This document shows, in pieces, positions 1 through 48,213 of a stretch of DNA of 48,213 nt. The notes under the pieces were generated by a model. The model saw only the letters and a list, made by a program, of their open reading frames with translations. It ran no database searches and was not told where the DNA came from. How positions within the stretch are numbered: position 1 is the first letter of the stretch; each line of letters starts with the position of its first letter. The position numbers and the translations under genes were made by a program. The stretch spans positions 1-48,213 of the forward strand of contig CAZZLX010000002.1 of NCBI GenBank assembly GCA_964655235.1, written 5' to 3'. Source of the stretch: an uncultured Rhizobium sp. Lineage in GTDB: Bacteria; Pseudomonadota; Alphaproteobacteria; SHVZ01.

Positions 1-693
1 GTCGTCGGCGTGCCCTACGGGGCCAAGGCCCGCCTGATCCTCGTCTACCTGATGACCGAAGGCATCAAGTCGCGCACCATCAGCCTCGGCAAGTCGATGA
101 CGGCGTGGATCCGAAGCCTCGGCATTCCTGTCACCGGGGGCGAGCGCGGCAGCATCAAGGCGATCCGGGAGCAGGCGCTTCGCATCTCGCGCTGTTCCTT
201 CACCTTCCAGTGGGATCACACCGAGACCCAGGAAGCCGTCATCCACGACCAGCAACTGGTCGAGGGCGGGCTTCATCTGTGGGCGGCCGACGAGGGTACC
301 TTCTTTCCGAAGGCGGTCGTGCTCACGCCGCAGTTCTACGACCATCTCCGCAATCATGCGGTTCCGCTCGATCCGCGCGCGATCGCCTATCTCAAGGGCT
401 CGCCGCTGTGCCTGGATCTCTACGTCTGGCTCGCGCACCGGCTTCCCCGGCTGTCCCGTTCGATCGAGATCCCCTGGGCCGTGCTCGCCCAGCAGTTCGG
501 CGCCGCTTATCAGGCGACCGCCGCGTTCGCCTATCGGGTGAAGGCGATCCTGCCCGATGTCCTCGCAGTCTATGACGGGGCCAAGGTGGATGTTTCCGCG
601 CGAGGACTTACGGTCCATCCGTCCCTGCCCGCTGTTCCGGCCTCCAAGTCGTACCTCCAGGGCCAGGCACGCCTCGTCGTCGCCAAGTCCTAG
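1..693 (+). CDS. repA: Replication initiator protein RepA (RPA/PF10134-like), 5'-truncated by the window edge
   Basis: The frame is open from nt 1; the GTG listed at 10 is in the same frame. PYGAKARLILVYL..LGKSM..GGERGSI..LTPQFYDHLRNHAVPLDPRAIAYLKGSPLCLDLYVWLAHRL matches my recollection of the plasmid/ICE 'replication initiator protein A' family. Stop TAG at 691-693. Confidence 0.8.
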   Translation, partial: VVGVPYGAKARLILVYLMTEGIKSRTISLGKSMTAWIRSLGIPVTGGERGSIKAIREQALRISRCSFTFQWDHTETQEAVIHDQQLVEGGLHLWAADEGTFFPKAVVLTPQFYDHLRNHAVPLDPRAIAYLKGSPLCLDLYVWLAHRLPRLSRSIEIPWAVLAQQFGAAYQATAAFAYRVKAILPDVLAVYDGAKVDVSARGLTVHPSLPAVPASKSYLQGQARLVVAKS

Positions 694-697
694 CTGC

Positions 698-2707
698 CTA
701 GGGCAGCTGAGGCGTTTCGCACCACCGGGTCCACATCGTTCTGAAGGCGCCTTCCAGCGCGCGTGCGTAGGCGGGACCGTCGCAGAGGATCGAGCCTGAG
801 ATCCGGCCGCGAAGAGCGGCTCTGAGCGAGGATCGCCATTCCTGATCCATGGCGACGGATACGGCGATCTCTTCGTACTGCTCGGTCGACCGTGCCACCA
901 GCCTCTCCAGCTGCAGCGGGACATGGAATGACTCGGTCATCCGCTGAACGAAGCTCCACCCCGACAGGGTAACGACCGGAACCCCCATCCACAGGGCATC
1001 GAAGCTGGCCGAGGCTCCTGTGAAGGGAAACGTGTCGAGGACTATGTCGAGATCGTTGTAGCGCTTCTGGTGATCGTAACGGCTGTCATCCGAGGTCATG
1101 AGATCGACACGGCTGAAGTCGCCTCCGGCAGCTTCGAACAGACGACGATAGCGAACCTGGATCTCGGCATTCTTGAATGCTGTCCGGTTCTTGAGCACCA
1201 GTCTCGCGGTAGGAAGCCGGGCGAGGATGCGCGACCAGGAGCGGATCACATCGGCATTGATGCGTGCCGGATTCACGAAGCAGCCGAGCGTGACGAATCC
1301 CTTGGATACCGACGGAGGCTCCACGATCGGCGGATCGGATGCCGGCGGCCGGAAGAAATGGAGGATGGGCAACCGCTGAAGCCCTTCCGAAAAACGCTCC
1401 TCGGTTGCGTCAGGATGAAGGATGGCGTCGGTCAGCCAGTGCGTCGCACGGAGCACCCCCGTCGTGGTACCGGCGAAGGCCGAAAGCTGGATCGGTGCTG
1501 CTCCGTGAGCGGCAAGGAACAAGCGGTTGTCGTCGAAGTGGGCGGCCGGGACGACCAGAATATCCACCTGATCCTGACGGATGGCTCGCGCCACCGCCGC
1601 ATCGTCGAGCCCTTGGACGTCGCGCCATAGATCGCTCTTCGACCGGTACCACGCCGTCTCGGCGTCTTCCGCGCGCACGTCGGAATAGACGTTCAAGCTG
1701 AACCGGTCGCTGTTTCTGTGATCGAAGGCAGCCTTCAGGTACCGAGCCACCGGGTGCCCGCGGAGATCCGAGGACGCGTAGCCGATGATCAGCCGTCGCG
1801 TCGCATCCTTGCTGTTGGGCGGCGCTGGCAGCGGGTGGATTTTTGCTTCGAAGCGGGCAGCGACCCGCCGATGTTCGGCAAACAAGCAGTCCGGCGTGAG
1901 GCGCGGCAGGTGCAGGAGGCACGTCAGATACGTCTTGGCCGCCGTGACGCTGCCAGGATCGCAGGCCATCGCGCAGCGCGCCGTCGCGGTCGCGAGATCC
2001 GCCAGGCTCTGGTCCTTCAGCGCACCGGCAAGACCATTGAGCGCCTCGGCCCGCTGCGGCTCGAGAGCGACGGCTCGCCGGTAAGAGATGAGGCCTTCCT
2101 CGACCTGACCGCCATTGACGAGGATGTGCGCCAAGTTCGAATGCAGCGACCCGAGGCTCGAGTCGAGCGAGAGGCCGAATTCGAAGGCGGCTCTGCCCTC
2201 GCCGAACCGCCCAAGGTCGGTCAGCGCGAGGCCGAAGTTGTTCCAGCTTTCGGCACTGGCGATATCGAGGACGAGCGCGCGTCGCGTGTAGGCGAGGCTG
2301 CGCCGGCGATCGGAAAGCTGCCGGATGAGCAGGCCCAGGTTCGTCCAGACGGCTGGGGTCTCGGGATCGAGTGCGAGAGCGACCCGATATGCCCGGCGGG
2401 CGCCACCTGTGTCCGACGCTGCCACCAGGTCGGCCAGCAACCCCCATATCTCGGCACGATCGGGACCGAGGACCAGCGCACGGCGTCCGTATTCCTCGAC
2501 CAGGCCGACCCGTCCCATAGATCGCGCGGCGATCGCTTGGTTGGCCCAGAGCTCGGCGCGGGCCGGCATCAGCGCGAGAGCGCCGGCGATCAGGCGCGAC
2601 GCCAGACCGTGATGTCCCGCCAGGCCTGCCTCGACGCCACGATGCAGAAGGATCTCGGACCTCTCCGCATCCGCGCGGGAAATGAATGCGGCACCTGATG
2701 GGCTCAC
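698..2707 (-). CDS. TPR-repeat protein fused to a GT41 (O-GlcNAc-transferase/FlmG-like) glycosyltransferase domain
   Basis: The N-terminal half has TPR-like A/L-rich repeats. The C-terminal half carries blocks shared by all six paralogs here: RRLIIGYASSDLRGHPV, VDILV, AAPIQLS, GFVTLGCFVNPARI, LDTFPFTGASASFDALWMGVPVVTL, and a W..RWC tail. GTG start at 2707 overlaps the upstream stop (GTGA). Confidence 0.85.
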   Translation of the reverse strand: MSPSGAAFISRADAERSEILLHRGVEAGLAGHHGLASRLIAGALALMPARAELWANQAIAARSMGRVGLVEEYGRRALVLGPDRAEIWGLLADLVAASDTGGARRAYRVALALDPETPAVWTNLGLLIRQLSDRRRSLAYTRRALVLDIASAESWNNFGLALTDLGRFGEGRAAFEFGLSLDSSLGSLHSNLAHILVNGGQVEEGLISYRRAVALEPQRAEALNGLAGALKDQSLADLATATARCAMACDPGSVTAAKTYLTCLLHLPRLTPDCLFAEHRRVAARFEAKIHPLPAPPNSKDATRRLIIGYASSDLRGHPVARYLKAAFDHRNSDRFSLNVYSDVRAEDAETAWYRSKSDLWRDVQGLDDAAVARAIRQDQVDILVVPAAHFDDNRLFLAAHGAAPIQLSAFAGTTTGVLRATHWLTDAILHPDATEERFSEGLQRLPILHFFRPPASDPPIVEPPSVSKGFVTLGCFVNPARINADVIRSWSRILARLPTARLVLKNRTAFKNAEIQVRYRRLFEAAGGDFSRVDLMTSDDSRYDHQKRYNDLDIVLDTFPFTGASASFDALWMGVPVVTLSGWSFVQRMTESFHVPLQLERLVARSTEQYEEIAVSVAMDQEWRSSLRAALRGRISGSILCDGPAYARALEGAFRTMWTRWCETPQLP

Positions 2708-3339
2708 GGCTGCTGCCAGAACAGCTGCTCACAGAGGGCCATGTATTCGTTCCGCAGCATGTTGCCGAGCGAGAACCAGCGGATATAGGAGCGGATCTCC
2801 TCGGCCGGCAGTTCCAGAATGCCGCGCCGGTAGAGAACCTCCTGGGCTTCCCAGAGCAGAAGGTTCGCGGACAGGAGGCCGAAATAGGCTTCGGCCCATG
2901 TCCTGGCTTCGGCACCGGCGCGGATCGTGGAGATCTTGCCGACATAGAGAGGTTGATCCGGCTCCGCCTGGGCCAAGGCCCGGCAGATCTCGGGGATCTC
3001 GGACCGGGTCAGGACGTCCGCTCCGCCGGCATCGGCGTTGCGGTGCCGCAGGTTCCATTCCTTGACGACGAGAATGGTTAGCCGATCGGCGAGCAGGCCG
3101 ACGGTATTCATCCCGACCGCCCGCGAGCCGTCGCGCGTGCGGACCGACACCGGCCGCCTGATCGCGGCGATGAGGGCCGTCTCGGCATCGCGCATACGCT
3201 CCAGGCGCGGCTTGAGGTCGCCCAGCAGGCGATCGAGCGGCTGGGCTTTGTCGCTGAGGCCGAGGCGCGCCGCGAAGTCGCGCGAATAGTCGGCGAGCGC
3301 GAGGAAGTAGCTCTGGTCAGGTACGGAGAATGAGATCAT
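2704..3339 (-). CDS. Hypothetical helical protein, possibly DUF4254-like
   Basis: I start it at the internal ATG 3339 (MISFSVPDQSY...). The longer ORF to 3504 would overlap the upstream oxidoreductase gene by about 190 nt. It contains LADRLTILVVKEW and LLLWEAQEVLYR, which resemble motifs in the small protein at 4499-4894. The family name is from memory only. Confidence 0.55.
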   Translation of the reverse strand: MISFSVPDQSYFLALADYSRDFAARLGLSDKAQPLDRLLGDLKPRLERMRDAETALIAAIRRPVSVRTRDGSRAVGMNTVGLLADRLTILVVKEWNLRHRNADAGGADVLTRSEIPEICRALAQAEPDQPLYVGKISTIRAGAEARTWAEAYFGLLSANLLLWEAQEVLYRRGILELPAEEIRSYIRWFSLGNMLRNEYMALCEQLFWQQP

Positions 3340-4399
3340 CGCACGTGAGGACGGACATGGTGGACGCGGAGGCCTCGATCTGCGCCATGAGATACTGGGT
3401 GCGCCATCCCTGTGCAAAGCCCGGCTCGCATTGGCCGCCGGCGCGGACCGCCGCGACGAAACGATCAAGGAGGCGCCGGAAGGGCAATGCCCGGCCGCCG
3501 GCATTGTCCTGGTGCCGATCCCTGGCGACGACCTCGGCCGCCCCGTCGGTCGGGACGCGGTAGAGCGCGAACCCGGTCATGATGCCGGGCTGCTCCTTGA
3601 CCAGGCGGTAGCTTCCCTTGGTGCAGAGGATCACCCATTCGTGGATGTCTTCGCCAGGAGCTGCATTGTCGAGCAGGACGCGAGCGGTTGTACCGTTGCG
3701 ATGGTGCAGCAGGATCTCCGCGCGATCCCATGCAGCCAAGGTGTCCGGGGGCGCGAAGGTCCGGGTGCGCAAGTTGTCGAGGGAGGCCTCGAGAGAGTGG
3801 ATCGGACCGAGCAACCATTCGGCGAGATGCGCAACGTGACTGGCGAAGCTGGTGACGACCCCCCCGAAGCGCCGACCGTCGGTCTTCCAGCTCCATATGT
3901 GATGCTTGTGCGCGTAGGACTCGGTTCGCCAAGCCAGTTCCGCCCGGATCGGCGTCCCGAGTTCTCCCGACACGAGTCCGTCACGGAGCGCCCGGAACGT
4001 GTCGAGCTCGGAGAAGCTGAAATTTACCGCCGTGGTCAGGTTTGCCGAGAGGCGGGCGAGAGCGGAGGCTTCGGCGAGGGTTGCCGCGATCGGCTTCTCG
4101 CTCACGACCGCGATGCCGCGCATCAGCGCCGATTGCACCGCCGCCGCCGTGACATCGGGCGGGAGGGCGATCGAGACGATGTCCGGCTCAAGCGCCAGCA
4201 ACTCCTCGACGTCGTCGGTCGCATGGGCGATGCCGTGCCGGGCGGCGGCATCGATGGCCTTGTCGCGACGGCGAGAGGCGACGCCGACGACCTCGACCCC
4301 CGGCTGGTCAAGCCAACCGGGAAGATGTACAGCGTATCCGAAACCGAGGCCTGCCACCGCGACACGAAGTGGCCGCCTGGGGCTTCCAGCAGATGACAT
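3317..4399 (-). CDS. Gfo/Idh/MocA family NAD(P)-dependent oxidoreductase
   Basis: N-terminal Rossmann signature LRVAVAGLGFGYAVHLPGW, followed by the EKP motif (VVSEKPIAATLAEA) typical of this family. Length is 360 aa. Confidence 0.8.
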   Translation of the reverse strand: MSSAGSPRRPLRVAVAGLGFGYAVHLPGWLDQPGVEVVGVASRRRDKAIDAAARHGIAHATDDVEELLALEPDIVSIALPPDVTAAAVQSALMRGIAVVSEKPIAATLAEASALARLSANLTTAVNFSFSELDTFRALRDGLVSGELGTPIRAELAWRTESYAHKHHIWSWKTDGRRFGGVVTSFASHVAHLAEWLLGPIHSLEASLDNLRTRTFAPPDTLAAWDRAEILLHHRNGTTARVLLDNAAPGEDIHEWVILCTKGSYRLVKEQPGIMTGFALYRVPTDGAAEVVARDRHQDNAGGRALPFRRLLDRFVAAVRAGGQCEPGFAQGWRTQYLMAQIEASASTMSVLTCDDLILRT

Positions 4400-4498
4400 A
4401 AGATTATTGTCCGTCAGAGCGCGCGGAAGGCTGGGAACGCTTCTTGAACATACCGTCGAGGAGGTGGTACCAGCAGACCGATATTCAGGGGGCCGGAA

Positions 4499-4894
4499 AT
4501 GTTAGTGCAAATCGAGATCTCCCCAGGAGAGCTCCTAGATCGCATTGTAATTCTAAAGATAAAGAAGCAAAGGCTGGTCGGAGCGGCGAAGCAGGCGAAT
4601 GTCGTTTCTGAACTGGAGCGCTTGCAGAAGATTCAATCTCGGACCGTTGAAATTGACGAAGTCATGAATCGTTTGTGTATTGAACTTGAGCGGATCAACG
4701 ACGAGATCTGGGTATTGACCGATCAGGTCTATGAGCGTCGGCGGCAGGGCATCTACGACGAGTCACTTGCGCGGCTTTGCATGCGGGCATTCGACCTCAA
4801 CCGGGAGCGCGCGGAAGTCAAACGGCGCATAGACGATCGGCTCGGTTCGAGCATTCTCGAAGAGAAGAACTACGGCGATATCGTGAATGCCTGA
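4499..4894 (+). CDS. Small helical protein, DUF6165-like
   Basis: MLVQIEISPGELLDRIVILKIKKQRL...ELERINDEIWVLTDQV...NRERAEVKRRIDDRLGSSILEEKNY matches my recollection of DUF6165 proteins. The gene and its flanks are visibly lower in G+C, about 43-57% per 60-nt line against about 67% elsewhere. Confidence 0.6.
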   Translation: MLVQIEISPGELLDRIVILKIKKQRLVGAAKQANVVSELERLQKIQSRTVEIDEVMNRLCIELERINDEIWVLTDQVYERRRQGIYDESLARLCMRAFDLNRERAEVKRRIDDRLGSSILEEKNYGDIVNA

Positions 4895-4978
4895 TATTAC
4901 CCCACGGCCCCCGGGACGGAGTGCGCTCTGACGGGCGTTGGTCGTGCCGTGTGAAGCGTCGCAAAGGTCGAGTCGATC

Positions 4979-7645
4979 ATGAAAGCTCTAAAGGTTCTCG
5001 GCGACGGTATCCGCCGGCTCTCCACCGTTTCCGCCCGCAGGGAGATCTCCCGCCTTTGCCGGGAGATCTCGGCGCGCGAGCCGGAATTCGCAGCGCTCTC
5101 CGACGAGGAGCTGCAGGCGCGGGGCCGGGACCTGAAGCAGCAGGCGGCGGCGGGAACGCCGCTCGACGATCTCCTGGTTCCGGCTTTCGCCGCGGTTCGC
5201 GAGGCGGCTAAGCGCGTTCTCGGCCAGCGGCCTTTCGACGTCCAGATCATGGGCGGCATCGCCCTTCACCAGGGCCTCGTCGTCGAGATGAAGACCGGCG
5301 AAGGCAAGACGCTGGCGGCGACGATGCCGGCGTTCCTGAACGCGCTCGGCGGCCGCGGCGTGCATGTCGTGACCGTCAACGACTACCTGGCCAAACGCGA
5401 TGCGGAGTGGATGGGAGCTGTGTATCGCTTCCTCGGCCTCGAGGTCGCGAGCCTCACCGGGGGGATGGAGGTGGCTGACCGGAAGCGCGCCTACCAGGCC
5501 GACATCACCTACGGAGTGCATACTGAATTCGCCTTCGACTATCTGCGCGACAATCTCCGGCACTCCCTCGACGAGATCGTCCAGCGCGACCTCGACTACG
5601 TAATCATCGACGAGGTCGACTCCGTCCTGATCGACGAGGCGCGGATGCCGATCGAGATCATGACGCCGTCATTGGAAACGTCGGCATCCTGCTACGAAGT
5701 CGATCGGCTGATCCAGCAACTCGACCCGGATCACATCGATCTCGACGAGAAGCAGCGCCGGGTGCAGCTGACCGAGGACGGCATCGACCGGATCGAGGAG
5801 CTGCTGAAGGGCGCTGGCCTGATCAAGGAAGGCGACCTTTACGACCACCAGAACCTCTGGCTCGTTCAGCTCGTGAGTCAGGCGCTCAGCGCCCACCATC
5901 TCCACAAGCGCGACCGCGACTACATCGTCAAGGACGGCGACGTGGTCGTCATCGACGAGCTGCGCGGACGCATGCTCTCGGGCCGGCGGCTCGGCGACGG
6001 ACTGCACGAGGCGCTCGAGGCCAAGGAAGGCCTGACGCTTCGTAACCAGGGAACGACCGTCGCGCAGACCACCTACCAGAACTACTTCCGCCTCTATCGC
6101 CGCATCGGCGGCATGACTGGTACAGCTTCCATGGACGCGCAGGAGTACCAGCAGATCTACGGCCTTTCCGTGGTCGACATCCCGACTAATCGGCCGATGA
6201 TCCGGGTCGACGGCGACGATGAGGTCTATCGCTCCTCGACGGAGAAGCTGGCTGCGATCGTGGAGCGTACGAAGAAGCACCACGCGCGCCGACAGCCGAT
6301 CCTGATCGGAACGACGTCGGTCGGGCAGTCGGAGGCCATTTCGGCGGAACTTTCGCGTCACGGCATCGCGCACGAGGTGCTCAACGCCCGTCAGCACGAG
6401 CGCGAAGCCGAGATCATCGCCGAGGCGGGTCGGCCGGGCGCGGTCACCGTCGCGACAAACATGGCCGGGCGAGGCACCGACATCCAGCTGGGTGGCAACC
6501 TCGCCCATCGGGTCGCCCAGGCAACTGCCGGCATGAGCGATGCGGCGGAAATCGCCAGGGTCACGGAGACGATCACGCGCGAGGTGGCCGAGGCGCGCGA
6601 AGCGGCGCGGGCGGCGGGCGGCCTGCTCATCATCGGCACCGAGCGCTTCTACTGCCGGCGCATCGACGATCAGTTGATCGGTCGTGCAGGTCGCCAGGGA
6701 GATCCGGGCGAGACGGTGTTCATGCTGTCGCTCGACGACGAGCTCATCCGCATCTTCGGCGGCGCCGACCGGCTGCGCCGCCGGCTCGACAAGATCGGGC
6801 TCGACCAGGGCGCCGCGATGTTCCATTCCTGGCTCACCCGTGCGATCCGCAAGGCCCAGGGCACGGTCGAGGAGATGCAGGTCGAGAGCCGCATGCGCAT
6901 CCTCGACTTCGACGACGTCGCCAACGACCAGCGAAAGATCGTCTACAACCTGCGTCGCGAGATCCTGGCCGAAGAGGATTTCGACCATCGGCTGGCGCCC
7001 ATGCGGACGGAGATCCTGGCGGCGATGATCGCACGCCGCATACCGCCGGACGCGTACGCCGAGCAATGGGACCTTGCCGGCCTCAAGGCCGATCTGCTCG
7101 ATCTGTTCAATCTGGTCGTTCCGGTGGAGGCCTGGGCCGCCGAGGAAGGCATCGCCGACGAGGAGATGCTGCAGAGGATCGAGACCTGCGTCGTCGACCT
7201 CTGGAGGCAGCGGCTCGAGGCCTTCGAGCCGGGTGAACGCCTTCGGGTAACGCGCTACGTCGTCATGCACGCCCTCGACCAGTGCTGGCTCCACCAGATC
7301 GCGTCCCTCGAGCACCTGCGCTTCGGCGTCAATCTGCGGTCGACGGCCTTGCTGATCCCCCTGCAGGAATACCGGAAGGAGGCCTACAGCTTTTTCGAGG
7401 AGATGCTGGCGGAGGTCGGAAAGACCGTCGCGCGCTCGCTGTCGCGCCTCGTTCCCAACCCCGACCCGGTGAAAAATCCCGCACCGCCCCCGCCGCCGAC
7501 CGAGCCTGTCCGCGTCAAGCGCCTGCAGATGTGCCCATGCGGATCGGGATTGCGCTTCAAGGAATGTCACGGGCGCGTCGTCGGATCGGAGGCGATGAAT
7601 TCGCCGGCAGTCGCCGACGTCGCAGTTCATTCCTCCAAGGCATAG
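4979..7645 (+). CDS. secA: SecA-family preprotein translocase ATPase, probable accessory paralog
   Basis: Full SecA architecture is present: Walker A EMKTGEGKTLAA, VTVNDYLAKRDAEWM, Walker B IIDEVDSVLIDEAR, NBD2 blocks VATNMAGRGTDIQLGG and GGLLIIGTER..RRIDDQLIGRAGRQGDPGE, and the C-terminal zinc motif CPCGSGLRFKECHG. It departs from canonical motifs: DEAR-MPIEIMTP in place of DEARTPLIISG, and TERFYCRR in place of TERHESRR. Confidence 0.9.
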   Translation: MKALKVLGDGIRRLSTVSARREISRLCREISAREPEFAALSDEELQARGRDLKQQAAAGTPLDDLLVPAFAAVREAAKRVLGQRPFDVQIMGGIALHQGLVVEMKTGEGKTLAATMPAFLNALGGRGVHVVTVNDYLAKRDAEWMGAVYRFLGLEVASLTGGMEVADRKRAYQADITYGVHTEFAFDYLRDNLRHSLDEIVQRDLDYVIIDEVDSVLIDEARMPIEIMTPSLETSASCYEVDRLIQQLDPDHIDLDEKQRRVQLTEDGIDRIEELLKGAGLIKEGDLYDHQNLWLVQLVSQALSAHHLHKRDRDYIVKDGDVVVIDELRGRMLSGRRLGDGLHEALEAKEGLTLRNQGTTVAQTTYQNYFRLYRRIGGMTGTASMDAQEYQQIYGLSVVDIPTNRPMIRVDGDDEVYRSSTEKLAAIVERTKKHHARRQPILIGTTSVGQSEAISAELSRHGIAHEVLNARQHEREAEIIAEAGRPGAVTVATNMAGRGTDIQLGGNLAHRVAQATAGMSDAAEIARVTETITREVAEAREAARAAGGLLIIGTERFYCRRIDDQLIGRAGRQGDPGETVFMLSLDDELIRIFGGADRLRRRLDKIGLDQGAAMFHSWLTRAIRKAQGTVEEMQVESRMRILDFDDVANDQRKIVYNLRREILAEEDFDHRLAPMRTEILAAMIARRIPPDAYAEQWDLAGLKADLLDLFNLVVPVEAWAAEEGIADEEMLQRIETCVVDLWRQRLEAFEPGERLRVTRYVVMHALDQCWLHQIASLEHLRFGVNLRSTALLIPLQEYRKEAYSFFEEMLAEVGKTVARSLSRLVPNPDPVKNPAPPPPPTEPVRVKRLQMCPCGSGLRFKECHGRVVGSEAMNSPAVADVAVHSSKA

Positions 7646-7705
7646 AGTCGGGGTTACGCTGAACGAAGCGGAGCCGGCGGCGATGTACGCGGCACTCCAG
7701 CACCG

Positions 7706-9265
7706 ATGAAGGGACAGGATGGCTCCTTCGCCTTGAGGCGGCGGCTCGCCGATGCCCCTTCGTCGCCGCAGGACCTCGTCGATCTCGGGCTTGCCGCCTT
7801 CAGGGGGCGCGAGGACGGCGCGGCCAGCTGGCTCGGGCGGGCCGCCGCGACCGTCGAGGACTCCGCGGTGCAGTTCGCCTATGCGGTCGCGACCGCCGAG
7901 AACCGTAACGCGCGGCGCGCGCTCAAACGGGCGCTGACGCTGGAGCCGACCTACTCGCCCGCCTGGGTCGAGCGAGCGTCACGGGATCCGGAGACTGCGG
8001 TCCGCAGTCTCCAGCGCGCGATGACCATCGACCCGACGGATATCGGCCTGGCCGTCAGCTTGGCGGCGGTCCTGCTCGACCGCCGCGAGGTTGCCGGAGC
8101 GCGCACCATCCTGGAGGCTGTTCTCGCCGCCGACCGCGAGCGGGCGTCGGCCTGGATCAATCGGGGCCGGGTCGCCGTCGAAGAGGACGACTGGCCTTAT
8201 GGTCTGGTTTGCGCACGACGCGCAGTCGTCCTTGCACCCGCCATGTTCGAAGGCTGGTTGAATATCGGGGGCATCTTCGAGGAGCGTGGCGACCGGGACG
8301 CGGCCGTCTCCGCCTCGGCACGGGCGGTCGTCATCGAGCCCCGCCACCCCAAGGCGCGATGGAACCGATGCCTGACCCGCCTCGGGCAAGGCGACTGGCG
8401 GAAGGGTTTTGCGGATTTCGACGTCCGCTTCCTGGTCCAGCAAGCCTATCCACACACACTCGCCCTGCCCCGCTGGGACGGCAGGACGCGTGCCGCGCAC
8501 CTGCTCGTCCACGACGAGATCGGCTATGGCGACGTCTTCAACTTCCTTCGCTATGTGCCGTTGGCGAGGGCGCGGGTGGATCGCCTGACGCTCGAGGTGA
8601 AGCCGGGCCTTCCCCGACTGCTCGAGGGATATCCCGGCATCGACCAAGTGATCGAGCGTGGCGCCGTTCCGCCGGTCGAGGCCGGCTATGACGCCTATCT
8701 TCCGATGGAGAGCCTGCCGGGACTTTTCGCGACGACGGTGGAAACAATTCCTCCGCCCACTCCCTACATCCGGCCGCCGGCGGCGTTGAAAGCGGCATGG
8801 GTGCGGCGGCTGGCGGACTGCCACCGTCCGCGCATCGGATTGTGCTGGGCGGGAAATCCCGGAAGCGGCTTCGATCAGAAGCGCTCGTGCCGGCTTTCCG
8901 ACCTGCAGCCCATTCTGGCGGTCGAGGGTCTGTCCTTCGTCTCGCTGCAGAAGGCGCCTGAGCCCATCCTCGCACCCGGCCTGCTCTCGGTCGGAGACCA
9001 GTTCGTGGACTTCGCCGATACGGCTGCCGCCATCTCAGAGCTCGACCTGGTGATTTCCGTCGAGACCTCGGTGGCGCATCTGGCCGGCGCGATGGGGCAG
9101 GCGCTCTGGATCCTGCTGGCGCCCAACCCCGCGTGGCGCTGGCTGCGTGATCGCGAGGATACACCCTGGTATCCGGGTGCCCGGCTCATACGCCGTAAGC
9201 CGGACGAGTCCTGGTCCGACGTGACGAGGAAAGTCGCCGACGACCTGCGAGCGCGCTTTGCTTGA
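7706..9265 (+). CDS. TPR-repeat protein fused to a GT9 (heptosyltransferase-like) domain
   Basis: N-terminal TPR-like repeats. The C-terminal part has GT9-type blocks shared with three paralogs: DEIGYGDVFNFLRYVP, IGLCWAGNP, FADTAAAISELDLVISVETSVAHLAGAMGQALW, and RWLRDREDTPWYPGARLIRR. Confidence 0.8.
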   Translation: MKGQDGSFALRRRLADAPSSPQDLVDLGLAAFRGREDGAASWLGRAAATVEDSAVQFAYAVATAENRNARRALKRALTLEPTYSPAWVERASRDPETAVRSLQRAMTIDPTDIGLAVSLAAVLLDRREVAGARTILEAVLAADRERASAWINRGRVAVEEDDWPYGLVCARRAVVLAPAMFEGWLNIGGIFEERGDRDAAVSASARAVVIEPRHPKARWNRCLTRLGQGDWRKGFADFDVRFLVQQAYPHTLALPRWDGRTRAAHLLVHDEIGYGDVFNFLRYVPLARARVDRLTLEVKPGLPRLLEGYPGIDQVIERGAVPPVEAGYDAYLPMESLPGLFATTVETIPPPTPYIRPPAALKAAWVRRLADCHRPRIGLCWAGNPGSGFDQKRSCRLSDLQPILAVEGLSFVSLQKAPEPILAPGLLSVGDQFVDFADTAAAISELDLVISVETSVAHLAGAMGQALWILLAPNPAWRWLRDREDTPWYPGARLIRRKPDESWSDVTRKVADDLRARFA

Positions 9266-10802
9266 TCCGAAGCTGGAAGCGGCGGTCGCGGCCTTGCATC
9301 AGCGGCAGGGACCGGCGGCGCTTCGGCTGATGCGCGGGCATCTGGCGACGATGCCGTATGACGGACAGGCGCTGCACCTTCTCGGGGTCGCGTGCAACGA
9401 GCTGGGCGCGAAAAGCGATGCGATCGACTGGCTCGGCCGGTGCATCGCGGTCCTGCCCGCGTCGCCTCTCCCCCTGGCAGCGCTCGCCGGCGTCCTCATC
9501 GATCGCGAGGAGATGCAGGCGGCCTTGCGCGCCTTGCGACGCGCCGTGTCATTGGCGCCGGCCGTCGACGTCTACCTGCTCTCGATTGCGGCGGCGCTCG
9601 CGAAGACGATGCCGGCCGCCGAAGCGCTCTGGCTCCGGCGGGCGCTTGCGATCGATATGCGAAACGGGGTAGCCCACGGCAACCTGGGCATCTGCCTCCG
9701 GCGCGAAGAGCGCCTCGATGAGGCAGGAGCGGAAAGTCGGAAGGCGCTCGCCTTCCTGCCGGCCCAGCCGGAAAGCCTCAACAACCTTGTGATCCTGGCG
9801 ATCCGCGACGGCAGGCTGGAAACAGCGGACGTCTGGTCGACGCGCGCTGTCGCGACCCGTCCCGGCTTCGCCGAAGCGACCTGGAACCGCGCGATAGCGC
9901 GCATGCTTGCCGGGAGGTTTCTGGAAGCGTGGGACGACTGGGAGACCCGCTTCGAGGTTCCCGGCGCGCAGAAGCACCGTCATCCCGCCGCCCGCAGATG
10001 GCGTGGCGAGGATCCAGCCGGAAAGACCGTTCTTCTGTTCGCCGAGCAGGGGCTCGGCGACACGATCCAGTTCAGCCGATATGCTCCGCTCGTCGCGGCG
10101 CGGGGCGCACGGGCGGTGCTTGCCGTGCAGGCAAGGCTCGTTCGCCTCCTGAAGACGCTGCCCGGCGTGGCGGACGTCGTTGCCGCGGATGTAAACGAGC
10201 CGGGTTACGACTGGAACTGCCCGTTGATGAGTCTCCCGGCAGTTTTCGGCACGACGCTGGGCTCCGTGCCTGCCGCCGTTCCCTACCTCGCTCCGCAGGA
10301 TTCCGGCCGGCTGGCCTGGAGGCGGCGTCTGGACGCGGGGCGGGCATTGCGCGTGGGCCTCTGCTGGCAGGGCAATCCGGCGAACGCGGACGATCGGAGA
10401 CGCTCGTTTCCCCTCGACGTTTTCGAGGGTCTTCGCGACATGCGGGACGTGCAGTTCGTCGCGATGAGGGTGACGGACGAGCCGATCCCCTCCGGCTGGC
10501 CGATGCTGGACGCGGCGCCATGGCAGCACGACATGGCGGACACCGCCGATCTCCTTGCCGAGCTCGACCTGCTGATCACCTGCGATACGGCAGTGGCCCA
10601 TCTTGCCGGCGCGCTCGGCCGGCCGGTCTGGACGATGCTCGCACATGCCGCGGACTGGCGATGGCTGCAGAAGCGCGAAGACACGCCCTGGTATCCTACG
10701 ATGAGGCTTTTCCGGCAGCCCCGTGCCGGCGACTGGACCTCCGTTGCCGAGGAGGTGAAGCAGGCACTTGCCGCAAGGACGACGAGGTTCGCGCATTCAT
10801 GA
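9258..10802 (+). CDS. TPR-repeat protein fused to a GT9 (heptosyltransferase-like) domain
   Basis: TTG start overlaps the upstream stop (TTGCTTGA). Blocks seen: AEQGLGDTIQFSRYAP, VGLCWQGNP, MADTADLLAELDLLITCDTAVAHLAGALGRPVW, and RWLQKREDTPWYPTMRLFRQ. Confidence 0.8.
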   Translation: MLDPKLEAAVAALHQRQGPAALRLMRGHLATMPYDGQALHLLGVACNELGAKSDAIDWLGRCIAVLPASPLPLAALAGVLIDREEMQAALRALRRAVSLAPAVDVYLLSIAAALAKTMPAAEALWLRRALAIDMRNGVAHGNLGICLRREERLDEAGAESRKALAFLPAQPESLNNLVILAIRDGRLETADVWSTRAVATRPGFAEATWNRAIARMLAGRFLEAWDDWETRFEVPGAQKHRHPAARRWRGEDPAGKTVLLFAEQGLGDTIQFSRYAPLVAARGARAVLAVQARLVRLLKTLPGVADVVAADVNEPGYDWNCPLMSLPAVFGTTLGSVPAAVPYLAPQDSGRLAWRRRLDAGRALRVGLCWQGNPANADDRRRSFPLDVFEGLRDMRDVQFVAMRVTDEPIPSGWPMLDAAPWQHDMADTADLLAELDLLITCDTAVAHLAGALGRPVWTMLAHAADWRWLQKREDTPWYPTMRLFRQPRAGDWTSVAEEVKQALAARTTRFAHS

Positions 10803-12487
10803 GCACGGTCATCGATCCATTTCTCGAGGCGGAGCGGTACCACCGCAACGGCGATATCGCTGGCGCCGAAGCATGGGCGCGGCGCGCGCTGGCACAGTCT
10901 CCGCAAGAGCCGGCCATTCTCAACCTGATGGCGGTGCTGGCCGATCAACGGTTCGATCTCCTCGCCGCGACAACCGCCTATGGCCGCGCCCTGGCGCGCG
11001 ATGCCTACAACCTCATGATCTTCGGCAATCTCGCCGGCACGCTGTCCCGCTACGGTCTCGTAGAGCCCGCGGTGCGCATCGGCCGCCGAACCCTGGCGCT
11101 TTCCCCCGCAGACCAGACGGCCCTCAACAACACCGCACAGGCCCTCAAGGCAGGCGGCTTCGTCAAGGAGTCGATTTCCTGCTACCGGCGCGCCATCGCG
11201 ATCGCTCCTTCGGGTCCGCTGCACAGCAATCTCATCTTCACGATGAGCTACGACGACGAGGTTACGAGCGATGCCCTGTTCGCCGAGTATCGGCGGTGGG
11301 AGGATATCTACGCCCGGCCGCACTATCGGCCCGGCCGACGTCACACCAATCCCGCCGACCCCGATCGGCGGATCGTCGTCGGATATGTTTCTCAGGACTT
11401 TCGCGACCATCCGCTCGGACGAATCCTGGTCGAGCTGATCGAGAACCATGATCCGGGGCGCGTGCAGGTCAACGCGTATGCCTCGATCCGATACTCCGAC
11501 GAGCTGGCGGAACGCTGTCGTCGCCGCAGCGGCGTATGGCGGCAAGTCACCGGACTTTCGGACGCCGACCTCGCCGAGCAGATCCGCGCGGATGGCGTGG
11601 ATATCCTTGTCGTCGTCGGCGGCCACAGTGCACACAACCGCCTGCTGGTGACGGCGCATCGGCCGGCACCGATCCAGGTGAGCCTGGATGACGTCTCGAC
11701 GAGCGGTCTCGAGGTGGTCGACTACTGGATCTCGGATCCTCTGCTGCACCCGATTGACGGCGAAGGCTGGAGCGAGCGGTTCACTGAAACCGTCTTGCGC
11801 CTACCGTGCTTCTTCCTTCAGCCGCCCGATGATCTGGCGCCGCCGGTTCAGGCGCTGCCCGCACTGAAGGCGGGTCGCGTCACCTTCGGCTCCTTCAGCA
11901 ACCCGGCCAAGCTGACGCCGACCACGATCGCGGCGTGGAGCGCGGCGATGCGGACGGTGCCGGGCTCGCGGGTCGGCCTGAAGTACGTCGACTGGTATGC
12001 CGATGCGTCGGTGCAGCGGCGCGTTGTCGGCATGTTCGCGGCCGAGGGCGTGAGCGCCGACCGTATCGTGTTCGGTGGCGGCGACCATACGCGCGCCGAG
12101 CAGCTCGCACTCTGGAACGACATCGACATTGCGCTGGATCCCTTCCCGTTCGGCGGTTGGACTTCCAGCTTCGAGGCGCTGTGGATGGGCGTCCCGGTGA
12201 TCACTCTGTTGGGCGAGCGCTTTGCGGGCCGCGTCGGGTACGCGGTGATGGATCGCCTCGGCCTCGGAAATTACGTCGCGCGGTCGCCGGCCGAGTTCGG
12301 AGCCATCGCCGCTGCCGTCACGCAAGACCTCGGAGCGTTGGCCAGGGTGAGGGCCGAGCTTCGGGAGAGGCTGCGCCGGTCTCCGCTTTGCGACGGCAAG
12401 GTGCAGGCCGGCTATTTCGAGGATGCCTATCGTGAGGTCTGGCGGCGATGGTGCCGCGCGCAAGCGGAGGTCCAGGCGTCTCGATAG
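10799..12487 (+). CDS. TPR-repeat protein fused to a GT41 (OGT/FlmG-like) glycosyltransferase domain
   Basis: I start it at ATG 10799 (MSTVIDPFLEAERYH), which overlaps the upstream TGA as ATGA. The 290-aa Arg-rich extension in the listed ORF from 9929 lies inside the preceding gene. Blocks seen: RRIVVGYVSQDFRDHPLG, VDILVVVGGHS, PAPIQVS, VTFGSFSNPAKL, and LDPFPFGGWTSSFEALWMGVPVITL. Confidence 0.85.
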   Translation: MSTVIDPFLEAERYHRNGDIAGAEAWARRALAQSPQEPAILNLMAVLADQRFDLLAATTAYGRALARDAYNLMIFGNLAGTLSRYGLVEPAVRIGRRTLALSPADQTALNNTAQALKAGGFVKESISCYRRAIAIAPSGPLHSNLIFTMSYDDEVTSDALFAEYRRWEDIYARPHYRPGRRHTNPADPDRRIVVGYVSQDFRDHPLGRILVELIENHDPGRVQVNAYASIRYSDELAERCRRRSGVWRQVTGLSDADLAEQIRADGVDILVVVGGHSAHNRLLVTAHRPAPIQVSLDDVSTSGLEVVDYWISDPLLHPIDGEGWSERFTETVLRLPCFFLQPPDDLAPPVQALPALKAGRVTFGSFSNPAKLTPTTIAAWSAAMRTVPGSRVGLKYVDWYADASVQRRVVGMFAAEGVSADRIVFGGGDHTRAEQLALWNDIDIALDPFPFGGWTSSFEALWMGVPVITLLGERFAGRVGYAVMDRLGLGNYVARSPAEFGAIAAAVTQDLGALARVRAELRERLRRSPLCDGKVQAGYFEDAYREVWRRWCRAQAEVQASR

Positions 12488-14262
12488 GCGTGCTCGACCG
12501 CAGCGGCATAGCTCCGGTCGTCCATTAGCGGCGATCCCGCGAGGCGAGGACGCAGGGTTTCCCGCATCTCCCGCAGGCGACCGACGTCGGTCGCCAGCCG
12601 GCATGCCGTCTCGACATACGCCGCGGGCGTCGGGGCGACCAGCTCCGTGGCGCCGGCATGACGCAGAAGCATCGCGCTGGTCCGTCCGACCATCCGATCG
12701 GCCGCCAGGGTCACGACCGGGATGCCCATCCAGAGAGCTTCGAAGCTGGCCGTCGCGCCGCCGAAGGGATGCGGGTCGAGGGCGATGTCCACCGCGCTTA
12801 GCGCCTGCAGATGCTCGTCCTTGGCGAGAGAGCCGGAGGCGAAGTCGACGCGATCGAGCGGGAGGCCATGGGCGTGCAGGCGCTGCTGCAGCACCGATCG
12901 CGTCGGCGCGTCGCCCGTCCGCCCGTGAAACTTGAGCCAGAGCCTTGCGTCAGGAACCCCTTCCAGGATGCGTGCCCACAGCGCCAGGGTCTGGTCCGAC
13001 CATTTCGCAGGATTGTTCGCCGAGCCGAAGGTGATGAAGCCGTTCCGCAGCGCGGGCGGCGGCTCACAAGGGATGGCGCGCGGCGACCCATACAGGATGA
13101 GAGTCGGGAGATGGTGGACCCGCTCGGCGAAATATTCGGGCGACCCTGCCGGATGCAGATCGCGATCCGAGAAGGTGACGACGCTGTCGGTGCCGGCAGA
13201 AGTGAGATCGTAGGCCGCGAATTGCAGGGGAGCCGCGTGCCTGAATGCGAGCGCCGGCCGGTTGCCTGAGAACCGCGCCGCGACATGGACCAGGATGTCG
13301 ATGCGGTCGGCTTCGATGAGATCGCAAAGCACGGTATCGCTGAGGCCGGTGACGTCGCGCCAGGCGCTGGCTGCCGTCCGGAATCGATCGGTGAGAGCAT
13401 CCGGACGGGCGACGGCGGCATAGAAATGGGCGGCCACCCGGTCGCGGTCATGGGCTTCGACCAGGCCGATGAGGTTATGGCCGACCGGATGGTCGTGGAG
13501 GTCCGAAGAGACATAGCCGACGCGAAGACGCCGCTCCGGCTGCGGATCATGGAGCATCGGCGACCGGATCTCAGCCTTGCGCGCGATCTCTGCATGACGA
13601 CGAACGGCCACGGCCAGCCGAGGTGCGGTCGCCGCATAGGAGGCGATCATGACCGCGAGGTTCGCGTACTCCGCGTGAGCAGGCGAAATGGCGAGCGCCC
13701 TCTCGACAAGAGCTGCCGCGGCGTTTGCGAAGCTCAGGGCCTGCTCGGCGCGGGCGGCCTCGACCAGGGCGTCCGGATCGCCGGGCGCCAAGCTTACGGC
13801 GCGACGCCCGGCGGCGCGCGCCTCAGCCAGGCGACCGCTCGCGCGCAGCAGCGAGGCGGCCACCCGACACACCTCGATCGAATAGGGAGCGAGCGCGGTG
13901 GCGCGCTCGATCGCGCGCCGATGCGCAGGCCCGAGAGCCAGGACGTGCTGGGCACGGGCGAGCGCCGCGTGCCGGGTCGCGTCCTGAGGATCCACGGCCA
14001 GGACGCGTCGAAGGCTGCGGCTCGCGGCGGCAAAGTCGCCGGTACGAAGCTCTACTGCCGCCGCTGCCTCCAGCAGCAAGCTTTGTCCCGGGGACAGGGC
14101 CACCGCCCGATCGATCCAGGGGCGGGAGCTCACCGGATTTCCGTCGTCGGCCAGGTGCGAGCCGAGAGCAATCAGGGCGGTGGCTTCGGCCGGCGCGAAC
14201 GCGATGGCAGCGCGGCACGCCAAAAGGTGCGCGCCTGTCGCGGATCGCGGGAGATTCACCAT
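12427..14262 (-). CDS. TPR-repeat protein fused to a GT41 (OGT/FlmG-like) glycosyltransferase domain
   Basis: Blocks seen: RRLRVGYVSSDLHDHPVGH, IDILVHVAARFSGNR, AAPLQFA, ITFGSANNPAKW, and LDPHPFGGATASFEALWMGIPVVTL. The 3' end overlaps the convergent gene by 61 nt. Confidence 0.85.
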   Translation of the reverse strand: MVNLPRSATGAHLLACRAAIAFAPAEATALIALGSHLADDGNPVSSRPWIDRAVALSPGQSLLLEAAAAVELRTGDFAAASRSLRRVLAVDPQDATRHAALARAQHVLALGPAHRRAIERATALAPYSIEVCRVAASLLRASGRLAEARAAGRRAVSLAPGDPDALVEAARAEQALSFANAAAALVERALAISPAHAEYANLAVMIASYAATAPRLAVAVRRHAEIARKAEIRSPMLHDPQPERRLRVGYVSSDLHDHPVGHNLIGLVEAHDRDRVAAHFYAAVARPDALTDRFRTAASAWRDVTGLSDTVLCDLIEADRIDILVHVAARFSGNRPALAFRHAAPLQFAAYDLTSAGTDSVVTFSDRDLHPAGSPEYFAERVHHLPTLILYGSPRAIPCEPPPALRNGFITFGSANNPAKWSDQTLALWARILEGVPDARLWLKFHGRTGDAPTRSVLQQRLHAHGLPLDRVDFASGSLAKDEHLQALSAVDIALDPHPFGGATASFEALWMGIPVVTLAADRMVGRTSAMLLRHAGATELVAPTPAAYVETACRLATDVGRLREMRETLRPRLAGSPLMDDRSYAAAVEHAYRDAWTSACARHHRRQTSR

Positions 14263-14384
14263 GGAGCAACGGCTTAGCTGCCGTACTCTCCAGGAACAAG
14301 CGGTATCGACCCTCCTCCCGAGGGCGTGCTACGAGCCGGGCCGGATCTCGCCGCGCATCAGACAACTCCGCATCGCCAGCTGGA

Positions 14385-16424
14385 ATGACCGTCGCCTCTC
14401 CTCTCGCGTCCGCTCTGGCACATCACCGTGAGGGGGACCTCGCCGGCGCGCGAGTCGCCTATCGCCAGGCGATCGCCCTCGGACCGGCGGACGTTGACGC
14501 GCTCAATGGGTGCGGCGCGAGGGACCTGGCTGCAGGTACGCCACGAGCCGCCATGCGACTGCTCGCCCGTGCCTCGGCGCTCTCTCCGGCCGACGTGCGC
14601 GTCGTGGTGAACCTCTGCCTTGCCGCCTCGGAGCTCGGAGCGGCGACGCCCGGGATGGCGGTGCGTGCCCTCGCGCTGGCGCCGGTCGTGCCGGCACTCA
14701 TGGACCTCCTGAGCATGGTCCGCGGCGCTGCGGCGGAAGAGATCAACTGGTTGAGACGCGCGATCGCGATCGAGCCGAGCGCGAGCCGCCTGCTGCAGCT
14801 CGGCCTGAGGCTCGCCCGGACCGACCGCGAGATGGGCGGCCGCATCTTGCGGCGAGCGGTCGCGCGCTTTCCGGCGGATGCAGACGTTCTCAACAGTGCC
14901 GGTTCCCTCCTCTACGAAGGCGGCCGCATCGCAGAGGGAGCCAAGCTCTTTCTTCGCGCCCTTGGATGCGGTCCGTTGCATGCGGCCGCCTGGTCGAACA
15001 TGGCACTCGCCTGCCACGATCTAGGACGGCTGGCGGTCGCGATCCGCGCGGCGCGGCGGGCGCTGGCGATCGAGCCGGCCCTAGACGACGCGCATGCCAA
15101 TCTCGCCAACGCGAGCCTCGAGGCGGTCTCGCCGTCTTCTGCTGTGGCGGCGCATCGGCGTGCCCGCGCGCTGTCGCCCGGGCGCTCGGCCTTCGTTTCG
15201 AACCTGCTCATGGCCCTGGCCTATGTGCCGGATGCCGCCGAGACTCAGGCAAACCTCGCCATGGCCTGGTGGCGCCGGGACTCGAGGCCAGGTGCTTCTC
15301 CAGTCGGAGCGCGCAAGGGTCGTCTCCGGGTCGGCTACGTCTCGACCTTCGCCCTCGCCTCGACGCGCCACCTCGGCCTCTCCGCCATCGCCCGCCATGA
15401 TCCGGCCGTGGTGGAAGTGTTCGCCTACGTCCAGTCGCGTCGAGGGACGCCAGCGGACATCGATCTCGGTCCGGCGCTCGAGGCTCGCCGGGAGTTGTCG
15501 GGCCTCGATGACGAAGCCGCGGCTCGCATGATCCAAGCCGACGGGATCGACGTTCTGGTCGATCTCTCCGGACACACACCGGGCAACAGGCTGGGGGTAT
15601 TCGCGCTCAGGCCAGCCCGGGTCCAGGCGACGTGGATCGAGAGCTTCTTCACCACCGGGCTCCCCGCGATCGACTGGTTCCTGACGGACGAAGGGCACTC
15701 GCCCGACGGAGTAGATCAGCATCTCGCGGAGCGGCCTTTCAGGCTGGATCGCCCCCGCTTCTGCTATGCTCCGCCGTCCGATGCACCGCCGATCGTGCCG
15801 CCGCCGAGTTCGCGCAACGGCTTCGTTCGCTTCGGCTGCTTCAACTACCCGCCGAAGATCGGCGATGAAGTGGTTGCGACCTGGGCCGGAATCTTGAAGG
15901 ACGTCCCGGGGTCGCGCCTTCGCCTGAAATGGTGGTCGATGACGGAGCCGGCAGTCGCCGCGATCATGAAGCGCCGGTTCGCGACGGCCGGCATCGCGGC
16001 GGAACGATTGGAGCTGGCCGGTGCGTCGGCGCACCGGGACATGCTGGCGGAGTACGGCGACATCGACGTCGCTCTCGACCCCTTTCCCTTCACTGGCGGC
16101 GTGACCACATGCGAGGCGTTGTGGATGGGTGTTCCCGTGGTCAGCCTGTGCGGCCGGTCGGTCATCGAACGGCAGTCCGCGGCATTGCTGCGATCGATCG
16201 GCGCAGGCGATCTCGTCGCCACGGACATCCACTCATATCGACGGATCGCCGCGAACCTGGCGACGGACGATGACGCACGAGCAAGGAGCCGTCTCGGATT
16301 GCGGGAGATGATGGCCGCGTCGCCCCTGACGGACGCCGGCGACATGGCGCGCAAGCTCGAGCACGCTTTTCGACGTATGGTCGCGTCGGCCGGAGAGAAA
16401 GCGGACGTGTCGGAGAAGTCATGA
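14385..16424 (+). CDS. TPR-repeat protein fused to a GT41 (OGT/FlmG-like) glycosyltransferase domain
   Basis: I start it at ATG 14385 (MTVASPLASALAHHREGDLAGA). The listed extension from 13725 is an Arg/Pro-rich shadow of the opposite-strand gene. Blocks seen: GRLRVGYVSTF, IDVLVDLSGHTPGNR, VRFGCFNYPPKI, and LDPFPFTGGVTTCEALWMGVPVVSL. Confidence 0.85.
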   Translation: MTVASPLASALAHHREGDLAGARVAYRQAIALGPADVDALNGCGARDLAAGTPRAAMRLLARASALSPADVRVVVNLCLAASELGAATPGMAVRALALAPVVPALMDLLSMVRGAAAEEINWLRRAIAIEPSASRLLQLGLRLARTDREMGGRILRRAVARFPADADVLNSAGSLLYEGGRIAEGAKLFLRALGCGPLHAAAWSNMALACHDLGRLAVAIRAARRALAIEPALDDAHANLANASLEAVSPSSAVAAHRRARALSPGRSAFVSNLLMALAYVPDAAETQANLAMAWWRRDSRPGASPVGARKGRLRVGYVSTFALASTRHLGLSAIARHDPAVVEVFAYVQSRRGTPADIDLGPALEARRELSGLDDEAAARMIQADGIDVLVDLSGHTPGNRLGVFALRPARVQATWIESFFTTGLPAIDWFLTDEGHSPDGVDQHLAERPFRLDRPRFCYAPPSDAPPIVPPPSSRNGFVRFGCFNYPPKIGDEVVATWAGILKDVPGSRLRLKWWSMTEPAVAAIMKRRFATAGIAAERLELAGASAHRDMLAEYGDIDVALDPFPFTGGVTTCEALWMGVPVVSLCGRSVIERQSAALLRSIGAGDLVATDIHSYRRIAANLATDDDARARSRLGLREMMAASPLTDAGDMARKLEHAFRRMVASAGEKADVSEKS

Positions 16425-16442
16425 ACGGCTGGGAGACGCAAG

Positions 16443-17156
16443 ATGAGTAGGTCCCGTCAGGCCCTTGTCGCCATCGCGTTATGGTGCGCGATGCTCATCG
16501 GGTCGCTGCCTCCGGCGATGGCCGCAGACGACCTCGCCCGAGCCACGGCCCTGATGCAGCGGAACGACTTCGCTGCCGCCATCCCGCTGCTGCGTCAGCT
16601 CGCGGACGAGGGCAACGGGGACGCCCAGGCGTATCTGGGAGGGATTTACCTGGCGGGGCTCGGCGGGCTGCCGCGCGATACGGCGCTCGCTGGGAAATGG
16701 CTCAGACATGCCGCCAGGCAGGGAAATGCGACCGCCGCCTTCAACCTCGGCCTGATGGCGGAGCGGGGCGAAGGCGGGCTCGCAGACTTCAGCGGCGCGA
16801 AGGCCTGGTACGAGCAAGCCGCGTACGGCGGATTCCCGATGGCCATGCTGAAGCTGGGCGAGGCGTATCGCAACGGGTCGGGGACGCCGATCGACCTCCA
16901 GCGGGCGAGGCAGTGGCTGCAATGGGCGGCCGAGGCCGGGCTGTCCGATGCTCAGAACCTTCTCGGCGTGATGATCGCGAAAGGTGAAACCTACGGGTCG
17001 CGGGTCGACGCATATGCCTGGTTCAAGATCGCCGCCCGGGAACGCCAGCCGGAGGCCGAAGGGAACATGGACCTGCTGCGCCCTGAGATGTCCGACCAGG
17101 AGATAGCGGAAGCCGATCGGCACGCCGACGTGTGGCTTCCGATGCATCAGCACTGA
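16443..17156 (+). CDS. Secreted Sel1-like repeat (SLR) protein
   Basis: N-terminal Sec-type signal peptide MSRSRQALVAIALWCAMLIGSLPPAMA|AD. It is followed by about five Sel1-type repeats: GDAQAYLGGIYLAGLG..D...A..W, GNATAAFNLGLMAERGEG, GFPMAMLKLGEAYRNGSG, and LSDAQNLLGVMIAKGE. Confidence 0.8.
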   Translation: MSRSRQALVAIALWCAMLIGSLPPAMAADDLARATALMQRNDFAAAIPLLRQLADEGNGDAQAYLGGIYLAGLGGLPRDTALAGKWLRHAARQGNATAAFNLGLMAERGEGGLADFSGAKAWYEQAAYGGFPMAMLKLGEAYRNGSGTPIDLQRARQWLQWAAEAGLSDAQNLLGVMIAKGETYGSRVDAYAWFKIAARERQPEAEGNMDLLRPEMSDQEIAEADRHADVWLPMHQH

Positions 17157-17180
17157 CTTGGCCCTCCTATCGGATATCGG

Positions 17181-19166
17181 ATGACGATGAGCGATAGAGG
17201 GGACCCGGGAGCTGCTTGGGCGCAGACCGGCGCGCATGCGCTCGCGTCGGGTCGTCTCGCGGATGCCGCGCTGGCGCTGAGACGCTCGGTCGCGCTCGAT
17301 CCTCTCGGCCTCGACAGCCTGAGCAACCTCGCCGCTCATGCGCAGTCCTCGGGGAAGGACGCAGATGCGAGCGGATGGCTCCAGCGTCTGCTGAGCATAT
17401 CGGCGCTCGACGTCGAGGCCTTGGTCGCGCTCGCGTCGGTTCATCCGAGTCCCGGTGGGCGCGCGAGGGTGCTTCGTCGGGCCGTGTCTCTGGCGCCGGC
17501 TGCCGATCAAGGCTGGATCCGCACCGGGGCGGCCTGGCTCGATCGTGACGCCCTCGCCTCGCTGCGTGCGTTCGGGCGCGCCCTTGCTCTCGCCCCTCTT
17601 TCGGCGCCCGCTCTCATCGGAAGCGCCCTTGCTCAGGGCCGGATCGGAGAGAGGCGGGGAAGCCTGAGGGCCTTGCGCCGAGGACTGGCGCTTGCTCCCG
17701 GGCGGGTCGACGGCTGGGACGCGTTCGCGGACCCCGCGATCGTCGCCACGGACGATCGCGAACGTCTGCAGAAGGCGATGCGTGCGGTGACGCTCGACCA
17801 CAATCGCGCAGCTGGATGGCACCGCCTGGGAACCTGTCATTGGGCCATGGGACGTTCTGCGCCCGCCGCGTGCTGCTATCGGCGTGCCCTGGGCCTGGAG
17901 CCCCGGCTGGTCGAAGCCATCGCCAATCTGGGAGCGGCGCTGCGCGAGCTCGGCCAGAACGACCTGGTGCTGATTTGGTTCTCGCGATCCGTCGCGATGG
18001 CGCCCGACAGCGCCGGGGCGATGACGAACCTGGGCACGGCGATGCCGCCGGGAGCGCCGAAGGCCCTTACCTGGCATCGGCGGGCGATCGCGTACGAGCC
18101 CCTGCACCGACACGCGCTCAATAACCTCGGTTCGCAGCATCTCGCGCGGAACGAAGTCGTGGCCGCGAGCCGGTGGTTCGACCGGGCCCTGGTCGCGGGC
18201 TACAGCGACGGCGAAGCACAGTGGAACCGCGGCGTCGCGCGGCTGGTGTCGGGGGATCTCGCTCGTGGCTTCGCCGATTATGAGGAGCGCTGGAAGCTGC
18301 GCGCCTTCATGGCCTGGCATCGCGGTTTCCGTGCACCGCTTTGGCTCGGCGAACCCGGAGCCGGTCGGACCATTCTCGCGCATGCGGAACAAGGTCTCGG
18401 GGACACGATCCAGTGCGTGCGCTACCTCGATGCCCTGGCCGACCGAGGCTTTCGCGTCATCCTCGAATGCCAGCCGCCCTTGGTCAGGCTGATGGGATGT
18501 CTCAAGGGCGTCGCCGCCGTCGTGCCGAAGGGTGGAGAGCTTCCGGCATTCGACACGCACGTGCCGCTGCTGAGCCTACCGCACCGTTTCGGCACCGACC
18601 TGTCGACGATCCCGTCGCATACGCCCTATCTGTCGGCGCCGCCGTCCGGTCGGGGAAGAGGCCTCGCACGAGGTCGCCACGTCGGGCTCGTCTGGGCCGG
18701 CAACCCGGAGCACAAGAACGACCGCAATCGTTCGCTCGACGAGGAAGCCTTCCGGCGCCTGGCGGCCGGCCTTGCCGCGCTCCCCGACGTCACGCTGGTC
18801 CCTCTTCAGGTGGGACCGCGGGCGGCTGACCTTGATCGCCTTCCCCTGCCCGCCGGAAAGGTCGAGAGGATCGAGCCCCTCAGGGACTTCGCCGACACTG
18901 CCGCCGAGATCGAGGCCCTGGATCTGGTGGTCGGCGTGGATACGTCGGTCATGCATCTGGTCGGCGCATTGGCTCGCCCCGGTTGGCTTCTCCTGCCATT
19001 CTCTCCCGACTGGAGGTGGCTCCTGGAACGTAGCGACACGCCCTGGTACCCAAGCCTCCGCCTGTATCGACAGCGCGCGCCCGAGGATTGGATGTCCGTC
19101 ATCTCTTCGCTCCTCGATGATCTGAGAGGTATTGCCGCTCGCAAGATTAGCGACCGGATGGTGTGA
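17181..19166 (+). CDS. TPR-repeat protein fused to a GT9 (heptosyltransferase-like) domain
   Basis: Long N-terminal TPR-like region. Blocks seen: AEQGLGDTIQCVRYLD, VGLVWAGNPEHKNDRNRS, FADTAAEIEALDLVVGVDTSVMHLVGALARPGW, and RWLLERSDTPWYPSLRLYRQ. Confidence 0.8.
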   Translation: MTMSDRGDPGAAWAQTGAHALASGRLADAALALRRSVALDPLGLDSLSNLAAHAQSSGKDADASGWLQRLLSISALDVEALVALASVHPSPGGRARVLRRAVSLAPAADQGWIRTGAAWLDRDALASLRAFGRALALAPLSAPALIGSALAQGRIGERRGSLRALRRGLALAPGRVDGWDAFADPAIVATDDRERLQKAMRAVTLDHNRAAGWHRLGTCHWAMGRSAPAACCYRRALGLEPRLVEAIANLGAALRELGQNDLVLIWFSRSVAMAPDSAGAMTNLGTAMPPGAPKALTWHRRAIAYEPLHRHALNNLGSQHLARNEVVAASRWFDRALVAGYSDGEAQWNRGVARLVSGDLARGFADYEERWKLRAFMAWHRGFRAPLWLGEPGAGRTILAHAEQGLGDTIQCVRYLDALADRGFRVILECQPPLVRLMGCLKGVAAVVPKGGELPAFDTHVPLLSLPHRFGTDLSTIPSHTPYLSAPPSGRGRGLARGRHVGLVWAGNPEHKNDRNRSLDEEAFRRLAAGLAALPDVTLVPLQVGPRAADLDRLPLPAGKVERIEPLRDFADTAAEIEALDLVVGVDTSVMHLVGALARPGWLLLPFSPDWRWLLERSDTPWYPSLRLYRQRAPEDWMSVISSLLDDLRGIAARKISDRMV

Positions 19167-20353
19167 TGAAGCTCGTTATCCTCGATCCGGATCTGACGAC
19201 GTTCAGCGGCCACAACTACAACTACCTTGAAGGCATCGCGCGCGAGGCGCGTGCGCGAGGCATCGACACGCGCATATTTGCCTTTCGGAATGTCGAACCA
19301 GCGGTCTCACAGGCGATTGGCGCGATCGGGCACTTCACTACGCCCGGGCGTGCGGTCCTGAACGATATTCCCGGCGGGCGTGAAATCGGCGCGGCCTGGA
19401 CGCATGTTGCTCTTAACGCGGTCTTCCACCGTGATCTGGTTCCGCTCACCGCGGAGCTAGGGCCCGACACGCTGGTGTTCGTGCCGGCGACGACGTCGCG
19501 TCAGCTGCTCGCACTTGCGCAATGGCTTTCGTTGATCGCAGCTCCGTCGTTGCCGACTCTGGTGTGTCTCTTCCGGTACGACCTCGACGCCTATGCCGGC
19601 GAGGTGCCGCGCCTGCAAGTGCCGGCGTTGGTGCTCTCGACCTTAGCGCGTCCCGCAGTGTTCTGCTGCGAGACGGAGGAGAATGCGCAGGCTCACGGGT
19701 CCGCGCTCGATCTCGACTTCGCGACCCTGCCTCTGCCGTTCGTGGTGCCACAAGCGTCGCACCGCCCGCCCCCTCCTGTCCGCCCGGTCGTCGGATACTT
19801 CGGCGACGCGCGGTACATGAAGGGATTTCAGCATCTGCCTGTCCTGAGCGAGCTCGCGCGTGACGCTGGATATCCGTACCGGCTATCGATCCAGACCTTT
19901 GACACCGGCGAAAGCGCGGAAGCGACGGCGAATGTCGAGAAGGTACGCCGGCTGGCTGAGCCGAACGGTTGCGACCTCTCGCTTATCGAAGGCGCCCTGG
20001 ACCTTCCGTCCTATCATCGGCTTCTCGACGCTGCCGACATCGTGTGTCTGCCCTATCTGGCGTCCGCTTATCGGGTCGCGAGCTCAGCGATCTTCTGCGA
20101 GGCGATGTCCGCGGGTCGGGTGCTCGTGATCCCGGACCGTACGTGGATGAGCGCCGCATTCCGTCGGTTGGGCGGTGATCCCGTAACCTTCGACGACTGG
20201 ACTCCGTCGGCAATCGACGAAGCAATACGAAGGGCGGTCGCCGATCTCCCATCCCGAGCCGCCGAAGCGAGGCGTCTCTCCGCGGCCTGGAATGCAGAAA
20301 ACGGCCCCAAGGCCGTGGTTGATCGCCTCGTCCGCTGGCATCGTCGGGGGTAG
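19163..20353 (+). CDS. Putative GT-B fold glycosyltransferase (GT4-like C-lobe)
   Basis: Start is GTG 19163 or ATG 19166, overlapping the upstream TGA. The C-terminal half resembles the GT4 donor-binding lobe: VVGYFGDARYMKGFQHL, ADIVCLPY, and SSAIFCEAMSAGRVLVIPD. No closer family was recognised. Confidence 0.5.
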   Translation: MMKLVILDPDLTTFSGHNYNYLEGIAREARARGIDTRIFAFRNVEPAVSQAIGAIGHFTTPGRAVLNDIPGGREIGAAWTHVALNAVFHRDLVPLTAELGPDTLVFVPATTSRQLLALAQWLSLIAAPSLPTLVCLFRYDLDAYAGEVPRLQVPALVLSTLARPAVFCCETEENAQAHGSALDLDFATLPLPFVVPQASHRPPPPVRPVVGYFGDARYMKGFQHLPVLSELARDAGYPYRLSIQTFDTGESAEATANVEKVRRLAEPNGCDLSLIEGALDLPSYHRLLDAADIVCLPYLASAYRVASSAIFCEAMSAGRVLVIPDRTWMSAAFRRLGGDPVTFDDWTPSAIDEAIRRAVADLPSRAAEARRLSAAWNAENGPKAVVDRLVRWHRRG

Positions 20354-20358
20354 GCGCC

Positions 20359-22248
20359 GTGTCGGGTGAGCACCTGGCTGGGATAGAGGCTGCCTTGCGG
20401 TCCGGGGAGCTCGCCCGCTCGGTGACGCTTTCGCGTACTTTGCTGGCGATATCGCCGGCGGACGGAGCGGGACTTCAGCTGCATGGCGCTTCGCTTGCGG
20501 GGGGCGGACGCGGAACGGAAGCGCTGGCGGCTATGCGACGGGCGACTTGGGTCGCCCTCGACGGAGGGGCCCTTCTCAATCTCGCGACGCTTCTGGCCGG
20601 TCTCGCGCGCTGGGGCGAGGCGGGGGCGACCGTGCGGCGCAGCCTCGCCGTGTCGCCGCAGTCGGCCCAGGGTTGGGAGCTGCATCGGTTGAGCGGCCAC
20701 CCCGCAAGCCACGTCGATCTTGGCCGGATTTGCGCGCTGACGAGGAGCGTTCCGCACGAACTTCAGCATGCCGCTTGGCGCGTCGATGGCGGCGAAGTCG
20801 CCGCGGCCGCACTGCGCCTGCGTAGCCTTCTCGATGGCCACCCGGAGCTGGTCGACCACGCGAGGCTCCTTCTGAAGTCACTCAAGAGCCTCGCCCACTC
20901 GGCTGGAGCGCCGCCTTCCTCGATCACGGATGATTTCGGACGGGGGCTGGCGCTCACGGCTTCGGGCCGGCTGGAGGACGCTGCGATATCGTTCCATGCC
21001 GACTTTACGAGGAATCCCGGGAGCGTCGGCAGCCGCGCTGCGTATGCGGCGACGATCCACATCCTCACCGACGACCCGCCGCCGTGGCTCGTTGTTCCGA
21101 CGATAGGACCCGTCGGTGTCGAACGCGTCGGCGCGGCCACTCGGCTGACACCCCTCGATCGGTCTCTGAGAAGACGTTTCCTGATGGGGTACAACGCGGG
21201 CGGCGTGCTGCTGCCTGACGCCGACGAGCGGTTCAGCCGGCACAGCAACCAATGGGAAAGCCGCGCGATCGCCCGCCAGCTACTTAAATTGGGCTATACC
21301 GTCGACCTGGTCGGCCTCTTCGACGCCTGGCCCAGTCCTGAGAGTTATGACGGCGTCTTCTGTCTGCACAATGCGTTGAGCCGGCATGCGGAAAGACTGC
21401 GTGCCGACTGCCGAAAGATCATGCTGCTGACCGGCAGCAGCCCCGACTTCCAGAATGCTCAAGAAGCGCTGCGCCGTCGCGAACTCAAGGCGCGTTCCGG
21501 CATTGCCGCACCACCGATGCGGAACTTGGAAGATGTGGCAGGCGAGATGGCGTCGCTGCGCTTGGCGGATGAATGCTGGCTTTTTGGCAACGAGGTGACG
21601 CGCGCGACATACGAGCCATCCCTACGAAAGAAGATCCGGCTTCTATCGCCGTCCGGCGCCAGACTGCGCGAACACGGGGTCGAGGGTGATGTCGCGGAAC
21701 CGCATCGGTGGCTCTGGTTTTCCGGCCATGGCGCTGTCTTGAAGGGTCTCGATCGGACGGTGGAGATCTTTCTCCGGCATCCGGACTGGCGTCTCGAGAT
21801 CGTTGGACCTGCCGCCGAGGAACCCTGGTTCGTCGCTGCCTACGGTGAGAGGATCGCTGGATCACGAAACATCACGATCCATGGGGTGATGTCGCCGGTC
21901 TCCTTCGATTTCGCAAAACTGGCGGCGGCCTGCATCGGCTTCCTTGCGCCTTCCGCGAGTGAGGGACAATCGACATCGGCGATCACTTGCATGCAGGCCG
22001 GGCTCTATCCGGTTCTCTCACGTGAGTGTGGCATCGATCTTCCGCCGCGCTGCGGAGCAATGCTCGCCGCGTGCAGTCTCGAGGAGATCGAGGAGGCAAT
22101 CGAAGCGGTTCTTCGGCTGTCGGACAGCGAGCGACGGCGGCAGATAGAAACGATTTCGACCGACGCCCGGCAGCGCTTCAGTCGAAGTTCCTTCCTGACG
22201 GCCCTGTCGCGATACTTCGGCGCAGCGCCGGACGATACCCCGCGCTAG
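20359..22248 (+). CDS. Putative glycosyltransferase with an N-terminal TPR-like region and a GT4-like C-terminal domain
   Basis: GTG start. The N-terminal 150 aa are helical A/L-rich repeats. The C-terminus has WLWFSGHGAVLKGLDRTVEIF...LEIVG and LAPSASEGQSTSAITCMQAGLYPVLS, resembling the GT4 EX7E region. Confidence 0.5.
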   Translation: MSGEHLAGIEAALRSGELARSVTLSRTLLAISPADGAGLQLHGASLAGGGRGTEALAAMRRATWVALDGGALLNLATLLAGLARWGEAGATVRRSLAVSPQSAQGWELHRLSGHPASHVDLGRICALTRSVPHELQHAAWRVDGGEVAAAALRLRSLLDGHPELVDHARLLLKSLKSLAHSAGAPPSSITDDFGRGLALTASGRLEDAAISFHADFTRNPGSVGSRAAYAATIHILTDDPPPWLVVPTIGPVGVERVGAATRLTPLDRSLRRRFLMGYNAGGVLLPDADERFSRHSNQWESRAIARQLLKLGYTVDLVGLFDAWPSPESYDGVFCLHNALSRHAERLRADCRKIMLLTGSSPDFQNAQEALRRRELKARSGIAAPPMRNLEDVAGEMASLRLADECWLFGNEVTRATYEPSLRKKIRLLSPSGARLREHGVEGDVAEPHRWLWFSGHGAVLKGLDRTVEIFLRHPDWRLEIVGPAAEEPWFVAAYGERIAGSRNITIHGVMSPVSFDFAKLAAACIGFLAPSASEGQSTSAITCMQAGLYPVLSRECGIDLPPRCGAMLAACSLEEIEEAIEAVLRLSDSERRRQIETISTDARQRFSRSSFLTALSRYFGAAPDDTPR

Positions 22249-22787
22249 CTGTCGGGAGAGAAGCGTGCGACCCGTAAGCCGGCGGTCCAGATTCCGTCAA
22301 CCAGGAAGTGCCGGGCGTAGCGGGCCTCGACCGTAAAGCCAGCGGCTTCGAAGGCGCGACCGGACGCGACATTTGCCTCGATATACCCCGCGGTCAGTTT
22401 GTGCAGGCCGAAAGCTGCGAATGCATAGTCGGCTAAGGCACCGATCGCCTCTCGCGCATAGCCTCGGCCCCAGCACGCTCGTTCGCCGATCATGAGACCG
22501 ATCTCGCCGCGACGGTTCGGCCAGTCGATGGGCCCGAGCTTTATGTTGCCGACGTGCTTGCTCGTTTCGCGCTCGAACATGCCGAGGAGCAGGGAGTCGC
22601 GGCTGTCGTTGGCCGAGCGGATGAAGGCGGCGAGCGACCGGGCGTCGTGCTCGCCGTGGCGGGCTTCGAGGTAGCGCAGCACATCCGGATCCCGCATCCA
22701 GGCGAGATATGGTCCGTCCGCCGCCGTCTCGTCGAGCGATCGGAGGGTCAGTCTGGGCGCATCGATCGGGCGGTCGCCGAGAAGCAT
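22245..22787 (-). CDS. GNAT-family N-acetyltransferase (RimJ/RimL-type; candidate PseH/FlmH-like sugar N-acetyltransferase)
   Basis: Blocks seen: LTLRSL...YLAWMRDPDV..YLE, VGNIKLGPIDWPNRRGEIGLMIGE..WGRGYAREA, and GLHKLTAGYIEANVASGRAFEAAGF. I chose ATG 22787, 4 nt after the upstream stop; ATG 22835 is the alternative. The stop shares a CTAG with the convergent gene. Confidence 0.75.
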   Translation of the reverse strand: MLLGDRPIDAPRLTLRSLDETAADGPYLAWMRDPDVLRYLEARHGEHDARSLAAFIRSANDSRDSLLLGMFERETSKHVGNIKLGPIDWPNRRGEIGLMIGERACWGRGYAREAIGALADYAFAAFGLHKLTAGYIEANVASGRAFEAAGFTVEARYARHFLVDGIWTAGLRVARFSPDS

Positions 22788-22791
22788 GGCC

Positions 22792-23565
22792 TCACGCGCT
22801 TTCCAGGCGTCGGACCTGATGCCCGCGGACGCCAAGGAATTGCTTGAGCTTGAAGATGTTGTTGTCGGAGAACACCAGCATGGTGCCGAGCCCGATGGCC
22901 ATGACGTCGGCGGCGAAGGCCTCGTCGAGGTGCTTGAGCGTGCCGGCGCCGCCTTCGAGGACGATCGGGACCCGCGTCAGCTCAGACACTTCAGCATGCA
23001 GGGCGAGGTCCGGGCCGGTGCGTGTCCCTTCGCGATCGACCGCCATCACGCGGACTTCGCCGATGCCACGAGCCGTCGCCTCCTTCACCCAGGACTTCCA
23101 GTCCCGATCTGCGACAGCCGCCTGGCGTCGGTGGTCGTAGAGCCGGTAGGTGCCGGCGTGGTCGCGGATGACGTCGAGTCCGAGCACGACCGCCTGGACG
23201 CCGAGGACGTGGGCGAGTTCGTCGATCAACGCCGGCCGGTCGAGGGCTGCCGCGGTGACCATGACCTTGTCGGCGCCGCCGGCGATGCAGGCCCTCGCCG
23301 TCTCGGTGTCGACGATGCCCCCGCCGAAGGTCAAGGGCACGAACGTGACCGCGGCGACCGCGCGAAGGGTATCGAGATCCGGAGCCCGCCCCTCGCGCGC
23401 CGCATCAATGTCGACCAGCGCCAGCTCGTCGGCGCCCTGGGCGTTATGCGCCCGCGCCGTGCCCACCGGATGCCCGGCGTCGCGATGGCTCGCGTAGCGG
23501 ATGCCCTTCACCAGGCGGCCGCGCCGGAGAAGAAGGCTCGGGATCAGGCGTCGGCGAACGCTCAT
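22792..23565 (-). CDS. HisF-like cyclase subunit (WbuZ-type) of an imidazole-glycerol-phosphate-synthase-like amidotransferase
   Basis: Blocks seen: RLIPSLLLRRGRLVKG, GADELALVDIDA, and VPLTFGGGI...GADKV. It sits between a HisH-like gene and a GNAT, downstream of a WbuX/PseA-type amidotransferase, and is not in a his operon. Confidence 0.85.
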   Translation of the reverse strand: MSVRRRLIPSLLLRRGRLVKGIRYASHRDAGHPVGTARAHNAQGADELALVDIDAAREGRAPDLDTLRAVAAVTFVPLTFGGGIVDTETARACIAGGADKVMVTAAALDRPALIDELAHVLGVQAVVLGLDVIRDHAGTYRLYDHRRQAAVADRDWKSWVKEATARGIGEVRVMAVDREGTRTGPDLALHAEVSELTRVPIVLEGGAGTLKHLDEAFAADVMAIGLGTMLVFSDNNIFKLKQFLGVRGHQVRRLESA

Positions 23566-24188
23566 GGCGTCCAGGCGCCGAAGGCCGCGAGCAGGCGGGC
23601 GCCGTTGACGTGGCTGCGCTCGGGATGGAACTGGGTGGCGACGACGCTGTCGAAGCGGATCGCCGCGACCAGAGGGCGGCCATGGTCGGTCGTGGCGATG
23701 ACGCTGCCTTTGTCCGGCGTCAACAGCGTGTAGGAATGGCAGAAGTAGTAGCTGCGCTCGCCGCGCGGCCGGCCGAGCAGCGCGTCCGCGGACTCGTCCA
23801 CGTCGATCGTGTTCCAGCCCATGTGCGGCGATCGTTCGCCGAAGCCGGCGATGGTTGCGAGCCCGACGACGTCGCCGGCGATCCAGCCGAGGCCTTTGTG
23901 CTCGCCGTACTCGAGCAACCGATCCGCCAGCATCTGCATGCCGAGGCAGATGCCGAGCAATGGGCGGCCGCGCTTGCGCACGGCTTCGTCGAGGGCCTGG
24001 TCGAGGCCGCGGGACCGCAGGCGGCTCAGCGCCTCGGCGGCAGCACCGATCCCGGGCAGCACCAGGCGGTCGGCGGCGAGGACCTGCTCGGGTTCGGTCA
24101 CGACCTCGGGCGAGAACCCGGCGGCGGCCACCGCGTTGCTGACCGAGGCGAGGTTGTTGACGCCGCAGTCGACGATCGAGAGACGCAT
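23562..24188 (-). CDS. HisH-like glutamine amidotransferase subunit (WbuY-type)
   Basis: Blocks seen: LSIVDCGVNNLASV, LVLPGIGAAAEA, catalytic-Cys motif LLGICLGMQML, FCHSY, and QFHPERS. It overlaps HisF-like by 4 nt and the upstream gene by 1 nt (TGATG). Confidence 0.85.
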   Translation of the reverse strand: MRLSIVDCGVNNLASVSNAVAAAGFSPEVVTEPEQVLAADRLVLPGIGAAAEALSRLRSRGLDQALDEAVRKRGRPLLGICLGMQMLADRLLEYGEHKGLGWIAGDVVGLATIAGFGERSPHMGWNTIDVDESADALLGRPRGERSYYFCHSYTLLTPDKGSVIATTDHGRPLVAAIRFDSVVATQFHPERSHVNGARLLAAFGAWTP

Positions 24189-25375
24189 CAGGACTCGGTC
24201 TTAGCCGATCTGCCGGCGCGCGACCACTGCTCGTAGTCCCATGTGCGCCAGTTCTGCGCCGACGCCTTGACCTCGTCGAGGGTCGGCATCTCGTGGGGAT
24301 GGACGACGTGCGGTGCGACGATCTCCATGAAGCGCGGCTCGTCGATGCCGAGGAAGTCGAGGAAAAGATCGAGCGAGGGGGGCCTCCGGCCGTCGTACTT
24401 GGCGACCAGCTCCGCCCCCTTCTCGCGCGACATGCGGCCGTTGCGGATGTCGATCGACGCCAGGTGTGCCGTGCGGCCGAAACCGCGCTTCAGGAACTTG
24501 ATGTAGTCGCGCACGCCCTGCAGGAAGCACTCGATCTTCTCGTAGTCGTAGTCCGGCGGGATGCCCTCGACCTGATCGCCTTTCCAGTCGAGGTCGCGCT
24601 TGATGATGTCGACCTGCTTGCGGACGTCCCAGGGAATGTAGTTGCCGAGGAACATCTGGCGCACGCCTTTCTCCTTGAGGAGTGCCATCGGCGGCATGGC
24701 GTAGGGCTTGAGATCGCGGGCGGTGACCGGATAAGGCGAGATCGTGTCGTCGAGCATGCCCTGCATGTCCTCGGGATTGATCCCGAGATTGATGATGAGG
24801 TTGTAGCGCTCCTCGTCGTGCACCTCGATCTCGTCGTACTTGTAGAACGACGCGTATTCGGCCGAAGGCTCGCCCCAGATGATCAAGGGGATCGACTGCC
24901 AGGTGGAGACCCACATCGGGTAGGAGTAGATTCCCGTGTGGCAGTGCCAGCAGAAGTCGCCACGGCGGCGCAGGGATTCGAACATCAGCTTGCGCACCAC
25001 CTGCCAGTTCGGCGTGAAGTGGAGCACGTCGACGCCCAGCAGGCGGAAGGTCTTCAGGCTGTTCTCGATGACCGTCGGCCTGAGGAAGCCGTGGTCGAAG
25101 CGGACCACGAGCGGCTTCAGCTTCAGCTCCTTGATCACGTACCAGAGCGTATAGGTCGAGTCCTTGCCGCCCGAGAACGGCACGATGCAGTCGTAGTCGC
25201 CCTTGCCGCGCACGGAGTCGGCGATGTGCTGGAGTTCCTGGCCGCGCTCGCTCCAGTCGATGACTGTCTGCTTGACCTCGATCTGTCGGCAGACGGAGCA
25301 GACGCCCTCCTTGCTGAACGACAGGGATTCAGCCGTTTCCGGCATCACGCAACGGCTGCAGGAGTGAAGCGACAC
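24188..25375 (-). CDS. N-acetyl sugar amidotransferase (WbuX/WbpG/PseA family, PP-loop ATPase)
   Basis: Blocks seen: CSRCVMPET...F...GVCSVCRQ, the PP-loop DCIVPFSGGKDSTY, and FCWHCHTGIYSYPMW..IIWGE. These match my recollection of the TIGR03573-type family. Confidence 0.85.
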   Translation of the reverse strand: MSLHSCSRCVMPETAESLSFSKEGVCSVCRQIEVKQTVIDWSERGQELQHIADSVRGKGDYDCIVPFSGGKDSTYTLWYVIKELKLKPLVVRFDHGFLRPTVIENSLKTFRLLGVDVLHFTPNWQVVRKLMFESLRRRGDFCWHCHTGIYSYPMWVSTWQSIPLIIWGEPSAEYASFYKYDEIEVHDEERYNLIINLGINPEDMQGMLDDTISPYPVTARDLKPYAMPPMALLKEKGVRQMFLGNYIPWDVRKQVDIIKRDLDWKGDQVEGIPPDYDYEKIECFLQGVRDYIKFLKRGFGRTAHLASIDIRNGRMSREKGAELVAKYDGRRPPSLDLFLDFLGIDEPRFMEIVAPHVVHPHEMPTLDEVKASAQNWRTWDYEQWSRAGRSAKTES

Positions 25376-25494
25376 AGACTCGATCCTCGTCGTTTAAGGG
25401 GCCTCTCCGGTCATTCGACCGGTGCTGCCTGGCTTGCGTCGGGCGGCGGCAAATGGGCAGCGGCAATGATACATCAAAGCGAACTGGCAGGTAT

Positions 25495-27720
25495 TCAAGA
25501 GACGGCAGTGGCCGTCTCCGGCCCCCAGGAAAAGCCCCCGCCCCGATCCAGCGTCAACGCCGCCGGTGACAGCCTGTCGCACCAGCGCCGCCAGACCGCC
25601 CGATAGGCCGTATCGACATGGGCGGCATAGCGAGGCCCGTCGGCGAGCGCGGAGGCCGCCACCCGCTCCCGGAGCCCTTGGCGGACCCGGCGGAGCTGGT
25701 CCATGTCTCCGGCGAGGGCGACGGCCGTATCGATATAGGCATCGACATCGTCGACGACCAGTTCGTCCAGGCCGACCTGGCGAAGCAGGCTGGCGCCGAC
25801 TCGCGCGAAGAGGTGTGATCCCCGGAGACTGAGGACGGGCACGCCCATCCAGAGCGCGTCATAGGTCGTATTGCCGCCATTGACGAAAGGGTCGAGGCAG
25901 CAGTCGACATCGAGGTAAGGGGCATAGGCGCTCGCCGACCAGCCCGAAGCAACTATCCTCTCCGGCGCGATCCCGAGCCGCTGCAGAGCGACGAGGGGTG
26001 CTGAGGTCCGGTCGAGGACGCGCCACTTGAGGAGAAGGCGCGCCCGCGGCGCGCGCCGCAGGATCTCGGCCCAGGCGGACAGGACCGCGTCTCCGAGCTT
26101 CGCCGGGTTGTTGAACGACGCGAAGGTGAAGACGCCGCTCCGCTCCACAGGAGGAACCGTCGTGGGCGCGACCGCGTCGTCGGCCGGGTGATGGCAGGCA
26201 TAGACATCCGGCAACCGGATCAGCCGCTCGGAGTGATGGCGGTCGGCGATGGCCGGTGCGATCTCGGTGTCGGCGATCCGATAGTCCATCTGCGATAGGC
26301 CGGTCGTATTGGGATAGACGGGGAAGCCGATCTGGATCGGTGCCGCCCGCTGTCCGAAGGCGAGCAGGCGCCCATGCGGCAAGTGGCCGATGCAGTCGAC
26401 GAGGATGTCGATTTCGTCACGGCGCACCCGCGCCGCGAGCTCGTCGTCCGTCATGCGGCCTGTCTCGATCCAGCGATCGGTCGCCGACCGCAGGCGCCGG
26501 GCCATGTCGTCGCTCGGCGCGGGTCCCGCATAGGCCGTGATCTCGACCCGCCGGCGATCCTGATGCTCGAAAAGTCCGAGCAGCGCGTGTCCGACGGGAT
26601 GGCGGTGCAGGTTCGAGGAAACATAGCCGACGCGAAGGACGCGATCGGGGTCGCGCGTGTTCCCGAAGGCGAGCCTGGCGGTCGAACCGCGGACGAAGCG
26701 ATGAGCGAAGCGGCGATGCTCGAGGAAGATCGCGTCGAGGTCGGGTTCCTCGATGAAGCAGAGGCAGAAGAGGAGGTCGCTCATCAGCGTCGGGTTGGTC
26801 GGCTCGAGGACCACGGCGCGCCGGAACAAAGGCACCGCCCGGAGCGTTTCGCCGTGCTGCATGAGCAGCGCCCCGGCGTTGTGGTGGGCCTTCGCCGTCT
26901 CGGGAGCGAGCGCGACCGCATCCCGATAGTGGCGCTGTGCCTCTCCGAGCCTGTCCTGCGCATGGCGGAGAACGCCAAGATTGATATGCGCCGCCGAGAA
27001 GTCAGGCTCTATCGCCAACGCGCGGATCAGGGCCGCTTCCTGGAGAGCGCCGGTCGCCGCTTCGGCGAGGTTATGAAAGGCGATGCTGGACGAAGGCGCG
27101 AGAGCCAACGCCTTCCGGCAATTCGCTGCCGCTTCCGGTATGCGTCCGGCCTGGGCCAGGCCGCCGGCGAGATTGACCAGCGGGTCGGCTTCGTCCGGCG
27201 CCAGGCGAGCGGCCTCTCGGTAGCTGGCGATCGCGTCCGGATGGCGACCAGCCGCACGGAGCGCGTGTCCGAGATCGACATGGAGGTCGGGGTCGCCCGG
27301 CATCGCCGCGATCGCCCGGCGAAGGTGCTGTGCCGCGACCAGGGGTTCCATCGAACCAAGCGCCGCACGACCGAGGCAGGCCTGTGCCGGGGAGAGGTCC
27401 GGGGCGCGGGCGAGCGCCCGGCGAAACCCCCTCGCCGCCCGGACGACGCCGAGGCGATCGAGGGTTAGGGCGTGGTTGTAGAGACCGTGCGCATTGTGCG
27501 GATCGAGCGCGAGGGAGCGCGAGAAGTGGCAGAGCGCCGCCGTCGGGTCGTTTCCACGAAGCGACACCGCTCCGAGAGCAATGGCGAGTTCGGGCATGGA
27601 TGGACGGAACGCCAGCGTGCGACGAAGATTCCCGCGGGCTTTGCTGAGATCGCCGGCATCGGCACTGGCCAGCGCCTCGCCATAGAGGCGAGCAATCGTC
27701 GTCCCCTCGTCCTCTGTCAT
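25495..27720 (-). CDS. TPR-repeat protein fused to a GT41 (OGT/FlmG-like) glycosyltransferase domain
   Basis: I start it at ATG 27720 (MTEDEGTTIARLYGEAL), which overlaps the upstream stop as ATGA. About 10 TPR-like repeats, then RVLRVGYVSSNLHRHPVGH, IDILVDCIGHLPHGR, AAPIQIG, FTFASFNNPAKL, and LDPFVNGGNTTYDALWMGVPVLSL. Confidence 0.85.
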   Translation of the reverse strand: MTEDEGTTIARLYGEALASADAGDLSKARGNLRRTLAFRPSMPELAIALGAVSLRGNDPTAALCHFSRSLALDPHNAHGLYNHALTLDRLGVVRAARGFRRALARAPDLSPAQACLGRAALGSMEPLVAAQHLRRAIAAMPGDPDLHVDLGHALRAAGRHPDAIASYREAARLAPDEADPLVNLAGGLAQAGRIPEAAANCRKALALAPSSSIAFHNLAEAATGALQEAALIRALAIEPDFSAAHINLGVLRHAQDRLGEAQRHYRDAVALAPETAKAHHNAGALLMQHGETLRAVPLFRRAVVLEPTNPTLMSDLLFCLCFIEEPDLDAIFLEHRRFAHRFVRGSTARLAFGNTRDPDRVLRVGYVSSNLHRHPVGHALLGLFEHQDRRRVEITAYAGPAPSDDMARRLRSATDRWIETGRMTDDELAARVRRDEIDILVDCIGHLPHGRLLAFGQRAAPIQIGFPVYPNTTGLSQMDYRIADTEIAPAIADRHHSERLIRLPDVYACHHPADDAVAPTTVPPVERSGVFTFASFNNPAKLGDAVLSAWAEILRRAPRARLLLKWRVLDRTSAPLVALQRLGIAPERIVASGWSASAYAPYLDVDCCLDPFVNGGNTTYDALWMGVPVLSLRGSHLFARVGASLLRQVGLDELVVDDVDAYIDTAVALAGDMDQLRRVRQGLRERVAASALADGPRYAAHVDTAYRAVWRRWCDRLSPAALTLDRGGGFSWGPETATAVS

Positions 27721-29024
27721 GTGCGGGGCCAGGCGCCGACCTCGGCCAAGGCGGAAAGCATGCCGTCGATGCGCCTGGACCAGGACCACGTCGACGCCAT
27801 GGCCGCCGCCGCATCCCGTCCCATCGCCCTCGCCTCCTCGCGCCGTGCGTAAAGCTGCTCCAGCGCGTCGACCACGTCCATCGGATCGGTTTCACCCCAT
27901 CCGACTTGTCCGGCAGCGGCGGGGTTGGTCGAGATAGCCGACTGGCGCTCGAGCGCCACGCAGGGAACCGACGCGATCAGGTCGAGGTGGCCGGTATTGG
28001 CTGAGAGGATCGTCGGTACGCCGCAGGCGAGCGTCTCCATCGCCGCGAGATTGGTGCCACCCTCCGCCCGGCTGACGAACACCGCGGCGTCGACGTCCCC
28101 CAGCCAGGAGGCCATCGCCTCGTTCGAGATCGCCGGCAGCAGCGCCATGCTGTCCAGCGGGACGCCGTTCCGTGCCAGCCAATCCGACACCGACTCCGGG
28201 CTGTCGGCGGCGACGGGCGCGCCCGTGCCATGGGGTGATTGCGCCAGATCGGCGGCGGCGCCGGGAAAAGGCGACGACCAGGCGGTGAGCAGGAGCGCGT
28301 CGGGATGACGCGCATGGAAGATGCGGAAGGCCGCGACCACGATGTCCTGGCCCTTCCTGAACTCGAGCTTGCCGCCCGAGAAGATCGTGAAGCGGTCGCC
28401 GAAGACGCCTCGGCGCGGCTGTGGCCTGAACAGGGTCGTGTCGACGCCCTGCGGGCAGACGGCGACGTGCTCGATGCCGAAGCTGCGCAGCACTTCGCCG
28501 TTCCACGCGGACCCGGCGAGCAAGAGGCGATAGCGGGCGGCTTGGGCCACGGAGTTTCCCGGACGGGTGTCTTCGAGAAAGGCCATGCCGATGTCCGGTG
28601 CACCGAAGACCCTGGCGCTCAGCTGACCGGCGCCGAGACCGTTGCCCAGCCCATGCAAGACCGGGAAGTCGAGATGAAGGTCGTCGCCGGCTGTCAGGTG
28701 CGGCGCTATCTCGCGTTGCGCCGCCAACGCCGGCGCGAGCGCGGGATCGGCCCTCGCTTCGTCGCCGAGGAGATCCTCGGTGTAGAGCGGAACCGGGACG
28801 GCGAGGCCTCGGCGCGTGAGGTCACGCGCTAGGTTCAGACCGAACACGCCCCATCCCGTGAAACTGGTGAAGGTCCAGCGGATGCCGAGACGCGGCAAGG
28901 GAGCGCCGGGCATGCTCAAGCTGCTCGCTTCGAGCCCCCGCTCCGGGACGTTGAAGCTCGGCAAAGGACGATCGGGCGCGGCATCGGGGACTTCCCAGGC
29001 AACGGCTTTTCGCTCAGCGCGCAC
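27717..29024 (-). CDS. GT4-family (group 1) glycosyltransferase
   Basis: Blocks seen: FTIFSGGKLEFRKGQDIVVAAF and VFVSRAEGGTNLAAMETLACGVPTILSANTGHLDLI (EX7E-like). The start is uncertain; ATG 28910 (MPGAPLPRLGIRWTFTSFTGWGVFGLNL) is an equally plausible shorter start. Confidence 0.65.
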   Translation of the reverse strand: MRAERKAVAWEVPDAAPDRPLPSFNVPERGLEASSLSMPGAPLPRLGIRWTFTSFTGWGVFGLNLARDLTRRGLAVPVPLYTEDLLGDEARADPALAPALAAQREIAPHLTAGDDLHLDFPVLHGLGNGLGAGQLSARVFGAPDIGMAFLEDTRPGNSVAQAARYRLLLAGSAWNGEVLRSFGIEHVAVCPQGVDTTLFRPQPRRGVFGDRFTIFSGGKLEFRKGQDIVVAAFRIFHARHPDALLLTAWSSPFPGAAADLAQSPHGTGAPVAADSPESVSDWLARNGVPLDSMALLPAISNEAMASWLGDVDAAVFVSRAEGGTNLAAMETLACGVPTILSANTGHLDLIASVPCVALERQSAISTNPAAAGQVGWGETDPMDVVDALEQLYARREEARAMGRDAAAAMASTWSWSRRIDGMLSALAEVGAWPRT

Positions 29025-29102
29025 AGTCGCACAGATCGCCTGGAACTCGCTACGTCGGCTGCGACGAGAGTCGGCTCCGGTATCTTGAGCCCGAGGCGCG
29101 GG

Positions 29103-30992
29103 TCAAAAGACCGGACGACGCAGGCGCCGTGAAGGTTCGGGAATCGGAAGGCCGTTCTCGGCGCAAAGGGCGCGGATCCTCTCCTCGTCGGCTCCTGACG
29201 CGTCGGGGTGCAGCACCACGCCACGGACGAGCTCGATCGGGTCGATCGGCGGGGCATGTGCCAGAAGGCCCGGGGTAGCGGTGGATTCGAAGTGGTTGGC
29301 CTCGAACAGCGGCTCGCGGCCCTCTGGCGTTTGCACGACCACCCGCACCTCGCGCTCGAAACTGTACATCGAATCCTTGTGCATGATGTCGTGCAATGGG
29401 CTGGTCGGAGATCGCGGGCTCATGCCGTCGACGTAGCAGACGGTGCCGATCGAGGCGTAGGCGGGGACCTGGGCGCGGAGCGTGCGATAGGTGGTGCGGA
29501 TCGCAACCGAGTCCGGCCGTGGTGCGTAGCGCCCCCACATCGCGTGGCTGTCGCCGGCGCCGAGGCGCCAGCAGCTGACGTAAGCCCCACGCGCCCGCCA
29601 CGGCGCGTCCTCGCGAATGTCCCGACGGCCTTGCGTGATGTCCGGCGACCCGTCGTCGAGCGGGTCGCCGAGGTCAGCGACCGGCGCCATGTACAGGCGG
29701 TTCTCGCGCAGCAGCCAGGCGAAATCATCGAAGCCGAGGTAACGCCAAAGCGCCGCATCGGGATCGTCGGGTGGGGAGAAGACGGGGGGCGCCGGCTCGG
29801 GCGGTGTGGCCGCAATCGGCCTCGCGCCCGTCGGAGGTGACGCCTGCGGCAGCACCATGCGGGTGACGTTGTTCCGCCAGATCTCGGCGTCTCGGACATA
29901 GCGGCGCGCGGTGTCGACCGAGCGATGCCGGGTCTGGTTCATGATCTGCATCAGATCGGCGCCGGCATTCGAGGCGGAGGTGGCTAGGCCGGCGCGAAGG
30001 CTGTGCCCGGCGTAGCGCTCCGGATTCAGGCCTGCGGTGACCGCTGCCGTCTTGACGGCGCGGGCGACACCTCGGTCGGAAAGCCGGAAAGGCCTCACCC
30101 TGCCGCCCCGAGTGATCTGGTGGAAGAGCGCGCCCGGTTCCTGCCCGCGTAGCGCAAGCCAGGCCTGGAGCGCCTGGACCGGGCAGAGCTTCGGGTCGGC
30201 CGAGCGGTGGATGCCGACCTCCTCCCCTGCCCCGGCCTGGTCCGTCTTCGAAAAGCGGATCAGCACCTTGAGGCCGCTGTCGGTGACGGTGAGGTCGGCT
30301 AGGTCCAGGGCGACGAGTTCGGAACGCCGCATTGCGCCACCGAAGCCGATCAGGAGAAGCGCCCGGTCGCGGGTGCCGAGAGGCGTGGACGGCAGAGTCC
30401 GCATCATGAGGGCCAGCTCGTCGGCGAGGACGGGTTGCGCCTGCATTGCGCGGGTCCCGACGGTGCGGGCAATGCCGTCCATTACGCGCGCAATGCGAGG
30501 ATCCTTGAGGTCGAGCACCAACCCGGCGGCGCGATGGGCGGCGACGATGGCCGAGACCCTCATGCGAATGGTCGCATATTTGAATTGTCGCTCGGGCAGG
30601 CCGGCCAGATACATGCCGACGAGCTGCGGGTCGCCCGACAGCGGCGCGATGCCCAGGCGGTCGCACCAGGCGGCATAGTCGGCAAAGGACGATCGGTAGG
30701 CCCGCTGGGTGTTGAAGGCGCGGGCCTGGGCGGAAAAGGCATCGGCCTGGAAGGCGTGCCGGGCGAGATCCGCCTCGCTCGCCGCGGGCGAGGTTTGGAT
30801 CGCTCGTACTGCCGGCAGGATCTCGTCCGAGGGAGCCGCCCCTATCGCCCCATACCGGTCGTCTTGCGGGCTCATCGAGAAAGCATACGGCTCGAGAGCG
30901 ATGAGCCCAACAAAATCCGTCCGATAGACATGATTATCGGACGGATAGAATTTCGGCCGGCGAGGCTCGCGCTGCTGGTTGGACGTGGTCAC
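29103..30992 (-). CDS. Tyrosine recombinase/integrase fused to a C-terminal DUF2971-like domain
   Basis: The N-terminal ~390 aa has a SAM-like core-binding region (NTQRAYRSSFADYAAWC). The catalytic residues are in GAMRRSEL (R), GHSLRAG (H-x-x-R), and HRSVDTARRYV (H...Y). The C-terminal ~230 aa has LWRYLGFDDFAWLLRENRLYMAPVADLGDPLD, AYVSCW....SHAMWGRYA, and YSFEREVRVV, matching remembered DUF2971 motifs. Confidence 0.8.
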   Translation of the reverse strand: MTTSNQQREPRRPKFYPSDNHVYRTDFVGLIALEPYAFSMSPQDDRYGAIGAAPSDEILPAVRAIQTSPAASEADLARHAFQADAFSAQARAFNTQRAYRSSFADYAAWCDRLGIAPLSGDPQLVGMYLAGLPERQFKYATIRMRVSAIVAAHRAAGLVLDLKDPRIARVMDGIARTVGTRAMQAQPVLADELALMMRTLPSTPLGTRDRALLLIGFGGAMRRSELVALDLADLTVTDSGLKVLIRFSKTDQAGAGEEVGIHRSADPKLCPVQALQAWLALRGQEPGALFHQITRGGRVRPFRLSDRGVARAVKTAAVTAGLNPERYAGHSLRAGLATSASNAGADLMQIMNQTRHRSVDTARRYVRDAEIWRNNVTRMVLPQASPPTGARPIAATPPEPAPPVFSPPDDPDAALWRYLGFDDFAWLLRENRLYMAPVADLGDPLDDGSPDITQGRRDIREDAPWRARGAYVSCWRLGAGDSHAMWGRYAPRPDSVAIRTTYRTLRAQVPAYASIGTVCYVDGMSPRSPTSPLHDIMHKDSMYSFEREVRVVVQTPEGREPLFEANHFESTATPGLLAHAPPIDPIELVRGVVLHPDASGADEERIRALCAENGLPIPEPSRRLRRPVF

Positions 30993-31066
30993 GGCCTCGG
31001 TTGCGATCCTGCCCGTCGTAAGGACGCTTTGCAGTCGCCATATGGTTTTCTGCTGTGCTCAAAGTG

Positions 31067-31086
31067 AACTTAAAACTAAGTTAAGT
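31067..31086. repeat. Overlapping short inverted repeats in the AT-rich divergent intergenic region between the integrase and the DUF1612-like gene
   Basis: AACTTA(31067-31072)-AAAC-TAAGTT(31077-31082), and ACTTAA(31068-31073)-N7-TTAAGT(31081-86). They lie 6-25 nt upstream of the ATG at 31092. Function is unknown; an operator or promoter role is possible. Confidence 0.4.
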
Positions 31087-31091
31087 GCAGA

Positions 31092-32213
31092 ATGCCGGAG
31101 CGACTTCCTCCCGATTGGCAGCTTCTCGTCGCCAGTTGCGCGGCTGATATCGAGCGCGCGGCAGCGTCGATCGGGCGCCTCGATCAGGCCGTATCGCGGA
31201 GTCGGATCGGCGATGCCTGGAGCCGAAGAAGCGTTTATCCGGCGACGGTCGCCTGCCTCGCGGCCGATGGGCATTCCTTTGAAATAGAAAGGCTTTTTGC
31301 CTTGGCCGGCGGATTGCCGGTCAATCGTATAAGGGATTTCGGGGCCGACAATCGGGCGCTCGGAACCTGGCGAGGAATCCAGAAATGGACGGGCGCGGCG
31401 CCCTCGGAGAGGGTGTTCGCGGACGCCGAGTCCGGCTCCGAAGACATCGAGGATGCGCTCGCGGGCTTTCATGCGACGGTCGGGGCTCCGGCCCTCCTCG
31501 GCGCGGTCATGGGCTTCCGGTCTTGGCTGGAGGCAGGCCAGCCGGCGAGTGCGGCCATGACCGCCTTGCCCTCGTTCCTGGCCGTCCGGGGCCTCACCGG
31601 TTCCCCCATTCCCTGGCTGGCCGGAGGCCTGAGGCGCGCCGCCGGGATCGTCGGCAGCTATCCGGCGAAGGCCTGGACCGTCCGGGCCGTGCAGGAGCTG
31701 GCCGAGACGGCGGCCGCCGGCATGCGCGACCTTGAGGCCCTGACCGGGCTCTGGCGATCCTGGCATGCGAAGCTTGGTCCCCGGAGGCGGACCTCGCGGC
31801 TGCCGGAGGTCGTCGATCTCCTCGTCGCCCATCCAGTCCAGTCGCCCCGGCAGGTTTCCCGGGTGCTGGGAACCAGCCTGAGAGGTGCTTCGAAGCTGCT
31901 CGACGAGCTCAAGGAGCTGGGCATCGTCGTGTCCCCTATGTCGCGTCGCTCCTGGCGGGTCGTTATCGCGGCCGATCTGGCATCGCTCCAGGATCAGGTT
32001 CACCAGGTGCCGCGGCCGTCCGGCGAGAGGCCTCATTCTGTGCCTGCCCGCCTGCTTCCGGCGGCGCCCAAGACCGGGGCGCCCTTGGCGCTTTCTGACG
32101 CCAAGATCTCATCCCTCCGGTCCGTGATCTCGGAGAGCGACGACGTCATCCGGCGAGTCACCCAACGCCTGTCGGAGATGAGGCCCCGCATCCCGCGCCG
32201 AGACGTATCTTAG
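31092..32213 (+). CDS. Plasmid-associated hypothetical protein with a probable C-terminal winged-helix/HTH (DUF1612 / RHE_PE00001-like)
   Basis: It is 373 aa. The C-terminal segment LPEVVDLLVAHPVQSPRQVSRVLGTSLRGASKLLDELKELGIVV looks like an HTH. The length and the context next to an integrase and parA fit the rhizobial-plasmid DUF1612 family as I remember it. The assignment is tentative. Confidence 0.4.
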   Translation: MPERLPPDWQLLVASCAADIERAAASIGRLDQAVSRSRIGDAWSRRSVYPATVACLAADGHSFEIERLFALAGGLPVNRIRDFGADNRALGTWRGIQKWTGAAPSERVFADAESGSEDIEDALAGFHATVGAPALLGAVMGFRSWLEAGQPASAAMTALPSFLAVRGLTGSPIPWLAGGLRRAAGIVGSYPAKAWTVRAVQELAETAAAGMRDLEALTGLWRSWHAKLGPRRRTSRLPEVVDLLVAHPVQSPRQVSRVLGTSLRGASKLLDELKELGIVVSPMSRRSWRVVIAADLASLQDQVHQVPRPSGERPHSVPARLLPAAPKTGAPLALSDAKISSLRSVISESDDVIRRVTQRLSEMRPRIPRRDVS

Positions 32214-32235
32214 TCGCACAGTCTATCAGTCGCCC

Positions 32236-32476
32236 ATGCGAACAACGTGCTGCTAGTCAAGCGATTGATTTTCATCATAAAGTCTGTGCACTTATGCGAA
32301 TGGATCGTTGGATCGCTTTACGCGCATTGAGATAATGGACGCCTGAAGCGAACTATGAAATTTTGCGCATGGGTGCGCGGGGCGATTGGGGCGATGATTG
32401 GTTCATGCGAACGATCGCTTCATGCTGCTGATGCCCCGCGTCCATTCGACTGAACTCTTGAGGCGACTGTTCGCAT
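32236..32476. repeat. Repeated ATGCGAA / GATCGCTT motifs upstream of parA (candidate partition site or par operator)
   Basis: ATGCGAA occurs at 32236-32242, 32294-32300 and 32405-32411. The inverted copy TTCGCAT at 32470-32476 overlaps the parA ATG. GATCGCTT occurs at 32311-32318 and 32413-32420. The region is a 261-nt non-coding, lower-G+C gap. Confidence 0.45.
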
Positions 32477-33152
32477 GAGCGATCGAATTCCGGTGATCAC
32501 CGTCGCGGCGACCAAGGGCGGGGTCGGCAAGACCACCCTCACCCTCAATCTGGCGGCGGCGGCCGAGGCGGCGGGCCACGGTCCGGCGGCCATGATCGAC
32601 ATGGACCCGCAGGGCAGCCTCAGCCATCTCTACAATCGCCGAAAGGCCGAAAGCGGGCCGGTGATGCTGGGTTGCGAGAACGGCGACCTGTCCGGCGCCA
32701 TCGGTGCGGCCATGGCGTCGGGGATCAAGCTGGTCGTCATCGACACGCCGCCGGCCTTCCTCGACGTCACCCGGGCCTGCGTGTCGGCAGCCGATCTGGT
32801 CGTGGTTCCGGCACGGCCGTCGCCGCTCGACCTCGAGGCCGTCGGGCCCACCATCGACATCGTCGAGGAAGCGGGAAAGCCGCTTGTGCTCGTCGTCAAC
32901 GCCGCCAAGGCGCGCACGCGTCTCAAGGGCGATGCGGCCCGGGTCCTGGCCCAGCACGGCAAGGTCGCCCCGGTCGACCTGATCGATCGCATCATCTACT
33001 CGGAGGCGATGATCGAGGGCCTCTCGGCCTCGGAATACGATCCGGGCGGGCAGGCGACCAAGGAGATTCGCCAGCTTTACGACTACATCGACCGTCAGCT
33101 GCGCCGTGCCCGCGGCGCACCGGCCGGCAACCGCACCGGAGAGACCGCATGA
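32475..33152 (+). CDS. parA: ParA-family partition ATPase (small type Ib-like)
   Basis: Deviant Walker A VAATKGGVGKTTLTLNLA. Also MIDMDPQGS, VVIDTPP, and DLVVVPARPSPLDL. Confidence 0.9.
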   Translation: MSDRIPVITVAATKGGVGKTTLTLNLAAAAEAAGHGPAAMIDMDPQGSLSHLYNRRKAESGPVMLGCENGDLSGAIGAAMASGIKLVVIDTPPAFLDVTRACVSAADLVVVPARPSPLDLEAVGPTIDIVEEAGKPLVLVVNAAKARTRLKGDAARVLAQHGKVAPVDLIDRIIYSEAMIEGLSASEYDPGGQATKEIRQLYDYIDRQLRRARGAPAGNRTGETA

Positions 33153-33592
33153 GTCCGAAATCCCGTCCGCAGATGGACGCCTCGATCATCCGCCGTCCGG
33201 GCCAGGCCGCGCCGATCCAGGCGCCCAGCTATGCGCGGGTCGAGCCGGTTCCCGAGCCAGCTGCCCTCGCGCCGGCCGCGCCCCCGGCCCCACCGTCCGT
33301 CCCGGTTCCCGCTCCGGTGCAGACACCGATGCCCGAGCCCGCTCCCGCGGCGGCCTCGCGACCGCCTGAAGTGCCGCCCCCCCGCATCGAGGGAAAGTCG
33401 TCCGACAACATGCCCTGGCTCGGCGGGCGTCCGTGGACGCGCAAGCTCGGCATCCGGATGGACGAGGATCGCGTGCGGCGCATCAAGATCGTCGCAGCCG
33501 CACGCGGTGCGACGATGGAAGAACTGCTGGTCGAAGCCATCGACCAATACATGGAGAGGCACTGGCCGGAGGTCTCGCGGGGACTGCGTTAG
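33149..33592 (+). CDS. Ribbon-helix-helix partition/centromere-binding protein (ParG/ParB-like) with a Pro/Ala-rich linker
   Basis: ATG 33149 overlaps the parA TGA as ATGA. The C-terminal KLGIRMDEDRVRRIKIVAAARGATMEELLVEAIDQYMERH is a typical RHH fold signature. The N-terminal half is a low-complexity P/A tract. Confidence 0.65.
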   Translation: MSPKSRPQMDASIIRRPGQAAPIQAPSYARVEPVPEPAALAPAAPPAPPSVPVPAPVQTPMPEPAPAAASRPPEVPPPRIEGKSSDNMPWLGGRPWTRKLGIRMDEDRVRRIKIVAAARGATMEELLVEAIDQYMERHWPEVSRGLR

Positions 33593-33657
33593 CGCCCGAG
33601 CGCCTTGCAAGGCGAACCGGCGGTGGCTATCTCAGGGCCTCACCACGGAAGGCGTTC

Positions 33658-34104
33658 ATGGCGGAAGCAACTCAGGATCGAACCCAGGCGGCATTCGCCG
33701 TGCTCGAGTCGTCGATCCCGACATCGGATCTTTCCTTCGAGCTCGACCTCAAGCGGCTCTGCCATCCGAACTGTCCCCTCCCGTTTGACCACTACAAGAG
33801 CCGGATCGCCTATGCGTATCTCGTGCTCTGTGCCGTGGTCTTCGGATCGATGTTCGCGCTCGGGGTCGAGCAGAAGCTCATCTGGGCGACCATCGCCGTC
33901 GTGTCGCTCGTCTACTGGGTCGCGGTCCGCCCGATCCTCGAACGGCGGGCGGCCAAGAAGATAATCGCGTACATCATGGAAGAGCCGTCGCGCCTGGAGC
34001 GCATCTGGAAGTACGGCGGCCTGGTGCTGGTGAAGAAGGACGGAAGCCGCGCCGTCGCGCCGAAGGACGACTGGCGCACTGCGGTCATCGGCCCCAAGAG
34101 CTGA
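33658..34104 (+). CDS. Hypothetical small membrane protein (two predicted TM helices)
   Basis: I start it at ATG 33658 (MAEATQDRTQ). There are hydrophobic stretches IAYAYLVLCAVVFGSMFALGV and LIWATIAVVSLVYWVAV. No family was recognised. Confidence 0.4.
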   Translation: MAEATQDRTQAAFAVLESSIPTSDLSFELDLKRLCHPNCPLPFDHYKSRIAYAYLVLCAVVFGSMFALGVEQKLIWATIAVVSLVYWVAVRPILERRAAKKIIAYIMEEPSRLERIWKYGGLVLVKKDGSRAVAPKDDWRTAVIGPKS

Positions 34105-34112
34105 CGACGCGG

Positions 34113-36122
34113 GTGAGCTCGCGACGGGACGAGGCTCTCGCGCTACTCCACCGCGGTCATGAGGCGCATCGGCGAGGGGATCTGCCGCGGGCTTCGTCCG
34201 ACTATCGACGCGCCACGGCCCTGCTGCCTGACCTCGCCGACGGCCCCTATCTCCTGGCGATCGCGCAGCTCCAGGGCGGAGAGGCAGGGCAGGCCGCCAT
34301 TCGCCTCAAGGCGCTGCTACACCGTTTCCCGCCCTCGGCGGCGATCGCCGTCAATCTCGGCCTCGCCCATACTTCTACGGGCGAAGCTGCCGCCGCCGCG
34401 GCCGCCTTCCGCCGCGCAGCCGCTCTCGATCCGGGAGACGCCACCTCATGGATCGAGCTCGGCAATCAATGTGCCCGAGCCGCGGACTACGCCGGCGCAT
34501 GTCTCCTGTTCGGTCGAGCCGTCGGCCTGGATCCGATGGATGCCGTCGCGCTCGGGAATCTCGGGAGCGCGATGGCTGCCCGCGGCAGCCCGTCGGCGGG
34601 AGGCTGGCTTCGCCGATCATTGGCGTCGTCGCCCGCATCCGCACGGACCTGGATCAATGCAGGACATGGTCTGCGCGAGTGCCGCGAGTGGCTGGCCGCG
34701 GGGCGCGCCTACGACCGGGCGGCAACGGTAGAGCCGTCGAACGCCACCGCGCAGTCCGAAGCGCTCCACGCCCGGCTCCAGGCGGCCGATTGGAACGATC
34801 TGCCGCGACGGATCACGGCGCTTGGCGCGGCGCTCGGAAGGGGCGGGGCGGCACCGCCCTTTCATCTGCTCGCGCTCGACCTTCCGCCCTCTCTCAAGCG
34901 CGCCAACGCCGAGCGCTGGAGCGCGCAGTACTCTGCCGGCCGTATTTCGTTACGGCCCTCGATGCCGGGAGGGCGCCTGCGTCTCGGCTACATCGGGGGT
35001 GACTTCCGCCGTCATGCCGTCGCCTACGAGATGATCGGTCTTTTCGAGGCGCACGACCGGCAGCGCGTCGATCTCTTCGCCTACAGCTGGTCCCCTGATG
35101 ACGGCAGCGATATCCGCGCGCGCCTCGAGCAGGTTTTCGGTGGGATCGTCGATCTCGGACCGATGAGCGACGTAGCGGCGGCGGCGCGCATCGCCGCGGA
35201 TGCCGTCGATGTCCTCATCGACCTTTCCGGACATACATATGGCGCGCGGCCGGGAATCCTCGCCCGACGGCCGGCGCCGGTGCAGGTCAACTACTTCGGC
35301 TTTCCGGGCGTGACCGGCGCGACCTATCACGATTACGTCCTCGCAGATGCGGTCGTCGCGCCGGAAGTCAGCGACGAAAGCTACCGCGAGGCGATCGTGC
35401 GCCTGCCGGGATGCTATTGGCCTCACGATCCCCGCCTGCGGGCCGGGGCAACACCGGATCGCGCCCGCCTCGGGTTGCCGCCCGAGGCGATCGTCCTCGT
35501 CTGCTTCAATCAAGTCTACAAGATCCAGCCGACGAGCTTCGCAATGTGGATGAAGATCATGCGGTCGGTACAGGACTCGGTGCTCTGGCTTCTGGATCAC
35601 GGGCCTGTGGCGCGCGGGAATCTGCAGCTTCAGGCGGCGCGGCAGGGGATCGACGTGAAGCGCCTCGTCTTCGCACCGCCGGCCGCACATGACGAACATC
35701 TGTCCAGGATCGGCGCCGCCGATCTTGCGATAGATACACTGCCATACAACGCTCACACCACCGCATCCGACGCGCTTTCCATCGGATGTCCGATGGCAAC
35801 CTGGATCGGCACGGATTTCGCCGGGCGCGTATGCGCCAGCATGCTCGCGGATCTGGGCTTCGACGACTTGATCGCAGAAGACGCCGATGCCTATGCCGAT
35901 CTCGTGACTGGCATCGCCCGCGATCGCGCGCGCCTCGACGCCGTTCGCGAGCGGTTGCGGGCGCGGCTGAAGGCCGGGCCCCTATTCGCCATGGACAGGC
36001 TTGCGCGCTCGGTCGAGGCCGCGGCGACGGAAATGACGCAACGCCACCGTGCCGGGCTTGCGGCAGAAGGCTTTTATATATCGACGGACGGTACTACGAG
36101 GAGGAGTCGACGAAGCGCCTGA
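34113..36122 (+). CDS. TPR-repeat protein fused to a GT41 (OGT/FlmG-like) domain, divergent member
   Basis: GTG start. Blocks seen: GRLRLGYIGGDFRRHAVAYE, VDVLIDLSGHTYGAR, PAPVQVNYFGFPG, VLVCFNQVYKI, and IDTLPYNAHTTASDALSIGCPMATW. The last motif differs from the ALWMGVPV consensus of the other five. Confidence 0.8.
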   Translation: MSSRRDEALALLHRGHEAHRRGDLPRASSDYRRATALLPDLADGPYLLAIAQLQGGEAGQAAIRLKALLHRFPPSAAIAVNLGLAHTSTGEAAAAAAAFRRAAALDPGDATSWIELGNQCARAADYAGACLLFGRAVGLDPMDAVALGNLGSAMAARGSPSAGGWLRRSLASSPASARTWINAGHGLRECREWLAAGRAYDRAATVEPSNATAQSEALHARLQAADWNDLPRRITALGAALGRGGAAPPFHLLALDLPPSLKRANAERWSAQYSAGRISLRPSMPGGRLRLGYIGGDFRRHAVAYEMIGLFEAHDRQRVDLFAYSWSPDDGSDIRARLEQVFGGIVDLGPMSDVAAAARIAADAVDVLIDLSGHTYGARPGILARRPAPVQVNYFGFPGVTGATYHDYVLADAVVAPEVSDESYREAIVRLPGCYWPHDPRLRAGATPDRARLGLPPEAIVLVCFNQVYKIQPTSFAMWMKIMRSVQDSVLWLLDHGPVARGNLQLQAARQGIDVKRLVFAPPAAHDEHLSRIGAADLAIDTLPYNAHTTASDALSIGCPMATWIGTDFAGRVCASMLADLGFDDLIAEDADAYADLVTGIARDRARLDAVRERLRARLKAGPLFAMDRLARSVEAAATEMTQRHRAGLAAEGFYISTDGTTRRSRRSA

Positions 36123-38124
36123 AGGGCTCCAGCGCTGCGCCGATATCGTCGAGCAGAAGCACCAAGTGCCGGCGCGCAAGGTCGATGAAGCGCTGCCGCT
36201 CGGCGGCGGAGGCCGCCATGAAGCTTCGCTCGATCGTCGCCTTGAAGTAGCTCGTCAGGATTCCGTAGAGCATCTCGTAGGCGGCGGGAACTTTGCGTGC
36301 GCCGCGATGAAGGAGCGCATGCGCCTTGCTGACAGCCTGCGCATAAGCCCCGGTGTCGGCTAGGGGGTGGGCGAAGAGCTCCTTCATCTGCGATGAGATC
36401 TCCGCGACCGCGTCGGCGAGACCGGCCATGTGCAGGCCGTAGGCTGCGGCATCGAGCGGCGCCTCCTCGAAGCGGTCGCGAAGGGCCGCCAAGGTTTCGA
36501 TGCGGCTCCCTCGATAGCTGTCGAGGTCGAGCTCATCCGGCCTCAGGTTGGTCGCCCGATGGAGGCGAGCACCTTCGCCGCACTGGATCAGGGTGAGGTC
36601 CGGCCGGCCGGCGAGAAAGATCTCCATCGCGACGTGGCTCAGATGAAAGGTGTCGTCCGCACGCAAGGTGTCGCCGAGGATGGACGGCAGTGTGTGGCGG
36701 GTGTCCCTGTAGTCGAGCAACGCCACTTCGGCGAGTCCGATGTCTGCCAGGTCCCTGCGGGCGGTCTTCGACGCGTCGTCGATGTAGATCGTGCCAGTCG
36801 CATGATGGCGATCGGGATCACGATAACCGAAGTCGACTCCAAGCAGCGTTATGCGCCGGAAGCCGAGCGTGGTGGCGATGCCGACGGCGGCGTTGCCGAC
36901 GATCGGATAGCAGCCCGGAACGGTCTCGACCGTGCTTCCCATGAGACGAGAGCTGACGGAGTTCTCGCGCACGAACAGGTGGGCGGTCCGGAAGACGTCG
37001 AGCGCGTCCGGAACCATGCCGTTCGAGGCGAGCAGCGTGACCCGTTCGAAGAGAGACTGGTCCGGCAGCTCCTTAAGGATCGCGGTGGTGGAGGGCGCGG
37101 TCTCCAGCTCGATGTGGAAGTCCGGCTCTATCCCGGCGCGCGCGAGCGGTCGGACCGCCGATCCGCCGGCGAAGATCACCACGCGGTCGCGGATCCGCTT
37201 CAGGAGATCGAGCGACTTGTCGAGGGACGGCCCGGCTCCGACGATCACGGCATCGGCACCCGGCAGAGCGGCCCATCGATGCCGGAGCCACCGCCTTGGC
37301 GTTCTGATGTTCTCAGCTGTCTGAAGGATCTGGCGGCGCTCGTCCTTGAAATACCCCCAGCCGTAGCTCAGCAAGGGCAATCGCTGGCCGACATTCTCCG
37401 CGACGAGATCCATGAAGGGGGACTGGTAGAGGCGGAAGTACCGGCTGCCGGCGATGAGGGCGGGGTTCGGGCGCTGAAGGGCGGCCAGAAGGCCGTCGAG
37501 CGCCGCCTGTGGCTCGCCCTCGATGACGATGGTGAGGCTTCGTCCGTCCATCGCGAAGCGGTCGACGATCGGGCGCCAGTCGATGGCATGGAGGGAGGCG
37601 CGGAAGATCTCGGGATCGGACTCGAAGAGGACGAGATGACTCGGGTCGTACCGCGAGAGCAACGGCTCGATGTGCCAGCCGAGGCCGATGCCCAGGACGG
37701 TCAGGATCGGCGCGTAGCCGGGCGTGACCGCGTAGGGCCGCGGCTGCATCATGAGCGGCGTGCCGAACGCCTCATCCAGTGCCTGGATCCGTTGGTAGGC
37801 GACTTCGTCTTCCGGCACATACGCAGAAATGCCCGGCTTGAAGGACTGGTCGGCTTCGGCAAAGGCGGCGACGTGCTGATCGGCGAGGGCGCGGGGATCC
37901 ACCGTATAGAAGGCGCTGTTGGCGATGGCGAAGTTGAGGACAACTTCGGGTGCAGCGGCGTCCGCAAGAAGGACCGCCGGCGGCGCGGCAGACGCATCGA
38001 GCTTGGCCAGGACCCCGGGTACCGCGGCGAGAGCGGCGCGATTTGCCGCATGGCGGCGAGCGAGGGGCGGTGAAGCCGGATCGACGAGCGCGAGCGTCAA
38101 AGTCATGGGCCGGGAAAAGACCAT
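36094..38124 (-). CDS. Motility-accessory-factor (Maf)-like putative protein glycosyltransferase (DUF115/MptE-like core)
   Basis: Central Maf signature: AVIVGAGPSLDKSLDLLKRIRDRVVIFAGGSAVRPLARAGIEPDFHIELE, then NAAVGIATTLGFRRITLLGVDFGY. Size is 676 aa. It overlaps the convergent upstream gene by 29 nt. Confidence 0.8.
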   Translation of the reverse strand: MVFSRPMTLTLALVDPASPPLARRHAANRAALAAVPGVLAKLDASAAPPAVLLADAAAPEVVLNFAIANSAFYTVDPRALADQHVAAFAEADQSFKPGISAYVPEDEVAYQRIQALDEAFGTPLMMQPRPYAVTPGYAPILTVLGIGLGWHIEPLLSRYDPSHLVLFESDPEIFRASLHAIDWRPIVDRFAMDGRSLTIVIEGEPQAALDGLLAALQRPNPALIAGSRYFRLYQSPFMDLVAENVGQRLPLLSYGWGYFKDERRQILQTAENIRTPRRWLRHRWAALPGADAVIVGAGPSLDKSLDLLKRIRDRVVIFAGGSAVRPLARAGIEPDFHIELETAPSTTAILKELPDQSLFERVTLLASNGMVPDALDVFRTAHLFVRENSVSSRLMGSTVETVPGCYPIVGNAAVGIATTLGFRRITLLGVDFGYRDPDRHHATGTIYIDDASKTARRDLADIGLAEVALLDYRDTRHTLPSILGDTLRADDTFHLSHVAMEIFLAGRPDLTLIQCGEGARLHRATNLRPDELDLDSYRGSRIETLAALRDRFEEAPLDAAAYGLHMAGLADAVAEISSQMKELFAHPLADTGAYAQAVSKAHALLHRGARKVPAAYEMLYGILTSYFKATIERSFMAASAAERQRFIDLARRHLVLLLDDIGAALEPFRRFVDSSS

Positions 38125-38268
38125 AGTCGCGCCCGCGTATACAAGGCATCAGCGTCCGTCGCGGGTTGCGCACGGGCCTCCTATCCAGTATTCGACCGAG
38201 GCCGCGAAGGTCTTTCGCCCCGAGGACCCTTTCCGTCGGCGTCCTGACGGATCTGGGTAGGCCACTCC

Positions 38269-40314
38269 TTGTCGCAACCGATGACCGGATCTCACGTCAC
38301 ATCGATCCAGGCGCGCATCGCCGAGCGCACCGGAGCAGAGATCACGACACTCGTCGCGCGGTTTCCGGGACTCGAGACCGCTCTGACGCCCTTCGAAGGC
38401 GTGATGCCGTCCTTCCTTGTCGATCCGGCCGGCGACGGCGGGATCGTCGATCTGGTGACCGAGAGCGGCCGCTACTACGGCCGCGATGCGCGCGACGTGG
38501 CGGCCGAGCAGGTCGCACGGGCACTGTCGGAGCGGCCCAACATCGAATGCCGCATGCCGATGCCGACCGCGGCTCATGGGCGCTTGCACGGCATAAGTCA
38601 GGAGCTCTTGCGTGCCGGCGAATTCGCTGAGGAGTTGCCCGCGCGGATCGATGGTGGACTCGAGAACGAACGGTCGCGCCTCCTTTTCCTGGCCGGTCTC
38701 GGGCTCGGTCATCATGTTGCCCGGCTGATCGACGAGCTCGATCCGCGCTATGTCGTGATCTACGAGCCGCAGCCGCAGCTCCTTTATTGCGCGAGCTTCA
38801 CGGTACCTTGGCGCCGCCTAATCGCGAAGCTGAGCGGGGAGGGTCGAAGCCTCCTGGTCCTGTCCGGCGACTCGGCGGAAGTGTCGGCCCAGAAAGTAAA
38901 GGGCTGGCTCGAAACCGTTCCGGCGGTGAACGTGGACGGCGGACGTTGGGTCCAGCACTACGACCATCCCGGCTTCGGGCAGCTGAAGAGCGTGGTGGCG
39001 GAGCATGTTCGCATGCTCAACAAGGCGCCCGGGTTCTTCATCGACGAACGCCGCCAGTTCATCCATACGCTGGCGAACCTGCCGAAGACCCAGGGCGTTC
39101 TCGCCGAGCGCCGGCCGCGGTCCCTCGATGGCGATCTCATCCTGGTCGGATCGGGTCCGTCTCTCGACGAGGCGTTGCCGCTGATCGCGCGCGCGCGCGA
39201 CCGGGCGATCATATTTTCGTGCGGCACGGGTCTTACGCCGCTTCTCCGAGCCGGAATCCTGCCCGACTTCCATATCGAGCTCGAGACCTCGTCGGGGCGG
39301 TACGCGCTCGCGAGCGCGGTCGAGGACCCGACGGTTTTTCGTACCGCCACACTGATCGCATCGAACGGCTATTATCCGCCTTCCTTCGATCTCTTCGAGC
39401 GGCGCCTCATGTTCCTGCGGCCGGGAAACTTCGCGGCCTGGGTCTTCCGGGCGCTCGGGACGCCCTTGTTGCACGGGGCGCCGACGGTCACGAATGCGGC
39501 GGCGGCACTTGCACACTATCTCGGCCTTCGCCGCATCTTCGCGTTCGGCGTCGACCTCGGCTACTACGACACCGCGGTTCAACACTCACGGAGGAGCCTC
39601 TACTTCGACGAGAAGAAGCAGGGCTTTCATCCGGACTTCGCACACCTTCCCGGTGGCCAGGCACTGCGGTCCTTCTATCCGACCTCCGAGATCGAGGTTC
39701 CGGACAATCGGGGGGGCCGGATCCTCACGAACGACATCTTCTACCGTTCACTACGCGCCTTCGATGCGTTCATCCATGATGAGAAGGTCGAGTTGATCCA
39801 TTGCGGCCAGGGCGCCCGTATCTGGGGCTCCCAGGTCCGTCGCATCGACGAGCTTTCGGAAGCGGATTTCTCTTGCGACAGGACGTCGGTGCTGTCGAGC
39901 ATCTCGGCGCGCTTCAGTGCCGTGGATGCCGCCGCGCTCGACCTCGACACGGTTGTTGCGGTCGAACGAGGCAACCTGTCTTCTTTCATTTCTGTCATTG
40001 ATGGGATCGTACGGGCGCCGATCGCATCGCTTTCCGACTTTCTCGACCGGGCCAACGCCGTCTCGCGACGCATCCGGAAATCCAGGAACGAGTCCGAGGT
40101 CGGCCCGCAGCGCCTGGTCGGAGGCGAGTACGAGAAGCTGACGATGTTCGCGGCAGATTTGGCGCGGAGCGCGCGCGATCGCGCCGTCGCAGAGCGCGTT
40201 TGGGATGCCTGGCGGTCGGGGATCGCTGTGCTCGGCGCTTATGTGCAGGAAGAGATGGCGACGGTGGTGGCGGGGCAAGGGATCGATCCCTTTCCAGGCG
40301 TCCGGCGAGGGTGA
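38269..40314 (+). CDS. Motility-accessory-factor (Maf)-like putative protein glycosyltransferase, second paralog
   Basis: Blocks seen: LILVGSGPSLDEALPLIARARDRAIIFSCGTGLTPLLRAGILPDFHIELE and NAAAALAHYLGLRRIFAFGVDLGY. Start is TTG 38269 or ATG 38281. It is divergent from the first Maf gene across a 144-nt spacer. Confidence 0.8.
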   Translation: MSQPMTGSHVTSIQARIAERTGAEITTLVARFPGLETALTPFEGVMPSFLVDPAGDGGIVDLVTESGRYYGRDARDVAAEQVARALSERPNIECRMPMPTAAHGRLHGISQELLRAGEFAEELPARIDGGLENERSRLLFLAGLGLGHHVARLIDELDPRYVVIYEPQPQLLYCASFTVPWRRLIAKLSGEGRSLLVLSGDSAEVSAQKVKGWLETVPAVNVDGGRWVQHYDHPGFGQLKSVVAEHVRMLNKAPGFFIDERRQFIHTLANLPKTQGVLAERRPRSLDGDLILVGSGPSLDEALPLIARARDRAIIFSCGTGLTPLLRAGILPDFHIELETSSGRYALASAVEDPTVFRTATLIASNGYYPPSFDLFERRLMFLRPGNFAAWVFRALGTPLLHGAPTVTNAAAALAHYLGLRRIFAFGVDLGYYDTAVQHSRRSLYFDEKKQGFHPDFAHLPGGQALRSFYPTSEIEVPDNRGGRILTNDIFYRSLRAFDAFIHDEKVELIHCGQGARIWGSQVRRIDELSEADFSCDRTSVLSSISARFSAVDAAALDLDTVVAVERGNLSSFISVIDGIVRAPIASLSDFLDRANAVSRRIRKSRNESEVGPQRLVGGEYEKLTMFAADLARSARDRAVAERVWDAWRSGIAVLGAYVQEEMATVVAGQGIDPFPGVRRG

Positions 40315-40319
40315 ACTCG

Positions 40320-40811
40320 ATGGCCTTCATGCTCGACCGCAGCGCCGTCGATCTGGTCGTCTTCGATTTTGACGGGGTCCTGACGGACAATCGCGTGCTG
40401 GTCTTCGCCGATGGAACGGAGGCGGTCTGGTGCACGCGCGCCGACGGCCTCGCCTTCGATGCGTTCCGGCGCGGCGCCGTCAAGACCTTGATCCTGTCGA
40501 CCGAGAAGAATGCCGTCGTCGCCGCGCGGGCGGCGAAGCTGCAGGTCGAGGCTGTGTCCGGCTGCGGCGACAAGGCCTCGGCACTCCAGGCGATCTGCAG
40601 GGAACGCGGGCTGCGGCTCGAGCGGGTCCTCTATGTCGGCAACGACCTGAATGACCTCGGCGTGATGCGCCTTGTCGGTATGCCGATCGCGGTCGCCGAC
40701 GCACATCCCCGGGTCATCGAGATCGCGTGTCACACTCTGGCGGCGAGGGGCGGTGAGGGGGCAGCGCGCGAGATCGCCGAACGTGTCCTCAGCCTCTCCA
40801 TCGGCGAGTAG
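40320..40811 (+). CDS. HAD-superfamily phosphatase of the KdsC / nonulosonate-9-phosphate phosphatase type
   Basis: I start it at ATG 40320 (MAFMLDRSAVDLVVFDFDGVLTDNRV, the DxDGV motif). Also ILSTEKNAVVAARAAKL and YVGNDLNDLGVMRLVGMPIAVADA, typical of the KdsC subfamily. Length is 163 aa. Confidence 0.8.
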   Translation: MAFMLDRSAVDLVVFDFDGVLTDNRVLVFADGTEAVWCTRADGLAFDAFRRGAVKTLILSTEKNAVVAARAAKLQVEAVSGCGDKASALQAICRERGLRLERVLYVGNDLNDLGVMRLVGMPIAVADAHPRVIEIACHTLAARGGEGAAREIAERVLSLSIGE

Positions 40812-40813
40812 GC

Positions 40814-41575
40814 ATGGCCGGGTCGCCCGAAATTCTTGCGCTGATCCCGGCGCGCGGCGGATCCAAGTCGGTGCCGCGCAAGAACATACGCACGGTCGGC
40901 GGCCGCCCGCTGATCGCCTGGTCGATCGAGCAGGCGAAGCGTTCGCGCCGCATCAGCCGCATCGTGGTCACGACCGACGACCAGGAGATTGCAGAGATTG
41001 CGCGCAAGTGGGGCGCGGAGACTCCCTTCATGAGGCCGGCGGAACTGGCGGGTGATCGCTCGACCGACATCGAGTATCACGAGCATGCATTGCGCACGCT
41101 CGCGGCTGCCGAAGGCTATCGCCCCGAGGCCGTCGTCAACCTCCGCCCGACCATGCCGGTCCGCCGCATCGCCACGATAGACCGGGCGATCGATGCGCTG
41201 ATCGCGCGGCCTGATGTGGACTCGGTGCGCAGCGTATCCCTCGCCGAGCAGACACCCTACAAGATGTGGCGCATAGGCGACGGCGGCTTCATGGAGCCGA
41301 TCGCCACGCTTGCCGGTGTCGCCGAACCGTACAACCAGCCGCGGCAGGATCTGCCGCCGGTCTACTGGCAGGACGGGTACGTCGACGTCGTTTGGGCGCG
41401 CGTCGTCCTGGAGCTGCACTCAACCACGGGGCGGCGGATCCTTCCCTTCGTCATCGAGGAGCCCAACCAGGACATCGACTACGAGGACTCCATCGGCGAG
41501 GCGGAACGCCTGCTGAAGGCTCTCGACGAGCCGTCCACGGCGTCATCGTTGCGCGAGGTCAGGCATCCGTCATGA
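40814..41575 (+). CDS. Acylneuraminate (nonulosonate) cytidylyltransferase, CMP-sugar synthetase (NeuA/LegF/PseF family)
   Basis: Blocks seen: ALIPARGGSKSVPRKNIR.VGGRPLIAWSIE, IVVTTDD, RP..LAGD.S, QDLP.VY..DG. This is the CTP_transf_3 pattern. Confidence 0.85.
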   Translation: MAGSPEILALIPARGGSKSVPRKNIRTVGGRPLIAWSIEQAKRSRRISRIVVTTDDQEIAEIARKWGAETPFMRPAELAGDRSTDIEYHEHALRTLAAAEGYRPEAVVNLRPTMPVRRIATIDRAIDALIARPDVDSVRSVSLAEQTPYKMWRIGDGGFMEPIATLAGVAEPYNQPRQDLPPVYWQDGYVDVVWARVVLELHSTTGRRILPFVIEEPNQDIDYEDSIGEAERLLKALDEPSTASSLREVRHPS

Positions 41576-42612
41576 AGGTGCTTCTGTTCGGTCTCGGGTC
41601 GATCGGCCAGCGTCATGCCCGCATCCTGAGGCAGGTGCTGGGCGACGCGGTGGAGCTCGGCGCGTTCCGCCAATGGGGCCGGAAGCTGGTGATCAACGAC
41701 GATCTCAGCGTCATCGAGGGCGTGGATCCGGCCGAGTACTGGGGTGTCCGTAGCTTCTCGCGTCTCGAGGACGCCTTTGCCTGGGGGCCGGCCGCCGCGT
41801 TCGTGACGAACCCGATCTCGATGCACGTCGAGAGCGCACGCCAGGCGATCGAGGCCGGCTGCCACGTCTTCATCGAGAAGCCCCTGAGCCACACCGACGA
41901 TGGCGTCGCCGAGCTCGCCGCGGCGGCGGCCGCGCGCCGCCTCACGCTCGCGGTCGGATATCAGCTCCGCCATCACCCGGCGCTCGTCCTGATAGGTAAG
42001 CGGATCGCTGAAGGTGCCATCGGGCGGGTGTGCGCCGTCGACATCGAGTTCGGTGAGTACTTGCCGACCATGCACGCCTACGAGGACTATCGCGAGACGC
42101 ACATGGCGCGGAAGGACCAGGGCGGCGGCGCCATCCTGTGTCTCAGCCACGAGGTCGATGCGATGTGCTGGCTCTTCGGCGCGCCGCGCTCGGTGCTCAC
42201 GATCGGCGGGCATCTCAGCGACCTCGAGCTGGCTGGGGTCGAGGACGTGGCGACCATGCTGTTCACCGGCGAGCAACGGGGCCGGAAGGTGCCGATGCGC
42301 GTGCATCTCGATTTCCTGCAGCGTCCGCCGCGGCGACGGTACAAGATCGTCGGCGATGCCGGCTCGATCGAGTTCGACTATCATCAGCGCGAGCTCGTTC
42401 AGACGACGCCCGCCGGACGTGACGTGACGGCGTTCACAAGCTGGCATCGCAATCAGATGTTCGAGGCCGAGGTGGCGGAGTTCATGTCCTGCGTACGCGG
42501 CGAACGCGATCCGGTACCGCTTCTGGACGCTGCGCTTTCGACCCATCGCGTGTGCATGGCGGCCCTCCGCTCTCTCGCCTCAGGCACGCCGGTCTCGATC
42601 GACCGGGCATGA
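41572..42612 (+). CDS. Gfo/Idh/MocA family oxidoreductase
   Basis: ATG 41572 overlaps the upstream TGA (ATGA). Blocks seen: MKVLLFGLGSIGQRHARIL and VFIEKPLSH. The listed upstream extension from 41266 is out of frame with, and lies inside, the cytidylyltransferase gene. Confidence 0.75.
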   Translation: MKVLLFGLGSIGQRHARILRQVLGDAVELGAFRQWGRKLVINDDLSVIEGVDPAEYWGVRSFSRLEDAFAWGPAAAFVTNPISMHVESARQAIEAGCHVFIEKPLSHTDDGVAELAAAAAARRLTLAVGYQLRHHPALVLIGKRIAEGAIGRVCAVDIEFGEYLPTMHAYEDYRETHMARKDQGGGAILCLSHEVDAMCWLFGAPRSVLTIGGHLSDLELAGVEDVATMLFTGEQRGRKVPMRVHLDFLQRPPRRRYKIVGDAGSIEFDYHQRELVQTTPAGRDVTAFTSWHRNQMFEAEVAEFMSCVRGERDPVPLLDAALSTHRVCMAALRSLASGTPVSIDRA

Positions 42613-43436
42613 GCGCGCTCCCCGAAAGCTTCTCCCTTGTCGGCCGGACCGCGCTTGTCACCGGTGCCGCCGGGCTGTTCGGCCCCGAGCACGCCGATGC
42701 CCTGCTCGAGATCGGAGGCAGGGTCGTCCTGACCGACATCGACGAGGCCCGCCTAGAACTGGCGGCGCGTCCGCTCGCCGATCGTTACGGGGCGGACCGC
42801 GTGCTCTGGCGAAAGATGAACGTCGCCGATCCGGCTTCGATCCGGGCGGTGGCCGATGATCTCGTCGGCATCCCGGTCGAAATCCTGGTCAACAACGCCG
42901 CGATCGACGCCAAGGTCGGGCCCGGAGCCGGCGCCAACCTGTCGCGGCTGGAGACATTCAGGCTCGAGGCATGGCAGCTGGAAGTCTCTGTCGGACTTAC
43001 CGGTGCCTTCCTTTGCACACAGGTGTTTGGAGCGGCGATGGCCGAGCGCGGCCAGGGCGTCATCCTCAACATCGCCTCCGACCTCTCGGTGATCTCCCCG
43101 GACCAGCGGCTTTATCGCAAGGACGGCGTCGATCTGGCCGCCCAGCCGGTCAAGCCGGTGACCTATTCTGTCATCAAGGCCGGCCTGGTAGGTCTCACCC
43201 GCTATGTCGCGACCTACTGGGCCGACAAGGGCGTGCGGGCCAACGCGCTCTCCCCGGGTGGGATCTTCACCGGCCAGGACGAAGCTTTCGTCCAGCGCCT
43301 GTCGGCGCTGATCCCGATGGGCCGGATGGCGACTCGCCAGGAGTACCGAAGCGCAGTTCAGTTTCTCTGTTCGGACGCTTCGCGGTATATGACCGGGCAG
43401 AACATCGTCATTGACGGCGGCCGTTCGGTCTGGTGA
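42609..43436 (+). CDS. Short-chain dehydrogenase/reductase (SDR; PtmA-like flagellin-modification-type)
   Basis: ATG 42609 overlaps the upstream TGA. Blocks seen: GRTALVTGAAGLFG (TGxxGxxG), NNAA, catalytic YSVIKAG (YxxxK), and ITGQNIVIDGG. Confidence 0.8.
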   Translation: MSALPESFSLVGRTALVTGAAGLFGPEHADALLEIGGRVVLTDIDEARLELAARPLADRYGADRVLWRKMNVADPASIRAVADDLVGIPVEILVNNAAIDAKVGPGAGANLSRLETFRLEAWQLEVSVGLTGAFLCTQVFGAAMAERGQGVILNIASDLSVISPDQRLYRKDGVDLAAQPVKPVTYSVIKAGLVGLTRYVATYWADKGVRANALSPGGIFTGQDEAFVQRLSALIPMGRMATRQEYRSAVQFLCSDASRYMTGQNIVIDGGRSVW

Positions 43437-44350
43437 CCGCGTCCGGCGTCTTCAGCGTCCAAGGAAGCCTGATGAGCAAGACCGTCCAGATCGGCCCGCA
43501 CAAGGTGGGCGAGGGGCAGCCGCCGTTCCTGATCGGCGAGATCGGCATCAACCATAACGGCGACGTCGCCGTGGCCAAGAAGCTGGTGGACCTTGCCGTC
43601 GAGCACAAGTTCCACGCAGTCAAGTTCCAGAAGCGGACCGTCGACGTGGTGTTCACGCCCGAGGAGCTGGCACGTCCACGCGAGTCTCCGTTCGGTACCA
43701 CCAACGGCGACTTGAAGCGGGGGCTCGAGTTCGGGCACGGGCAGTACCGCGAGATTGACGCCCATTGCCGCAAGCAGGGCATCCTCTGGTTCGCCTCGCC
43801 ATGGGACGAGGCCAGCGTCGACTTCCTAGAGGCCTTCTCGCCGCCCTGCCACAAGGTGGCATCCGCCAGCCTGACCGACCGTGGCCTGCTGACGCGGCTG
43901 CGGAAGACCGGTCGTCCGGTGATCCTCTCGACCGGCATGAGTACGCTGGCGCAGATCGACGAGGCGGTGAAGACCCTCGGCGACACGCCGCTGGTACTCA
44001 TGCACACCACGTCGACCTATCCGGCCAAGCACGGCGAGCTTAACCTTGCGGTCATCGAGACCTTGCGCAAACGCTACGACGTGCCGGTTGGGTACAGCGG
44101 CCACGAGCCGGACATCATCCCGACGGTGATGGCCGTGGTCGGCTTCGGCGCCTGTGCGGTAGAGCGCCATATCACGCTCGACCGCTCGATGTGGGGCAGT
44201 GATCAGAGCGCCAGCATCGAGCCGCGCGGCATGGAGCTGGTCAGCAAATACATCCGCATCTGGCCGACGGTCCGCGGCGACGGCGTGAAGCAGGTCTATG
44301 CAAGCGAAGAGCCGATCCTCGCCAAGCTTCGTCGGGTCAAGGACTTCTGA
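43433..44350 (+). CDS. NeuB-family nonulosonate (sialic/legionaminic/pseudaminic-type) synthase lacking the C-terminal SAF domain
   Basis: Blocks seen: PPFLIGEIGINHNGDVAVAKKLVDLA....AVKFQKR, ASPWD..SVDFL, HKVASASLTD, PVILSTGMS, MHTTSTYPA, GYSGHE, and ERHITLDRSMWGSDQSASIEP. The protein ends about 35 aa after this block, so no SAF/antifreeze-like domain is present. The start is GTG 43433 (GTGA overlap) or ATG 43472. Confidence 0.85.
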   Translation: MTASGVFSVQGSLMSKTVQIGPHKVGEGQPPFLIGEIGINHNGDVAVAKKLVDLAVEHKFHAVKFQKRTVDVVFTPEELARPRESPFGTTNGDLKRGLEFGHGQYREIDAHCRKQGILWFASPWDEASVDFLEAFSPPCHKVASASLTDRGLLTRLRKTGRPVILSTGMSTLAQIDEAVKTLGDTPLVLMHTTSTYPAKHGELNLAVIETLRKRYDVPVGYSGHEPDIIPTVMAVVGFGACAVERHITLDRSMWGSDQSASIEPRGMELVSKYIRIWPTVRGDGVKQVYASEEPILAKLRRVKDF

Positions 44351-44380
44351 GCGGATGGCTCGGCGCGAGGTGGTGCGGCC

Positions 44381-45493
44381 TTGGACCTGATCCATCTCGC
44401 CAACGTCAACTCGACCAATGTCGGGAACGGCGCCCTGATATGGGGCCTCGAGCGTGTATTCGCCGAGGACCTGCCGCAGGCGAAGCTCCGGCACGCCGCG
44501 TGGGATGACTACACCTTCGAGAAGCTCGCCTTCGATCGTGCTTTCGTCGAGATGGTCAACCGCAGCGACGGGTTGATCGTCAACGGCGCGGTCGCCATCA
44601 ACGGCCGGCCCTATCTTCGCAACGCCGGCTTCCGGCTTGATCTGCCGCTCGCGCTTTGGCGAGAGATCGAGAAGCCGCTCGTGCTCTTTGGGCTCTCCTA
44701 CCGGCACTGGAAGGGGCAGGTCTTCCACCATCAGGATCGGTTCGCGGAGGTCGTCCGCTTCATCCTCGACCACCCGCGCATGATCCTGGCACTCCGCAAC
44801 GACGGCACGCGAGAGTGGCTGTCGACGCTTCTGGGAATTCCGAGTGAGCGTTTCGCCGAGGTGCCGGATACGGGTCTCTTCATCGAGCCCGAGGATGGTC
44901 CGGACCCCGAGATCGTCCCGGGCCGGCTCAACGTCGTGCTTGCCGTGAACAACGAGGACGAGGCGGAGCGCTACGCCGGCGGCCGCAAGGCAGCCGTTCT
45001 CGACGGCGTCGTCAGGACGCTGGTCCATCTCGCCGAACGGCACGATGCCAACCTTATCCTGGCGCCGCACTACCTCGACGACTTCCGCATGATCGGCGAG
45101 ATATTCGAGCGACTGCCGCCCCGCATCGCGCATCAGCACGTGATCACGACGGGCCTCGCGCGGGTCTCGGGCGCGCGCCGTTTCTACGGGCGCTATGCGA
45201 AGGCGGACTTGGTCCTGGCCATGCGTGTGCACGCCATGTCGCCGTCGATCGGCATGGGCGTGCCGCTCGTGGTGCTCTCGTCCCAGGGCCGCATGTCGAC
45301 CTTCCTTCGCAAGCTCGGCCTGGACGATATCGCCGTCGACATTTTCGGCCCGGCCTTCGCCGAGGAGCTCGTTGCCGCGGTGGAGCGCACGATTTCGGCA
45401 CCGGCGGAGAGGCGCAGGCGACTGCTGGCGGCGGCCGCGACGCAGCGGGCGGAGACGCGACAATTCATGGAGCGAGTTCGCGCGCTCTTCTAG
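44381..45493 (+). CDS. Polysaccharide pyruvyl transferase family protein
   Basis: TTG start. Blocks seen: NVGNGALIWGLE, SDGLIVNGAVAI, VLFGLSY, LALRNDGTREWL, VPDTGLF, and ADLVLAMRVHAMSPSIGMGVPLVVLS. These match the PS_pyruv_trans pattern (NxGD, GGG, RD..S, D.a, RlHa.I). Confidence 0.7.
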   Translation: MDLIHLANVNSTNVGNGALIWGLERVFAEDLPQAKLRHAAWDDYTFEKLAFDRAFVEMVNRSDGLIVNGAVAINGRPYLRNAGFRLDLPLALWREIEKPLVLFGLSYRHWKGQVFHHQDRFAEVVRFILDHPRMILALRNDGTREWLSTLLGIPSERFAEVPDTGLFIEPEDGPDPEIVPGRLNVVLAVNNEDEAERYAGGRKAAVLDGVVRTLVHLAERHDANLILAPHYLDDFRMIGEIFERLPPRIAHQHVITTGLARVSGARRFYGRYAKADLVLAMRVHAMSPSIGMGVPLVVLSSQGRMSTFLRKLGLDDIAVDIFGPAFAEELVAAVERTISAPAERRRRLLAAAATQRAETRQFMERVRALF

Positions 45494-46857
45494 GACGATG
45501 CCTTAGCCAGAGAAAAGCTTTTCAGATATTGAGACCAGTAAGCATCAGGGGCCCAGCGTGCACGCACTAGGGCTTGGCCCGCCCGGGCGATGCGGACAGC
45601 TTCCTCTGTGTGTGACAAGTAGTGTGTGATCATCTCTGCTAGCTCATCGACATTCGCGTATGGCACATAGTGGACGAAAGGTTCGAACCACTGGCGAATT
45701 GATTCAGTGGCTTGGTCCATGACCAAAGCGCCACATGCCATTCCTTCGATTGTGCGAGCCTTGATCTGGTTGACAATGGATGGTGGGTGAATGGGATTGT
45801 GCGAAGCGAAGTTGATGGTCAGTCGCGATCTTTGGAGGATGTCGACGTACGCCTCCGTCGACAAACGGCCCCCTTCATAAATCGTGACCGGAACGCCGAG
45901 GTGACGCAACTTCTCTAAAGCGCTCCGGCGATCCGGGAAAAAGCTGACGGTTCCGACGAAGCTTACATCGATGTCGCGCGCCAAGTGGGGGCGTTGAGCA
46001 TAGGTCGTCCAGTCGATCGGAGCGCCTGGACTGCACACGATCTTCTTCGGAAAGAGCGGTCGGGCGAAACGCTCGGGAAGATCCCAGACAACGACGCCTC
46101 GTGCTGCATCGACATAGTCGGCGAAGGCCTTTCGAGGGCCTGGGTAGAGTGCGTCTAGAAACAGCACAGATGTCGAAATCCCGCTCTTCTCAAGGCGCTC
46201 GAGGGTCGTGGGCGAGACGAAGCGCCACCGCTCTTCGTCAAGCTTGGGCGGCACGACGATCACCGTTGCGATCCCGAGTCGATCGACGATTTCATCTAGG
46301 TGACAGTCGACCGGCTTCCCTGTCTCCAGGAACAGCTGGTCGGGATGCAGGACGTAGCCTCGAAGGGTGCGCGCTGCGAGGAGTGATCTTTGCAGCGCAA
46401 TGAGACTGGGCACGAGCGGAAGATCGCTCGGCACGCCTTGGCGGTGCGCGTTCATCACCAGCAGGAGTCCGGTTCCCTGTCGCGCTTCCTGGGAGTGAAC
46501 GACATGATCATGGCCGGTGGTGTTACTCGCCTCTCGGCCCAGGATGCAGCGCCTTTCGAGGCGGGTAGTCGCCGGCTCCTTGCCCTGGAGAAACGAAAGA
46601 AGAAGCGCGCACGCGGCTTCACGCAGCCGCTCGTTCATTCCGGATGAGCAGGCGATGGCCCGCAGAGCGCAACTGGGAGCATCTCCATGGCCGAGTTGTT
46701 TGAGCAGGAGTCCGAAGGACAGGAAGGCTTCGGCATTCGCAGGGTCCACGGCGATAGCCGCCATGAGGAGCGAGGCAGCCGCTGCGGCATTCCCCTCTTT
46801 CGCCCGCGATTTCGCGTCGGCCAGCAGCTTGTCGCCAAAGCTGACCGTCGTTGCCAT
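45490..46857 (-). CDS. Putative glycosyltransferase with a CgeB-like (Glyco_trans_1_2) C-terminal domain
   Basis: C-terminal blocks: IDVSFVGTV..FPDRRSALEKL, SRLTINF, IKARTIEGMACGALVMDQATESIRQWFEPFVHYVPYANVDELAEMITHYLSHTEEAVRIARAGQ. I start it at ATG 46857 (TAATG overlap with the upstream stop); ATG 46872 is the alternative. The gene body is about 47-55% G+C, clearly below the flanks. Confidence 0.6.
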   Translation of the reverse strand: MATTVSFGDKLLADAKSRAKEGNAAAAASLLMAAIAVDPANAEAFLSFGLLLKQLGHGDAPSCALRAIACSSGMNERLREAACALLLSFLQGKEPATTRLERRCILGREASNTTGHDHVVHSQEARQGTGLLLVMNAHRQGVPSDLPLVPSLIALQRSLLAARTLRGYVLHPDQLFLETGKPVDCHLDEIVDRLGIATVIVVPPKLDEERWRFVSPTTLERLEKSGISTSVLFLDALYPGPRKAFADYVDAARGVVVWDLPERFARPLFPKKIVCSPGAPIDWTTYAQRPHLARDIDVSFVGTVSFFPDRRSALEKLRHLGVPVTIYEGGRLSTEAYVDILQRSRLTINFASHNPIHPPSIVNQIKARTIEGMACGALVMDQATESIRQWFEPFVHYVPYANVDELAEMITHYLSHTEEAVRIARAGQALVRARWAPDAYWSQYLKSFSLAKASS

Positions 46858-48213
46858 TAGACAGGCGTCCACAGGTGGTTCGATAAAGCAGAGCGGACGG
46901 AGTCTATTACATCAGACCAGGCGCCAGGACGGCTTTGTCGGAATAAACGCAAAGTCGGATACCAGGGACTATCGTCGCGCCCGGTAAGCCAGCGCCAGCA
47001 GTGATCGGTGCGCGATAGCACCCATACCGGCCGCCCGAGCGCACCAGCGAGATGCGCGACGGCGGTGTCGACTGTCAGCACCAGATCAAGATTAGCGACC
47101 AGCGCTGCGGTCTCGTCGAAGTCGGTGAGCAGCGGCGCAAGATCCCTGACCGGAAGCGGGGAGTCGGCTATTTCCGCGGCTGCGCGCCCGACCTGCAGCG
47201 AGAAGAACGCGACGTCGGCAATTTCATCGAGCGGCGCGAAGGACGAGAGCGGTAGCGATCGGCGCCGGTCCGTCTCGGCCGCAGTGCGGTCCTCGGGTCG
47301 CGGATTCCCGGCCCAGGCGAGCCCGATGCGACGCCGGTCCGGCGCCAACGAGTGCAGGCGCGTCTTCCAGGCCGCAACCTTCGCCGGATCCGGCGAGAGA
47401 TAAGGCGCCGCGCCTGGGATGCTTGCGGCCGAGAGGCCGAGCAGTGCCGGCAGGTCGAGGAGCGCGGCGCGCCGGTCGTGCGCCGGTCGGCTCGCGGGCG
47501 CCGGAAAATCCGGACGGCGTCCGCACACTTCGATTCCAGGAAGGCTGCGGGCGAGGAGGGACTGCAGTTCCGGTTGCACTTCGAGAACAACGCGTCGCGC
47601 ACGCTTTGCCGCCAGCGGCGCAAGACGACAGAATTGCAGCGTATCGCCGAAACCCTGCTCGGCGATGAGAAGCAGTGTGCCGTCGAACGGCTCCCCGTCC
47701 CAGGAAATGCCCGCGAGTCCCTCGGTAAGGGCGGAGAAGGCCGGCATCCGCCAGCGCCAGGCGTAGTCGGCGAAGCCGCGATCGAAGTCGCCGAGCGCGA
47801 GGCGAGCCCAGCCGCGGTTCTGCCGGCCGGTGACGTGGTCCGGACGCAGCGCCACGGTGCGGTCGTAAAAGCGAAGAGCGGTCAAATAGTCGGAGTAGCG
47901 TGCGGCGAGAGTGCCGAGGTCGAGGTGTGCGTCCGCGAAGTCGGGAACTAAAACCGCGGCTTGTCTGAGCGCCTCCGAGGCGGTCGCCAGGTCGCCGAGG
48001 CGCAGCGCCGCCAGTCCGAGATTGTGGAGGAAGGCGGCATCGTTCGGAACGAGGGACAGCGACCGGCAAATTTCGGCCGGGATGGTCGCAACATCGGCGC
48101 GATCGAGGCGAAGCATGCCGAGAAGATTGCATGCGTCGGGATCGTCGGGCTGATCGGCGATGTGCTGTCTTAGGAGTCTGGCTGCGGATTTGGTATCTCC
48201 GGCATTGAGGGCT
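46857..48213 (-). CDS. TPR-repeat protein fused to a GT9 (heptosyltransferase-like) domain, 5'-truncated by the window edge
   Basis: The frame stays open upstream of the listed Met at 48116 to the window end (…ALNAGDTKSAARLLRQHIADQPDDPDACNLLGMLRL…). Blocks seen: AEQGFGDTLQFCRLAP, IGLAWAGNP, FDETAALVANLDLVLTVDTAVAHLAGALGRPVW, and RWLTGRDDSPWYPTLRLFRQ. Confidence 0.8.
   Translation of the reverse strand, partial: ALNAGDTKSAARLLRQHIADQPDDPDACNLLGMLRLDRADVATIPAEICRSLSLVPNDAAFLHNLGLAALRLGDLATASEALRQAAVLVPDFADAHLDLGTLAARYSDYLTALRFYDRTVALRPDHVTGRQNRGWARLALGDFDRGFADYAWRWRMPAFSALTEGLAGISWDGEPFDGTLLLIAEQGFGDTLQFCRLAPLAAKRARRVVLEVQPELQSLLARSLPGIEVCGRRPDFPAPASRPAHDRRAALLDLPALLGLSAASIPGAAPYLSPDPAKVAAWKTRLHSLAPDRRRIGLAWAGNPRPEDRTAAETDRRRSLPLSSFAPLDEIADVAFFSLQVGRAAAEIADSPLPVRDLAPLLTDFDETAALVANLDLVLTVDTAVAHLAGALGRPVWVLSRTDHCWRWLTGRDDSPWYPTLRLFRQSRPGAWSDVIDSVRSALSNHLWTPV

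Follow-up and report, generated by a model that had tools for sequence, protein, structure and literature searches.

Six anciently diverged TPR-GT41 paralogs in a possible protein O-glycosylation island on a plasmid-like replicon

A plasmid-like replicon rich in glycosylation genes

The window analysed here is a whole 48-kb contig, a plasmid-like replicon from an uncultured alphaproteobacterium, and soluble glycosylation machinery makes up nearly all of its cargo (Table 1). Plasmid genes are present in the window and no housekeeping genes are found on the replicon. The truncated RepA_C gene at its left end adjoins the GT41_1 ortholog in the related contigs L004 and L031 as well, and the neighbouring pair formed by the unknown protein and the GFO/IDH/MocA oxidoreductase is kept in L001, L005, L030 and L031. 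Hydrophobic segments are restricted to the signal peptide of the Sel1 protein and to one small ORF; the Sel1 protein is one of only two products predicted to carry a membrane or export segment, and its position is kept in relatives. Among all predicted products scanned in the window there is no flippase, polymerase, ABC exporter, priming transferase or oligosaccharyltransferase, and neither the window nor the fetched syntenic segments contain a chain-length regulator, a Wza exporter or a ligase.

Table 1. Genes and gene groups annotated in the window
Feature	Position	Strand	Evidence
RepA_C plasmid replication protein, 5'-truncated by contig end	10..693	+	Pfam, 116 bits
GT41_1: TPR + GT41, SPINDLY-like	698..2707	-	Pfam, 86 bits; best match Arabidopsis SPINDLY, 3e-86
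Conserved protein of unknown function, about 211 aa; GFO/IDH/MocA oxidoreductase; the pair separates GT41_1 from DUF6165	2704..4399	-	Pfam
DUF6165 protein, upstream of SecA2	4499..4894	+	Pfam, 36 bits (cut-off 27)
SecA paralog ("SecA2"), 888 aa	4979..7645	+	Pfam SecA domains
TPR519: TPR + GT9-like glycosyltransferase	7706..9265	+	Pfam TPR; alignment with common GNP...DTPWYP motifs
TPR_GT9a: TPR + GT9-like glycosyltransferase	9258..10802	+	Pfam Glyco_transf_9, 24.7 bits, and TPR; GT9-like alignment
GT41_2: TPR + GT41, SPINDLY-like, shortest TPR arm	10799..12487	+	Pfam, 118 bits
GT41_3: TPR + GT41, SPINDLY-like	12427..14262	-	Pfam, 125 bits
GT41_4: TPR + GT41, SPINDLY/TtOGT-like	14385..16424	+	Pfam, 132 bits; T. 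terrenum OGT (5djs) 1.4e-71, SPINDLY 4e-71
Sel1-repeat protein with predicted signal peptide	16443..17156	+	Pfam Sel1, 76 bits; N-terminal hydrophobic segment ending AMA
TPR661: TPR + GT9-like glycosyltransferase	17181..19166	+	GT9-like alignment; AF2 model of C-terminal domain
unk396 and 629-aa protein with GT4-like C-terminus, soluble, GT-B-like	19163..22248	+	Pfam Glyco_trans_1_4, 26.9 bits (629-aa protein); weak hit (unk396)
GNAT acetyltransferase, HisF-like, HisH-like and 395-aa proteins	22245..25375	-	Pfam; orthologs 66-97% identical
GT41_5: TPR + GT41, SPINDLY-like, longest TPR arm	25495..27720	-	Pfam, 149 bits; best match Arabidopsis SPINDLY, 5.5e-89
GT4-family glycosyltransferase	27717..29024	-	Pfam GT4-conflict / Glycos_transf_1
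Plasmid maintenance block: tyrosine recombinase, HTH_13 protein, ParA, ribbon-helix-helix protein	29103..33592		Pfam
GT41_6: TPR + GT41, OGT/XcOGT clade, adjoins two Maf genes	34113..36122	+	Pfam, 265 bits; human OGT 1.3e-87, Xanthomonas XcOGT 3.8e-84
Two Maf (motility accessory factor) glycosyltransferases, 676 and 681 aa, divergent	36094..40314		Pfam Maf_flag10_N + MptE-like, 98-114 bits
CMP-nonulosonic acid genes: HAD phosphatase, cytidylyltransferase, GFO/IDH/MocA oxidoreductase, SDR, NeuB synthase, pyruvyl transferase	40320..45493	+	Pfam
Glyco_trans_1_2 glycosyltransferase	45490..46872	-	Pfam, 73 bits
TPR_GT9b: TPR + GT9-like glycosyltransferase	46857..48116	-	Pfam Glyco_transf_9, 29.4 bits, and TPR; GT9-like alignment

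Family, age and active sites of the six TPR-GT41 paralogs

The initial annotation had assigned a common architecture to six genes, an N-terminal TPR array followed by a C-terminal GT41-like domain, and HMM searches bear this out: all six score above the gathering cut-off of 25 bits for Pfam Glyco_transf_41 (PF13844; scores in Table 1), each with N-terminal TPR hits. Copies 1, 4, 5 and 6 were used as queries in a PDB sequence search, and all four matched solved structures of SPINDLY, T. terrenum OGT or human OGT/XcOGT with E values from 1e-71 to 1e-89. Five copies are SPINDLY-like and one, copy 6, is OGT/XcOGT-like. The six proteins align collinearly and contain the motif blocks that had been quoted for them; the ALSIGCPM variant ascribed to copy 6 is real and marks membership of the OGT/XcOGT clade, not of the SPINDLY clade. 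The copies do lie in one locus but not side by side, as only copies 2-4 are contiguous while the other three are 6-9 kb from the nearest copy. The starts chosen for copies 2, 3, 5 and 6 (562, 612, 741 and 669 aa) are those of ortholog gene calls in related contigs, and the 61-nt overlap between the convergent 3' ends of GT41_2 and GT41_3 recurs in the gene calls of L001, L004, L030 and L031.

The paralogs had also been described as old and not recently amplified, with 40-50% identity in the conserved blocks by eye. Measured identities are somewhat lower, 24-40% across the catalytic half (an identity matrix of the six copies gives 20-30% for the TPR halves and 24-37% for the whole proteins), and the great age stands, as MAG orthologs are 42-92% identical against the 24-37% found between paralogs. 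In particular, copies 1-4 have positional orthologs within that range in three to five related contigs (59-92% for GT41_2, 50-81% for GT41_3), and GT41_3 resembles proteins from unrelated genomes (40-46%) more than it does the neighbouring copies. Orthologs of copies 5 and 6 are confirmed in the closest relative (84% and 83%), with a 741-aa GT41_5 ortholog at the same position in L035; the GT41_6 orthologs are 51-83% identical, after which identity falls to 42% or less.

Every copy is under purifying selection (dN/dS 0.07-0.19; 0.14 for GT41_1, 0.07 for GT41_2, 0.18 for GT41_4 and 0.19 for GT41_5), the TPR arms are of unequal length, and active-site motifs differ between paralogs while being kept within each orthologous group. 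GT41_1 carries Arg in place of the essential Lys (motif NPARI), as do all three orthologs examined. GT41_4 lacks the Asp/His pair (SPY D491/H495, hOGT H558), whose His is essential in SPINDLY, and its VST-FALAST motif is kept in six of six lineages. Copies 1 and 4 may not be standard enzymes, each acting instead in an adaptor-like role or by an altered mechanism. Since selection acts on each copy and the paralog-specific signatures persist across orthologs, the copies are best regarded as non-redundant, which upholds the premise behind the earlier proposal of several clients or stepwise decoration; the window holds no client gene, and any client or donor sugar named for the copies is putative.

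Genes that accompany the paralogs

The earlier list of six TPR-GT41 genes is correct, but the locus encodes at least five more TPR-fused glycosyltransferases of other families, and most of the functional information is carried by context that had not been listed, namely the Maf and nonulosonic-acid genes, the four TPR + GT9-like genes, the plasmid backbone and the SecA paralog. The fold model of the GT9-like family matches WaaC/WaaF/TibC; for the C-terminal domain of TPR661 (AF2, pLDDT 69, pTM 0.73), the matches to E. coli WaaC/WaaF have E values from 1e-8 to 2e-7. TPR_GT9a is split into two ORFs in L031, and TPR_GT9b, whose ORF is open to the window end, may continue past the contig end. Orthologs of unk396 and the 629-aa protein are 59-87% identical. 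The GT4-family gene next to GT41_5 overlaps it by 4 nt, apparently reflecting translational coupling, and is kept in L035.

DUF6165, SecA2, TPR519, TPR_GT9a and GT41_2 form an apparent operon in this order. SecA2 lies on the same strand as the nearby TPR-transferase genes, with a gap of 60 nt to the next gene and then overlaps of 8 and 4 nt, the latter between the TPR_GT9a stop and the GT41_2 start. By gene layout, SecA2 appears to be co-transcribed with transferases in every relative examined. The DUF6165 protein is predicted to form a long helical hairpin (AF2 model, pLDDT 79) and also keeps its position in relatives.

On the right-hand side, the plasmid maintenance block upstream of GT41_6, GT41_6 in synteny with both Maf genes, and the CMP-nonulosonic acid genes in collinear order are all kept in L035, L036 and L037. 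By analogy with pseA-hisH-hisF of Campylobacter and the wbpG arrangement of Pseudomonas, the genes at 22245..25375 would form a sugar-modification module that makes acetamidino groups.

Candidate clients of the glycosylation island

Collectively, these features suggest an expanded system for cytoplasmic protein O-glycosylation with flagellin as the most likely client, a reading to which we give roughly even chances. The six TPR-GT41 proteins would be non-redundant cytoplasmic protein glycosyltransferases, each of which would dock its protein acceptor through the TPR arm and use the GT-B catalytic domain to transfer one kind of sugar. They would work with the four TPR + GT9-like enzymes, the other GT-B enzymes and the two Mafs, the latter adding nonulosonic acid made in cis. 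The client would most probably be a flagellin encoded elsewhere in the genome, which before export would receive sugars at multiple sites or have a complex glycan built on it step by step.

The NeuB/CMP-transferase pathway and the pair of Maf genes next to copy 6 favour flagellin, as does the arrangement of other loci. Indeed, a run of four GT41 genes in L011 has a flagellin gene at each end, L020 has two TPR-GT41 genes immediately upstream of fliC-flaG-fliD, and in L010 and L014 a flagellin gene lies at most 10 kb away. Of 80 loci with Maf relatives, 27 contain flagellin, 18 contain GT41 and 7 both; L066 packs two flagellin genes into 8.5 kb together with one gene each of the TPR-GT9-like, GT41 and Maf types. 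Identity between the window copies and the flagellin-linked GT41 genes of other loci is no more than 25-47%, and the link therefore holds at the level of the family, not of orthology. GT41 enzymes are also present in enterobacterial flagellin glycosylation islands, and the TPR domains of both FlmG and Maf-1 are flagellin-binding, FlmG being described in its papers only as TPR + GT-B, without the term GT41. Against flagellin as the client, there is no flagellin or other flagellar gene in the window or in about 150 kb fetched from related contigs (L001-L005, L030-L037), and the nonulosonic-acid pathway is incomplete, as the window has no dehydratase, aminotransferase or hydrolysing 2-epimerase gene.

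The TPR-transferases might instead assemble or modify a glycolipid or a polysaccharide (capsule, O-antigen or exopolysaccharide), with export genes located elsewhere and the TPR domains serving in oligomerisation or scaffolding, as in the TPR-bearing capsule polymerases that are known (PMC5974469). A polysaccharide pyruvyl transferase, GT4 and GT9-like enzymes and a nonulosonic-acid pathway are encoded in the window, and all of these are known from surface-polysaccharide loci too, and the solved structures closest to the GT9-like fold are LPS heptosyltransferases. Yet polysaccharide assembly and export genes are absent from the 48 kb and from the fetched syntenic segments, and GT41 arrays elsewhere adjoin flagellin genes. 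Moreover, to our knowledge, every characterised GT41 enzyme (OGT, SPINDLY, HMW1C/NGT; CAZy GT41) and all characterised Maf enzymes use protein acceptors, and we consider polysaccharide assembly improbable. More doubtful still is that the paralogs modify many cytoplasmic proteins to regulate physiology, in the manner of OGT and SPINDLY. The strong similarity to these enzymes would fit such a role, and an OGT-like regulator, Yersinia HmwC, has already been reported in bacteria (PMC11329713), but a location on an accessory plasmid among sugar-biosynthesis, Maf and many other transferase genes points to structural surface glycosylation, and the window lacks an OGA-like O-glycan hydrolase gene.

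What a flagellin-only model leaves unexplained is the SecA paralog, which counts against it because flagellin export uses the flagellar type III apparatus, where SecA has no role. The main rival to flagellin, and the more novel reading, is that the left-hand module (DUF6165, SecA2, two TPR-GT9-like genes, GT41_1 to GT41_4, Sel1, TPR661 and two GT-B genes) acts in the cytoplasm to glycosylate at least one Sec-dependent protein destined for the surface or for secretion, which the dedicated SecA paralog then drives through SecYEG; we regard this as possible, if rather unlikely, and flagellin might at the same time be glycosylated by the Maf/GT41_6 module. In its favour, besides proximity to the transferase genes, SecA2 falls in a small clade of its own (8 clusters match it at 61-100% identity, and other alphaproteobacterial SecAs reach at most 51%), occupies an identical position in five of five related lineages examined and has intact ATPase and zinc-finger motifs with a dN/dS of 0.07; on a replicon with plasmid genes and without housekeeping genes, it is unlikely to be the only SecA of the cell. 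However, SecY2 and Asp-like accessory genes are not present, neither the window nor the SecA2 neighbourhood of any relative encodes a Ser/Thr-rich or repetitive candidate substrate, and none of the other GT41 or Maf loci examined has SecA2, which confines its link to the transferases to this plasmid family. The proposed SecA2-coupled export would resemble the SecA2-only and accessory-Sec systems of Gram-positive bacteria, and its order of events would be that of the adhesins glycosylated before Sec export by HMW1C or TibC/Aah, which offer a precedent for both transferase families: HMW1C is a GT41 enzyme (PMC3012730), and TibC is the protein heptosyltransferase that the GT9-like fold model also matches.

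Transferase genes on a plasmid-like replicon

The best-supported reading of the window is a plasmid-borne, greatly expanded island for cytoplasmic protein O-glycosylation, in which acceptor recognition would fall to the TPR arms and the diverged GT-B domains would differ in the sugar added or in the site modified. The window is a complete assembled contig of 63-70% GC; its gene model was built from third-position GC content and ORF structure, and all predicted products were scanned against Pfam (see table). In total, 18 predicted or likely transferase genes are present, 11 of them fused to TPRs. Besides the six TPR + GT41 paralogs (copies 1-6, numbered left to right) and four TPR + GT9-like enzymes, they include a GT4-like protein with a helical N-terminus, three other GT-B enzymes and two Mafs.

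Features predicted in the window (positions in nt; empty cells, not specified)
Feature	Position	Strand	Source
RepA_C, 5'-truncated	10-693		Pfam
GT41_1 (copy 1)	698-2707	minus	Pfam
Conserved unknown protein and GFO/IDH/MocA oxidoreductase	2704-4399	minus	Pfam
DUF6165 (upstream of SecA)	4499-4894	same as SecA	Pfam
SecA, full-length (SecA2)	4979-7645	plus	Pfam
TPR + GT9-like, first two (TPR519, TPR_GT9a)	7706-9265, 9258-10802	plus	
GT41_2 (copy 2)	10799-12487	same as SecA2	
GT41_3 (copy 3)	12427-14262	minus	
GT41_4 (copy 4)	14385-16424		
Sel1-repeat protein with signal peptide	16443-17156	plus	
TPR + GT9-like, third (TPR661)	17181-19166	plus	
Two GT-B-like proteins	19163-22248		
GNAT, HisF-like, HisH-like and 395-aa proteins	22245-25375	minus	
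GT41_5 (copy 5)	25495-27720	minus	
GT4 enzyme	27717-29024	minus	
Tyrosine recombinase, HTH_13 protein, ParA, ribbon-helix-helix protein	29103-33592		
GT41_6 (copy 6)	34113-36122		
Two Maf proteins	36094-40314		
HAD phosphatase, cytidylyltransferase, oxidoreductase, SDR, NeuB, pyruvyl transferase	40320-45493		
Glyco_trans_1_2 enzyme	45490-46872	minus	
TPR + GT9-like, fourth (TPR_GT9b)	46857-48116	minus	

Two separate plasmid-type modules (10-693 and 29103-33592) are each kept beside the same transferase genes in relatives. Genes are cut at both contig ends, so that the replicon must exceed 48 kb, and related contigs extend to 110-118 kb. A megablast search of PLSDB with window positions 1-20000 returned no related plasmid, the sole match being 240 bp of secA. 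Gene order and content are common to the window and to contigs from an Alphaproteobacteria MAG (L005/L033/L035; GCA_044223515.1, contig of 110 kb), GCA_964482145.1 (L001), GCA_016178915.1 (L004/L034), JGI metagenome 3300015615 (L030/L036) and an ENA assembly (L031), as well as to a further related contig encoding orthologs (L037). These replicons also carry extra TPR-GT41 genes: two GT41 genes lie upstream of RepA in L031 (1-3634), another four are found where the L005 contig ends (L033), and one is in L034 (9392-13028). Thus, the TPR-transferase set of the plasmid family exceeds that of the window. A GT61 enzyme and TPR proteins (569 and 477 aa) fused to a different domain are likewise encoded on these replicons (L033, L031, L034 and L004, the last at 1425-2858).

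The predicted products of the window include neither a flippase, polymerase or exporter nor a priming transferase or oligosaccharyltransferase, and membrane or export segments are confined to the signal peptide of the Sel1-repeat protein and one small ORF. This absence of membrane and polysaccharide-export machinery argues for cytoplasmic protein glycosylation over polysaccharide assembly.

The small ORF (33655-34104, plus) lies between the partition genes and copy 6 and has a hydrophobic stretch read as two transmembrane helices; L035 and L036 have ORFs of comparable length (134 and 147 aa) at the equivalent location. The Sel1-repeat protein, conserved in all relatives, has a clear signal peptide with cleavage after AMA and lies inside a transferase operon that is otherwise cytoplasmic. 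Periplasmic proteins with Sel1 repeats, for example Vibrio MotX, are parts of the flagellar motor. As to DUF6165, its AF2 model is a bare helical hairpin, uninformative on function, and no relatedness to the 211-aa conserved unknown protein was detectable.

The four TPR + GT9-like proteins are paralogous and have in common the invariant motifs WAGNP and DTPWYP..RL.RQ. The AF2 model of the C-terminal domain, built for TPR661 (pLDDT 69, moderate confidence; pTM 0.73), matched WaaC/WaaF in Foldseek at E 1e-8 to 2e-7 (TM 0.52-0.61) and the protein heptosyltransferase TibC at E about 1e-4, and the four TPR fusions are thus predicted to fold like GT9 heptosyltransferases, with a GT-B fold nearest to WaaC/WaaF. 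Pfam Glyco_transf_9 exceeded its cut-off in two of the four. A sequence-profile search of the GT9-like domain against the PDB gave no match at E up to 10, and the full-length profile matched TPR proteins only. An NCBIfam scan of ten TPR-transferases yielded no equivalog for any, with just sub-threshold TPR matches, and a literature search turned up nothing pertinent on TPR + GT9 enzymes that act on flagellin. In L031, the ortholog of TPR_GT9a (14653-15668) is broken into two ORFs of 228 and 112 aa, which points to pseudogenisation in this lineage or, alternatively, to a faulty assembly.

The CMP-nonulosonate pathway beside the Mafs is partial. The HisF-like and HisH-like genes lie beside the gene for the 395-aa protein, which has a weak PP-loop ATPase match (22792-25375); we take this module to be acetamidino-forming, after the pseA-hisH-hisF arrangement of Campylobacter and the wbpG arrangement of Pseudomonas. 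The same trio is found near Maf genes in several metagenomic loci (L038, L053, L055, L056 and L072).

Divergence, active sites and maintenance of the six GT41 paralogs

The initial annotation had described six TPR-GT41 genes with common collinear blocks and had regarded them as old paralogs. The analysis bears this out: all six copies match Pfam PF13844 (Glyco_transf_41) at 86-265 bits against a cut-off of 25 and TPR families in their N-terminal arms (about 190-365 aa), the alignment of all six is collinear, and the start codons first proposed agree with the gene calls for orthologs on other contigs. The paralogs are 24-37% identical to one another, the catalytic half ranging from 24 to 40% and the TPR half from 20 to 30%. 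Copies 1-4, moreover, each have orthologs of their own on a number of related contigs. This confirms the age of the paralogs, and a recent tandem amplification was rejected. Tandem arrays of GT41 genes also occur outside this family: among the loci retrieved by similarity to copy 3, Desulfatirhabdium has an array of six genes, Sedimentisphaerales one of nine, and two MAGs, from Rhodospirillaceae and a deltaproteobacterium, one of four each; the six paralogs on one contig are therefore an instance of a recurring, unstudied pattern.

Comparison of copies 1, 4, 5 and 6, with which copies 2 and 3 align collinearly, against the PDB gave Arabidopsis SPINDLY (SPY) as the best structural match of copies 1 and 5 (3e-86 and 5.5e-89), the OGT of Thermobaculum terrenum (TtOGT) and SPINDLY as matches of copy 4 (about 1e-71), and human OGT (hOGT; 1e-87) and the OGT of Xanthomonas campestris (XcOGT; 4e-84) as matches of copy 6. 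On these alignments, the set is assigned as five SPINDLY-clade members and one member of the OGT/XcOGT clade, copy 6. This difference in clade accounts for the ALSIGCPM variant that had been noticed in copy 6.

Catalytic-site motifs differ between the paralogs and are fixed within each orthologous group. The essential nucleotide-binding Lys (hOGT K842 / SPY K665) is kept in copies 2-6, with Arg at this position in copy 1 and in all three of its orthologs. The active-site His (hOGT H558 / SPY H495) is kept in copies 1, 2, 3, 5 and 6; the Asp/His pair (SPY Asp491/His495) is missing from copy 4 in all six lineages, i.e. in the window and five orthologs. The SPINDLY mutants H495A and H495F are inactive. 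A further position, the gatekeeper (SPY Y744 / OGT C917), has been proposed to limit donor size (PMC9715652), and it is occupied by a bulky Phe in copies 1-4 and by Tyr in copy 6, with no equivalent in copy 5. Copies 4 and 1 may be adaptor-like pseudoenzymes or members with an altered mechanism.

Each copy is maintained as a gene in its own right. Copies 1-4 have a single ortholog per lineage (42-92% identical), those of copy 3 being 81, 63, 62, 60 and 50% identical, with next matches at or below 46%. Copies 5 and 6 occupy the same positions in L035 (84% and 83%), and orthologs of copy 6 (83, 69, 66, 66 and 51-56%; next matches at or below 42%) adjoin the Maf pair in L036 and L037 too. When each copy was compared with its closest available ortholog, dN/dS ranged from 0.07 to 0.19 and internal stops were absent, which rules out decaying pseudogenes, copies 1 and 4 included. 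Since dN/dS is low and the catalytic motifs are fixed within each orthologous group, the six are predicted to be specialised, non-redundant genes rather than decaying duplicates. The convergent genes of copies 2 and 3 overlap at their 3' ends by 61 nt (12427-12487), and the identical overlap is found in the gene calls of L001, L004, L030 and L031, despite protein identity down to 50-60%.

Flagellin and SecA2-exported proteins as candidate clients

The most likely client of the island is flagellin, a view that we hold with about even confidence. The window has the gene content of a flagellin glycosylation island, namely two Maf genes with NeuB, cytidylyltransferase and modification genes. Mafs are classical flagellin nonulosonic-acid transferases, and in long-form Maf the TPR domain at the C-terminus binds flagellin. 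Four of 25 GT41 loci, unrelated to the plasmid family of the window, are flagellin-linked: in L011, a flagellin gene is followed by four GT41 genes and then by a second flagellin gene; in L020 (Candidatus Contendobacter), two TPR-GT41 genes lie directly upstream of fliC-flaG-fliD, with fleQ nearby (Pfam-confirmed); and in L010 and L014 a flagellin gene is less than 10 kb away. We roughly estimate that about 1-3% of random 20-kb stretches would contain a flagellin gene. An alignment-based scan gave 80 metagenomic loci that hold relatives of Maf (a scan with Maf2 alone gave no match); flagellin was present in 27 of them, GT41 in 18 and both in seven. At L066, one gene each of the TPR-GT9-like, GT41 and Maf classes and two flagellin genes fall within 8.5 kb, and GT9-like relatives also lie within about 11 kb of a flagellin gene in L046 and L047. 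Hence the GT41, GT9-like and Maf classes of the window are all recurrently flagellin-linked elsewhere, and GT41 enzymes have been catalogued in enterobacterial flagellin glycosylation islands (PMC4875605). Because the flagellin-linked genes share just 25-47% identity with their window counterparts, this evidence holds at the family level. A tblastn search with E. coli FliC and Caulobacter FljK, queries validated by strong matches elsewhere, found no flagellin gene in the window, nor in the portions retrieved of L001-L005 and L030-L037. Flagellin export is Sec-independent, and the flagellin model thus leaves the SecA paralog unexplained.

This SecA paralog (SecA2) has intact Walker A and B motifs, arginine-finger region and C-terminal zinc finger, and its dN/dS is 0.07. 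Its clade comprises eight sequence clusters of 61-100% identity, separated by a sharp gap from other alphaproteobacterial SecAs (at most 51%). It most likely is an accessory SecA, since the replicon encodes RepA_C, ParA and a recombinase but no housekeeping genes; the RepA_C/ParA replicon and the identity gap likewise make it improbable that this is the organism's housekeeping copy. Wherever the context could be read, namely in five related lineages, SecA2 is found between DUF6165 and the TPR-transferases. DUF6165, SecA2, TPR519, TPR_GT9a and copy 2 follow each other on one strand, with gaps of 84 and 60 nt and overlaps of 8 and 4 nt, and look like an operon.

A protein secreted through SecA2 is therefore the main rival, a serious, if somewhat unlikely, alternative to flagellin or a co-client with it, the cluster then being a SecA2-coupled module for glycoprotein export. 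The conservation of the paralog amid transferases with which it is apparently co-transcribed speaks for such a module, as do the precedents for cytoplasmic glycosylation of Sec-exported adhesins by GT41 HMW1C and by GT9-type TibC/Aah, and the coupling of SecA2 with glycosyltransferases in Gram-positive bacteria. However, the window and the syntenic loci encode neither SecY2 nor Asp1-3, no candidate substrate for SecA2, such as an adjacent serine-rich protein, was found there, and the SecA link is restricted to this plasmid family, being absent from the other GT41/Maf loci examined. Two Ser/Thr-rich secreted proteins in L034 were considered and rejected as clients, as they are not conserved in the family and are unlinked to the cluster. 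An unlikely reading, yet one worth stating, sees in the left half of the island a Gram-negative equivalent of SecA2-dependent glycoprotein export, not described before. In that case, GT41 and GT9-like enzymes, targeted by their TPRs, would heavily glycosylate one or more proteins in the cytoplasm, copy 4 (without the His) and copy 1 (Arg for Lys) would act as non-catalytic or altered adaptors, and the plasmid-encoded, dedicated SecA paralog, with DUF6165 as a partner, would then export the glycosylated proteins. Literature searches found no description of a SecA2 system of this kind in Proteobacteria, and no report of Gram-negative SecA2-type export of cytoplasmically glycosylated proteins.

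Two conserved features most deserve follow-up, the SecA paralog and the atypical active sites of copies 1 and 4. How O-glycosyltransferases choose protein sites is poorly understood. The island provides six naturally occurring GT41 enzymes, to which relatives add further ones, and the differences between them in TPR arms and active-site residues are fixed and conserved; they are thus suitable for domain-swap and specificity studies such as those on FlmG and Maf. Should flagellins be the clients, the island would be an unusually large plasmid-borne toolkit for flagellin glycosylation, and its horizontal transfer could alter cell-surface antigenicity or phage sensitivity. If the SecA paralog serves the glycosylated product, SecA2-type export of cytoplasmically glycosylated proteins would extend to Gram-negatives.

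Comparison with known glycosylation systems

The alignments of copies 1, 4 and 5 with SPINDLY (PDB 7y4i, 8dtf) and TtOGT (5djs), at E 1e-71 to 1e-89, take in the last TPRs and the entire catalytic domain, with the RLRxGYxS, FNNxAK and ALWMGVP blocks in common, whereas the TPR arms of the window copies are shorter. SPINDLY is a GT41 protein O-fucosyltransferase. Unlike in SPINDLY, Ser496 is replaced by Pro in copies 1, 2, 3 and 5 and the motif is missing in copy 4. As Ser496 and Tyr744 are not kept and the Pfam scan of predicted products found no genes for GDP-fucose synthesis in the window, these copies are classified by their sequences as SPY-clade relatives, with no assignment as O-fucosyltransferases. 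Copy 6 matches human OGT (PDB 7yeh) and XcOGT (2vsn) at E 1e-84 to 1e-87 and retains the FNQxYK lysine, the His901 equivalent and the HTT nucleotide-binding motif. It differs from them in lacking the intervening domain, in having Tyr at the Cys917 gatekeeper position and in being encoded on a plasmid next to Maf genes.

As for secretion systems, the window resembles HMW1C/NGT and TibC/Aah in its soluble GT41 or GT9-type enzymes, which in those systems glycosylate in the cytoplasm before Sec export; HMW1C is an N-glycosyltransferase without TPRs, unlike the GT41 copies. As in the Gram-positive accessory Sec system (SecA2/SecY2 with GtfA/B), a SecA, probably a second one, is encoded among transferases, but the host is a Gram-negative alphaproteobacterium and no substrate, SecY2 or Asp protein is encoded in the window.

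With the flagellin islands of Campylobacter, Shewanella, Aeromonas and Enterobacteriaceae (PMC4875605), the window has in common Maf, NeuB/CMP-sugar genes, an acetamidino-type module and GT41. Those islands, however, are chromosomal, comprise 1-3 transferases and lie beside flagellin genes, whereas the window is plasmid-borne and much richer in transferases, has no flagellin gene within 48 kb and carries a SecA paralog. An architectural parallel is FlmG of Caulobacter, a TPR + GT-B flagellin pseudaminyl/legionaminyl transferase, which was compared by its described architecture and which the FlmG papers do not place in GT41. In FlmG, as in the window enzymes, TPRs are N-terminal and the GT-B domain is C-terminal; in FlmG, the former bind flagellin and the latter sets donor specificity. 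Nonulosonic-acid genes are near the transferases in the window. FlmG is one enzyme for six flagellins, whereas the window encodes many enzymes and no flagellin in cis. Without claiming a new category, we regard the system as an extension of known kinds, namely flagellin glycosylation islands and bacterial GT41 enzymes.

Follow-up and report, generated by a model that had tools for sequence, protein, structure and literature searches.

A diverged SecA paralog in an operon of TPR-glycosyltransferases: a candidate accessory Sec system in an uncultured Rhizobium

The window, the whole stretch of 48,213 nucleotides analysed here from an uncultured Rhizobium sp. (GCA_964655235.1, CAZZLX010000002.1:1-48213), carries a complete secA gene among genes for putative protein glycosyltransferases. 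What is a SecA doing in such company, and would it serve the export of a glycosylated protein, as a sequence-only reading of the locus had proposed? The genes in question form a run on one strand:

4499-4894, +, DUF6165 protein of 131 aa that opens the secA2 operon (Pfam PF19662, E 6.8e-9)
4979-7645, +, SecA paralog ('SecA2'), 888 aa, complete (full SecA Pfam domain set)
7706-9265, +, TPR and GT9-like GT-B protein, 519 aa (TPR Pfam matches; C-terminal motifs common to the TPR-GT9 family)
9258-10802, +, TPR and GT9-like protein, 514 aa (Pfam Glyco_transf_9, E 1.7e-5, and TPR)
10799-12487, +, TPR and GT41 protein O-glycosyltransferase, 562 aa (Pfam GT41)

Coordinates and Pfam matches agree with the earlier description of SecA as the second gene of this run, and the overlapping start and stop codons claimed for the three transferase genes are present: the second starts 8 nt ahead of the stop of the first (TTG...TGA), and an ATGA overlap joins the third to the second. 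The gap between secA2 and the first TPR gene measures 60 nt. Terminator-like sites were absent from the gene junctions of the operon, and site counts were not above those of shuffled sequence. Six further loci with 60-96% SecA identity repeat the gene order, as do three contigs whose SecA is the same as in the window; the order was kept in all loci seen, down to 60% SecA identity. Because the same order recurs in other loci, the arrangement is not due to chance, and the proposed check of neighborhood co-occurrence found the transferase linkage in every clade member seen.

The first transferase is syntenic everywhere (53-89% identity), the second is syntenic in the relatives, and the third is conserved best among the operon transferases (59-92% identity in relatives). 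Only TPR models match the first in Pfam; its C-terminal half shares the GT9-like motif set of the second, so the label TPR-GT9 is acceptable for it as well. The third is a clear GT41 protein (E 1e-82 against SPINDLY in the PDB and 3.5e-75 against the bacterial OGT of Thermobaculum), and HMW1C-like chains match it weakly (E 0.002-0.004). None of the three has an N-terminal signal peptide or transmembrane segment, in line with the earlier view of them as soluble enzymes, and by these features the operon transferases resemble protein O-glycosyltransferases and are predicted to be cytoplasmic. The DUF6165 subfamily comprises 17 clusters with 50-92% identity, some members of which lie on contigs identified by their length as those of the SecA paralog. 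Its AF2 model (pLDDT 88) predicts a four-helix bundle with terminal strands, for which no significant match was found among PDB folds.

A housekeeping secA was sought in the metagenome-assembled genome (MAG) of the closest relative, GCA_044223515.1. This MAG holds a 94-96% identical paralog on contig 3 (JBGALV010000003.1) and, on contig 5 (JBGALV010000005.1), a canonical SecA of 896 aa that is 49% identical to the window protein, carries the usual 11-residue and 16-residue housekeeping motifs, lies in the usual context with rotamase, ArgJ and GNAT/NUDIX genes upstream, and is 97% identical to the housekeeping SecA of a sister species. That the two secA genes share one genome was shown through MAG binning for this closest relative, whose two contigs also agree in tetranucleotide composition (r = 0.986, rank 1 of 70 loci). 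In phylogenies, the paralogs form a monophyletic, long-branched clade (100/100 NJ bootstraps) apart from the housekeeping orthologs. On average, the clade lies 0.83 from the housekeeping SecAs of Alphaproteobacteria, which in turn are only 0.63 away from non-alphaproteobacterial outgroup SecAs. The gene is therefore neither a sole secA that clusters with housekeeping orthologs nor one whose relatives are never linked to glycosyltransferases. We read it as a true paralog with the housekeeping SecA predicted elsewhere in the genome, and its phylogenetic position indicates that it arose from an alphaproteobacterial SecA.

SecA2 scores above the NCBI housekeeping SecA equivalog cut-offs in NCBIfam and fails the models of the known SecA2 families, namely TIGR03714 (663 bits vs a cut-off of 930), TIGR04221, NF012136 and TIGR04397. 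As it stands outside all of these families, the earlier word 'analogue', and not 'homologue', is the right one. The clade is very rare, with 2 of 185,579 species genomes and one metagenome contig, and none of 72,556 known plasmids gave a relative of the window SecA. The secA2 reading frame is unbroken in 10/10 members, and a dN/dS of 0.067 at a dS of 0.40, similar to the 0.056 of the housekeeping copy, points to maintenance by purifying selection.

The architecture of the protein is complete, as had been claimed: SecA_DEAD (359 bits), PP_bind, P-loop_SecA, SecA_SW and SEC-C are all present, and the C-terminal zinc motif reads CPCGSGLRFKECHG. The paralogs retain Walker A and B, D217, R509, R566, R574, R577 and the zinc finger, and have Ile in place of R572 in motif VI. 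The deviations noticed at near-invariant positions hold clade-wide, as DEARMPIEIMTP and TERFYCRR are kept in all paralogs, whereas canonical alphaproteobacterial SecAs have a different 11-residue motif and TERHESRR, respectively. Among 310 SecA positions with at least 97% conservation, 48 are replaced in at least 8/9 paralogs, and the clade-specific replacements are themselves conserved. They gather in the preprotein-binding domain (PPXD; 18/50, odds ratio 4.7, p = 3e-5) and at the two-helix-finger tip, with which SecA touches the translocating chain and where LRGYAQRDP has become LRSTALLIP. From this distribution we infer that the substrate specificity of SecA2 has changed, with a remodelled preprotein clamp (PPXD, stem) and finger tip. 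Tyr794 at this tip is required for translocation by E. coli SecA; its counterpart has given way to T, A, L or S in 7/9 paralogs, which could mean that translocation activity was lost and leaves room for a non-translocating chaperone role. Finally, the paralogs end in an additional, conserved free peptide, ...HSS(K/N/M)A, on a variable linker (HSSKA in the window copy).

The surrounding island was annotated as follows:

10-693, +, RepA_C plasmid-type replication initiator, 3' part of a 324-aa gene cut by the window start (Pfam E 3.4e-33)
698-2707, -, TPR and GT41 (OGT/SPY/FlmG-like) protein glycosyltransferase, 669 aa (Pfam Glyco_transf_41 and TPR; syntenic in L081 and L082)
2704-3339, -, conserved 211-aa ORF (gene call with 79-86% identity in relatives)
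3317-4399, -, GFO/IDH/MocA-type oxidoreductase, sugar-nucleotide modification type (Pfam; syntenic)
12427-14262, -, TPR and GT41 protein, 611 aa, convergent with the secA2 operon (Pfam; synteny)
14385-16424, +, TPR and GT41 protein, about 679 aa (Pfam on the longer ORF 13725-16424; start taken from the gene calls of relatives, 678-687 aa)
16443-17156, +, Sel1-repeat protein, 237 aa, N-terminal signal peptide, predicted periplasmic (Pfam Sel1; N-terminus MSRSRQALVAIALWCAMLIGSLPPAMAADD)
17181-19166, +, TPR protein, 661 aa (Pfam; downstream of Sel1 in relatives)
29103-30992, integrase
31092-32213, HTH_13 gene
32475-33152, ParA
46857-48116, -, TPR-GT9 gene, 3' 419 of 458 codons in the window (Pfam; full-length identical protein P0136)

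The last of these genes leads to a second Sec component. It corresponds to the last gene of an operon that in relatives (loci L098 and L103) runs 81 aa, 81 aa, SecB paralog, and three TPR-GT9 genes, the remainder of which lies past the right end of the window; in the window's own genome, the SecB paralog ('SecB2') would sit just beyond that end. The SecB2 of the relatives matches Pfam SecB over its full length (97.5 bits), retains counterparts of the SecA-binding residues D20, E24 and E77, and turned up in no species genomes other than the two that carry SecA2. The TPR-GT9 protein in the window is modelled as TPR and GT-B (AF2 pLDDT 94) with SPINDLY and OGT as best folds. A SecB paralog that heads three more TPR-GT9 genes is new evidence in favor of an accessory Sec system.

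Around twelve TPR-containing GT-B glycosyltransferases of the GT41/OGT-FlmG and GT9-like types are encoded on the island, along with two Maf proteins and a set of nonulosonic-acid (Pse/Leg-type) biosynthesis genes, with NeuB, CMP-transferase and aminotransferase genes present. Maf, FlmG-like GT41 and Pse/Leg-type genes together are the classical toolkit of flagellin glycosylation and count against a Sec-export reading, as flagellin exits by the flagellar type III apparatus and not by Sec. The 211-aa ORF has no Pfam or NCBIfam match, and its likeness to DUF6165 is not significant; the Sel1 gene is syntenic in all longer loci. The repA, parA and integrase genes reported on this stretch were all found, the integrase, HTH_13 gene and ParA lying more than 21 kb downstream of secA2. 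RepA occupies the same position in all relatives and is better conserved (83-99% identity) than any other island gene; along 95% of its length, it shares 43-47% identity with annotated RepA proteins of Roseomonas, Azospirillum and Tistrella plasmids. This high conservation suggests an accessory replicon of roughly 100 kb, and the island is probably plasmid- or chromid-borne. The accessory look noted earlier is further strengthened by the sister species, in which a search for the paralog-specific motif gave no match.

The best explanation, to which we assign a probability of roughly 50%, is that the island's SecA2, together with SecB2, would deliver a cytoplasmically glycosylated client to SecYEG. 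The soluble TPR-glycosyltransferases would O-glycosylate one or a few clients in the cytoplasm, chosen by their TPR arms. SecB2 would keep the client non-native and pass it to SecA2 via the retained zinc-finger/acidic-patch contact, and SecA2, with its intact ATPase core and remodelled clamp and finger tip, would carry this bulky, modified polypeptide to the housekeeping SecYEG channel. One may further speculate that the HSS(K/N/M)A tail docks SecA2 on a neighboring TPR domain and so couples glycosylation to targeting. No SecY2, SecE2 or Asp-like gene and no Ser/Thr-rich or repeat client was found in the window, where the earlier reading had likewise noted no SecY2 or Asp genes and no obvious Ser/Thr-rich client, and the same applies to the flanks of relatives examined (approximately 30 kb for the client).

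It is also possible, if on the unlikely side, that SecA2 and SecB2 act as cytosolic chaperones, an ATP-driven clamp and a holdase, which present an unfolded substrate to the TPR-glycosyltransferases while the product takes its usual route, flagellar type III or other. Flagellin would be a candidate substrate, given the two Maf proteins, the FlmG-like TPR-GT41 and the nonulosonic-acid genes, and since the TPR domains of FlmG and Maf-1 bind flagellin (PMC7591256; bioRxiv 10.1101/2023.12.03.569772). The lost finger-tip Tyr, the R572 replacement, the lack of SecY2 in the sequences examined, and the resemblance of the HSSKA tail to a TPR-protein docking motif fit this as well. However, PPXD, scaffold, wing, finger helices and zinc finger are all kept under strong purifying selection, flagellins are already served by the dedicated chaperones FliS or FlaF (PMC7591256), about 80 kb of island sequence held no flagellar gene, and the searched literature offers no precedent for a SecA unfoldase or holdase outside translocation. 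An indirect linkage is improbable: here, a large plasmid or chromid would bring its own SecA and SecB for unglycosylated envelope proteins such as Sel1, or to relieve the Sec load of the host. The conserved plasmid-type repA beside the cluster, contigs of 90-118 kb in relatives, the conserved, predicted periplasmic Sel1 protein encoded 9 kb downstream, and the housekeeping-level NCBIfam scores agree with it. Both Sec paralogs, however, head TPR-GT runs with overlapping or short junctions rather than adjoining envelope-protein genes, the known plasmids searched hold no SecA2 relative, and the concentration of substitutions in the substrate-binding domain argues for a special client, not for extra general capacity.

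That SecA2 is a decaying or functionless duplicate, as the loss of several invariant positions, the finger-tip Tyr and R572 among them, might indicate, is very improbable in view of the intact frames, the low dN/dS, the conserved clade-specific replacements, and synteny down to 60% identity. Hardly credible is a sole housekeeping SecA that came to lie in a glycosylation island by chance: full length, intact ATPase motifs and equivalog-level scores would suit it, but the 48 changed positions, the long branch and the rarity of the clade would not, and it is already contradicted by the canonical secA, in rotamase-argJ-NUDIX context, of the MAG that also holds the 94-96% identical ortholog.

Gram-positive SecA2/SecY2 systems export serine-rich adhesins that are glycosylated in the cytoplasm. 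In streptococci and staphylococci, these accessory Sec systems comprise SecA2-SecY2-Asp1-5, GtfA/B and further glycosyltransferases, with the serine-rich repeat adhesins GspB, Fap1 and SraP as cargo. Our locus shares a diverged second SecA genetically linked to cytoplasmic protein glycosyltransferases, a housekeeping SecA retained elsewhere, and a divergence centred on substrate-handling parts. In contrast, no SecY2 or Asp proteins were found and no client gene adjoins SecA2, TPR-GT41 and TPR-GT9-like transferases stand in place of GtfA/B, a SecB paralog comes in addition, the host belongs to the diderm Alphaproteobacteria, and this SecA2 fails TIGR03714 and was derived independently from an alphaproteobacterial SecA. 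The SecA2-only systems of Mycobacterium, Listeria, Clostridioides difficile and Bacillus anthracis use the housekeeping SecYEG with shorter SecA2 proteins (solved chains of 778-786 aa vs 888 aa) that are not known to have the C-terminal zinc-finger tail, whereas the full architecture is kept and a tail added here. Common to both are an accessory SecA that has no channel of its own, is non-essential and is limited to particular lineages, and a dedicated chaperone partner, SecB2 here and, in the available excerpt of PMC6333443, SatS in M. tuberculosis. Their Gram-positive or mycolate hosts, the lack of any known glycosyltransferase linkage, and the failure of the window SecA against TIGR04221, NF012136 and TIGR04397 set them apart.

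In Gram-negatives, HMW1C (GT41) and the heptosyltransferases TibC and AAH glycosylate adhesins in the cytoplasm before Sec export. These soluble GT-B enzymes for HMW1 and TibA/AIDA-I resemble ours in modifying the protein prior to Sec, and since their cargo crosses by Sec, Sec is able to carry such cargo in Proteobacteria. However, they lack TPR arms, rely on the housekeeping SecA without a dedicated SecA or SecB, and are encoded beside their adhesin, while no adhesin was seen here. The flagellin glycosylation islands of Caulobacter, Shewanella and Campylobacter combine FlmG-class and Maf-class transferases with Pse/Leg genes and share the TPR and GT-B architecture, the Maf, NeuB, CMP-transferase and aminotransferase genes, and cytoplasmic O-glycosylation with the acceptor chosen through TPR (PMC7591256). 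They differ in that flagellin takes a route other than Sec, our sequences showed no flagellar gene, and the number of TPR-GT paralogs is far higher here (at least 12); the literature searched reports no such island with SecA or SecB genes. Lastly, the available excerpt of PMC4452313 describes secondary SecA_DEAD proteins of Planctomycetes, Verrucomicrobia and some Proteobacteria, a class defined by this domain and neighboring type I secretion genes. As portrayed there, they likewise represent a second SecA-related gene in Gram-negatives, including some Alphaproteobacteria, whereas our paralog has the full SecA domain set and glycosyltransferases, not type I secretion genes, as conserved neighbors. 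The system described here has the look of a Gram-negative equivalent to accessory Sec systems, whose descriptions have until now come from Gram-positive bacteria.

The secA2 gene sits second in a same-strand run behind a DUF6165 gene and ahead of three TPR-armed glycosyltransferase (TPR-GT) genes, an arrangement claimed by the sequence-only reading and recovered here in the ORF list and by Pfam. The overlapping start and stop codons that it had described among the transferase genes are also present: the second TPR gene starts 8 nt ahead of the stop of the first, and the third shares an ATGA overlap with the second. A gap of 60 nt separates secA2 from the first TPR gene. The features of the window used in the following are listed below.

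Features of the window (coordinates, strand where recorded, description)
10-693: RepA_C gene, cut by the window start
4499-4894, same strand as secA2: DUF6165 gene (Pfam)
4979-7645: secA2, complete, 888 aa, between the DUF6165 and TPR-GT genes (ORF list and Pfam)
7706-9265, same-strand run: first TPR-GT, GT9-like C-terminal half
9258-10802, same-strand run: second TPR-GT, GT9-like C-terminal half
10799-12487, same-strand run: third TPR-GT, GT41
16443-17156: Sel1-repeat protein with a clear signal peptide
19163-20353: 396-aa ORF, no family match
20359-22248: 629-aa protein, weak GT1 match
22245-25375, all minus: GNAT acetyltransferase, HisF-like, HisH-like and PseA-like ATP-pyrophosphatase ORF
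22792-25375: amidotransferase with HisH- and HisF-like genes
29103-30992: tyrosine-recombinase integrase, 629-aa ORF
32475-33152: ParA
36094-38124 and 38269-40314: two Maf genes, divergent
40200-44350: nonulosonic-acid pathway (HAD phosphatase, CMP-transferase, GFO oxidoreductase, SDR, NeuB), adjoining the Maf genes
46857-48116: truncated TPR-GT9

The third TPR-GT carries both a TPR arm and a GT41 domain (Pfam, E 5.5e-34), and it matched SPINDLY (E 1e-82 over residues 40-555) and bacterial OGT (E 3.5e-75) in the PDB, so that its sequence marks it unambiguously as a GT41 enzyme. As for the GT9-like TPR genes, a further paralog within the island was modelled with high confidence (pLDDT 94); the model shows a TPR plus GT-B architecture with SPINDLY and OGT as top folds. 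Neither a signal peptide nor a TM segment was found at the N-termini of the three operon transferases, in agreement with the earlier claim. We take FlmG to be a member of the GT41 family as well. The FlmG paper gives the architecture as 'TPR + GT-B' only. The DUF6165 model is a four-helix bundle; a role as a FliS/GlfM-like adaptor was considered and dropped, as no PDB match was significant and FliS appeared only at E 0.7-2.2. Likewise, the 211-aa ORF at 2704-3339 was rejected as a second DUF6165/DUF4254-like gene (hhalign probability 1.8%). A promoter and terminator scan of 4300-12700 was uninformative, with sites no more numerous than in shuffled sequence.

With regards to the protein itself, SecA2 is a member of the SecA superfamily in which NBD1, NBD2, the preprotein cross-linking domain, the scaffold/wing and the SEC-C zinc finger (motif CPCGSGLRFKECHG) are all present (Pfam SecA_DEAD 359 bits, P-loop_SecA 261, SecA_SW 155, SecA_PP_bind 107 and SEC-C 27.5), and E. 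coli SecA structures align to residues 21-824 at E 1e-217. Against the NCBIfam housekeeping equivalogs NF009538 and TIGR00963, it scored above the cut-offs (1001 vs 814 bits and 882 vs 800 bits, respectively), and the canonical SecA in the metagenome-assembled genome (MAG) of the closest relative reached 1297 and 1125 bits with the same two models, placing SecA2 approximately 300 bits under the canonical copy. The model of the aSec SecA2 from Gram-positive cocci was missed (TIGR03714, 663 bits at a cut-off of 930), as were the mycobacterial (TIGR04221, 541 vs 725), Listeria (NF012136, 537 vs 1100) and B. anthracis (TIGR04397, 761 vs 1085) SecA2 models. Passing the housekeeping cut-offs and failing all four SecA2 models argues that SecA2 is, by these profiles, an independent derivative of alphaproteobacterial SecA, unrelated to the Gram-positive SecA2 families.

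The changes that set SecA2 apart were mapped onto 310 columns with at least 97% conservation in 114 housekeeping SecAs, which were compared with 9 paralogs (E. coli SecA numbering; PDB 2VDA chain index + 8). Of these columns, 232 are kept, and 48 carry a different residue in eight or more of the 9 paralogs. Walker A (K108), D209/E210, D217, R509, R566, R574, R577 and the zinc finger are retained. Replaced columns are over-represented in the preprotein-binding domain, making up 18 of 50 conserved columns there vs approximately 10% in both nucleotide-binding domains (odds ratio 4.7, p = 3e-5). The changes include T221M, L223I, I224E, S226M and G227T in the PPXD stem and, for example, DEFTGR to DELRGR and ENQTLAS to QGTTVAQ within the PPXD; in NBD2, H562F, E563Y/H, S564C, N569D and R572I were found. 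The two motif deviations from housekeeping SecA pointed out by the sequence-only reading are present and kept across the clade, that is, SecA2 and its relatives of 60-100% identity. At the tip of the two-helix finger, LRGY(794)AQRDP has become LRSTALLIP, and Tyr794 is gone in 7 of 9 members. The motif LDFDDV lies outside this tip, at Y648 in the scaffold helix by E. coli numbering. The N-terminus of SecA2 is without the FGxxNDR motif, and the C-terminal linker is shortened. Behind the zinc finger, a spacer of variable length (roughly 10-35 residues; window 7560-7645, residues about 861-888) leads, in 9 of 10 clade members, to a free C-terminal end that is conserved as HSS(K/N/M)A or HSS, whereas housekeeping SecAs end 2-4 residues past CHG without an HSS tail. 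The tail has the look of a small docking motif, perhaps one bound by a TPR domain. The dN/dS of the window gene vs its closest ortholog was 0.067 at a dS of 0.40, and that of the housekeeping gene pair was 0.056. As judged from codons and alignment, SecA2 is under selection, with an intact ATPase core and a remodelled substrate clamp and finger tip.

A protein search returned eight clusters with 61-100% identity to SecA2, followed by ordinary alphaproteobacterial SecAs at no more than 51%. In a neighbour-joining phylogeny of 127 SecAs, the clade stood apart from the housekeeping SecAs, and all 100 bootstraps recovered it as monophyletic. On average, it lay at a distance of 0.83 from the alphaproteobacterial housekeeping SecAs, which themselves were only 0.63 from the non-alphaproteobacterial outgroups. 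The clade never formed an exclusive group with these outgroups, and its position within Alphaproteobacteria was unstable, the sister taxon differing among bootstraps, which is consistent with long-branch effects. For a genome scan, the clade-specific motif CRRID[DN]QLIGR was back-translated; it occurred in only 2 of 185,579 species-representative genomes (JBGALV01, the closest relative, and CAZDGR01) and in one JGI metagenome contig. A further match in a Dehalococcoidia contig lay on the strand opposite to the sole long ORF and was discarded as chance.

The canonical secA was located by tetranucleotide composition, which led to the lineage of JAYRJL01, a sister-species MAG of the closest relative, and subsequently by a chimeric query of lineage-specific SecA peptides. 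Six housekeeping SecAs from the homolog list (clusters P0009, P0010, P0011, P0022, P0031 and P0041) had been set aside, as all came from other assemblies or samples. MAG GCA_044223515.1 holds a 94-96% identical paralog on contig JBGALV010000003.1 and a canonical SecA of 896 aa on contig JBGALV010000005.1, the latter being 97% identical to the JAYRJL01 SecA and 49% to the window protein. Upstream of the canonical gene lie rotamase, ArgJ and GNAT/NUDIX genes, and rotamase, argJ and NUDIX surroundings were also found at other alphaproteobacterial housekeeping secA genes (loci L095 and L096); the window secA sits among glycosyltransferase genes instead. The paralog status proposed earlier is thereby borne out in the closest relative. 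The second secA in one genome rests on MAG binning and holds for this relative rather than for the window's own genome; the two JBGALV contigs were each other's best tetranucleotide match among 70 loci (r = 0.986). In the sister species JAYRJL01, neither the SecA2 motif nor the peptides of SecB2, a SecB paralog that relatives encode beyond the right end of the window, found a match, so the glycosylation island appears to be variably present. The carriers are a handful of MAGs from wastewater and groundwater, all uncultured, and the system is very rare.

The gene order DUF6165, SecA2, TPR-GT9, TPR-GT9, TPR-GT41, followed by a convergent TPR-GT41, another TPR-GT41 and the Sel1 gene, was found at every locus long enough, across SecA2 identities of 94, 80, 76, 75 and 60%. 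As the order is conserved down to 60% SecA2 identity, the objection that homologs are never linked to transferases does not hold, and the co-occurrence anticipated by the sequence-only reading was seen in every adequate locus. The SecA2-linked DUF6165 subfamily comprises 17 clusters, some of whose members lie on contigs equal in length to those bearing SecA2. On contig CAZDGR010000004.1, the second TPR-GT9 ortholog (L091 3096-4987) has a shorter ORF of 475 aa with 53% identity over 62% of the length and is possibly degraded or recombined. ENA sample ERZ27275609 holds two related island-bearing populations in one metagenome: contig k141_5055041 (L088) encodes a SecA (cluster P0001) 99.9% identical to that of the window, and contig k141_5318813 (L099; 69,579 bp) covers the right side of the island, with a TPR-GT9 88% identical to the window's.

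No gene of the region is better conserved than RepA_C, encoded at 4741-5715 in L088 (99, 98 and 83% identity where SecA2 shows 94, 75 and 60%). Across 95% of its length, it shares 43-47% identity with proteins annotated as RepA on Roseomonas, Azospirillum and Tistrella plasmids. Because this conserved gene resembles plasmid RepAs, the island contigs of 90-118 kb may be plasmids or chromids, and by sequence the island is likely to reside on one of the two. Among 72,556 known plasmids, no near relative of SecA2 was found, with all matches below 60% identity. The repA, parA and integrase genes reported earlier are all present; the integrase, an HTH_13 protein and ParA (29103-33152) lie mid-island, more than 21 kb from secA. 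The variable presence of the island and the plasmid-type repA agree with the accessory status claimed for this SecA.

The entire 48-kb window is one protein-glycosylation island with six TPR-GT41 genes, TPR-GT9-like genes, several GT1/GT4-type genes and a pyruvyl transferase besides the Maf and nonulosonic-acid genes. The ORFs at 19163-20353 and 20359-22248 are probably further glycosyltransferases, and the minus-strand set at 22245-25375 presumably resembles those adding acetamidino groups to nonulosonic acids. In relatives, the island extends on both sides, with another NeuB set on the left, so the island probably makes two nonulosonic acids. Near the operon, the one product predicted to be a Sec substrate is the Sel1-repeat protein, which is kept in synteny at 54-87% identity and contains little Ser/Thr (5%). 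No Ser/Thr-rich ORF that could represent a glycosylated client was found beside SecA2 (S+T 5-18%, the 18% stemming from a doubtful ORF), and SecY2, Asp1-3 and SecY-like or other membrane-channel genes are absent from the window and the relatives' flanks examined; the lack of SecY2/Asp genes and of such a client noted earlier for the window was thus reproduced.

The truncated TPR-GT9 at 46857-48116 is the final gene of an operon that is complete in the closest relative (L098 5924-11377, JBGALV010000003.1) and also present in the second carrier genome (L103 9434-13026, CAZDGR010000058.1).

Gene order of the SecB2 operon
81-aa protein: L098 5924-6169; L103 9434-9676
81-aa protein: L098 6203-6448; L103 9715-9960
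SecB-like protein (SecB2), 153 aa
TPR-GT9, 501 aa
TPR-GT9, 504 aa
TPR-GT9, 458 aa

With this layout, each of the two Sec paralogs stands in front of three consecutive TPR-glycosyltransferase genes. SecB2 matches Pfam SecB over the full length (97.5 bits) and aligns with the H. influenzae and E. coli proteins; it stays under the NCBIfam equivalog cut-offs (89.7 vs 102.8 and 99.7 vs 143). In KDLSFE (KDxSFE) and IVE, it keeps the equivalents of the acidic residues D20, E24 and E77, which bind the SecA zinc finger in the 1OZB complex. The genome scan located SecB2 in JBGALV01 and CAZDGR01 and in no other genome, precisely the pair that carries SecA2. The 81-aa proteins encoded upstream are distantly paralogous (17% identity, E 1.7e-7), conserved at 79% and 89% between the two genomes, and match no Pfam or NCBIfam family; they may resemble DUF3467. 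Homologs of the protein encoded at 46857-48116 with the TPR plus GT9-like architecture are very common in environmental bacteria (at least 6702 clusters at E ≤1e-20 among 8000 candidates scored), and most are labelled merely 'tetratricopeptide repeat protein'. Given this abundance and annotation, the TPR-GT9 proteins seem to form a large and so far uncharacterised group of putative protein glycosyltransferases.

Taken together, the data establish an accessory SecA under selection, a co-distributed SecB paralog and an operon linkage, both tight and conserved, to protein glycosyltransferases that have TPR arms and are cytoplasmic. Paralogy, accessory status and linkage as put forward by the sequence-only reading are therefore backed by data, its case is strengthened by the SecB paralog, and its interpretation is partly supported. 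We infer, with a probability of about 0.5, that the SecA2/SecB2 pair takes one or a few clients glycosylated in the cytoplasm by the TPR-GTs and would bring them to SecYEG. Precedents make such export plausible: the aSec system of Gram-positive bacteria, HMW1C acting with HMW1, TibC/AAH acting with autotransporters, and SatS, a chaperone specific to SecA2. A more elaborate version, which we offer tentatively, is a Gram-negative accessory Sec pathway, independent of the Gram-positive ones, in which the plasmid-borne pair is physically coupled to a TPR-GT assembly line. Here, the client would be kept unfolded and would receive nonulosonic acids and other sugars in the cytoplasm, the free C-terminal HSSKA peptide of SecA2 could dock on a TPR domain, as EEVD and PTS1 peptides do, and a SecA with a clamp and finger tip rebuilt for glycosylated chains would thread the client through the housekeeping SecYEG.

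The main rival to export through SecYEG is that SecA2/SecB2 act as a non-translocating holdase or unfoldase that supplies the transferases with a substrate, which may be flagellin; we consider this holdase role rather unlikely. It is favoured by the Maf, Pse/Leg and FlmG-like genes, by the loss of the finger-tip Tyr, and by the fact that neither a client nor SecY2 was found. Flagellin or flagellar genes were absent from the available window and relative sequence. Extra Sec capacity for the plasmid would fit the RepA_C gene and has to be weighed next to the remodelled clamp; it is a weaker reading and improbable. A decaying copy, for which the lost finger-tip Tyr might be cited, is very improbable beside a dN/dS close to that of the housekeeping pair. 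Least probable of all is SecA2 as the sole housekeeping SecA, with its scores above the equivalog cut-offs on one side and the canonical copy of the closest relative on the other.

If delivery of glycosylated clients to SecYEG is true, the coupling of cytoplasmic protein glycosylation to a SecA of its own would have arisen on at least two occasions, and this repeated origin would be strong evidence that glycosylated cargo needs a specialised motor. The clade would then be a natural experiment on the SecA residues that adapt to bulky cargo (PPXD and stem, two-helix-finger tip, R572), and SecA2 and SecB2 would be the first such pair to have diverged jointly. It would also point to an unknown class of exported proteins with sialic-acid-like decoration in environmental Alphaproteobacteria. 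A holdase role would instead represent a new non-translocating use of the SecA/SecB fold. Since all carriers are uncultured, functional work needs heterologous reconstruction.

For comparison with previous work, the parts of the literature covered by our search describe no second SecA of full length in Proteobacteria, whether or not it is linked to glycosyltransferases, and no SecA or SecB gene inside a glycosylation island. A review places SecA paralogs in Actinobacteria and Firmicutes (PMC4257090), and 'secondary SecA_DEAD proteins' are defined by a SecA_DEAD domain together with neighbouring type I secretion genes (PMC4452313); unlike the latter, SecA2 here has no type I secretion genes as neighbours. 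The aSec system differs in its SecY2, Asp1-3 and adjoining serine-rich client gene, none of which occurs in the window and flanks examined. The SecA2 system described here would work like the accessory Sec systems, yet it lies outside every defined SecA2 family.

Follow-up and report, generated by a model that had tools for sequence, protein, structure and literature searches.

A large sugar-modification island of an uncultured Rhizobium sp. (contig CAZZLX010000002.1) encodes four paralogous proteins, g1 to g4, which combine N-terminal tetratricopeptide repeats (TPRs) with a C-terminal domain resembling glycosyltransferase (GT) family GT9. This raises the question of which acceptor, lipopolysaccharide (LPS) or protein, such enzymes serve and which sugar they transfer. 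The window, i.e. the whole stretch of 48,213 nucleotides that was analysed, contains the following features:

698..2707, minus strand: TPR-GT41 paralog
4499..4894, plus strand: DUF6165 protein of 131 aa (Pfam PF19662, 6.8e-9), first gene of the SecA-g1-g2 operon
4979..7645, plus strand: divergent full-length SecA of 888 aa, ending 60 nt upstream of g1
7706..9265, plus strand: g1, 519 aa, TPR and GT9-like C-domain, the most divergent paralog (DEIGYGD, VETSVAHL)
9258..10802, plus strand: g2, 514 aa, TTG start, TPR and GT9-like C-domain, 8-nt overlap with g1
10799..12487, plus strand: TPR-GT41 paralog, its ATG overlapping the g2 stop (ATGA)
12427..14262, minus strand: TPR-GT41 paralog, also a gene call in L162
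~14385..16424, plus strand: TPR-GT41 paralog of 679 aa, its start set as in the gene calls on near-identical contigs
16443..17156, plus strand: Sel1-repeat protein, ending 24 nt upstream of g3
17181..19166, plus strand: g3, 661 aa, longer TPR array (~11 repeats) and GT9-like C-domain
19163..22248, plus strand: two genes coupled to g3, encoding proteins of 396 aa and 629 aa
25495..27789, minus strand: TPR-GT41 paralog
34113..36122, plus strand: TPR-GT41 paralog with the strongest GT41 match (265 bits)
36094..38124, minus strand, and 38269..40314, plus strand: two divergent Maf genes (flagellin nonulosonate transferase family)
40814..44350, plus strand: CMP-nonulosonate biosynthesis (cytidylyltransferase, GFO/IDH/MocA oxidoreductase, SDR, NeuB)
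46857..48213, minus strand: g4, at least 451 aa, TPR and GT9-like C-domain, 5' end at or just beyond the window edge

The four TPR and GT9-like genes proposed in an earlier, sequence-only reading are all found as open reading frames, g4 on the minus strand, and the interleaving with GT41 paralogs that it described holds, with g1-g4 interspersed among six TPR-GT41 genes. The stop of g4 lies at 46857 and its 5' end reaches the window edge; since its ortholog in a related MAG (L165, 84% identical) is about 451 aa long, g4 is missing only a few N-terminal residues. Pairwise identities among the paralogs are 33-36% over the full length and 40-45% in the C-domain, and the most distant pair, g1 and g4, matches with a BLASTP E of 1e-61; judged by these alignments, their homology is far beyond chance. 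The shared C-domain is conserved and about 280 aa long (also given as about 275 aa). Motifs quoted previously for all four paralogs are present overall, with small deviations in individual copies. (A/D)E(Q/I)G(L/F/Y)GD, W(A/Q)GNP and R(E/D/S)D(T/S)PWYP..RL(F/I/Y)R(Q/R) occur in 4/4 paralogs. The 'F.RY' position reads FLRY/FSRY in g1/g2, CVRY in g3 and FCRL in g4, the 'DT..(A/M)HL' position is ETSVAHL in g1, and 'G.P.W' corresponds to GQALW in g1 and ARPGW in g3.

Profile matches of the C-domain to GT9 are weak and partial. Pfam GT9 (PF01075, cut-off 22 bits) scores 29.3 bits for g4, 24.7 for g2 and 16.0 for g3, with no match for g1, i.e. two of the four paralogs (g2, g4) pass, and the alignments cover ~40 residues at model positions ~165-208 of 247. 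NCBIfam heptosyltransferase I (TIGR02193) reaches 19-21 bits (g3 20.7) against a cut-off of 185, and taken together the heptosyltransferase I and RfaQ models score ~20 bits against equivalog cut-offs of 185-467. A PDB profile search with the C-domain reaches WaaC only at E 0.25. For g1-g4, neither PF01075 nor the NCBIfam equivalogs give a significant match over most of the catalytic domain, as GT9 sensu stricto would, and the C-domain has no Pfam or NCBIfam model of its own. Against E. coli WaaC/F/Q/U, hhalign reaches a probability of 94.8% (E 5e-8) in the 42 columns of the donor motif and pairs the family D-T-x-x-x-H with WaaC D261/T262/H266, whose equivalents are conserved, with E replacing D in g1. 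The family GD falls on WaaC G12-D13 in the global hhalign only, and the WaaC K192 equivalent appears to be the Arg of DRxRS by a low-confidence global alignment. Among 93-99 homologues, the equivalents of the WaaC GD and DT...H are invariant or at least 90% conserved.

The AF2 model of the g1 C-domain (pLDDT 93.5) finds as its best Foldseek matches in the PDB 1psw (WaaF, E 1e-7), 3tov (Veillonella GT9), 6dfe, 2h1h and 2gt1, followed by TibC, and the full-length model of g2 (pLDDT 95.5, pTM 0.91) is confident between domains, with 14 TPR helices (residues 4-233) preceding the GT-B domain (residues 257-514). The models predict a GT-B fold for the C-domain, and the solved structures nearest to it are those of GT9 enzymes and of the protein heptosyltransferase TibC. 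The sequence-only reading had named a failure to match GT9 in profile searches as evidence against itself; with the GT9-type fold, the donor-site motif and the N-terminal GD kept, this outcome did not arise, although the match is marginal. The C-domain is a distant relative of GT9, and the label 'GT9' is true only at a distance. PF13844 (GT41) has no match in g1-g4, and when the profile of the C-domain is aligned by hhalign with the catalytic domains of the window's six GT41 paralogs, the probability is 0.1%; at the profile level, the C-domain is distinct from its GT41 neighbours.

The N-terminal part has TPR Pfam matches in 4/4 paralogs, and the TPRs adjoining the catalytic domain carry Asn at 34-residue spacing. 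Foldseek on the full-length model matches OGT TPR domains (e.g. 6eou, rmsd 2.8 A over 227 columns) as well as 8qoy, a TPR-containing capsule polymerase; TPR domains serve also as oligomerisation scaffolds in polysaccharide polymerases (cf. 8qoy). No strongly hydrophobic 19-residue stretch occurs in g1-g4 (maximum mean Kyte-Doolittle value 1.5-2.1) and the N-termini are polar on inspection. From Kyte-Doolittle windows and N-termini read by eye, the proteins are apparently cytoplasmic.

The TPR-GT9-like family comprises 40,576 clusters at 50% identity in many phyla, among them lineages not known for flagella, e.g. filamentous cyanobacteria and Planctomycetota. Islands of the present lineage hold 4 to at least 6 paralogs, Azospirillum replicons (chromids) 10-12 copies each. 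Some members are giant proteins with 3-6 GT modules, which resemble glycan assembly lines more than single-site protein modifiers. Database records name family members 'tetratricopeptide repeat protein', and our literature search found no publication on the family and no biochemical or genetic data for any member. The family is uncharacterised rather than unusual: the earlier suggestion of an uncharacterised architecture agrees with our literature search, but the architecture itself is extremely common and already annotated generically.

At least 16 GT-like genes lie in the island, with translational coupling between the paralogs and other GTs. The 396-aa protein 3' of g3, whose start overlaps the g3 stop by 4 nt, is GT-B-like by eye only and has no Pfam match; the 629-aa protein of the same gene group has a GT1-type match just below cut-off. 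Acetamidino-sugar pathway or modification genes are also present in the window, and near-identical contigs carry another NeuB just upstream. The window contains neither a flagellin nor an obvious Ser/Thr-rich substrate gene. The scan of the window ORFs identified no waa, Kdo, lipid A or heptose-pathway genes, no autotransporter gene, and nothing for polysaccharide export, Wzx/Wzy, ABC transporters or the priming of lipid carriers.

Genomic neighbourhoods were compared between 182 family loci and 80 control loci, with flagellin sought within 8-10 kb. Flagellin lies near family members in 13/182 loci (controls 0/80), often directly abutting the member on the same strand (Geobacterales, Chloroflexota, Nitrospirota, Rhodospirillales), while ~90% of family loci have none within this distance; two of three further metagenomic contexts are inside flagellar clusters. 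Other neighbours likewise absent from all 80 controls are TPR-GT41 or GT41 catalytic genes (28/182), DUF6165 beside TPR-GT9-like proteins or as a C-terminal fusion to them (13/182), Sel1 proteins (9/182) and Maf (5/182). NeuB is found at only 2/182 loci. In Azospirillum sp. B510, one member is located between a 2751-aa Ca-binding protein and the type I secretion genes of the latter, with Sel1 and two TPR-GT41 genes nearby. The heptose gene gmhA is not enriched (3/182 family loci, 1/80 controls) and is absent from the window, and together with the lack of heptose-pathway genes in the window this leaves the previously suggested heptose donor without contextual support.

The SecA of the window possesses the Walker motifs and the C-terminal CPCGSG..CHG zinc finger. 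It is 46.5-51.6% identical to the 112 nearest SecAs outside its clade, which share a median of 66% with each other. The operon DUF6165-SecA-g1-g2-GT41 keeps its synteny down to 61% SecA identity. In the related MAG, SecB heads three tandem paralogs, of which the g4 ortholog is preceded by the two others. The operon linkage to SecA noted earlier is real and conserved in this lineage, but it is limited to one small clade and not family-wide. DUF6165 is a likely accessory subunit and a candidate partner of the GT9-like domain.

Because the family often adjoins flagellin genes, the probable targets of glycosylation by g1-g4 are secreted surface proteins and not LPS. Of the transfer to protein of heptose or another activated sugar proposed in the sequence-only reading, the protein role is, from context, the best reading, and the heptose finds no support in the gene context. 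More specifically, g1-g4 could be soluble glycosyltransferases of the cytoplasm whose TPRs guide them to secreted surface proteins, a reading we hold with about even confidence. Our data show the architecture, the fold, the conserved motifs, the size of the family and its genomic associations; we infer the catalytic activity, the protein acceptor and when and where transfer takes place. The N-terminal TPR superhelix (5 to about 11 repeats) would select the protein acceptor, and the compact C-terminal GT-B domain would transfer a nucleotide-activated sugar, presumably in the inverting manner of GT9, with the Asp of the EQGxGD loop as proposed base and the D-T-x-x-x-H and R-S motifs holding the donor. 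Together with the six TPR-GT41 paralogs, the two Mafs and the other GTs of the island, g1-g4 would decorate surface proteins before export. Flagellin is recurrent family-wide and SecA or SecB head operons here, therefore the acceptor in this lineage may be flagellin, a protein routed through Sec, or both. The two clues point to different acceptors, since Sec does not export flagellin.

It is possible, if somewhat doubtful, that these enzymes instead build glycans on a sugar acceptor (attached to flagellin or another protein, lipid-linked or polymeric), with TPRs that serve oligomerisation or scaffold the GTs of the island and do not read proteins. The wealth of coupled GT-like genes, the family polypeptides with 3-6 GT modules, the TPR capsule polymerase 8qoy among the full-length fold matches and the many hosts without nearby flagellin fit such a role, but the scanned ORFs include no identified genes for polysaccharide export, Wzx/Wzy, ABC transporters or lipid-carrier priming, and the paralogs show no segment that would anchor them in a membrane. 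Same-strand flagellin abutment in several phyla and OGT-like TPRs with periodic Asn favour a protein reader. A protein reader of a functional class already described would result if the TPRs bound flagellin and the GT-B domain transferred the CMP-pseudaminic or CMP-legionaminic acid that the island produces, as in FlmG-type flagellin nonulosonic-acid transferases. The two-domain logic is identical (PMC7591256; bioRxiv 10.1101/2022.03.25.485807), NeuB, CMP-sugar synthetase and acetamidino-modification genes are at hand in the window, with the second NeuB upstream in near-identical contigs, and flagellin is adjacent in 13/182 loci. We nevertheless regard this as improbable: the expected nonulosonate transferases are already there in the form of two Maf genes, NeuB is rare near members, and ADP-heptose, not a CMP-sugar, is the donor of the nearest relatives in fold and motif. 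Furthermore, a restriction to Caulobacterales is described for FlmG (bioRxiv 10.1101/2023.12.03.569772), in contrast to the many phyla in which the TPR-GT9-like family occurs, and no Caulobacter protein appeared among the relatives of a Caulobacteraceae member.

Two further explanations seem very unlikely. Ordinary LPS-core heptosyltransferases (WaaC/WaaF/WaaQ-like) that happen to carry TPRs would account for the weak Pfam GT9 and NCBIfam heptosyltransferase I/RfaQ matches and for GT9 enzymes as best fold matches, but not for scores this far below the equivalog cut-offs, with only ~40 residues aligned, nor for the large family-specific motifs WRWL and SPWYP..RLFRQ, which are absent from GT9. 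The number of paralogs per island and per Azospirillum replicon, the absence of Kdo, lipid A, waa and heptose-pathway genes from the window and the lack of gmhA enrichment also argue against it. Catalytically dead GT9-like scaffolds for protein-protein assembly, comparable to PnsB1 in the chloroplast NDH complex, are brought to mind by fold matches to PnsB1 chains in NDH-PSI supercomplexes, which rank with the best (TMq up to 0.65). The near-invariance of the GT9 base and donor-motif equivalents and of other polar residues in ~100 diverse homologues is the pattern typical of active enzymes and makes this explanation hardly credible.

TPR-guided glycosylation of surface proteins remains our preferred reading. 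A bolder and rather unlikely extension is that the island forms a self-contained glycoprotein export route, in which a client is glycosylated in the cytoplasm by TPR-GT9-like, DUF6165 and TPR-GT41 proteins and handed to a specialised SecA/SecB, and that the family adds a third major class to the bacterial enzymes which glycosylate proteins in the cytoplasm. In this extension, accessory SecA and SecB paralogs carried on a plasmid or chromid would each head a TPR-GT9-like operon, with DUF6165 as dedicated subunit and TPR-GT41 proteins as partner enzymes. If true, the route would correspond to the SecA2 system of Gram-positive bacteria and draw on the GT9-like and GT41-like lineages, both known modifiers of Sec-exported adhesins (TibA/AIDA-I, HMW1), and the family of >40,000 clusters would serve flagellins, RTX adhesins and Sec substrates. 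To our knowledge, the choice of proteins for cytoplasmic glycosylation is understood for few enzymes: OGT-like GT41s, FlmG, Maf, BAHT and EarP. Tens of thousands of 'tetratricopeptide repeat protein' annotations become a testable hypothesis, that of a new class of surface-protein glycosyltransferases, with members in the tractable hosts Azospirillum, Geobacter/Geomonas, Thalassobaculum and Sporomusa. The lineage-specific tie to a divergent SecA and to SecB could reveal a dedicated Gram-negative glycoprotein export path.

Among known systems, WaaC/WaaF of E. coli (PDB 2GT1, 2H1H, 6DFE, 1PSW) and the Veillonella GT9 (3TOV) are GT-B like the C-domain (Foldseek E 1e-7 to 1e-4, TMq 0.54-0.60) and have the donor-site motif VDTxxxHLxxAxxxP and the N-terminal GD loop in common with it. 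The C-domain is, however, shorter (~275 versus 320-350 aa, with ~40 residues alignable by sequence profile), has Arg at the Lys192 position (low-confidence alignment) and possesses the strong extra motifs W.G, EQG, PYL, WRWL and SPWYP..RLFRQ; the family is TPR-fused and highly paralogous, outside any LPS-core or heptose gene context. The BAHT protein O-heptosyltransferases TibC/Aah (PDB 4RAP, 4RB4) combine a GT9-like GT-B domain (fold match of TibC E ~3e-5, TMq 0.50-0.57) with cytoplasmic glycosylation of a secreted protein that Sec exports afterwards. They lack TPRs and form iron-containing dodecamers via a Cys-rich motif, whereas g1-g4 show no comparable Cys cluster as read from their sequences and no adjacent autotransporter gene.

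FlmG, the soluble, cytoplasmic flagellin pseudaminyl/legionaminyl transferase of Caulobacterales, is encoded with nonulosonate biosynthesis genes; its TPR binds flagellin, as shown experimentally, and its C-terminal GT-B domain sets donor specificity (PMC7591256; bioRxiv 10.1101/2022.03.25.485807). It shares with g1-g4 an apparent solubility and the order of N-terminal TPR and C-terminal GT-B, a likeness of architecture. Pse/Leg-type genes and Maf are present in the window, but flagellin is absent from it, and FlmG is reportedly of narrow distribution in contrast to the >40,000 50%-identity clusters in many phyla of the TPR-GT9-like family. In OGT, SPINDLY and bacterial GT41, a TPR superhelix directly precedes the GT-B domain and the NLG-type TPRs have periodic Asn as in g1-g4. 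These enzymes are the top fold matches of the full-length model and are co-encoded in the window as six GT41 paralogs, but the catalytic domains are unrelated at profile level and overall superposition is poor (TMq <= 0.46). The accessory Sec system of Gram-positive bacteria (SecA2/SecY2 with GtfA/GtfB) exports glycoproteins. SecY2, Asp proteins and a serine-rich substrate are not seen here and the host is a Gram-negative alphaproteobacterium, but in both cases a divergent SecA, in the window a putative second copy, is co-encoded with cytoplasmic glycosyltransferases.

The genes of the window, whose GC content is 63-70%, were chosen by codon-position GC and Pfam matches. The four open reading frames described in the sequence-only reading as TPR-GT9 fusions are real at the coordinates listed below, with g4 on the minus strand, and the motifs quoted for them are found in all four with minor deviations. 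The described interleaving with GT41 (OGT-type glycosyltransferase) paralogs likewise holds, with six TPR-GT41 genes lying among g1-g4.

Features of the window (nucleotide positions, strand, description)
1-693, plus: plasmid-type RepA_C, 5' end cut by the window start
4499-4894, plus: DUF6165 protein opening the SecA-g1-g2 operon, also weakly similar to DUF4254
4979-7645, plus: divergent SecA, upstream of g1
7706-9265, plus: g1, 519 aa
9258-10802, plus: g2, 514 aa, TTG start
17181-19166, plus: g3, 661 aa
22245-25375, minus: GNAT acetyltransferase, then WbuZ (HisF-like), HisH-like amidotransferase and WbuX N-acetyl-sugar amidotransferase
29103-30992, minus: phage-integrase-family protein, 629 aa
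31092-32213, plus: HTH_13 protein
32475-33152, plus: ParA-like ATPase, mid-island
36094-40314, divergent: two Maf genes, 676 and 681 aa
within 44381-46872: polysaccharide pyruvyl-transferase-like gene, end of the nonulosonate cluster
45490-46872: 460-aa GT, Glyco_trans_1_2 with a weak GT90 match
46857 to window end, minus: g4, frame open as far as base 48212

Gene spacing points to two plus-strand operons around g1-g3. The first comprises DUF6165 - SecA - g1 - g2 - GT41, with an 8 nt overlap of g1 and g2 and the GT41 ATG overlapping the g2 stop; the second comprises GT41 - Sel1 - g3 - 396-aa protein - 629-aa GT, in which the next start overlaps the g3 stop by 4 nt. An 84%-identical ortholog on the sister MAG contig L165 suggests that g4 lacks only a few residues at its 5' end. 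All four paralogs possess N-terminal TPR matches (Pfam) and are homologous over their full length; identity is 33-36% overall and rises to 40-45% over the last ~280-310 aa, and even the two most distant paralogs give BLASTP E = 1e-61. The conserved C-terminal ~280 aa (the C-domain) are 37-47% identical among g1-g4 and 45-52% identical to members from other phyla; since the mutual distance equals that to other phyla, g1-g4 are old paralogs and not recent duplicates. Nearest-neighbour analysis of the C-domains found no flagellin-adjacent subfamily set apart from the window paralogs.

The C-domain is a distinct family inside the GT9-like branch of GT-B enzymes, as profile and fold results and the absence of a relationship to the window GT41 catalytic domains (0.1% in profile comparison) indicate. 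PF01075 aligns with only ~40 residues (model positions 165-208 of 247); its gathering score is exceeded in g2 and g4 and not reached in g3, and g1 has no match. The heptosyltransferase models of NCBIfam, whose cut-offs are 185-467 bits, reach ~20 bits. Sequence-profile searches of the PDB gave no match with a four-sequence C-domain profile and WaaC only (E = 0.25) with a 27-sequence profile, so that fold comparison was needed. Profile-profile comparison with E. coli WaaC/WaaF/WaaQ/WaaU reaches 94.8% probability (E 5e-8) over 42 columns only, and aligns the family motif LDLVISVDTAVAHLAGALGRP with VVSVD261T262GLSH266LTAALDRP of WaaC. A forced global alignment of lower confidence places the AEQGLGD loop on WaaC G12-D13 and DRxRS near K192. 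The C-domain thus probably keeps a putative catalytic Asp and the donor-site D-T-x-x-x-H, besides strongly conserved motifs of its own (W.G, EQG, PYL, WRWL, SPWYP..RLFRQ).

The full-length g2 model (pLDDT 95.5, pTM 0.91) shows 14 TPR helices and, after them, two Rossmann-like lobes. In g1-g4 the OGT-type TPRs carry Asn at 34-residue spacing up to an invariant WNR(G/A) cap, which packs on the catalytic domain. With the g2 model, Foldseek returned mainly TPR proteins (SPY, OGT, designed CTPRs; TMq <= 0.46), which are uninformative for the catalytic domain, and the C-domain was therefore modelled alone. For g1, the paralog lacking a Pfam GT9 match, the C-domain model (pLDDT 93.5) has as best PDB neighbours WaaF (1psw, E 1e-7), Veillonella GT9 3tov, PnsB1, WaaC and the protein heptosyltransferase TibC, with epimerases, GT1s, MurG and EarP matching much more weakly. 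The PnsB1 chains, from chloroplast NDH (9grx_1, 7f9o_6, 7wff_a), reach TMq up to 0.65; in plants this GT9-like fold serves as a structural subunit. The comparison with WaaC/WaaF and TibC proposed in the sequence-only reading thus recovers all of them among the best fold neighbours, and the GT9-like label stands on fold, although by sequence profile it is marginal.

The paralogs g1-g4 are new members of a very large, annotated but unstudied family. A word-indexed search with the g2 C-domain gave at least ~7,900 matches; among those listed, almost all are TPR + C-domain proteins of 430-540 aa, with record names such as 'tetratricopeptide repeat protein', 'TadD/PilF' and 'TPR-containing glycosyltransferase family protein'. 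Among 1.84 billion 50%-identity representatives, an exhaustive phmmer search retrieved 40,576 proteins at E <= 1e-3, of which 18,015 reach E <= 1e-30; some of the polypeptides hold 3-6 C-domain copies. The giant polypeptides among these (P0241-P0390) are 1,300-3,100 aa long, with 3-6 TPR + GT9-like modules in series. Host taxa include Alpha-, Beta- and Gammaproteobacteria, Geobacterales, Nitrospirota, Planctomycetota, Acidobacteriota, Cyanobacteria, Chloroflexota and Negativicutes, and Azospirillum chromids bear 10-12 copies apiece. The architecture had been called functionally uncharacterised, and our literature search found no paper on the TPR-GT9-like family.

Neighbours were counted by iterated HMM searches over all ORFs of 182 family loci (2.9 Mb in total, pooled from three retrievals, with one locus entered twice) and 80 SecA-centred control loci (1.0 Mb). 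GT41 genes were counted by catalytic domain only, because full-length GT41 queries matched nearly every locus via their TPRs.

Neighbouring genes in family loci and control loci
Flagellin: 13/182, 0/80
GT41 catalytic-domain gene: 28/182, 0/80
DUF6165: 13/182, 0/80
Sel1 protein: 9/182, 0/80
Maf: 5/182, 0/80
HlyD: 5/182, 0/80
gmhA: 3/182, 1/80
Second family copy: 49/182, not counted in controls

For flagellin, a single-pass phmmer screen with E. coli FliC had given an understated 3/78 loci, and the iterated search 10/102, then 13/182. Often the flagellin gene and the TPR-GT9-like gene are immediate same-strand neighbours. In four Geobacterales loci (L012, L017, L026, L027; Geobacter, Desulfuromonadaceae) a multi-module member of ~2,250 aa ends 0-30 nt before fliC; further flagellin-adjacent examples are L013/L204, Chloroflexota L022, Thalassobaculum L186 and L255, and of three additional metagenomic contexts, two fall within flagellar clusters. 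A type I secretion context occurs in Azospirillum sp. B510 (L272, plasmid pAB510f 194539-219447), where a family gene is flanked on one side by the gene of a 2,751-aa Ca-binding protein, a possible non-flagellin client, and on the other by Sel1 - HlyD - ABC genes, together with two TPR-GT41 genes, GDP-fucose synthase and a GmhA-like isomerase (195 bits, cut-off 209). In several Planctomycetota, in an alphaproteobacterial MAG and in Azospirillum sp. OGB3 the GT domain continues at its C-terminus into a fused DUF6165 domain, while other Alphaproteobacteria encode DUF6165 next door as a gene of its own; the fusions argue for a physical partnership with the GT9-like domain, and DUF6165 is possibly an adaptor subunit.

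The window SecA is complete, with all SecA domains, Walker motifs and the C-terminal zinc finger. Its clade comprises eight 90%-clusters (100, 95, 82, 77, 75, 62, 62 and 61% identity), and among 5.8 billion proteins SecAs outside it are at most about 51% identical. The 112 nearest of these share a median mutual identity of 66%, as against 46.5-51.6% to the window SecA, and the nearest one (P0130) is from unrelated assemblies. The order RepA_C ... DUF6165 - SecA - g1 - g2 - GT41 - GT41 - GT41 - Sel1 - g3 is kept in all clade members examined, down to 61% SecA identity. In the sister MAG, on the same contig (JBGALV010000003.1), three TPR-GT9-like genes stand in tandem with the g4 ortholog as the last, and directly upstream, on the same strand, lies a SecB homologue, in a segment corresponding to DNA just past the right end of the window:

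L165 5870-6913, plus: SecB homologue (PF02556, 1e-27), with two short, mutually paralogous ORFs (~90 aa, no Pfam match) before it

A PseB-type dehydratase and another GT41 gene follow further upstream. Both TPR-GT9 operons of this lineage are therefore headed by a Sec component. These SecA and SecB are probably accessory copies, and the window SecA may be a SecA2-like accessory paralog in a Gram-negative bacterium. Outside the eight-cluster clade no link of SecA or SecB with family loci was found; the SecA linkage noted earlier is thus conserved in this lineage but does not extend across the wider family.

Judged by gene content, the surroundings of g1-g4 represent a putative protein-glycosylation island. 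A CMP-nonulosonate pathway (cytidylyltransferase, oxidoreductase, SDR, NeuB) is encoded together with GT4 and GT1-type enzymes. Near-identical contigs have another NeuB in the DNA upstream of the window (L162 449-1555), which with the two Mafs hints at two nonulosonate pathways and transferases. The WbuX/HisH/WbuZ trio is the enzyme set for acetamidino modification of nonulosonic or other amino sugars. No flagellin gene occurs among the window ORFs scanned. The 460-aa GT has no relative in the genome collection and is missing from the otherwise collinear sister MAG. The window RepA_C shares 45-47% identity with proteins annotated as RepA on plasmids and chromids of Roseomonas, Azospirillum and Tistrella, a resemblance suggesting a Rhodospirillales-type secondary replicon; together, the RepA_C, integrase, HTH_13 and ParA-like genes suggest a secondary replicon, insertion of a mobile element, or both.

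Several roles were weighed for the family. A classical LPS heptosyltransferase is unlikely; LPS-core, Kdo and heptose-pathway genes are all missing among the window ORFs scanned. The proteins might instead act on a sugar acceptor or have a scaffold role, a rival favoured by the multi-module giants and by the TPR-bearing capsule polymerase 8qoy. A catalytically inactive scaffold is unlikely because polar residues are invariant. Less probably, the proteins may be identical with the FlmG class. The simplest model would have the family act as TPR-guided protein glycosyltransferases in the cytoplasm. The paralogs g1-g4 appear soluble, having no strongly hydrophobic stretch and, by inspection, no obvious signal peptide. 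The TPR array would guide the enzyme to its acceptor protein, and the C-domain would transfer the sugar by a GT9-like inverting mechanism before export of the surface protein; flagellins are the candidate acceptors in many lineages, whereas in Azospirillum B510 an RTX-type protein may take that place and in the window lineage perhaps a client of SecA/SecB.

The interpretation given in the sequence-only reading is partly supported: protein-directed transfer is kept as the preferred model along with the GT9-like GT-B fold, but heptose as donor is suggested by ancestry alone. Family loci show no enrichment of gmhA, and the window has none. A nonulosonate donor is suggested by co-location alone, and the two Mafs could already fill that role. 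More than g1-g4 themselves, what makes the case interesting is the coupling suggested by the comparative data, recurrent across the family for flagellin, GT41 and DUF6165 and lineage-specific for SecA/SecB. FlmG and Maf-1, which bind flagellin through TPRs (PMC7591256; bioRxiv 10.1101/2023.12.03.569772), provide a precedent for TPR guidance. Cytoplasmic glycosylation of Sec-exported adhesins has precedents in GT9-like TibC/Aah (Lu et al. 2014, as cited in PMC7591256) and GT41 HMW1C (PMC3012730). Beside these systems, the family would best be classed as a novel variant among the GT-B protein glycosyltransferases that are directed by TPRs.

Follow-up and report, generated by a model that had tools for sequence, protein, structure and literature searches.

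Introduction

The Cre/loxP system of phage P1 pairs a tyrosine recombinase with a palindromic site, present in a single copy beside the recombinase gene, in which 13-bp arms flank an 8-bp spacer. XerS/difSL, a single-recombinase system of the Xer type, likewise has its site adjoining the gene. To our knowledge, a C-terminal enzymatic domain is found on no known Cre or Xer protein, and a predicted domain of this kind is what sets the protein described here apart from both.

Relatives of this additional domain include PDC-S31, a stand-alone protein of ~255 aa which, from its PADLOC naming, we take to be a candidate single-gene defence system only. They also include DUF2971, now predicted to be a DarT-like ADP-ribosyltransferase (ART) with a modified H-Y-E active site and an ExE motif III (PMC12522546). 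Among DUF2971 proteins is Aristaios, an experimentally tested anti-phage protein for which an ART fold is reported (PMC11381338). The DarT enzymes of DarTG are ssDNA thymidine or guanosine ADP-ribosyltransferases. In DarT1, R52 and D54, which lie between strands 1 and 2, are catalytic (PMC11543638).

Here we examine a locus within a 48,213-nucleotide stretch of DNA from an uncultured Rhizobium sp. (GCA_964655235.1 CAZZLX010000002.1:1-48213), referred to throughout as the window. The original prediction for this locus was a tyrosine recombinase fused to a DUF2971 domain. The window's genome is labelled G000 and is compared with its congeners G001, G002, G004 and G007, G002 being the sister species that also carries the fusion.

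Results

A minus-strand open frame (29103..30992), opening with GTG, codes for 629 aa. Translation probably starts at M40 (ATG at 30875), giving a 590-aa protein: the protein of the sister species and one independent gene call both have this start, and codons 16-26 of the longer frame are taken up by a conserved DNA palindrome. A complete integrase catalytic set had been described for the 629-aa frame, followed by a Pro-rich linker and a C-terminal region with motifs of its own. All of the quoted recombinase motifs were recovered (AMRRSE at 220-225, GHSLRAG at 329-335, TRHRSV at 354-359 and RRYVRD at 363-368), as were the linker (~386-412) and the motifs beyond it (WRYLG at 416-420, YVSCW at 471-475 and FEREVR at 545-550). 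The features of the locus are collected in Table 1.

Table 1. Features of the recombinase-ART locus, in window coordinates and with residues numbered in the 629-aa frame.
Feature	Position	Strand	Remarks
Int::ART coding sequence	29103..30875	-	from likely start M40; 590 aa + stop; maximal ORF reaches GTG at 30992
Cre-like tyrosine recombinase part	29838..30875	-	residues 40-385; R222, K249, H330, R333, H356, Y365 catalytic
Pro-rich linker	29757..29837	-	residues 386-412; recombinase C-terminal tail + 5' edge of inserted cassette
Predicted DarT-like ADP-ribosyltransferase (ART) domain, PDC-S31 / DUF2971 superfamily	29106..29756	-	residues 413-629, ~215 aa
D446-D447 codons	29652..29657	-	in place of E-G pair, invariant in 43 homologues + G002 copy
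23-residue deletion site, between residues 450 and 451	29640..29645	-	most of helical hairpin present in all relatives gone
763-bp segment: ART cassette + 37 nt 3' flank	29066..29828	-	present in G000 + G002, absent from G001
12-8-12 inverted repeat, candidate loxP-like core site and/or operator	30915..30946	.	arms conserved, spacer variable, five congeneric genomes
Divergent gene, 373-aa protein, C-terminal HTH_13 domain	31092..32213	+	next to recombinase also in G001, G002, G004
Small ParA-type ATPase gene	32475..33152	+	ribbon-helix-helix (RHH) coding stretch after, ~33437-33562

The source genome is a fragmented MAG (885 contigs, 79.5% complete) and the contig holding the window is not closed. 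The 90%-identity cluster of the fused protein has five members, drawn from separate assemblies and three sources (ENA, Logan, NCBI), one of them a 93%-identical allele of equal length. The G002 protein is 610 aa long, shares 74% identity across the two halves and has no intervening stop, and the fused frame of this second species is uninterrupted at 78% nucleotide identity. The absence of a stop between the halves, as first read from the window, is thus repeated in five assemblies and a second species. Within the linker, a start codon that could serve a separate ART gene was not found. DNA of 68% G+C easily keeps open frames, so that frame conservation by itself is weak evidence.

Residues 190-369 score 64.7 bits (E 1.1e-17) on the Pfam Phage_integrase model PF00589, whose cut-off is 27.1, and NCBIfam models report a weak XerC/XerD-type similarity. 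The N-terminal SAM-like model PF02899 scored 14.6 bits, under its 22.3 cut-off; the alignment with Cre spans the N-terminal domain. Cre entries are the best solved relatives (E 7e-11) and align over essentially the whole length, with R222, K249, H330, R333, H356 and Y365 falling on Cre R173, K201, H289, R292, W315 and Y324. The R-K-H-R-(H/W)-Y set is therefore in register, although the fifth position is H here and W in Cre, and overall relatedness is low (45 bits). Between G000 and G002 the recombinase core has a dN/dS of 0.13, which indicates a functional gene. Other relatives of the recombinase are ~350 aa long and all unfused; at 47-52% identity they occur on 793 alphaproteobacterial plasmid records, one lying beside vapBC and another beside a Tni-type transposon.

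The ATG is preceded, at a distance of 39 nt, by a perfect 12-bp inverted repeat, ATCCGTCCGATA-N8-TATCGGACGGAT. This repeat recurs with identical arms and different spacers at the same place in G001, G002, G004 and G007 (five genomes with G000), exactly one copy per genome and always just upstream of the recombinase gene, while its flanks are not conserved. Comparable palindromes were not found upstream of the distant plasmid homologues. From its anatomy, the repeat fits a loxP-like core site, sharing with loxP the palindromic form, the 8-bp spacer, the single copy and the adjoining recombinase gene, but having arms of 12 rather than 13 bp; it fits an operator as well, and it could be an operator of the divergent HTH protein and not a recombination site. 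The fusion gene is flanked by genes for a GT4 glycosyltransferase and for the HTH_13 protein. The parA gene and the RHH stretch beyond look like a plasmid-type (Ib) partition module, and such plasmid-maintenance surroundings are a further likeness to Cre/loxP. This context suggests replicon dimer resolution, together with autoregulation via the candidate site, as the role of the recombinase. A 10-bp direct repeat, AGTCGCACAG, was considered as an att-type boundary of the gene pair; it is exact here and was dropped because the pair is not kept in G002 or G001.

Scanned alone, the C-terminal domain matched nothing in Pfam or NCBIfam. Pfam DUF2971 (PF11185, cut-off 22 bits) gave no match even at E<=10, whether to the domain or to the whole protein, and a search of the whole G000 genome with the same model found nothing. 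Against a profile built from 43 independent homologues, by comparison, the C-terminal 240 aa scored 231 bits (E 2e-68), placing the domain in that family far above chance. Exhaustive phmmer searching collected 3,773 representatives, including 648 with E<=1e-10. With few exceptions they are stand-alone proteins of ~250-265 aa, aligned from their own N-terminus (HPxFxQPxD...WRY) to the C-terminus, and the fusion accordingly holds an entire former gene.

The PADLOC model for PDC-S31 (PDLC04993) matches the query directly at E 2.1e-8 and 43 of 44 homologues, the best at E 4.3e-25. PDC-S31 is stand-alone, whereas here the whole protein has become the C-terminal domain of a recombinase and has no start codon of its own. 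The relation to DUF2971 is visible at the level of profiles. When the family profile was aligned by hhalign with 17 DUF2971 proteins scoring above cut-off, the match extended over 224 columns (98.7%, E 3.2e-16), that is, over the whole length. The Pfam model itself matches 10 of the 44 homologues, and these weakly; one remote plasmid homologue carries a DUF2971 annotation. The claim of a DUF2971 domain thus survives as a profile-level relation and fails as a direct Pfam match. The accompanying statement that DUF2971 is uncharacterised has been overtaken by the DarT-like prediction (PMC12522546) and by Aristaios (PMC11381338), which comes from lactococcal plasmids and is compared here by description only.

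Both groups have in common an ART-like fold and the motifs (N)D..E, MW..Y, V.Y and KH..F..E.E.R, and they differ at motif I, which reads W-R-Y in the C-domain family and L-Y-H-Y in DUF2971 (R in place of H). The window ART keeps the ExE (E545, E547), the W-R-Y and YVSCW; a motif II can also be tentatively assigned. RecU (E 0.58), the sole PDB sequence match to the family profile, was treated as noise.

AlphaFold (AF2) models of the ART half reached a pLDDT of 86 for the window copy and 95 for the G002 copy. For the window model, the top seven Foldseek matches were all DarT (E 6e-5 to 1e-2, prob 0.99-1.0), and VIA-align also placed DarT first (Z 8.4 and 8.3 over 138-143 residues, rmsd 4-4.9). 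Tpt1, scabin and other ARTs including pierisin came next. The G002 model gave the same outcome with DarT on top. In these models, then, the C-terminal domain folds like DarT, and the strand bearing the catalytic Glu (ExE) is conserved, although the TM-scores are only 0.39-0.48 and large helical inserts are present. Sequence searches of Pfam and the PDB gave no match to DarT, even with the family profile at E<=10. Most plausibly, the domain would serve as a defence or addiction toxin by ADP-ribosylating nucleic acids in an NAD+-dependent manner. Neither a DarG macrodomain nor a NADAR antitoxin is linked to the gene; the genome has one Macro gene, on another contig, and no NADAR. A DarTG-type toxin-antitoxin reading was rejected because no antitoxin is linked. 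A missing linked antitoxin is what is expected of single-gene systems.

That this domain is rare as a C-terminal appendage of an integrase is borne out by the searches described here, whose limited sensitivity means that an architecture was 'not found' rather than 'absent'. A word-indexed search with the C-terminal domain among proteins of 345-1101 aa found two fused clusters only, both in one genus. When proteins of 477-2000 aa were searched with a profile, the matches were both of these and three non-integrase fusions, which have NHL/Vgb-type or unknown N-termini. Among the best 150 of the 3,773 representatives, eight are longer than ~330 aa; none of these has an integrase and two have AP2 DNA-binding domains, located N-terminally. 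The ESM Atlas yielded ordinary ~350-aa integrase clusters only and no cluster with the fusion architecture, and no relevant paper came up in literature searches on recombinase-ART fusions or on PDC-S31. Based on these sequence searches, the fusion appears to be a new domain architecture limited to two sister species of one genus.

Within the class, 12 of 401 genomes carry stand-alone ART copies. These often have a lower G+C than the surrounding locus and sit beside HEPN-NTase, Schlafen-type or hypothetical genes; this sporadic spread, the frequent low G+C and the HEPN-NTase and Schlafen-type neighbours are shared with PDC-S31. An integrase HMM run over ten stand-alone loci detected a recombinase remnant near one, and a general linkage of ART and integrase was rejected on this ground.

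Around the fusion gene, ~20 kb are collinear with G002 at 84% nucleotide identity and with G001 at 72-78%. Homology between G000 and G001 breaks off at 29829 and restarts at 29065, which leaves a 763-bp block present in one and absent from the other. In G001 the recombinase terminates after ...LVLP at a TAG; the corresponding codon of G000 and G002 is CAG (Q386). The ~20 nt past this TAG retain similarity to the beginning of the G000 linker, and the recombinase of G004, a more distant one, has a Pro-rich tail of 17 aa. From these three observations we infer that the linker joins the recombinase's own tail to the 5' edge of the cassette. The ART family was otherwise not found among 12 genomes of the source's bacterial family, and one gain in the ancestor of G000 and G002 is the simplest history.

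Compared between G000 and G002, the ART half has an overall dN/dS of 0.37 at a dS of ~0.65, rising to 0.53 in the catalytic middle and falling to 0.15 in the last 69 residues. Since both species have the fusion, all of this divergence accrued after joining, and the overall ratio points to constraint on the ART as part of the fused protein. The two copies have fared differently. At 46 columns conserved in >=70% of the 43 homologues, six departures are confined to the window copy and one to G002. The window's departures include a family-invariant E-G changed to D-D (446-447), directly followed by a 23-residue deletion seen in the window copy alone. The two-helix hairpin, most of which is deleted here, is modelled at pLDDT 94-98 in G002; the corresponding window stretch has 43-58. 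By analogy, the E-G motif may be the counterpart of the DarT1 R52/D54 stretch.

No family-invariant residue (11 in all) has been lost from the G002 copy, which scores 300 bits against the family profile; the window copy scores 231. Relative-rate counts found the window lineage to be the faster with 8 of 8 outgroups (four nominally significant, the outgroups not being independent). The second allele differs at 16 of 33 residues near the deletion, compared with 1 of 299 in the recombinase core. Judged from these alignments, the window lineage holds the more derived copy. With two invariant residues and the 23-aa hairpin lost, the activity of the window ART appears doubtful; it may still be active, given that E446D is conservative and that ExE, W-R-Y and YVSCW are intact.

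Discussion

We regard it as probable, with moderate confidence, that a Cre-like recombinase captured a DarT-like ART in this one lineage, the captured half being probably active in G002 and weakened here. A complete stand-alone ART gene of ~255 aa would have landed, as a promoter-less cassette, in the 3' tail of the recombinase gene; one insertion in the common ancestor of the two sister species would have yielded the single reading frame. The N-terminal part is most likely a working site-specific recombinase that acts at, and autoregulates through, the single upstream 12-8-12 site. Its place in a plasmid-type maintenance block (parA + RHH) suggests that it resolves replicon dimers. The ART half would be co-expressed with and tethered to the DNA-bound recombinase, and no more. 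Since the species split, the fused ART appears to have been under purifying selection, its activity being probably weakened or lost in the window lineage, while the G002 copy looks intact.

It is unlikely that the fusion was a neutral accident whose ART is functionless in both species and heading for loss. In favour of this reading, the window lineage has lost the E-G pair and the hairpin, the catalytic core evolves faster than the rest of the ART, and the differences of the second allele concentrate near the deletion; G001, moreover, does well lacking an ART. A dN/dS of 0.37 over a dS of ~0.65 is nevertheless well under 1, the last 69 residues are more strongly constrained, and the G002 copy keeps every invariant residue in a model of pLDDT 95.

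Less likely again is a functionally coupled enzyme, in which the recombinase brings the ART to its DNA site. Variants of this idea, to which we give equally little weight, have ADP-ribosylation of DNA near the lox-like site, or of the recombinase, gating recombination, stalling replication or triggering abortive infection. Purifying selection after the species split and the complete set of invariant residues in G002 would be expected of such an enzyme, and the nearest folds (DarT, Tpt1, scabin, pierisin) modify DNA or RNA. The AP2 DNA-binding domains joined to other members of the ART family are hints that DNA-binding partners may be functionally meaningful rather than accidental. Against this, the fusion is confined to two species of one genus, G001 has the recombinase, the site and the whole island without an ART, the ten stand-alone ART loci have no systematic recombinase neighbour, and the window copy is eroding. 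A regulatory or targeting role coupled to recombination, put forward in the original prediction, found no direct support: the evidence, including the loss of invariant residues here, fits a captured defence or toxin gene.

That two neighbouring genes were merged through sequencing or assembly error is scarcely credible: for all the fragmentation and incompleteness of the source MAG, a sequencing error is ruled out by the uninterrupted frame in five assemblies from three sources, the 93%-identical allele among them, as well as in another species (78% nucleotide identity), and the linker has no start codon for a stand-alone ART gene.

A capture of the kind that we favour joins two halves of known kinds, Cre-like recombinases on the one hand and DarT-like / DUF2971-superfamily ARTs with anti-phage members on the other. 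Their fusion is not described in the searchable literature and was not found elsewhere among the >3,700 ART representatives. The locus would be a dated, clean case of a stand-alone defence or toxin gene becoming a domain of a housekeeping-type mobile-DNA enzyme, with a readable history: one 763-bp insertion, the pre-insertion state in G001 and later erosion in one lineage.

A more speculative extension, to which we attach only a slender likelihood, is a natural DNA-site-tethered ART, the Cre-like half parking the DarT-like half at the lox-like site of the replicon. With the same slender likelihood, the tethered ART would ADP-ribosylate DNA or the recombinase, so that dimer resolution, an arrest of replication or abortive infection would depend on what state the recombination complex is in. 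If true, site-specific recombination and DNA ADP-ribosylation would be connected in a way that has not been described before. If the G002 protein is active, it offers a ready-made test of site-directed DNA modification by a recombinase-tethered ART, and the conserved 12-8-12 site provides a testable recombinase/site pair for a widespread, uncharacterised family of plasmid-borne recombinases.

Gene neighbourhood of the recombinase

The genes and repeats around the fused gene, which joins a Cre-like recombinase to a DarT-like ADP-ribosyltransferase (ART) domain, are listed in the table. Divergent pairing of the recombinase with the HTH_13 gene recurs in three congeners (G001, G002 and G004), and the G004 homologue of the HTH_13 protein matches DUF1403 as well. 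Pfam DUF1612, a family assigned to the Fido (Fic/Doc) superfamily (PMC2686095), gave no match to the window's HTH_13 protein. The downstream glycosyltransferase lies in identical synteny in G001, a genome without the ART, and so has no specific link to that domain. The small ParA and ribbon-helix-helix module is embedded mid-island among protein-glycosylation genes (Maf, GT41/TPR, nonulosonate), and the presence of this plasmid-type partition module inside the island suggests that the glycosylation island is located on, or derived from, a plasmid or chromid.

Features around the fused gene (window coordinates)
Feature	Position	Strand	Remarks
Glycosyltransferase gene	27717-29024	-	Directly downstream of fused gene; Pfam 'GT4-conflict', E 1e-8
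Exact 10-bp direct repeat	29025-29034 and 32212-32221		AGTCGCACAG; flanks recombinase and HTH_13 gene
loxP-like 12-8-12 inverted repeat	30915-30946		ATCCGTCCGATA-N8-TATCGGACGGAT; 39 nt 5' of recombinase start
373-aa protein gene	31092-32213	+	C-terminal HTH_13 domain; divergent from recombinase
Small ParA ATPase gene	32475-33152	+	With the ribbon-helix-helix stretch, resembles a plasmid-type partition module
Ribbon-helix-helix coding stretch	about 33437-33562	+	3' of small ParA gene

Variation in the fused protein and its ART relatives

Comparison of the window protein with a second allele (P0272) revealed a single difference over the 299 residues of the recombinase core, against 17 in the 45 residues of the N-terminal tail (residues 42-86) and 16 in the 33 that surround the hairpin deletion (residues 438-470). 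Either these divergent stretches are hypervariable, or recombination has produced a mosaic.

Other fusions occur in the ART family. AP2 DNA-binding domains lie N-terminal to the ART in the metagenomic members P0218 and P0259, and NHL/Vgb-lyase-type repeats are fused to it in P0278 and P0279. A further member (L036:6001-7470, minus strand) carries an N-terminal extension of about 250 aa, of unknown type, and adjoins an integrase fragment.

Repeats and a candidate recombination site

The 10-bp direct repeat has a chance expectation of 0.09 copies. The pair is retained in neither of the two congeners checked (G002, which has the fusion, and G001), which makes an att-type boundary unlikely.

Across five congeneric genomes the 12-8-12 inverted repeat is present in exactly one copy per genome, with conserved arms and a variable spacer. 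It is a candidate recombination site or operator of the recombinase family, which is plasmid-borne, widespread and uncharacterised.
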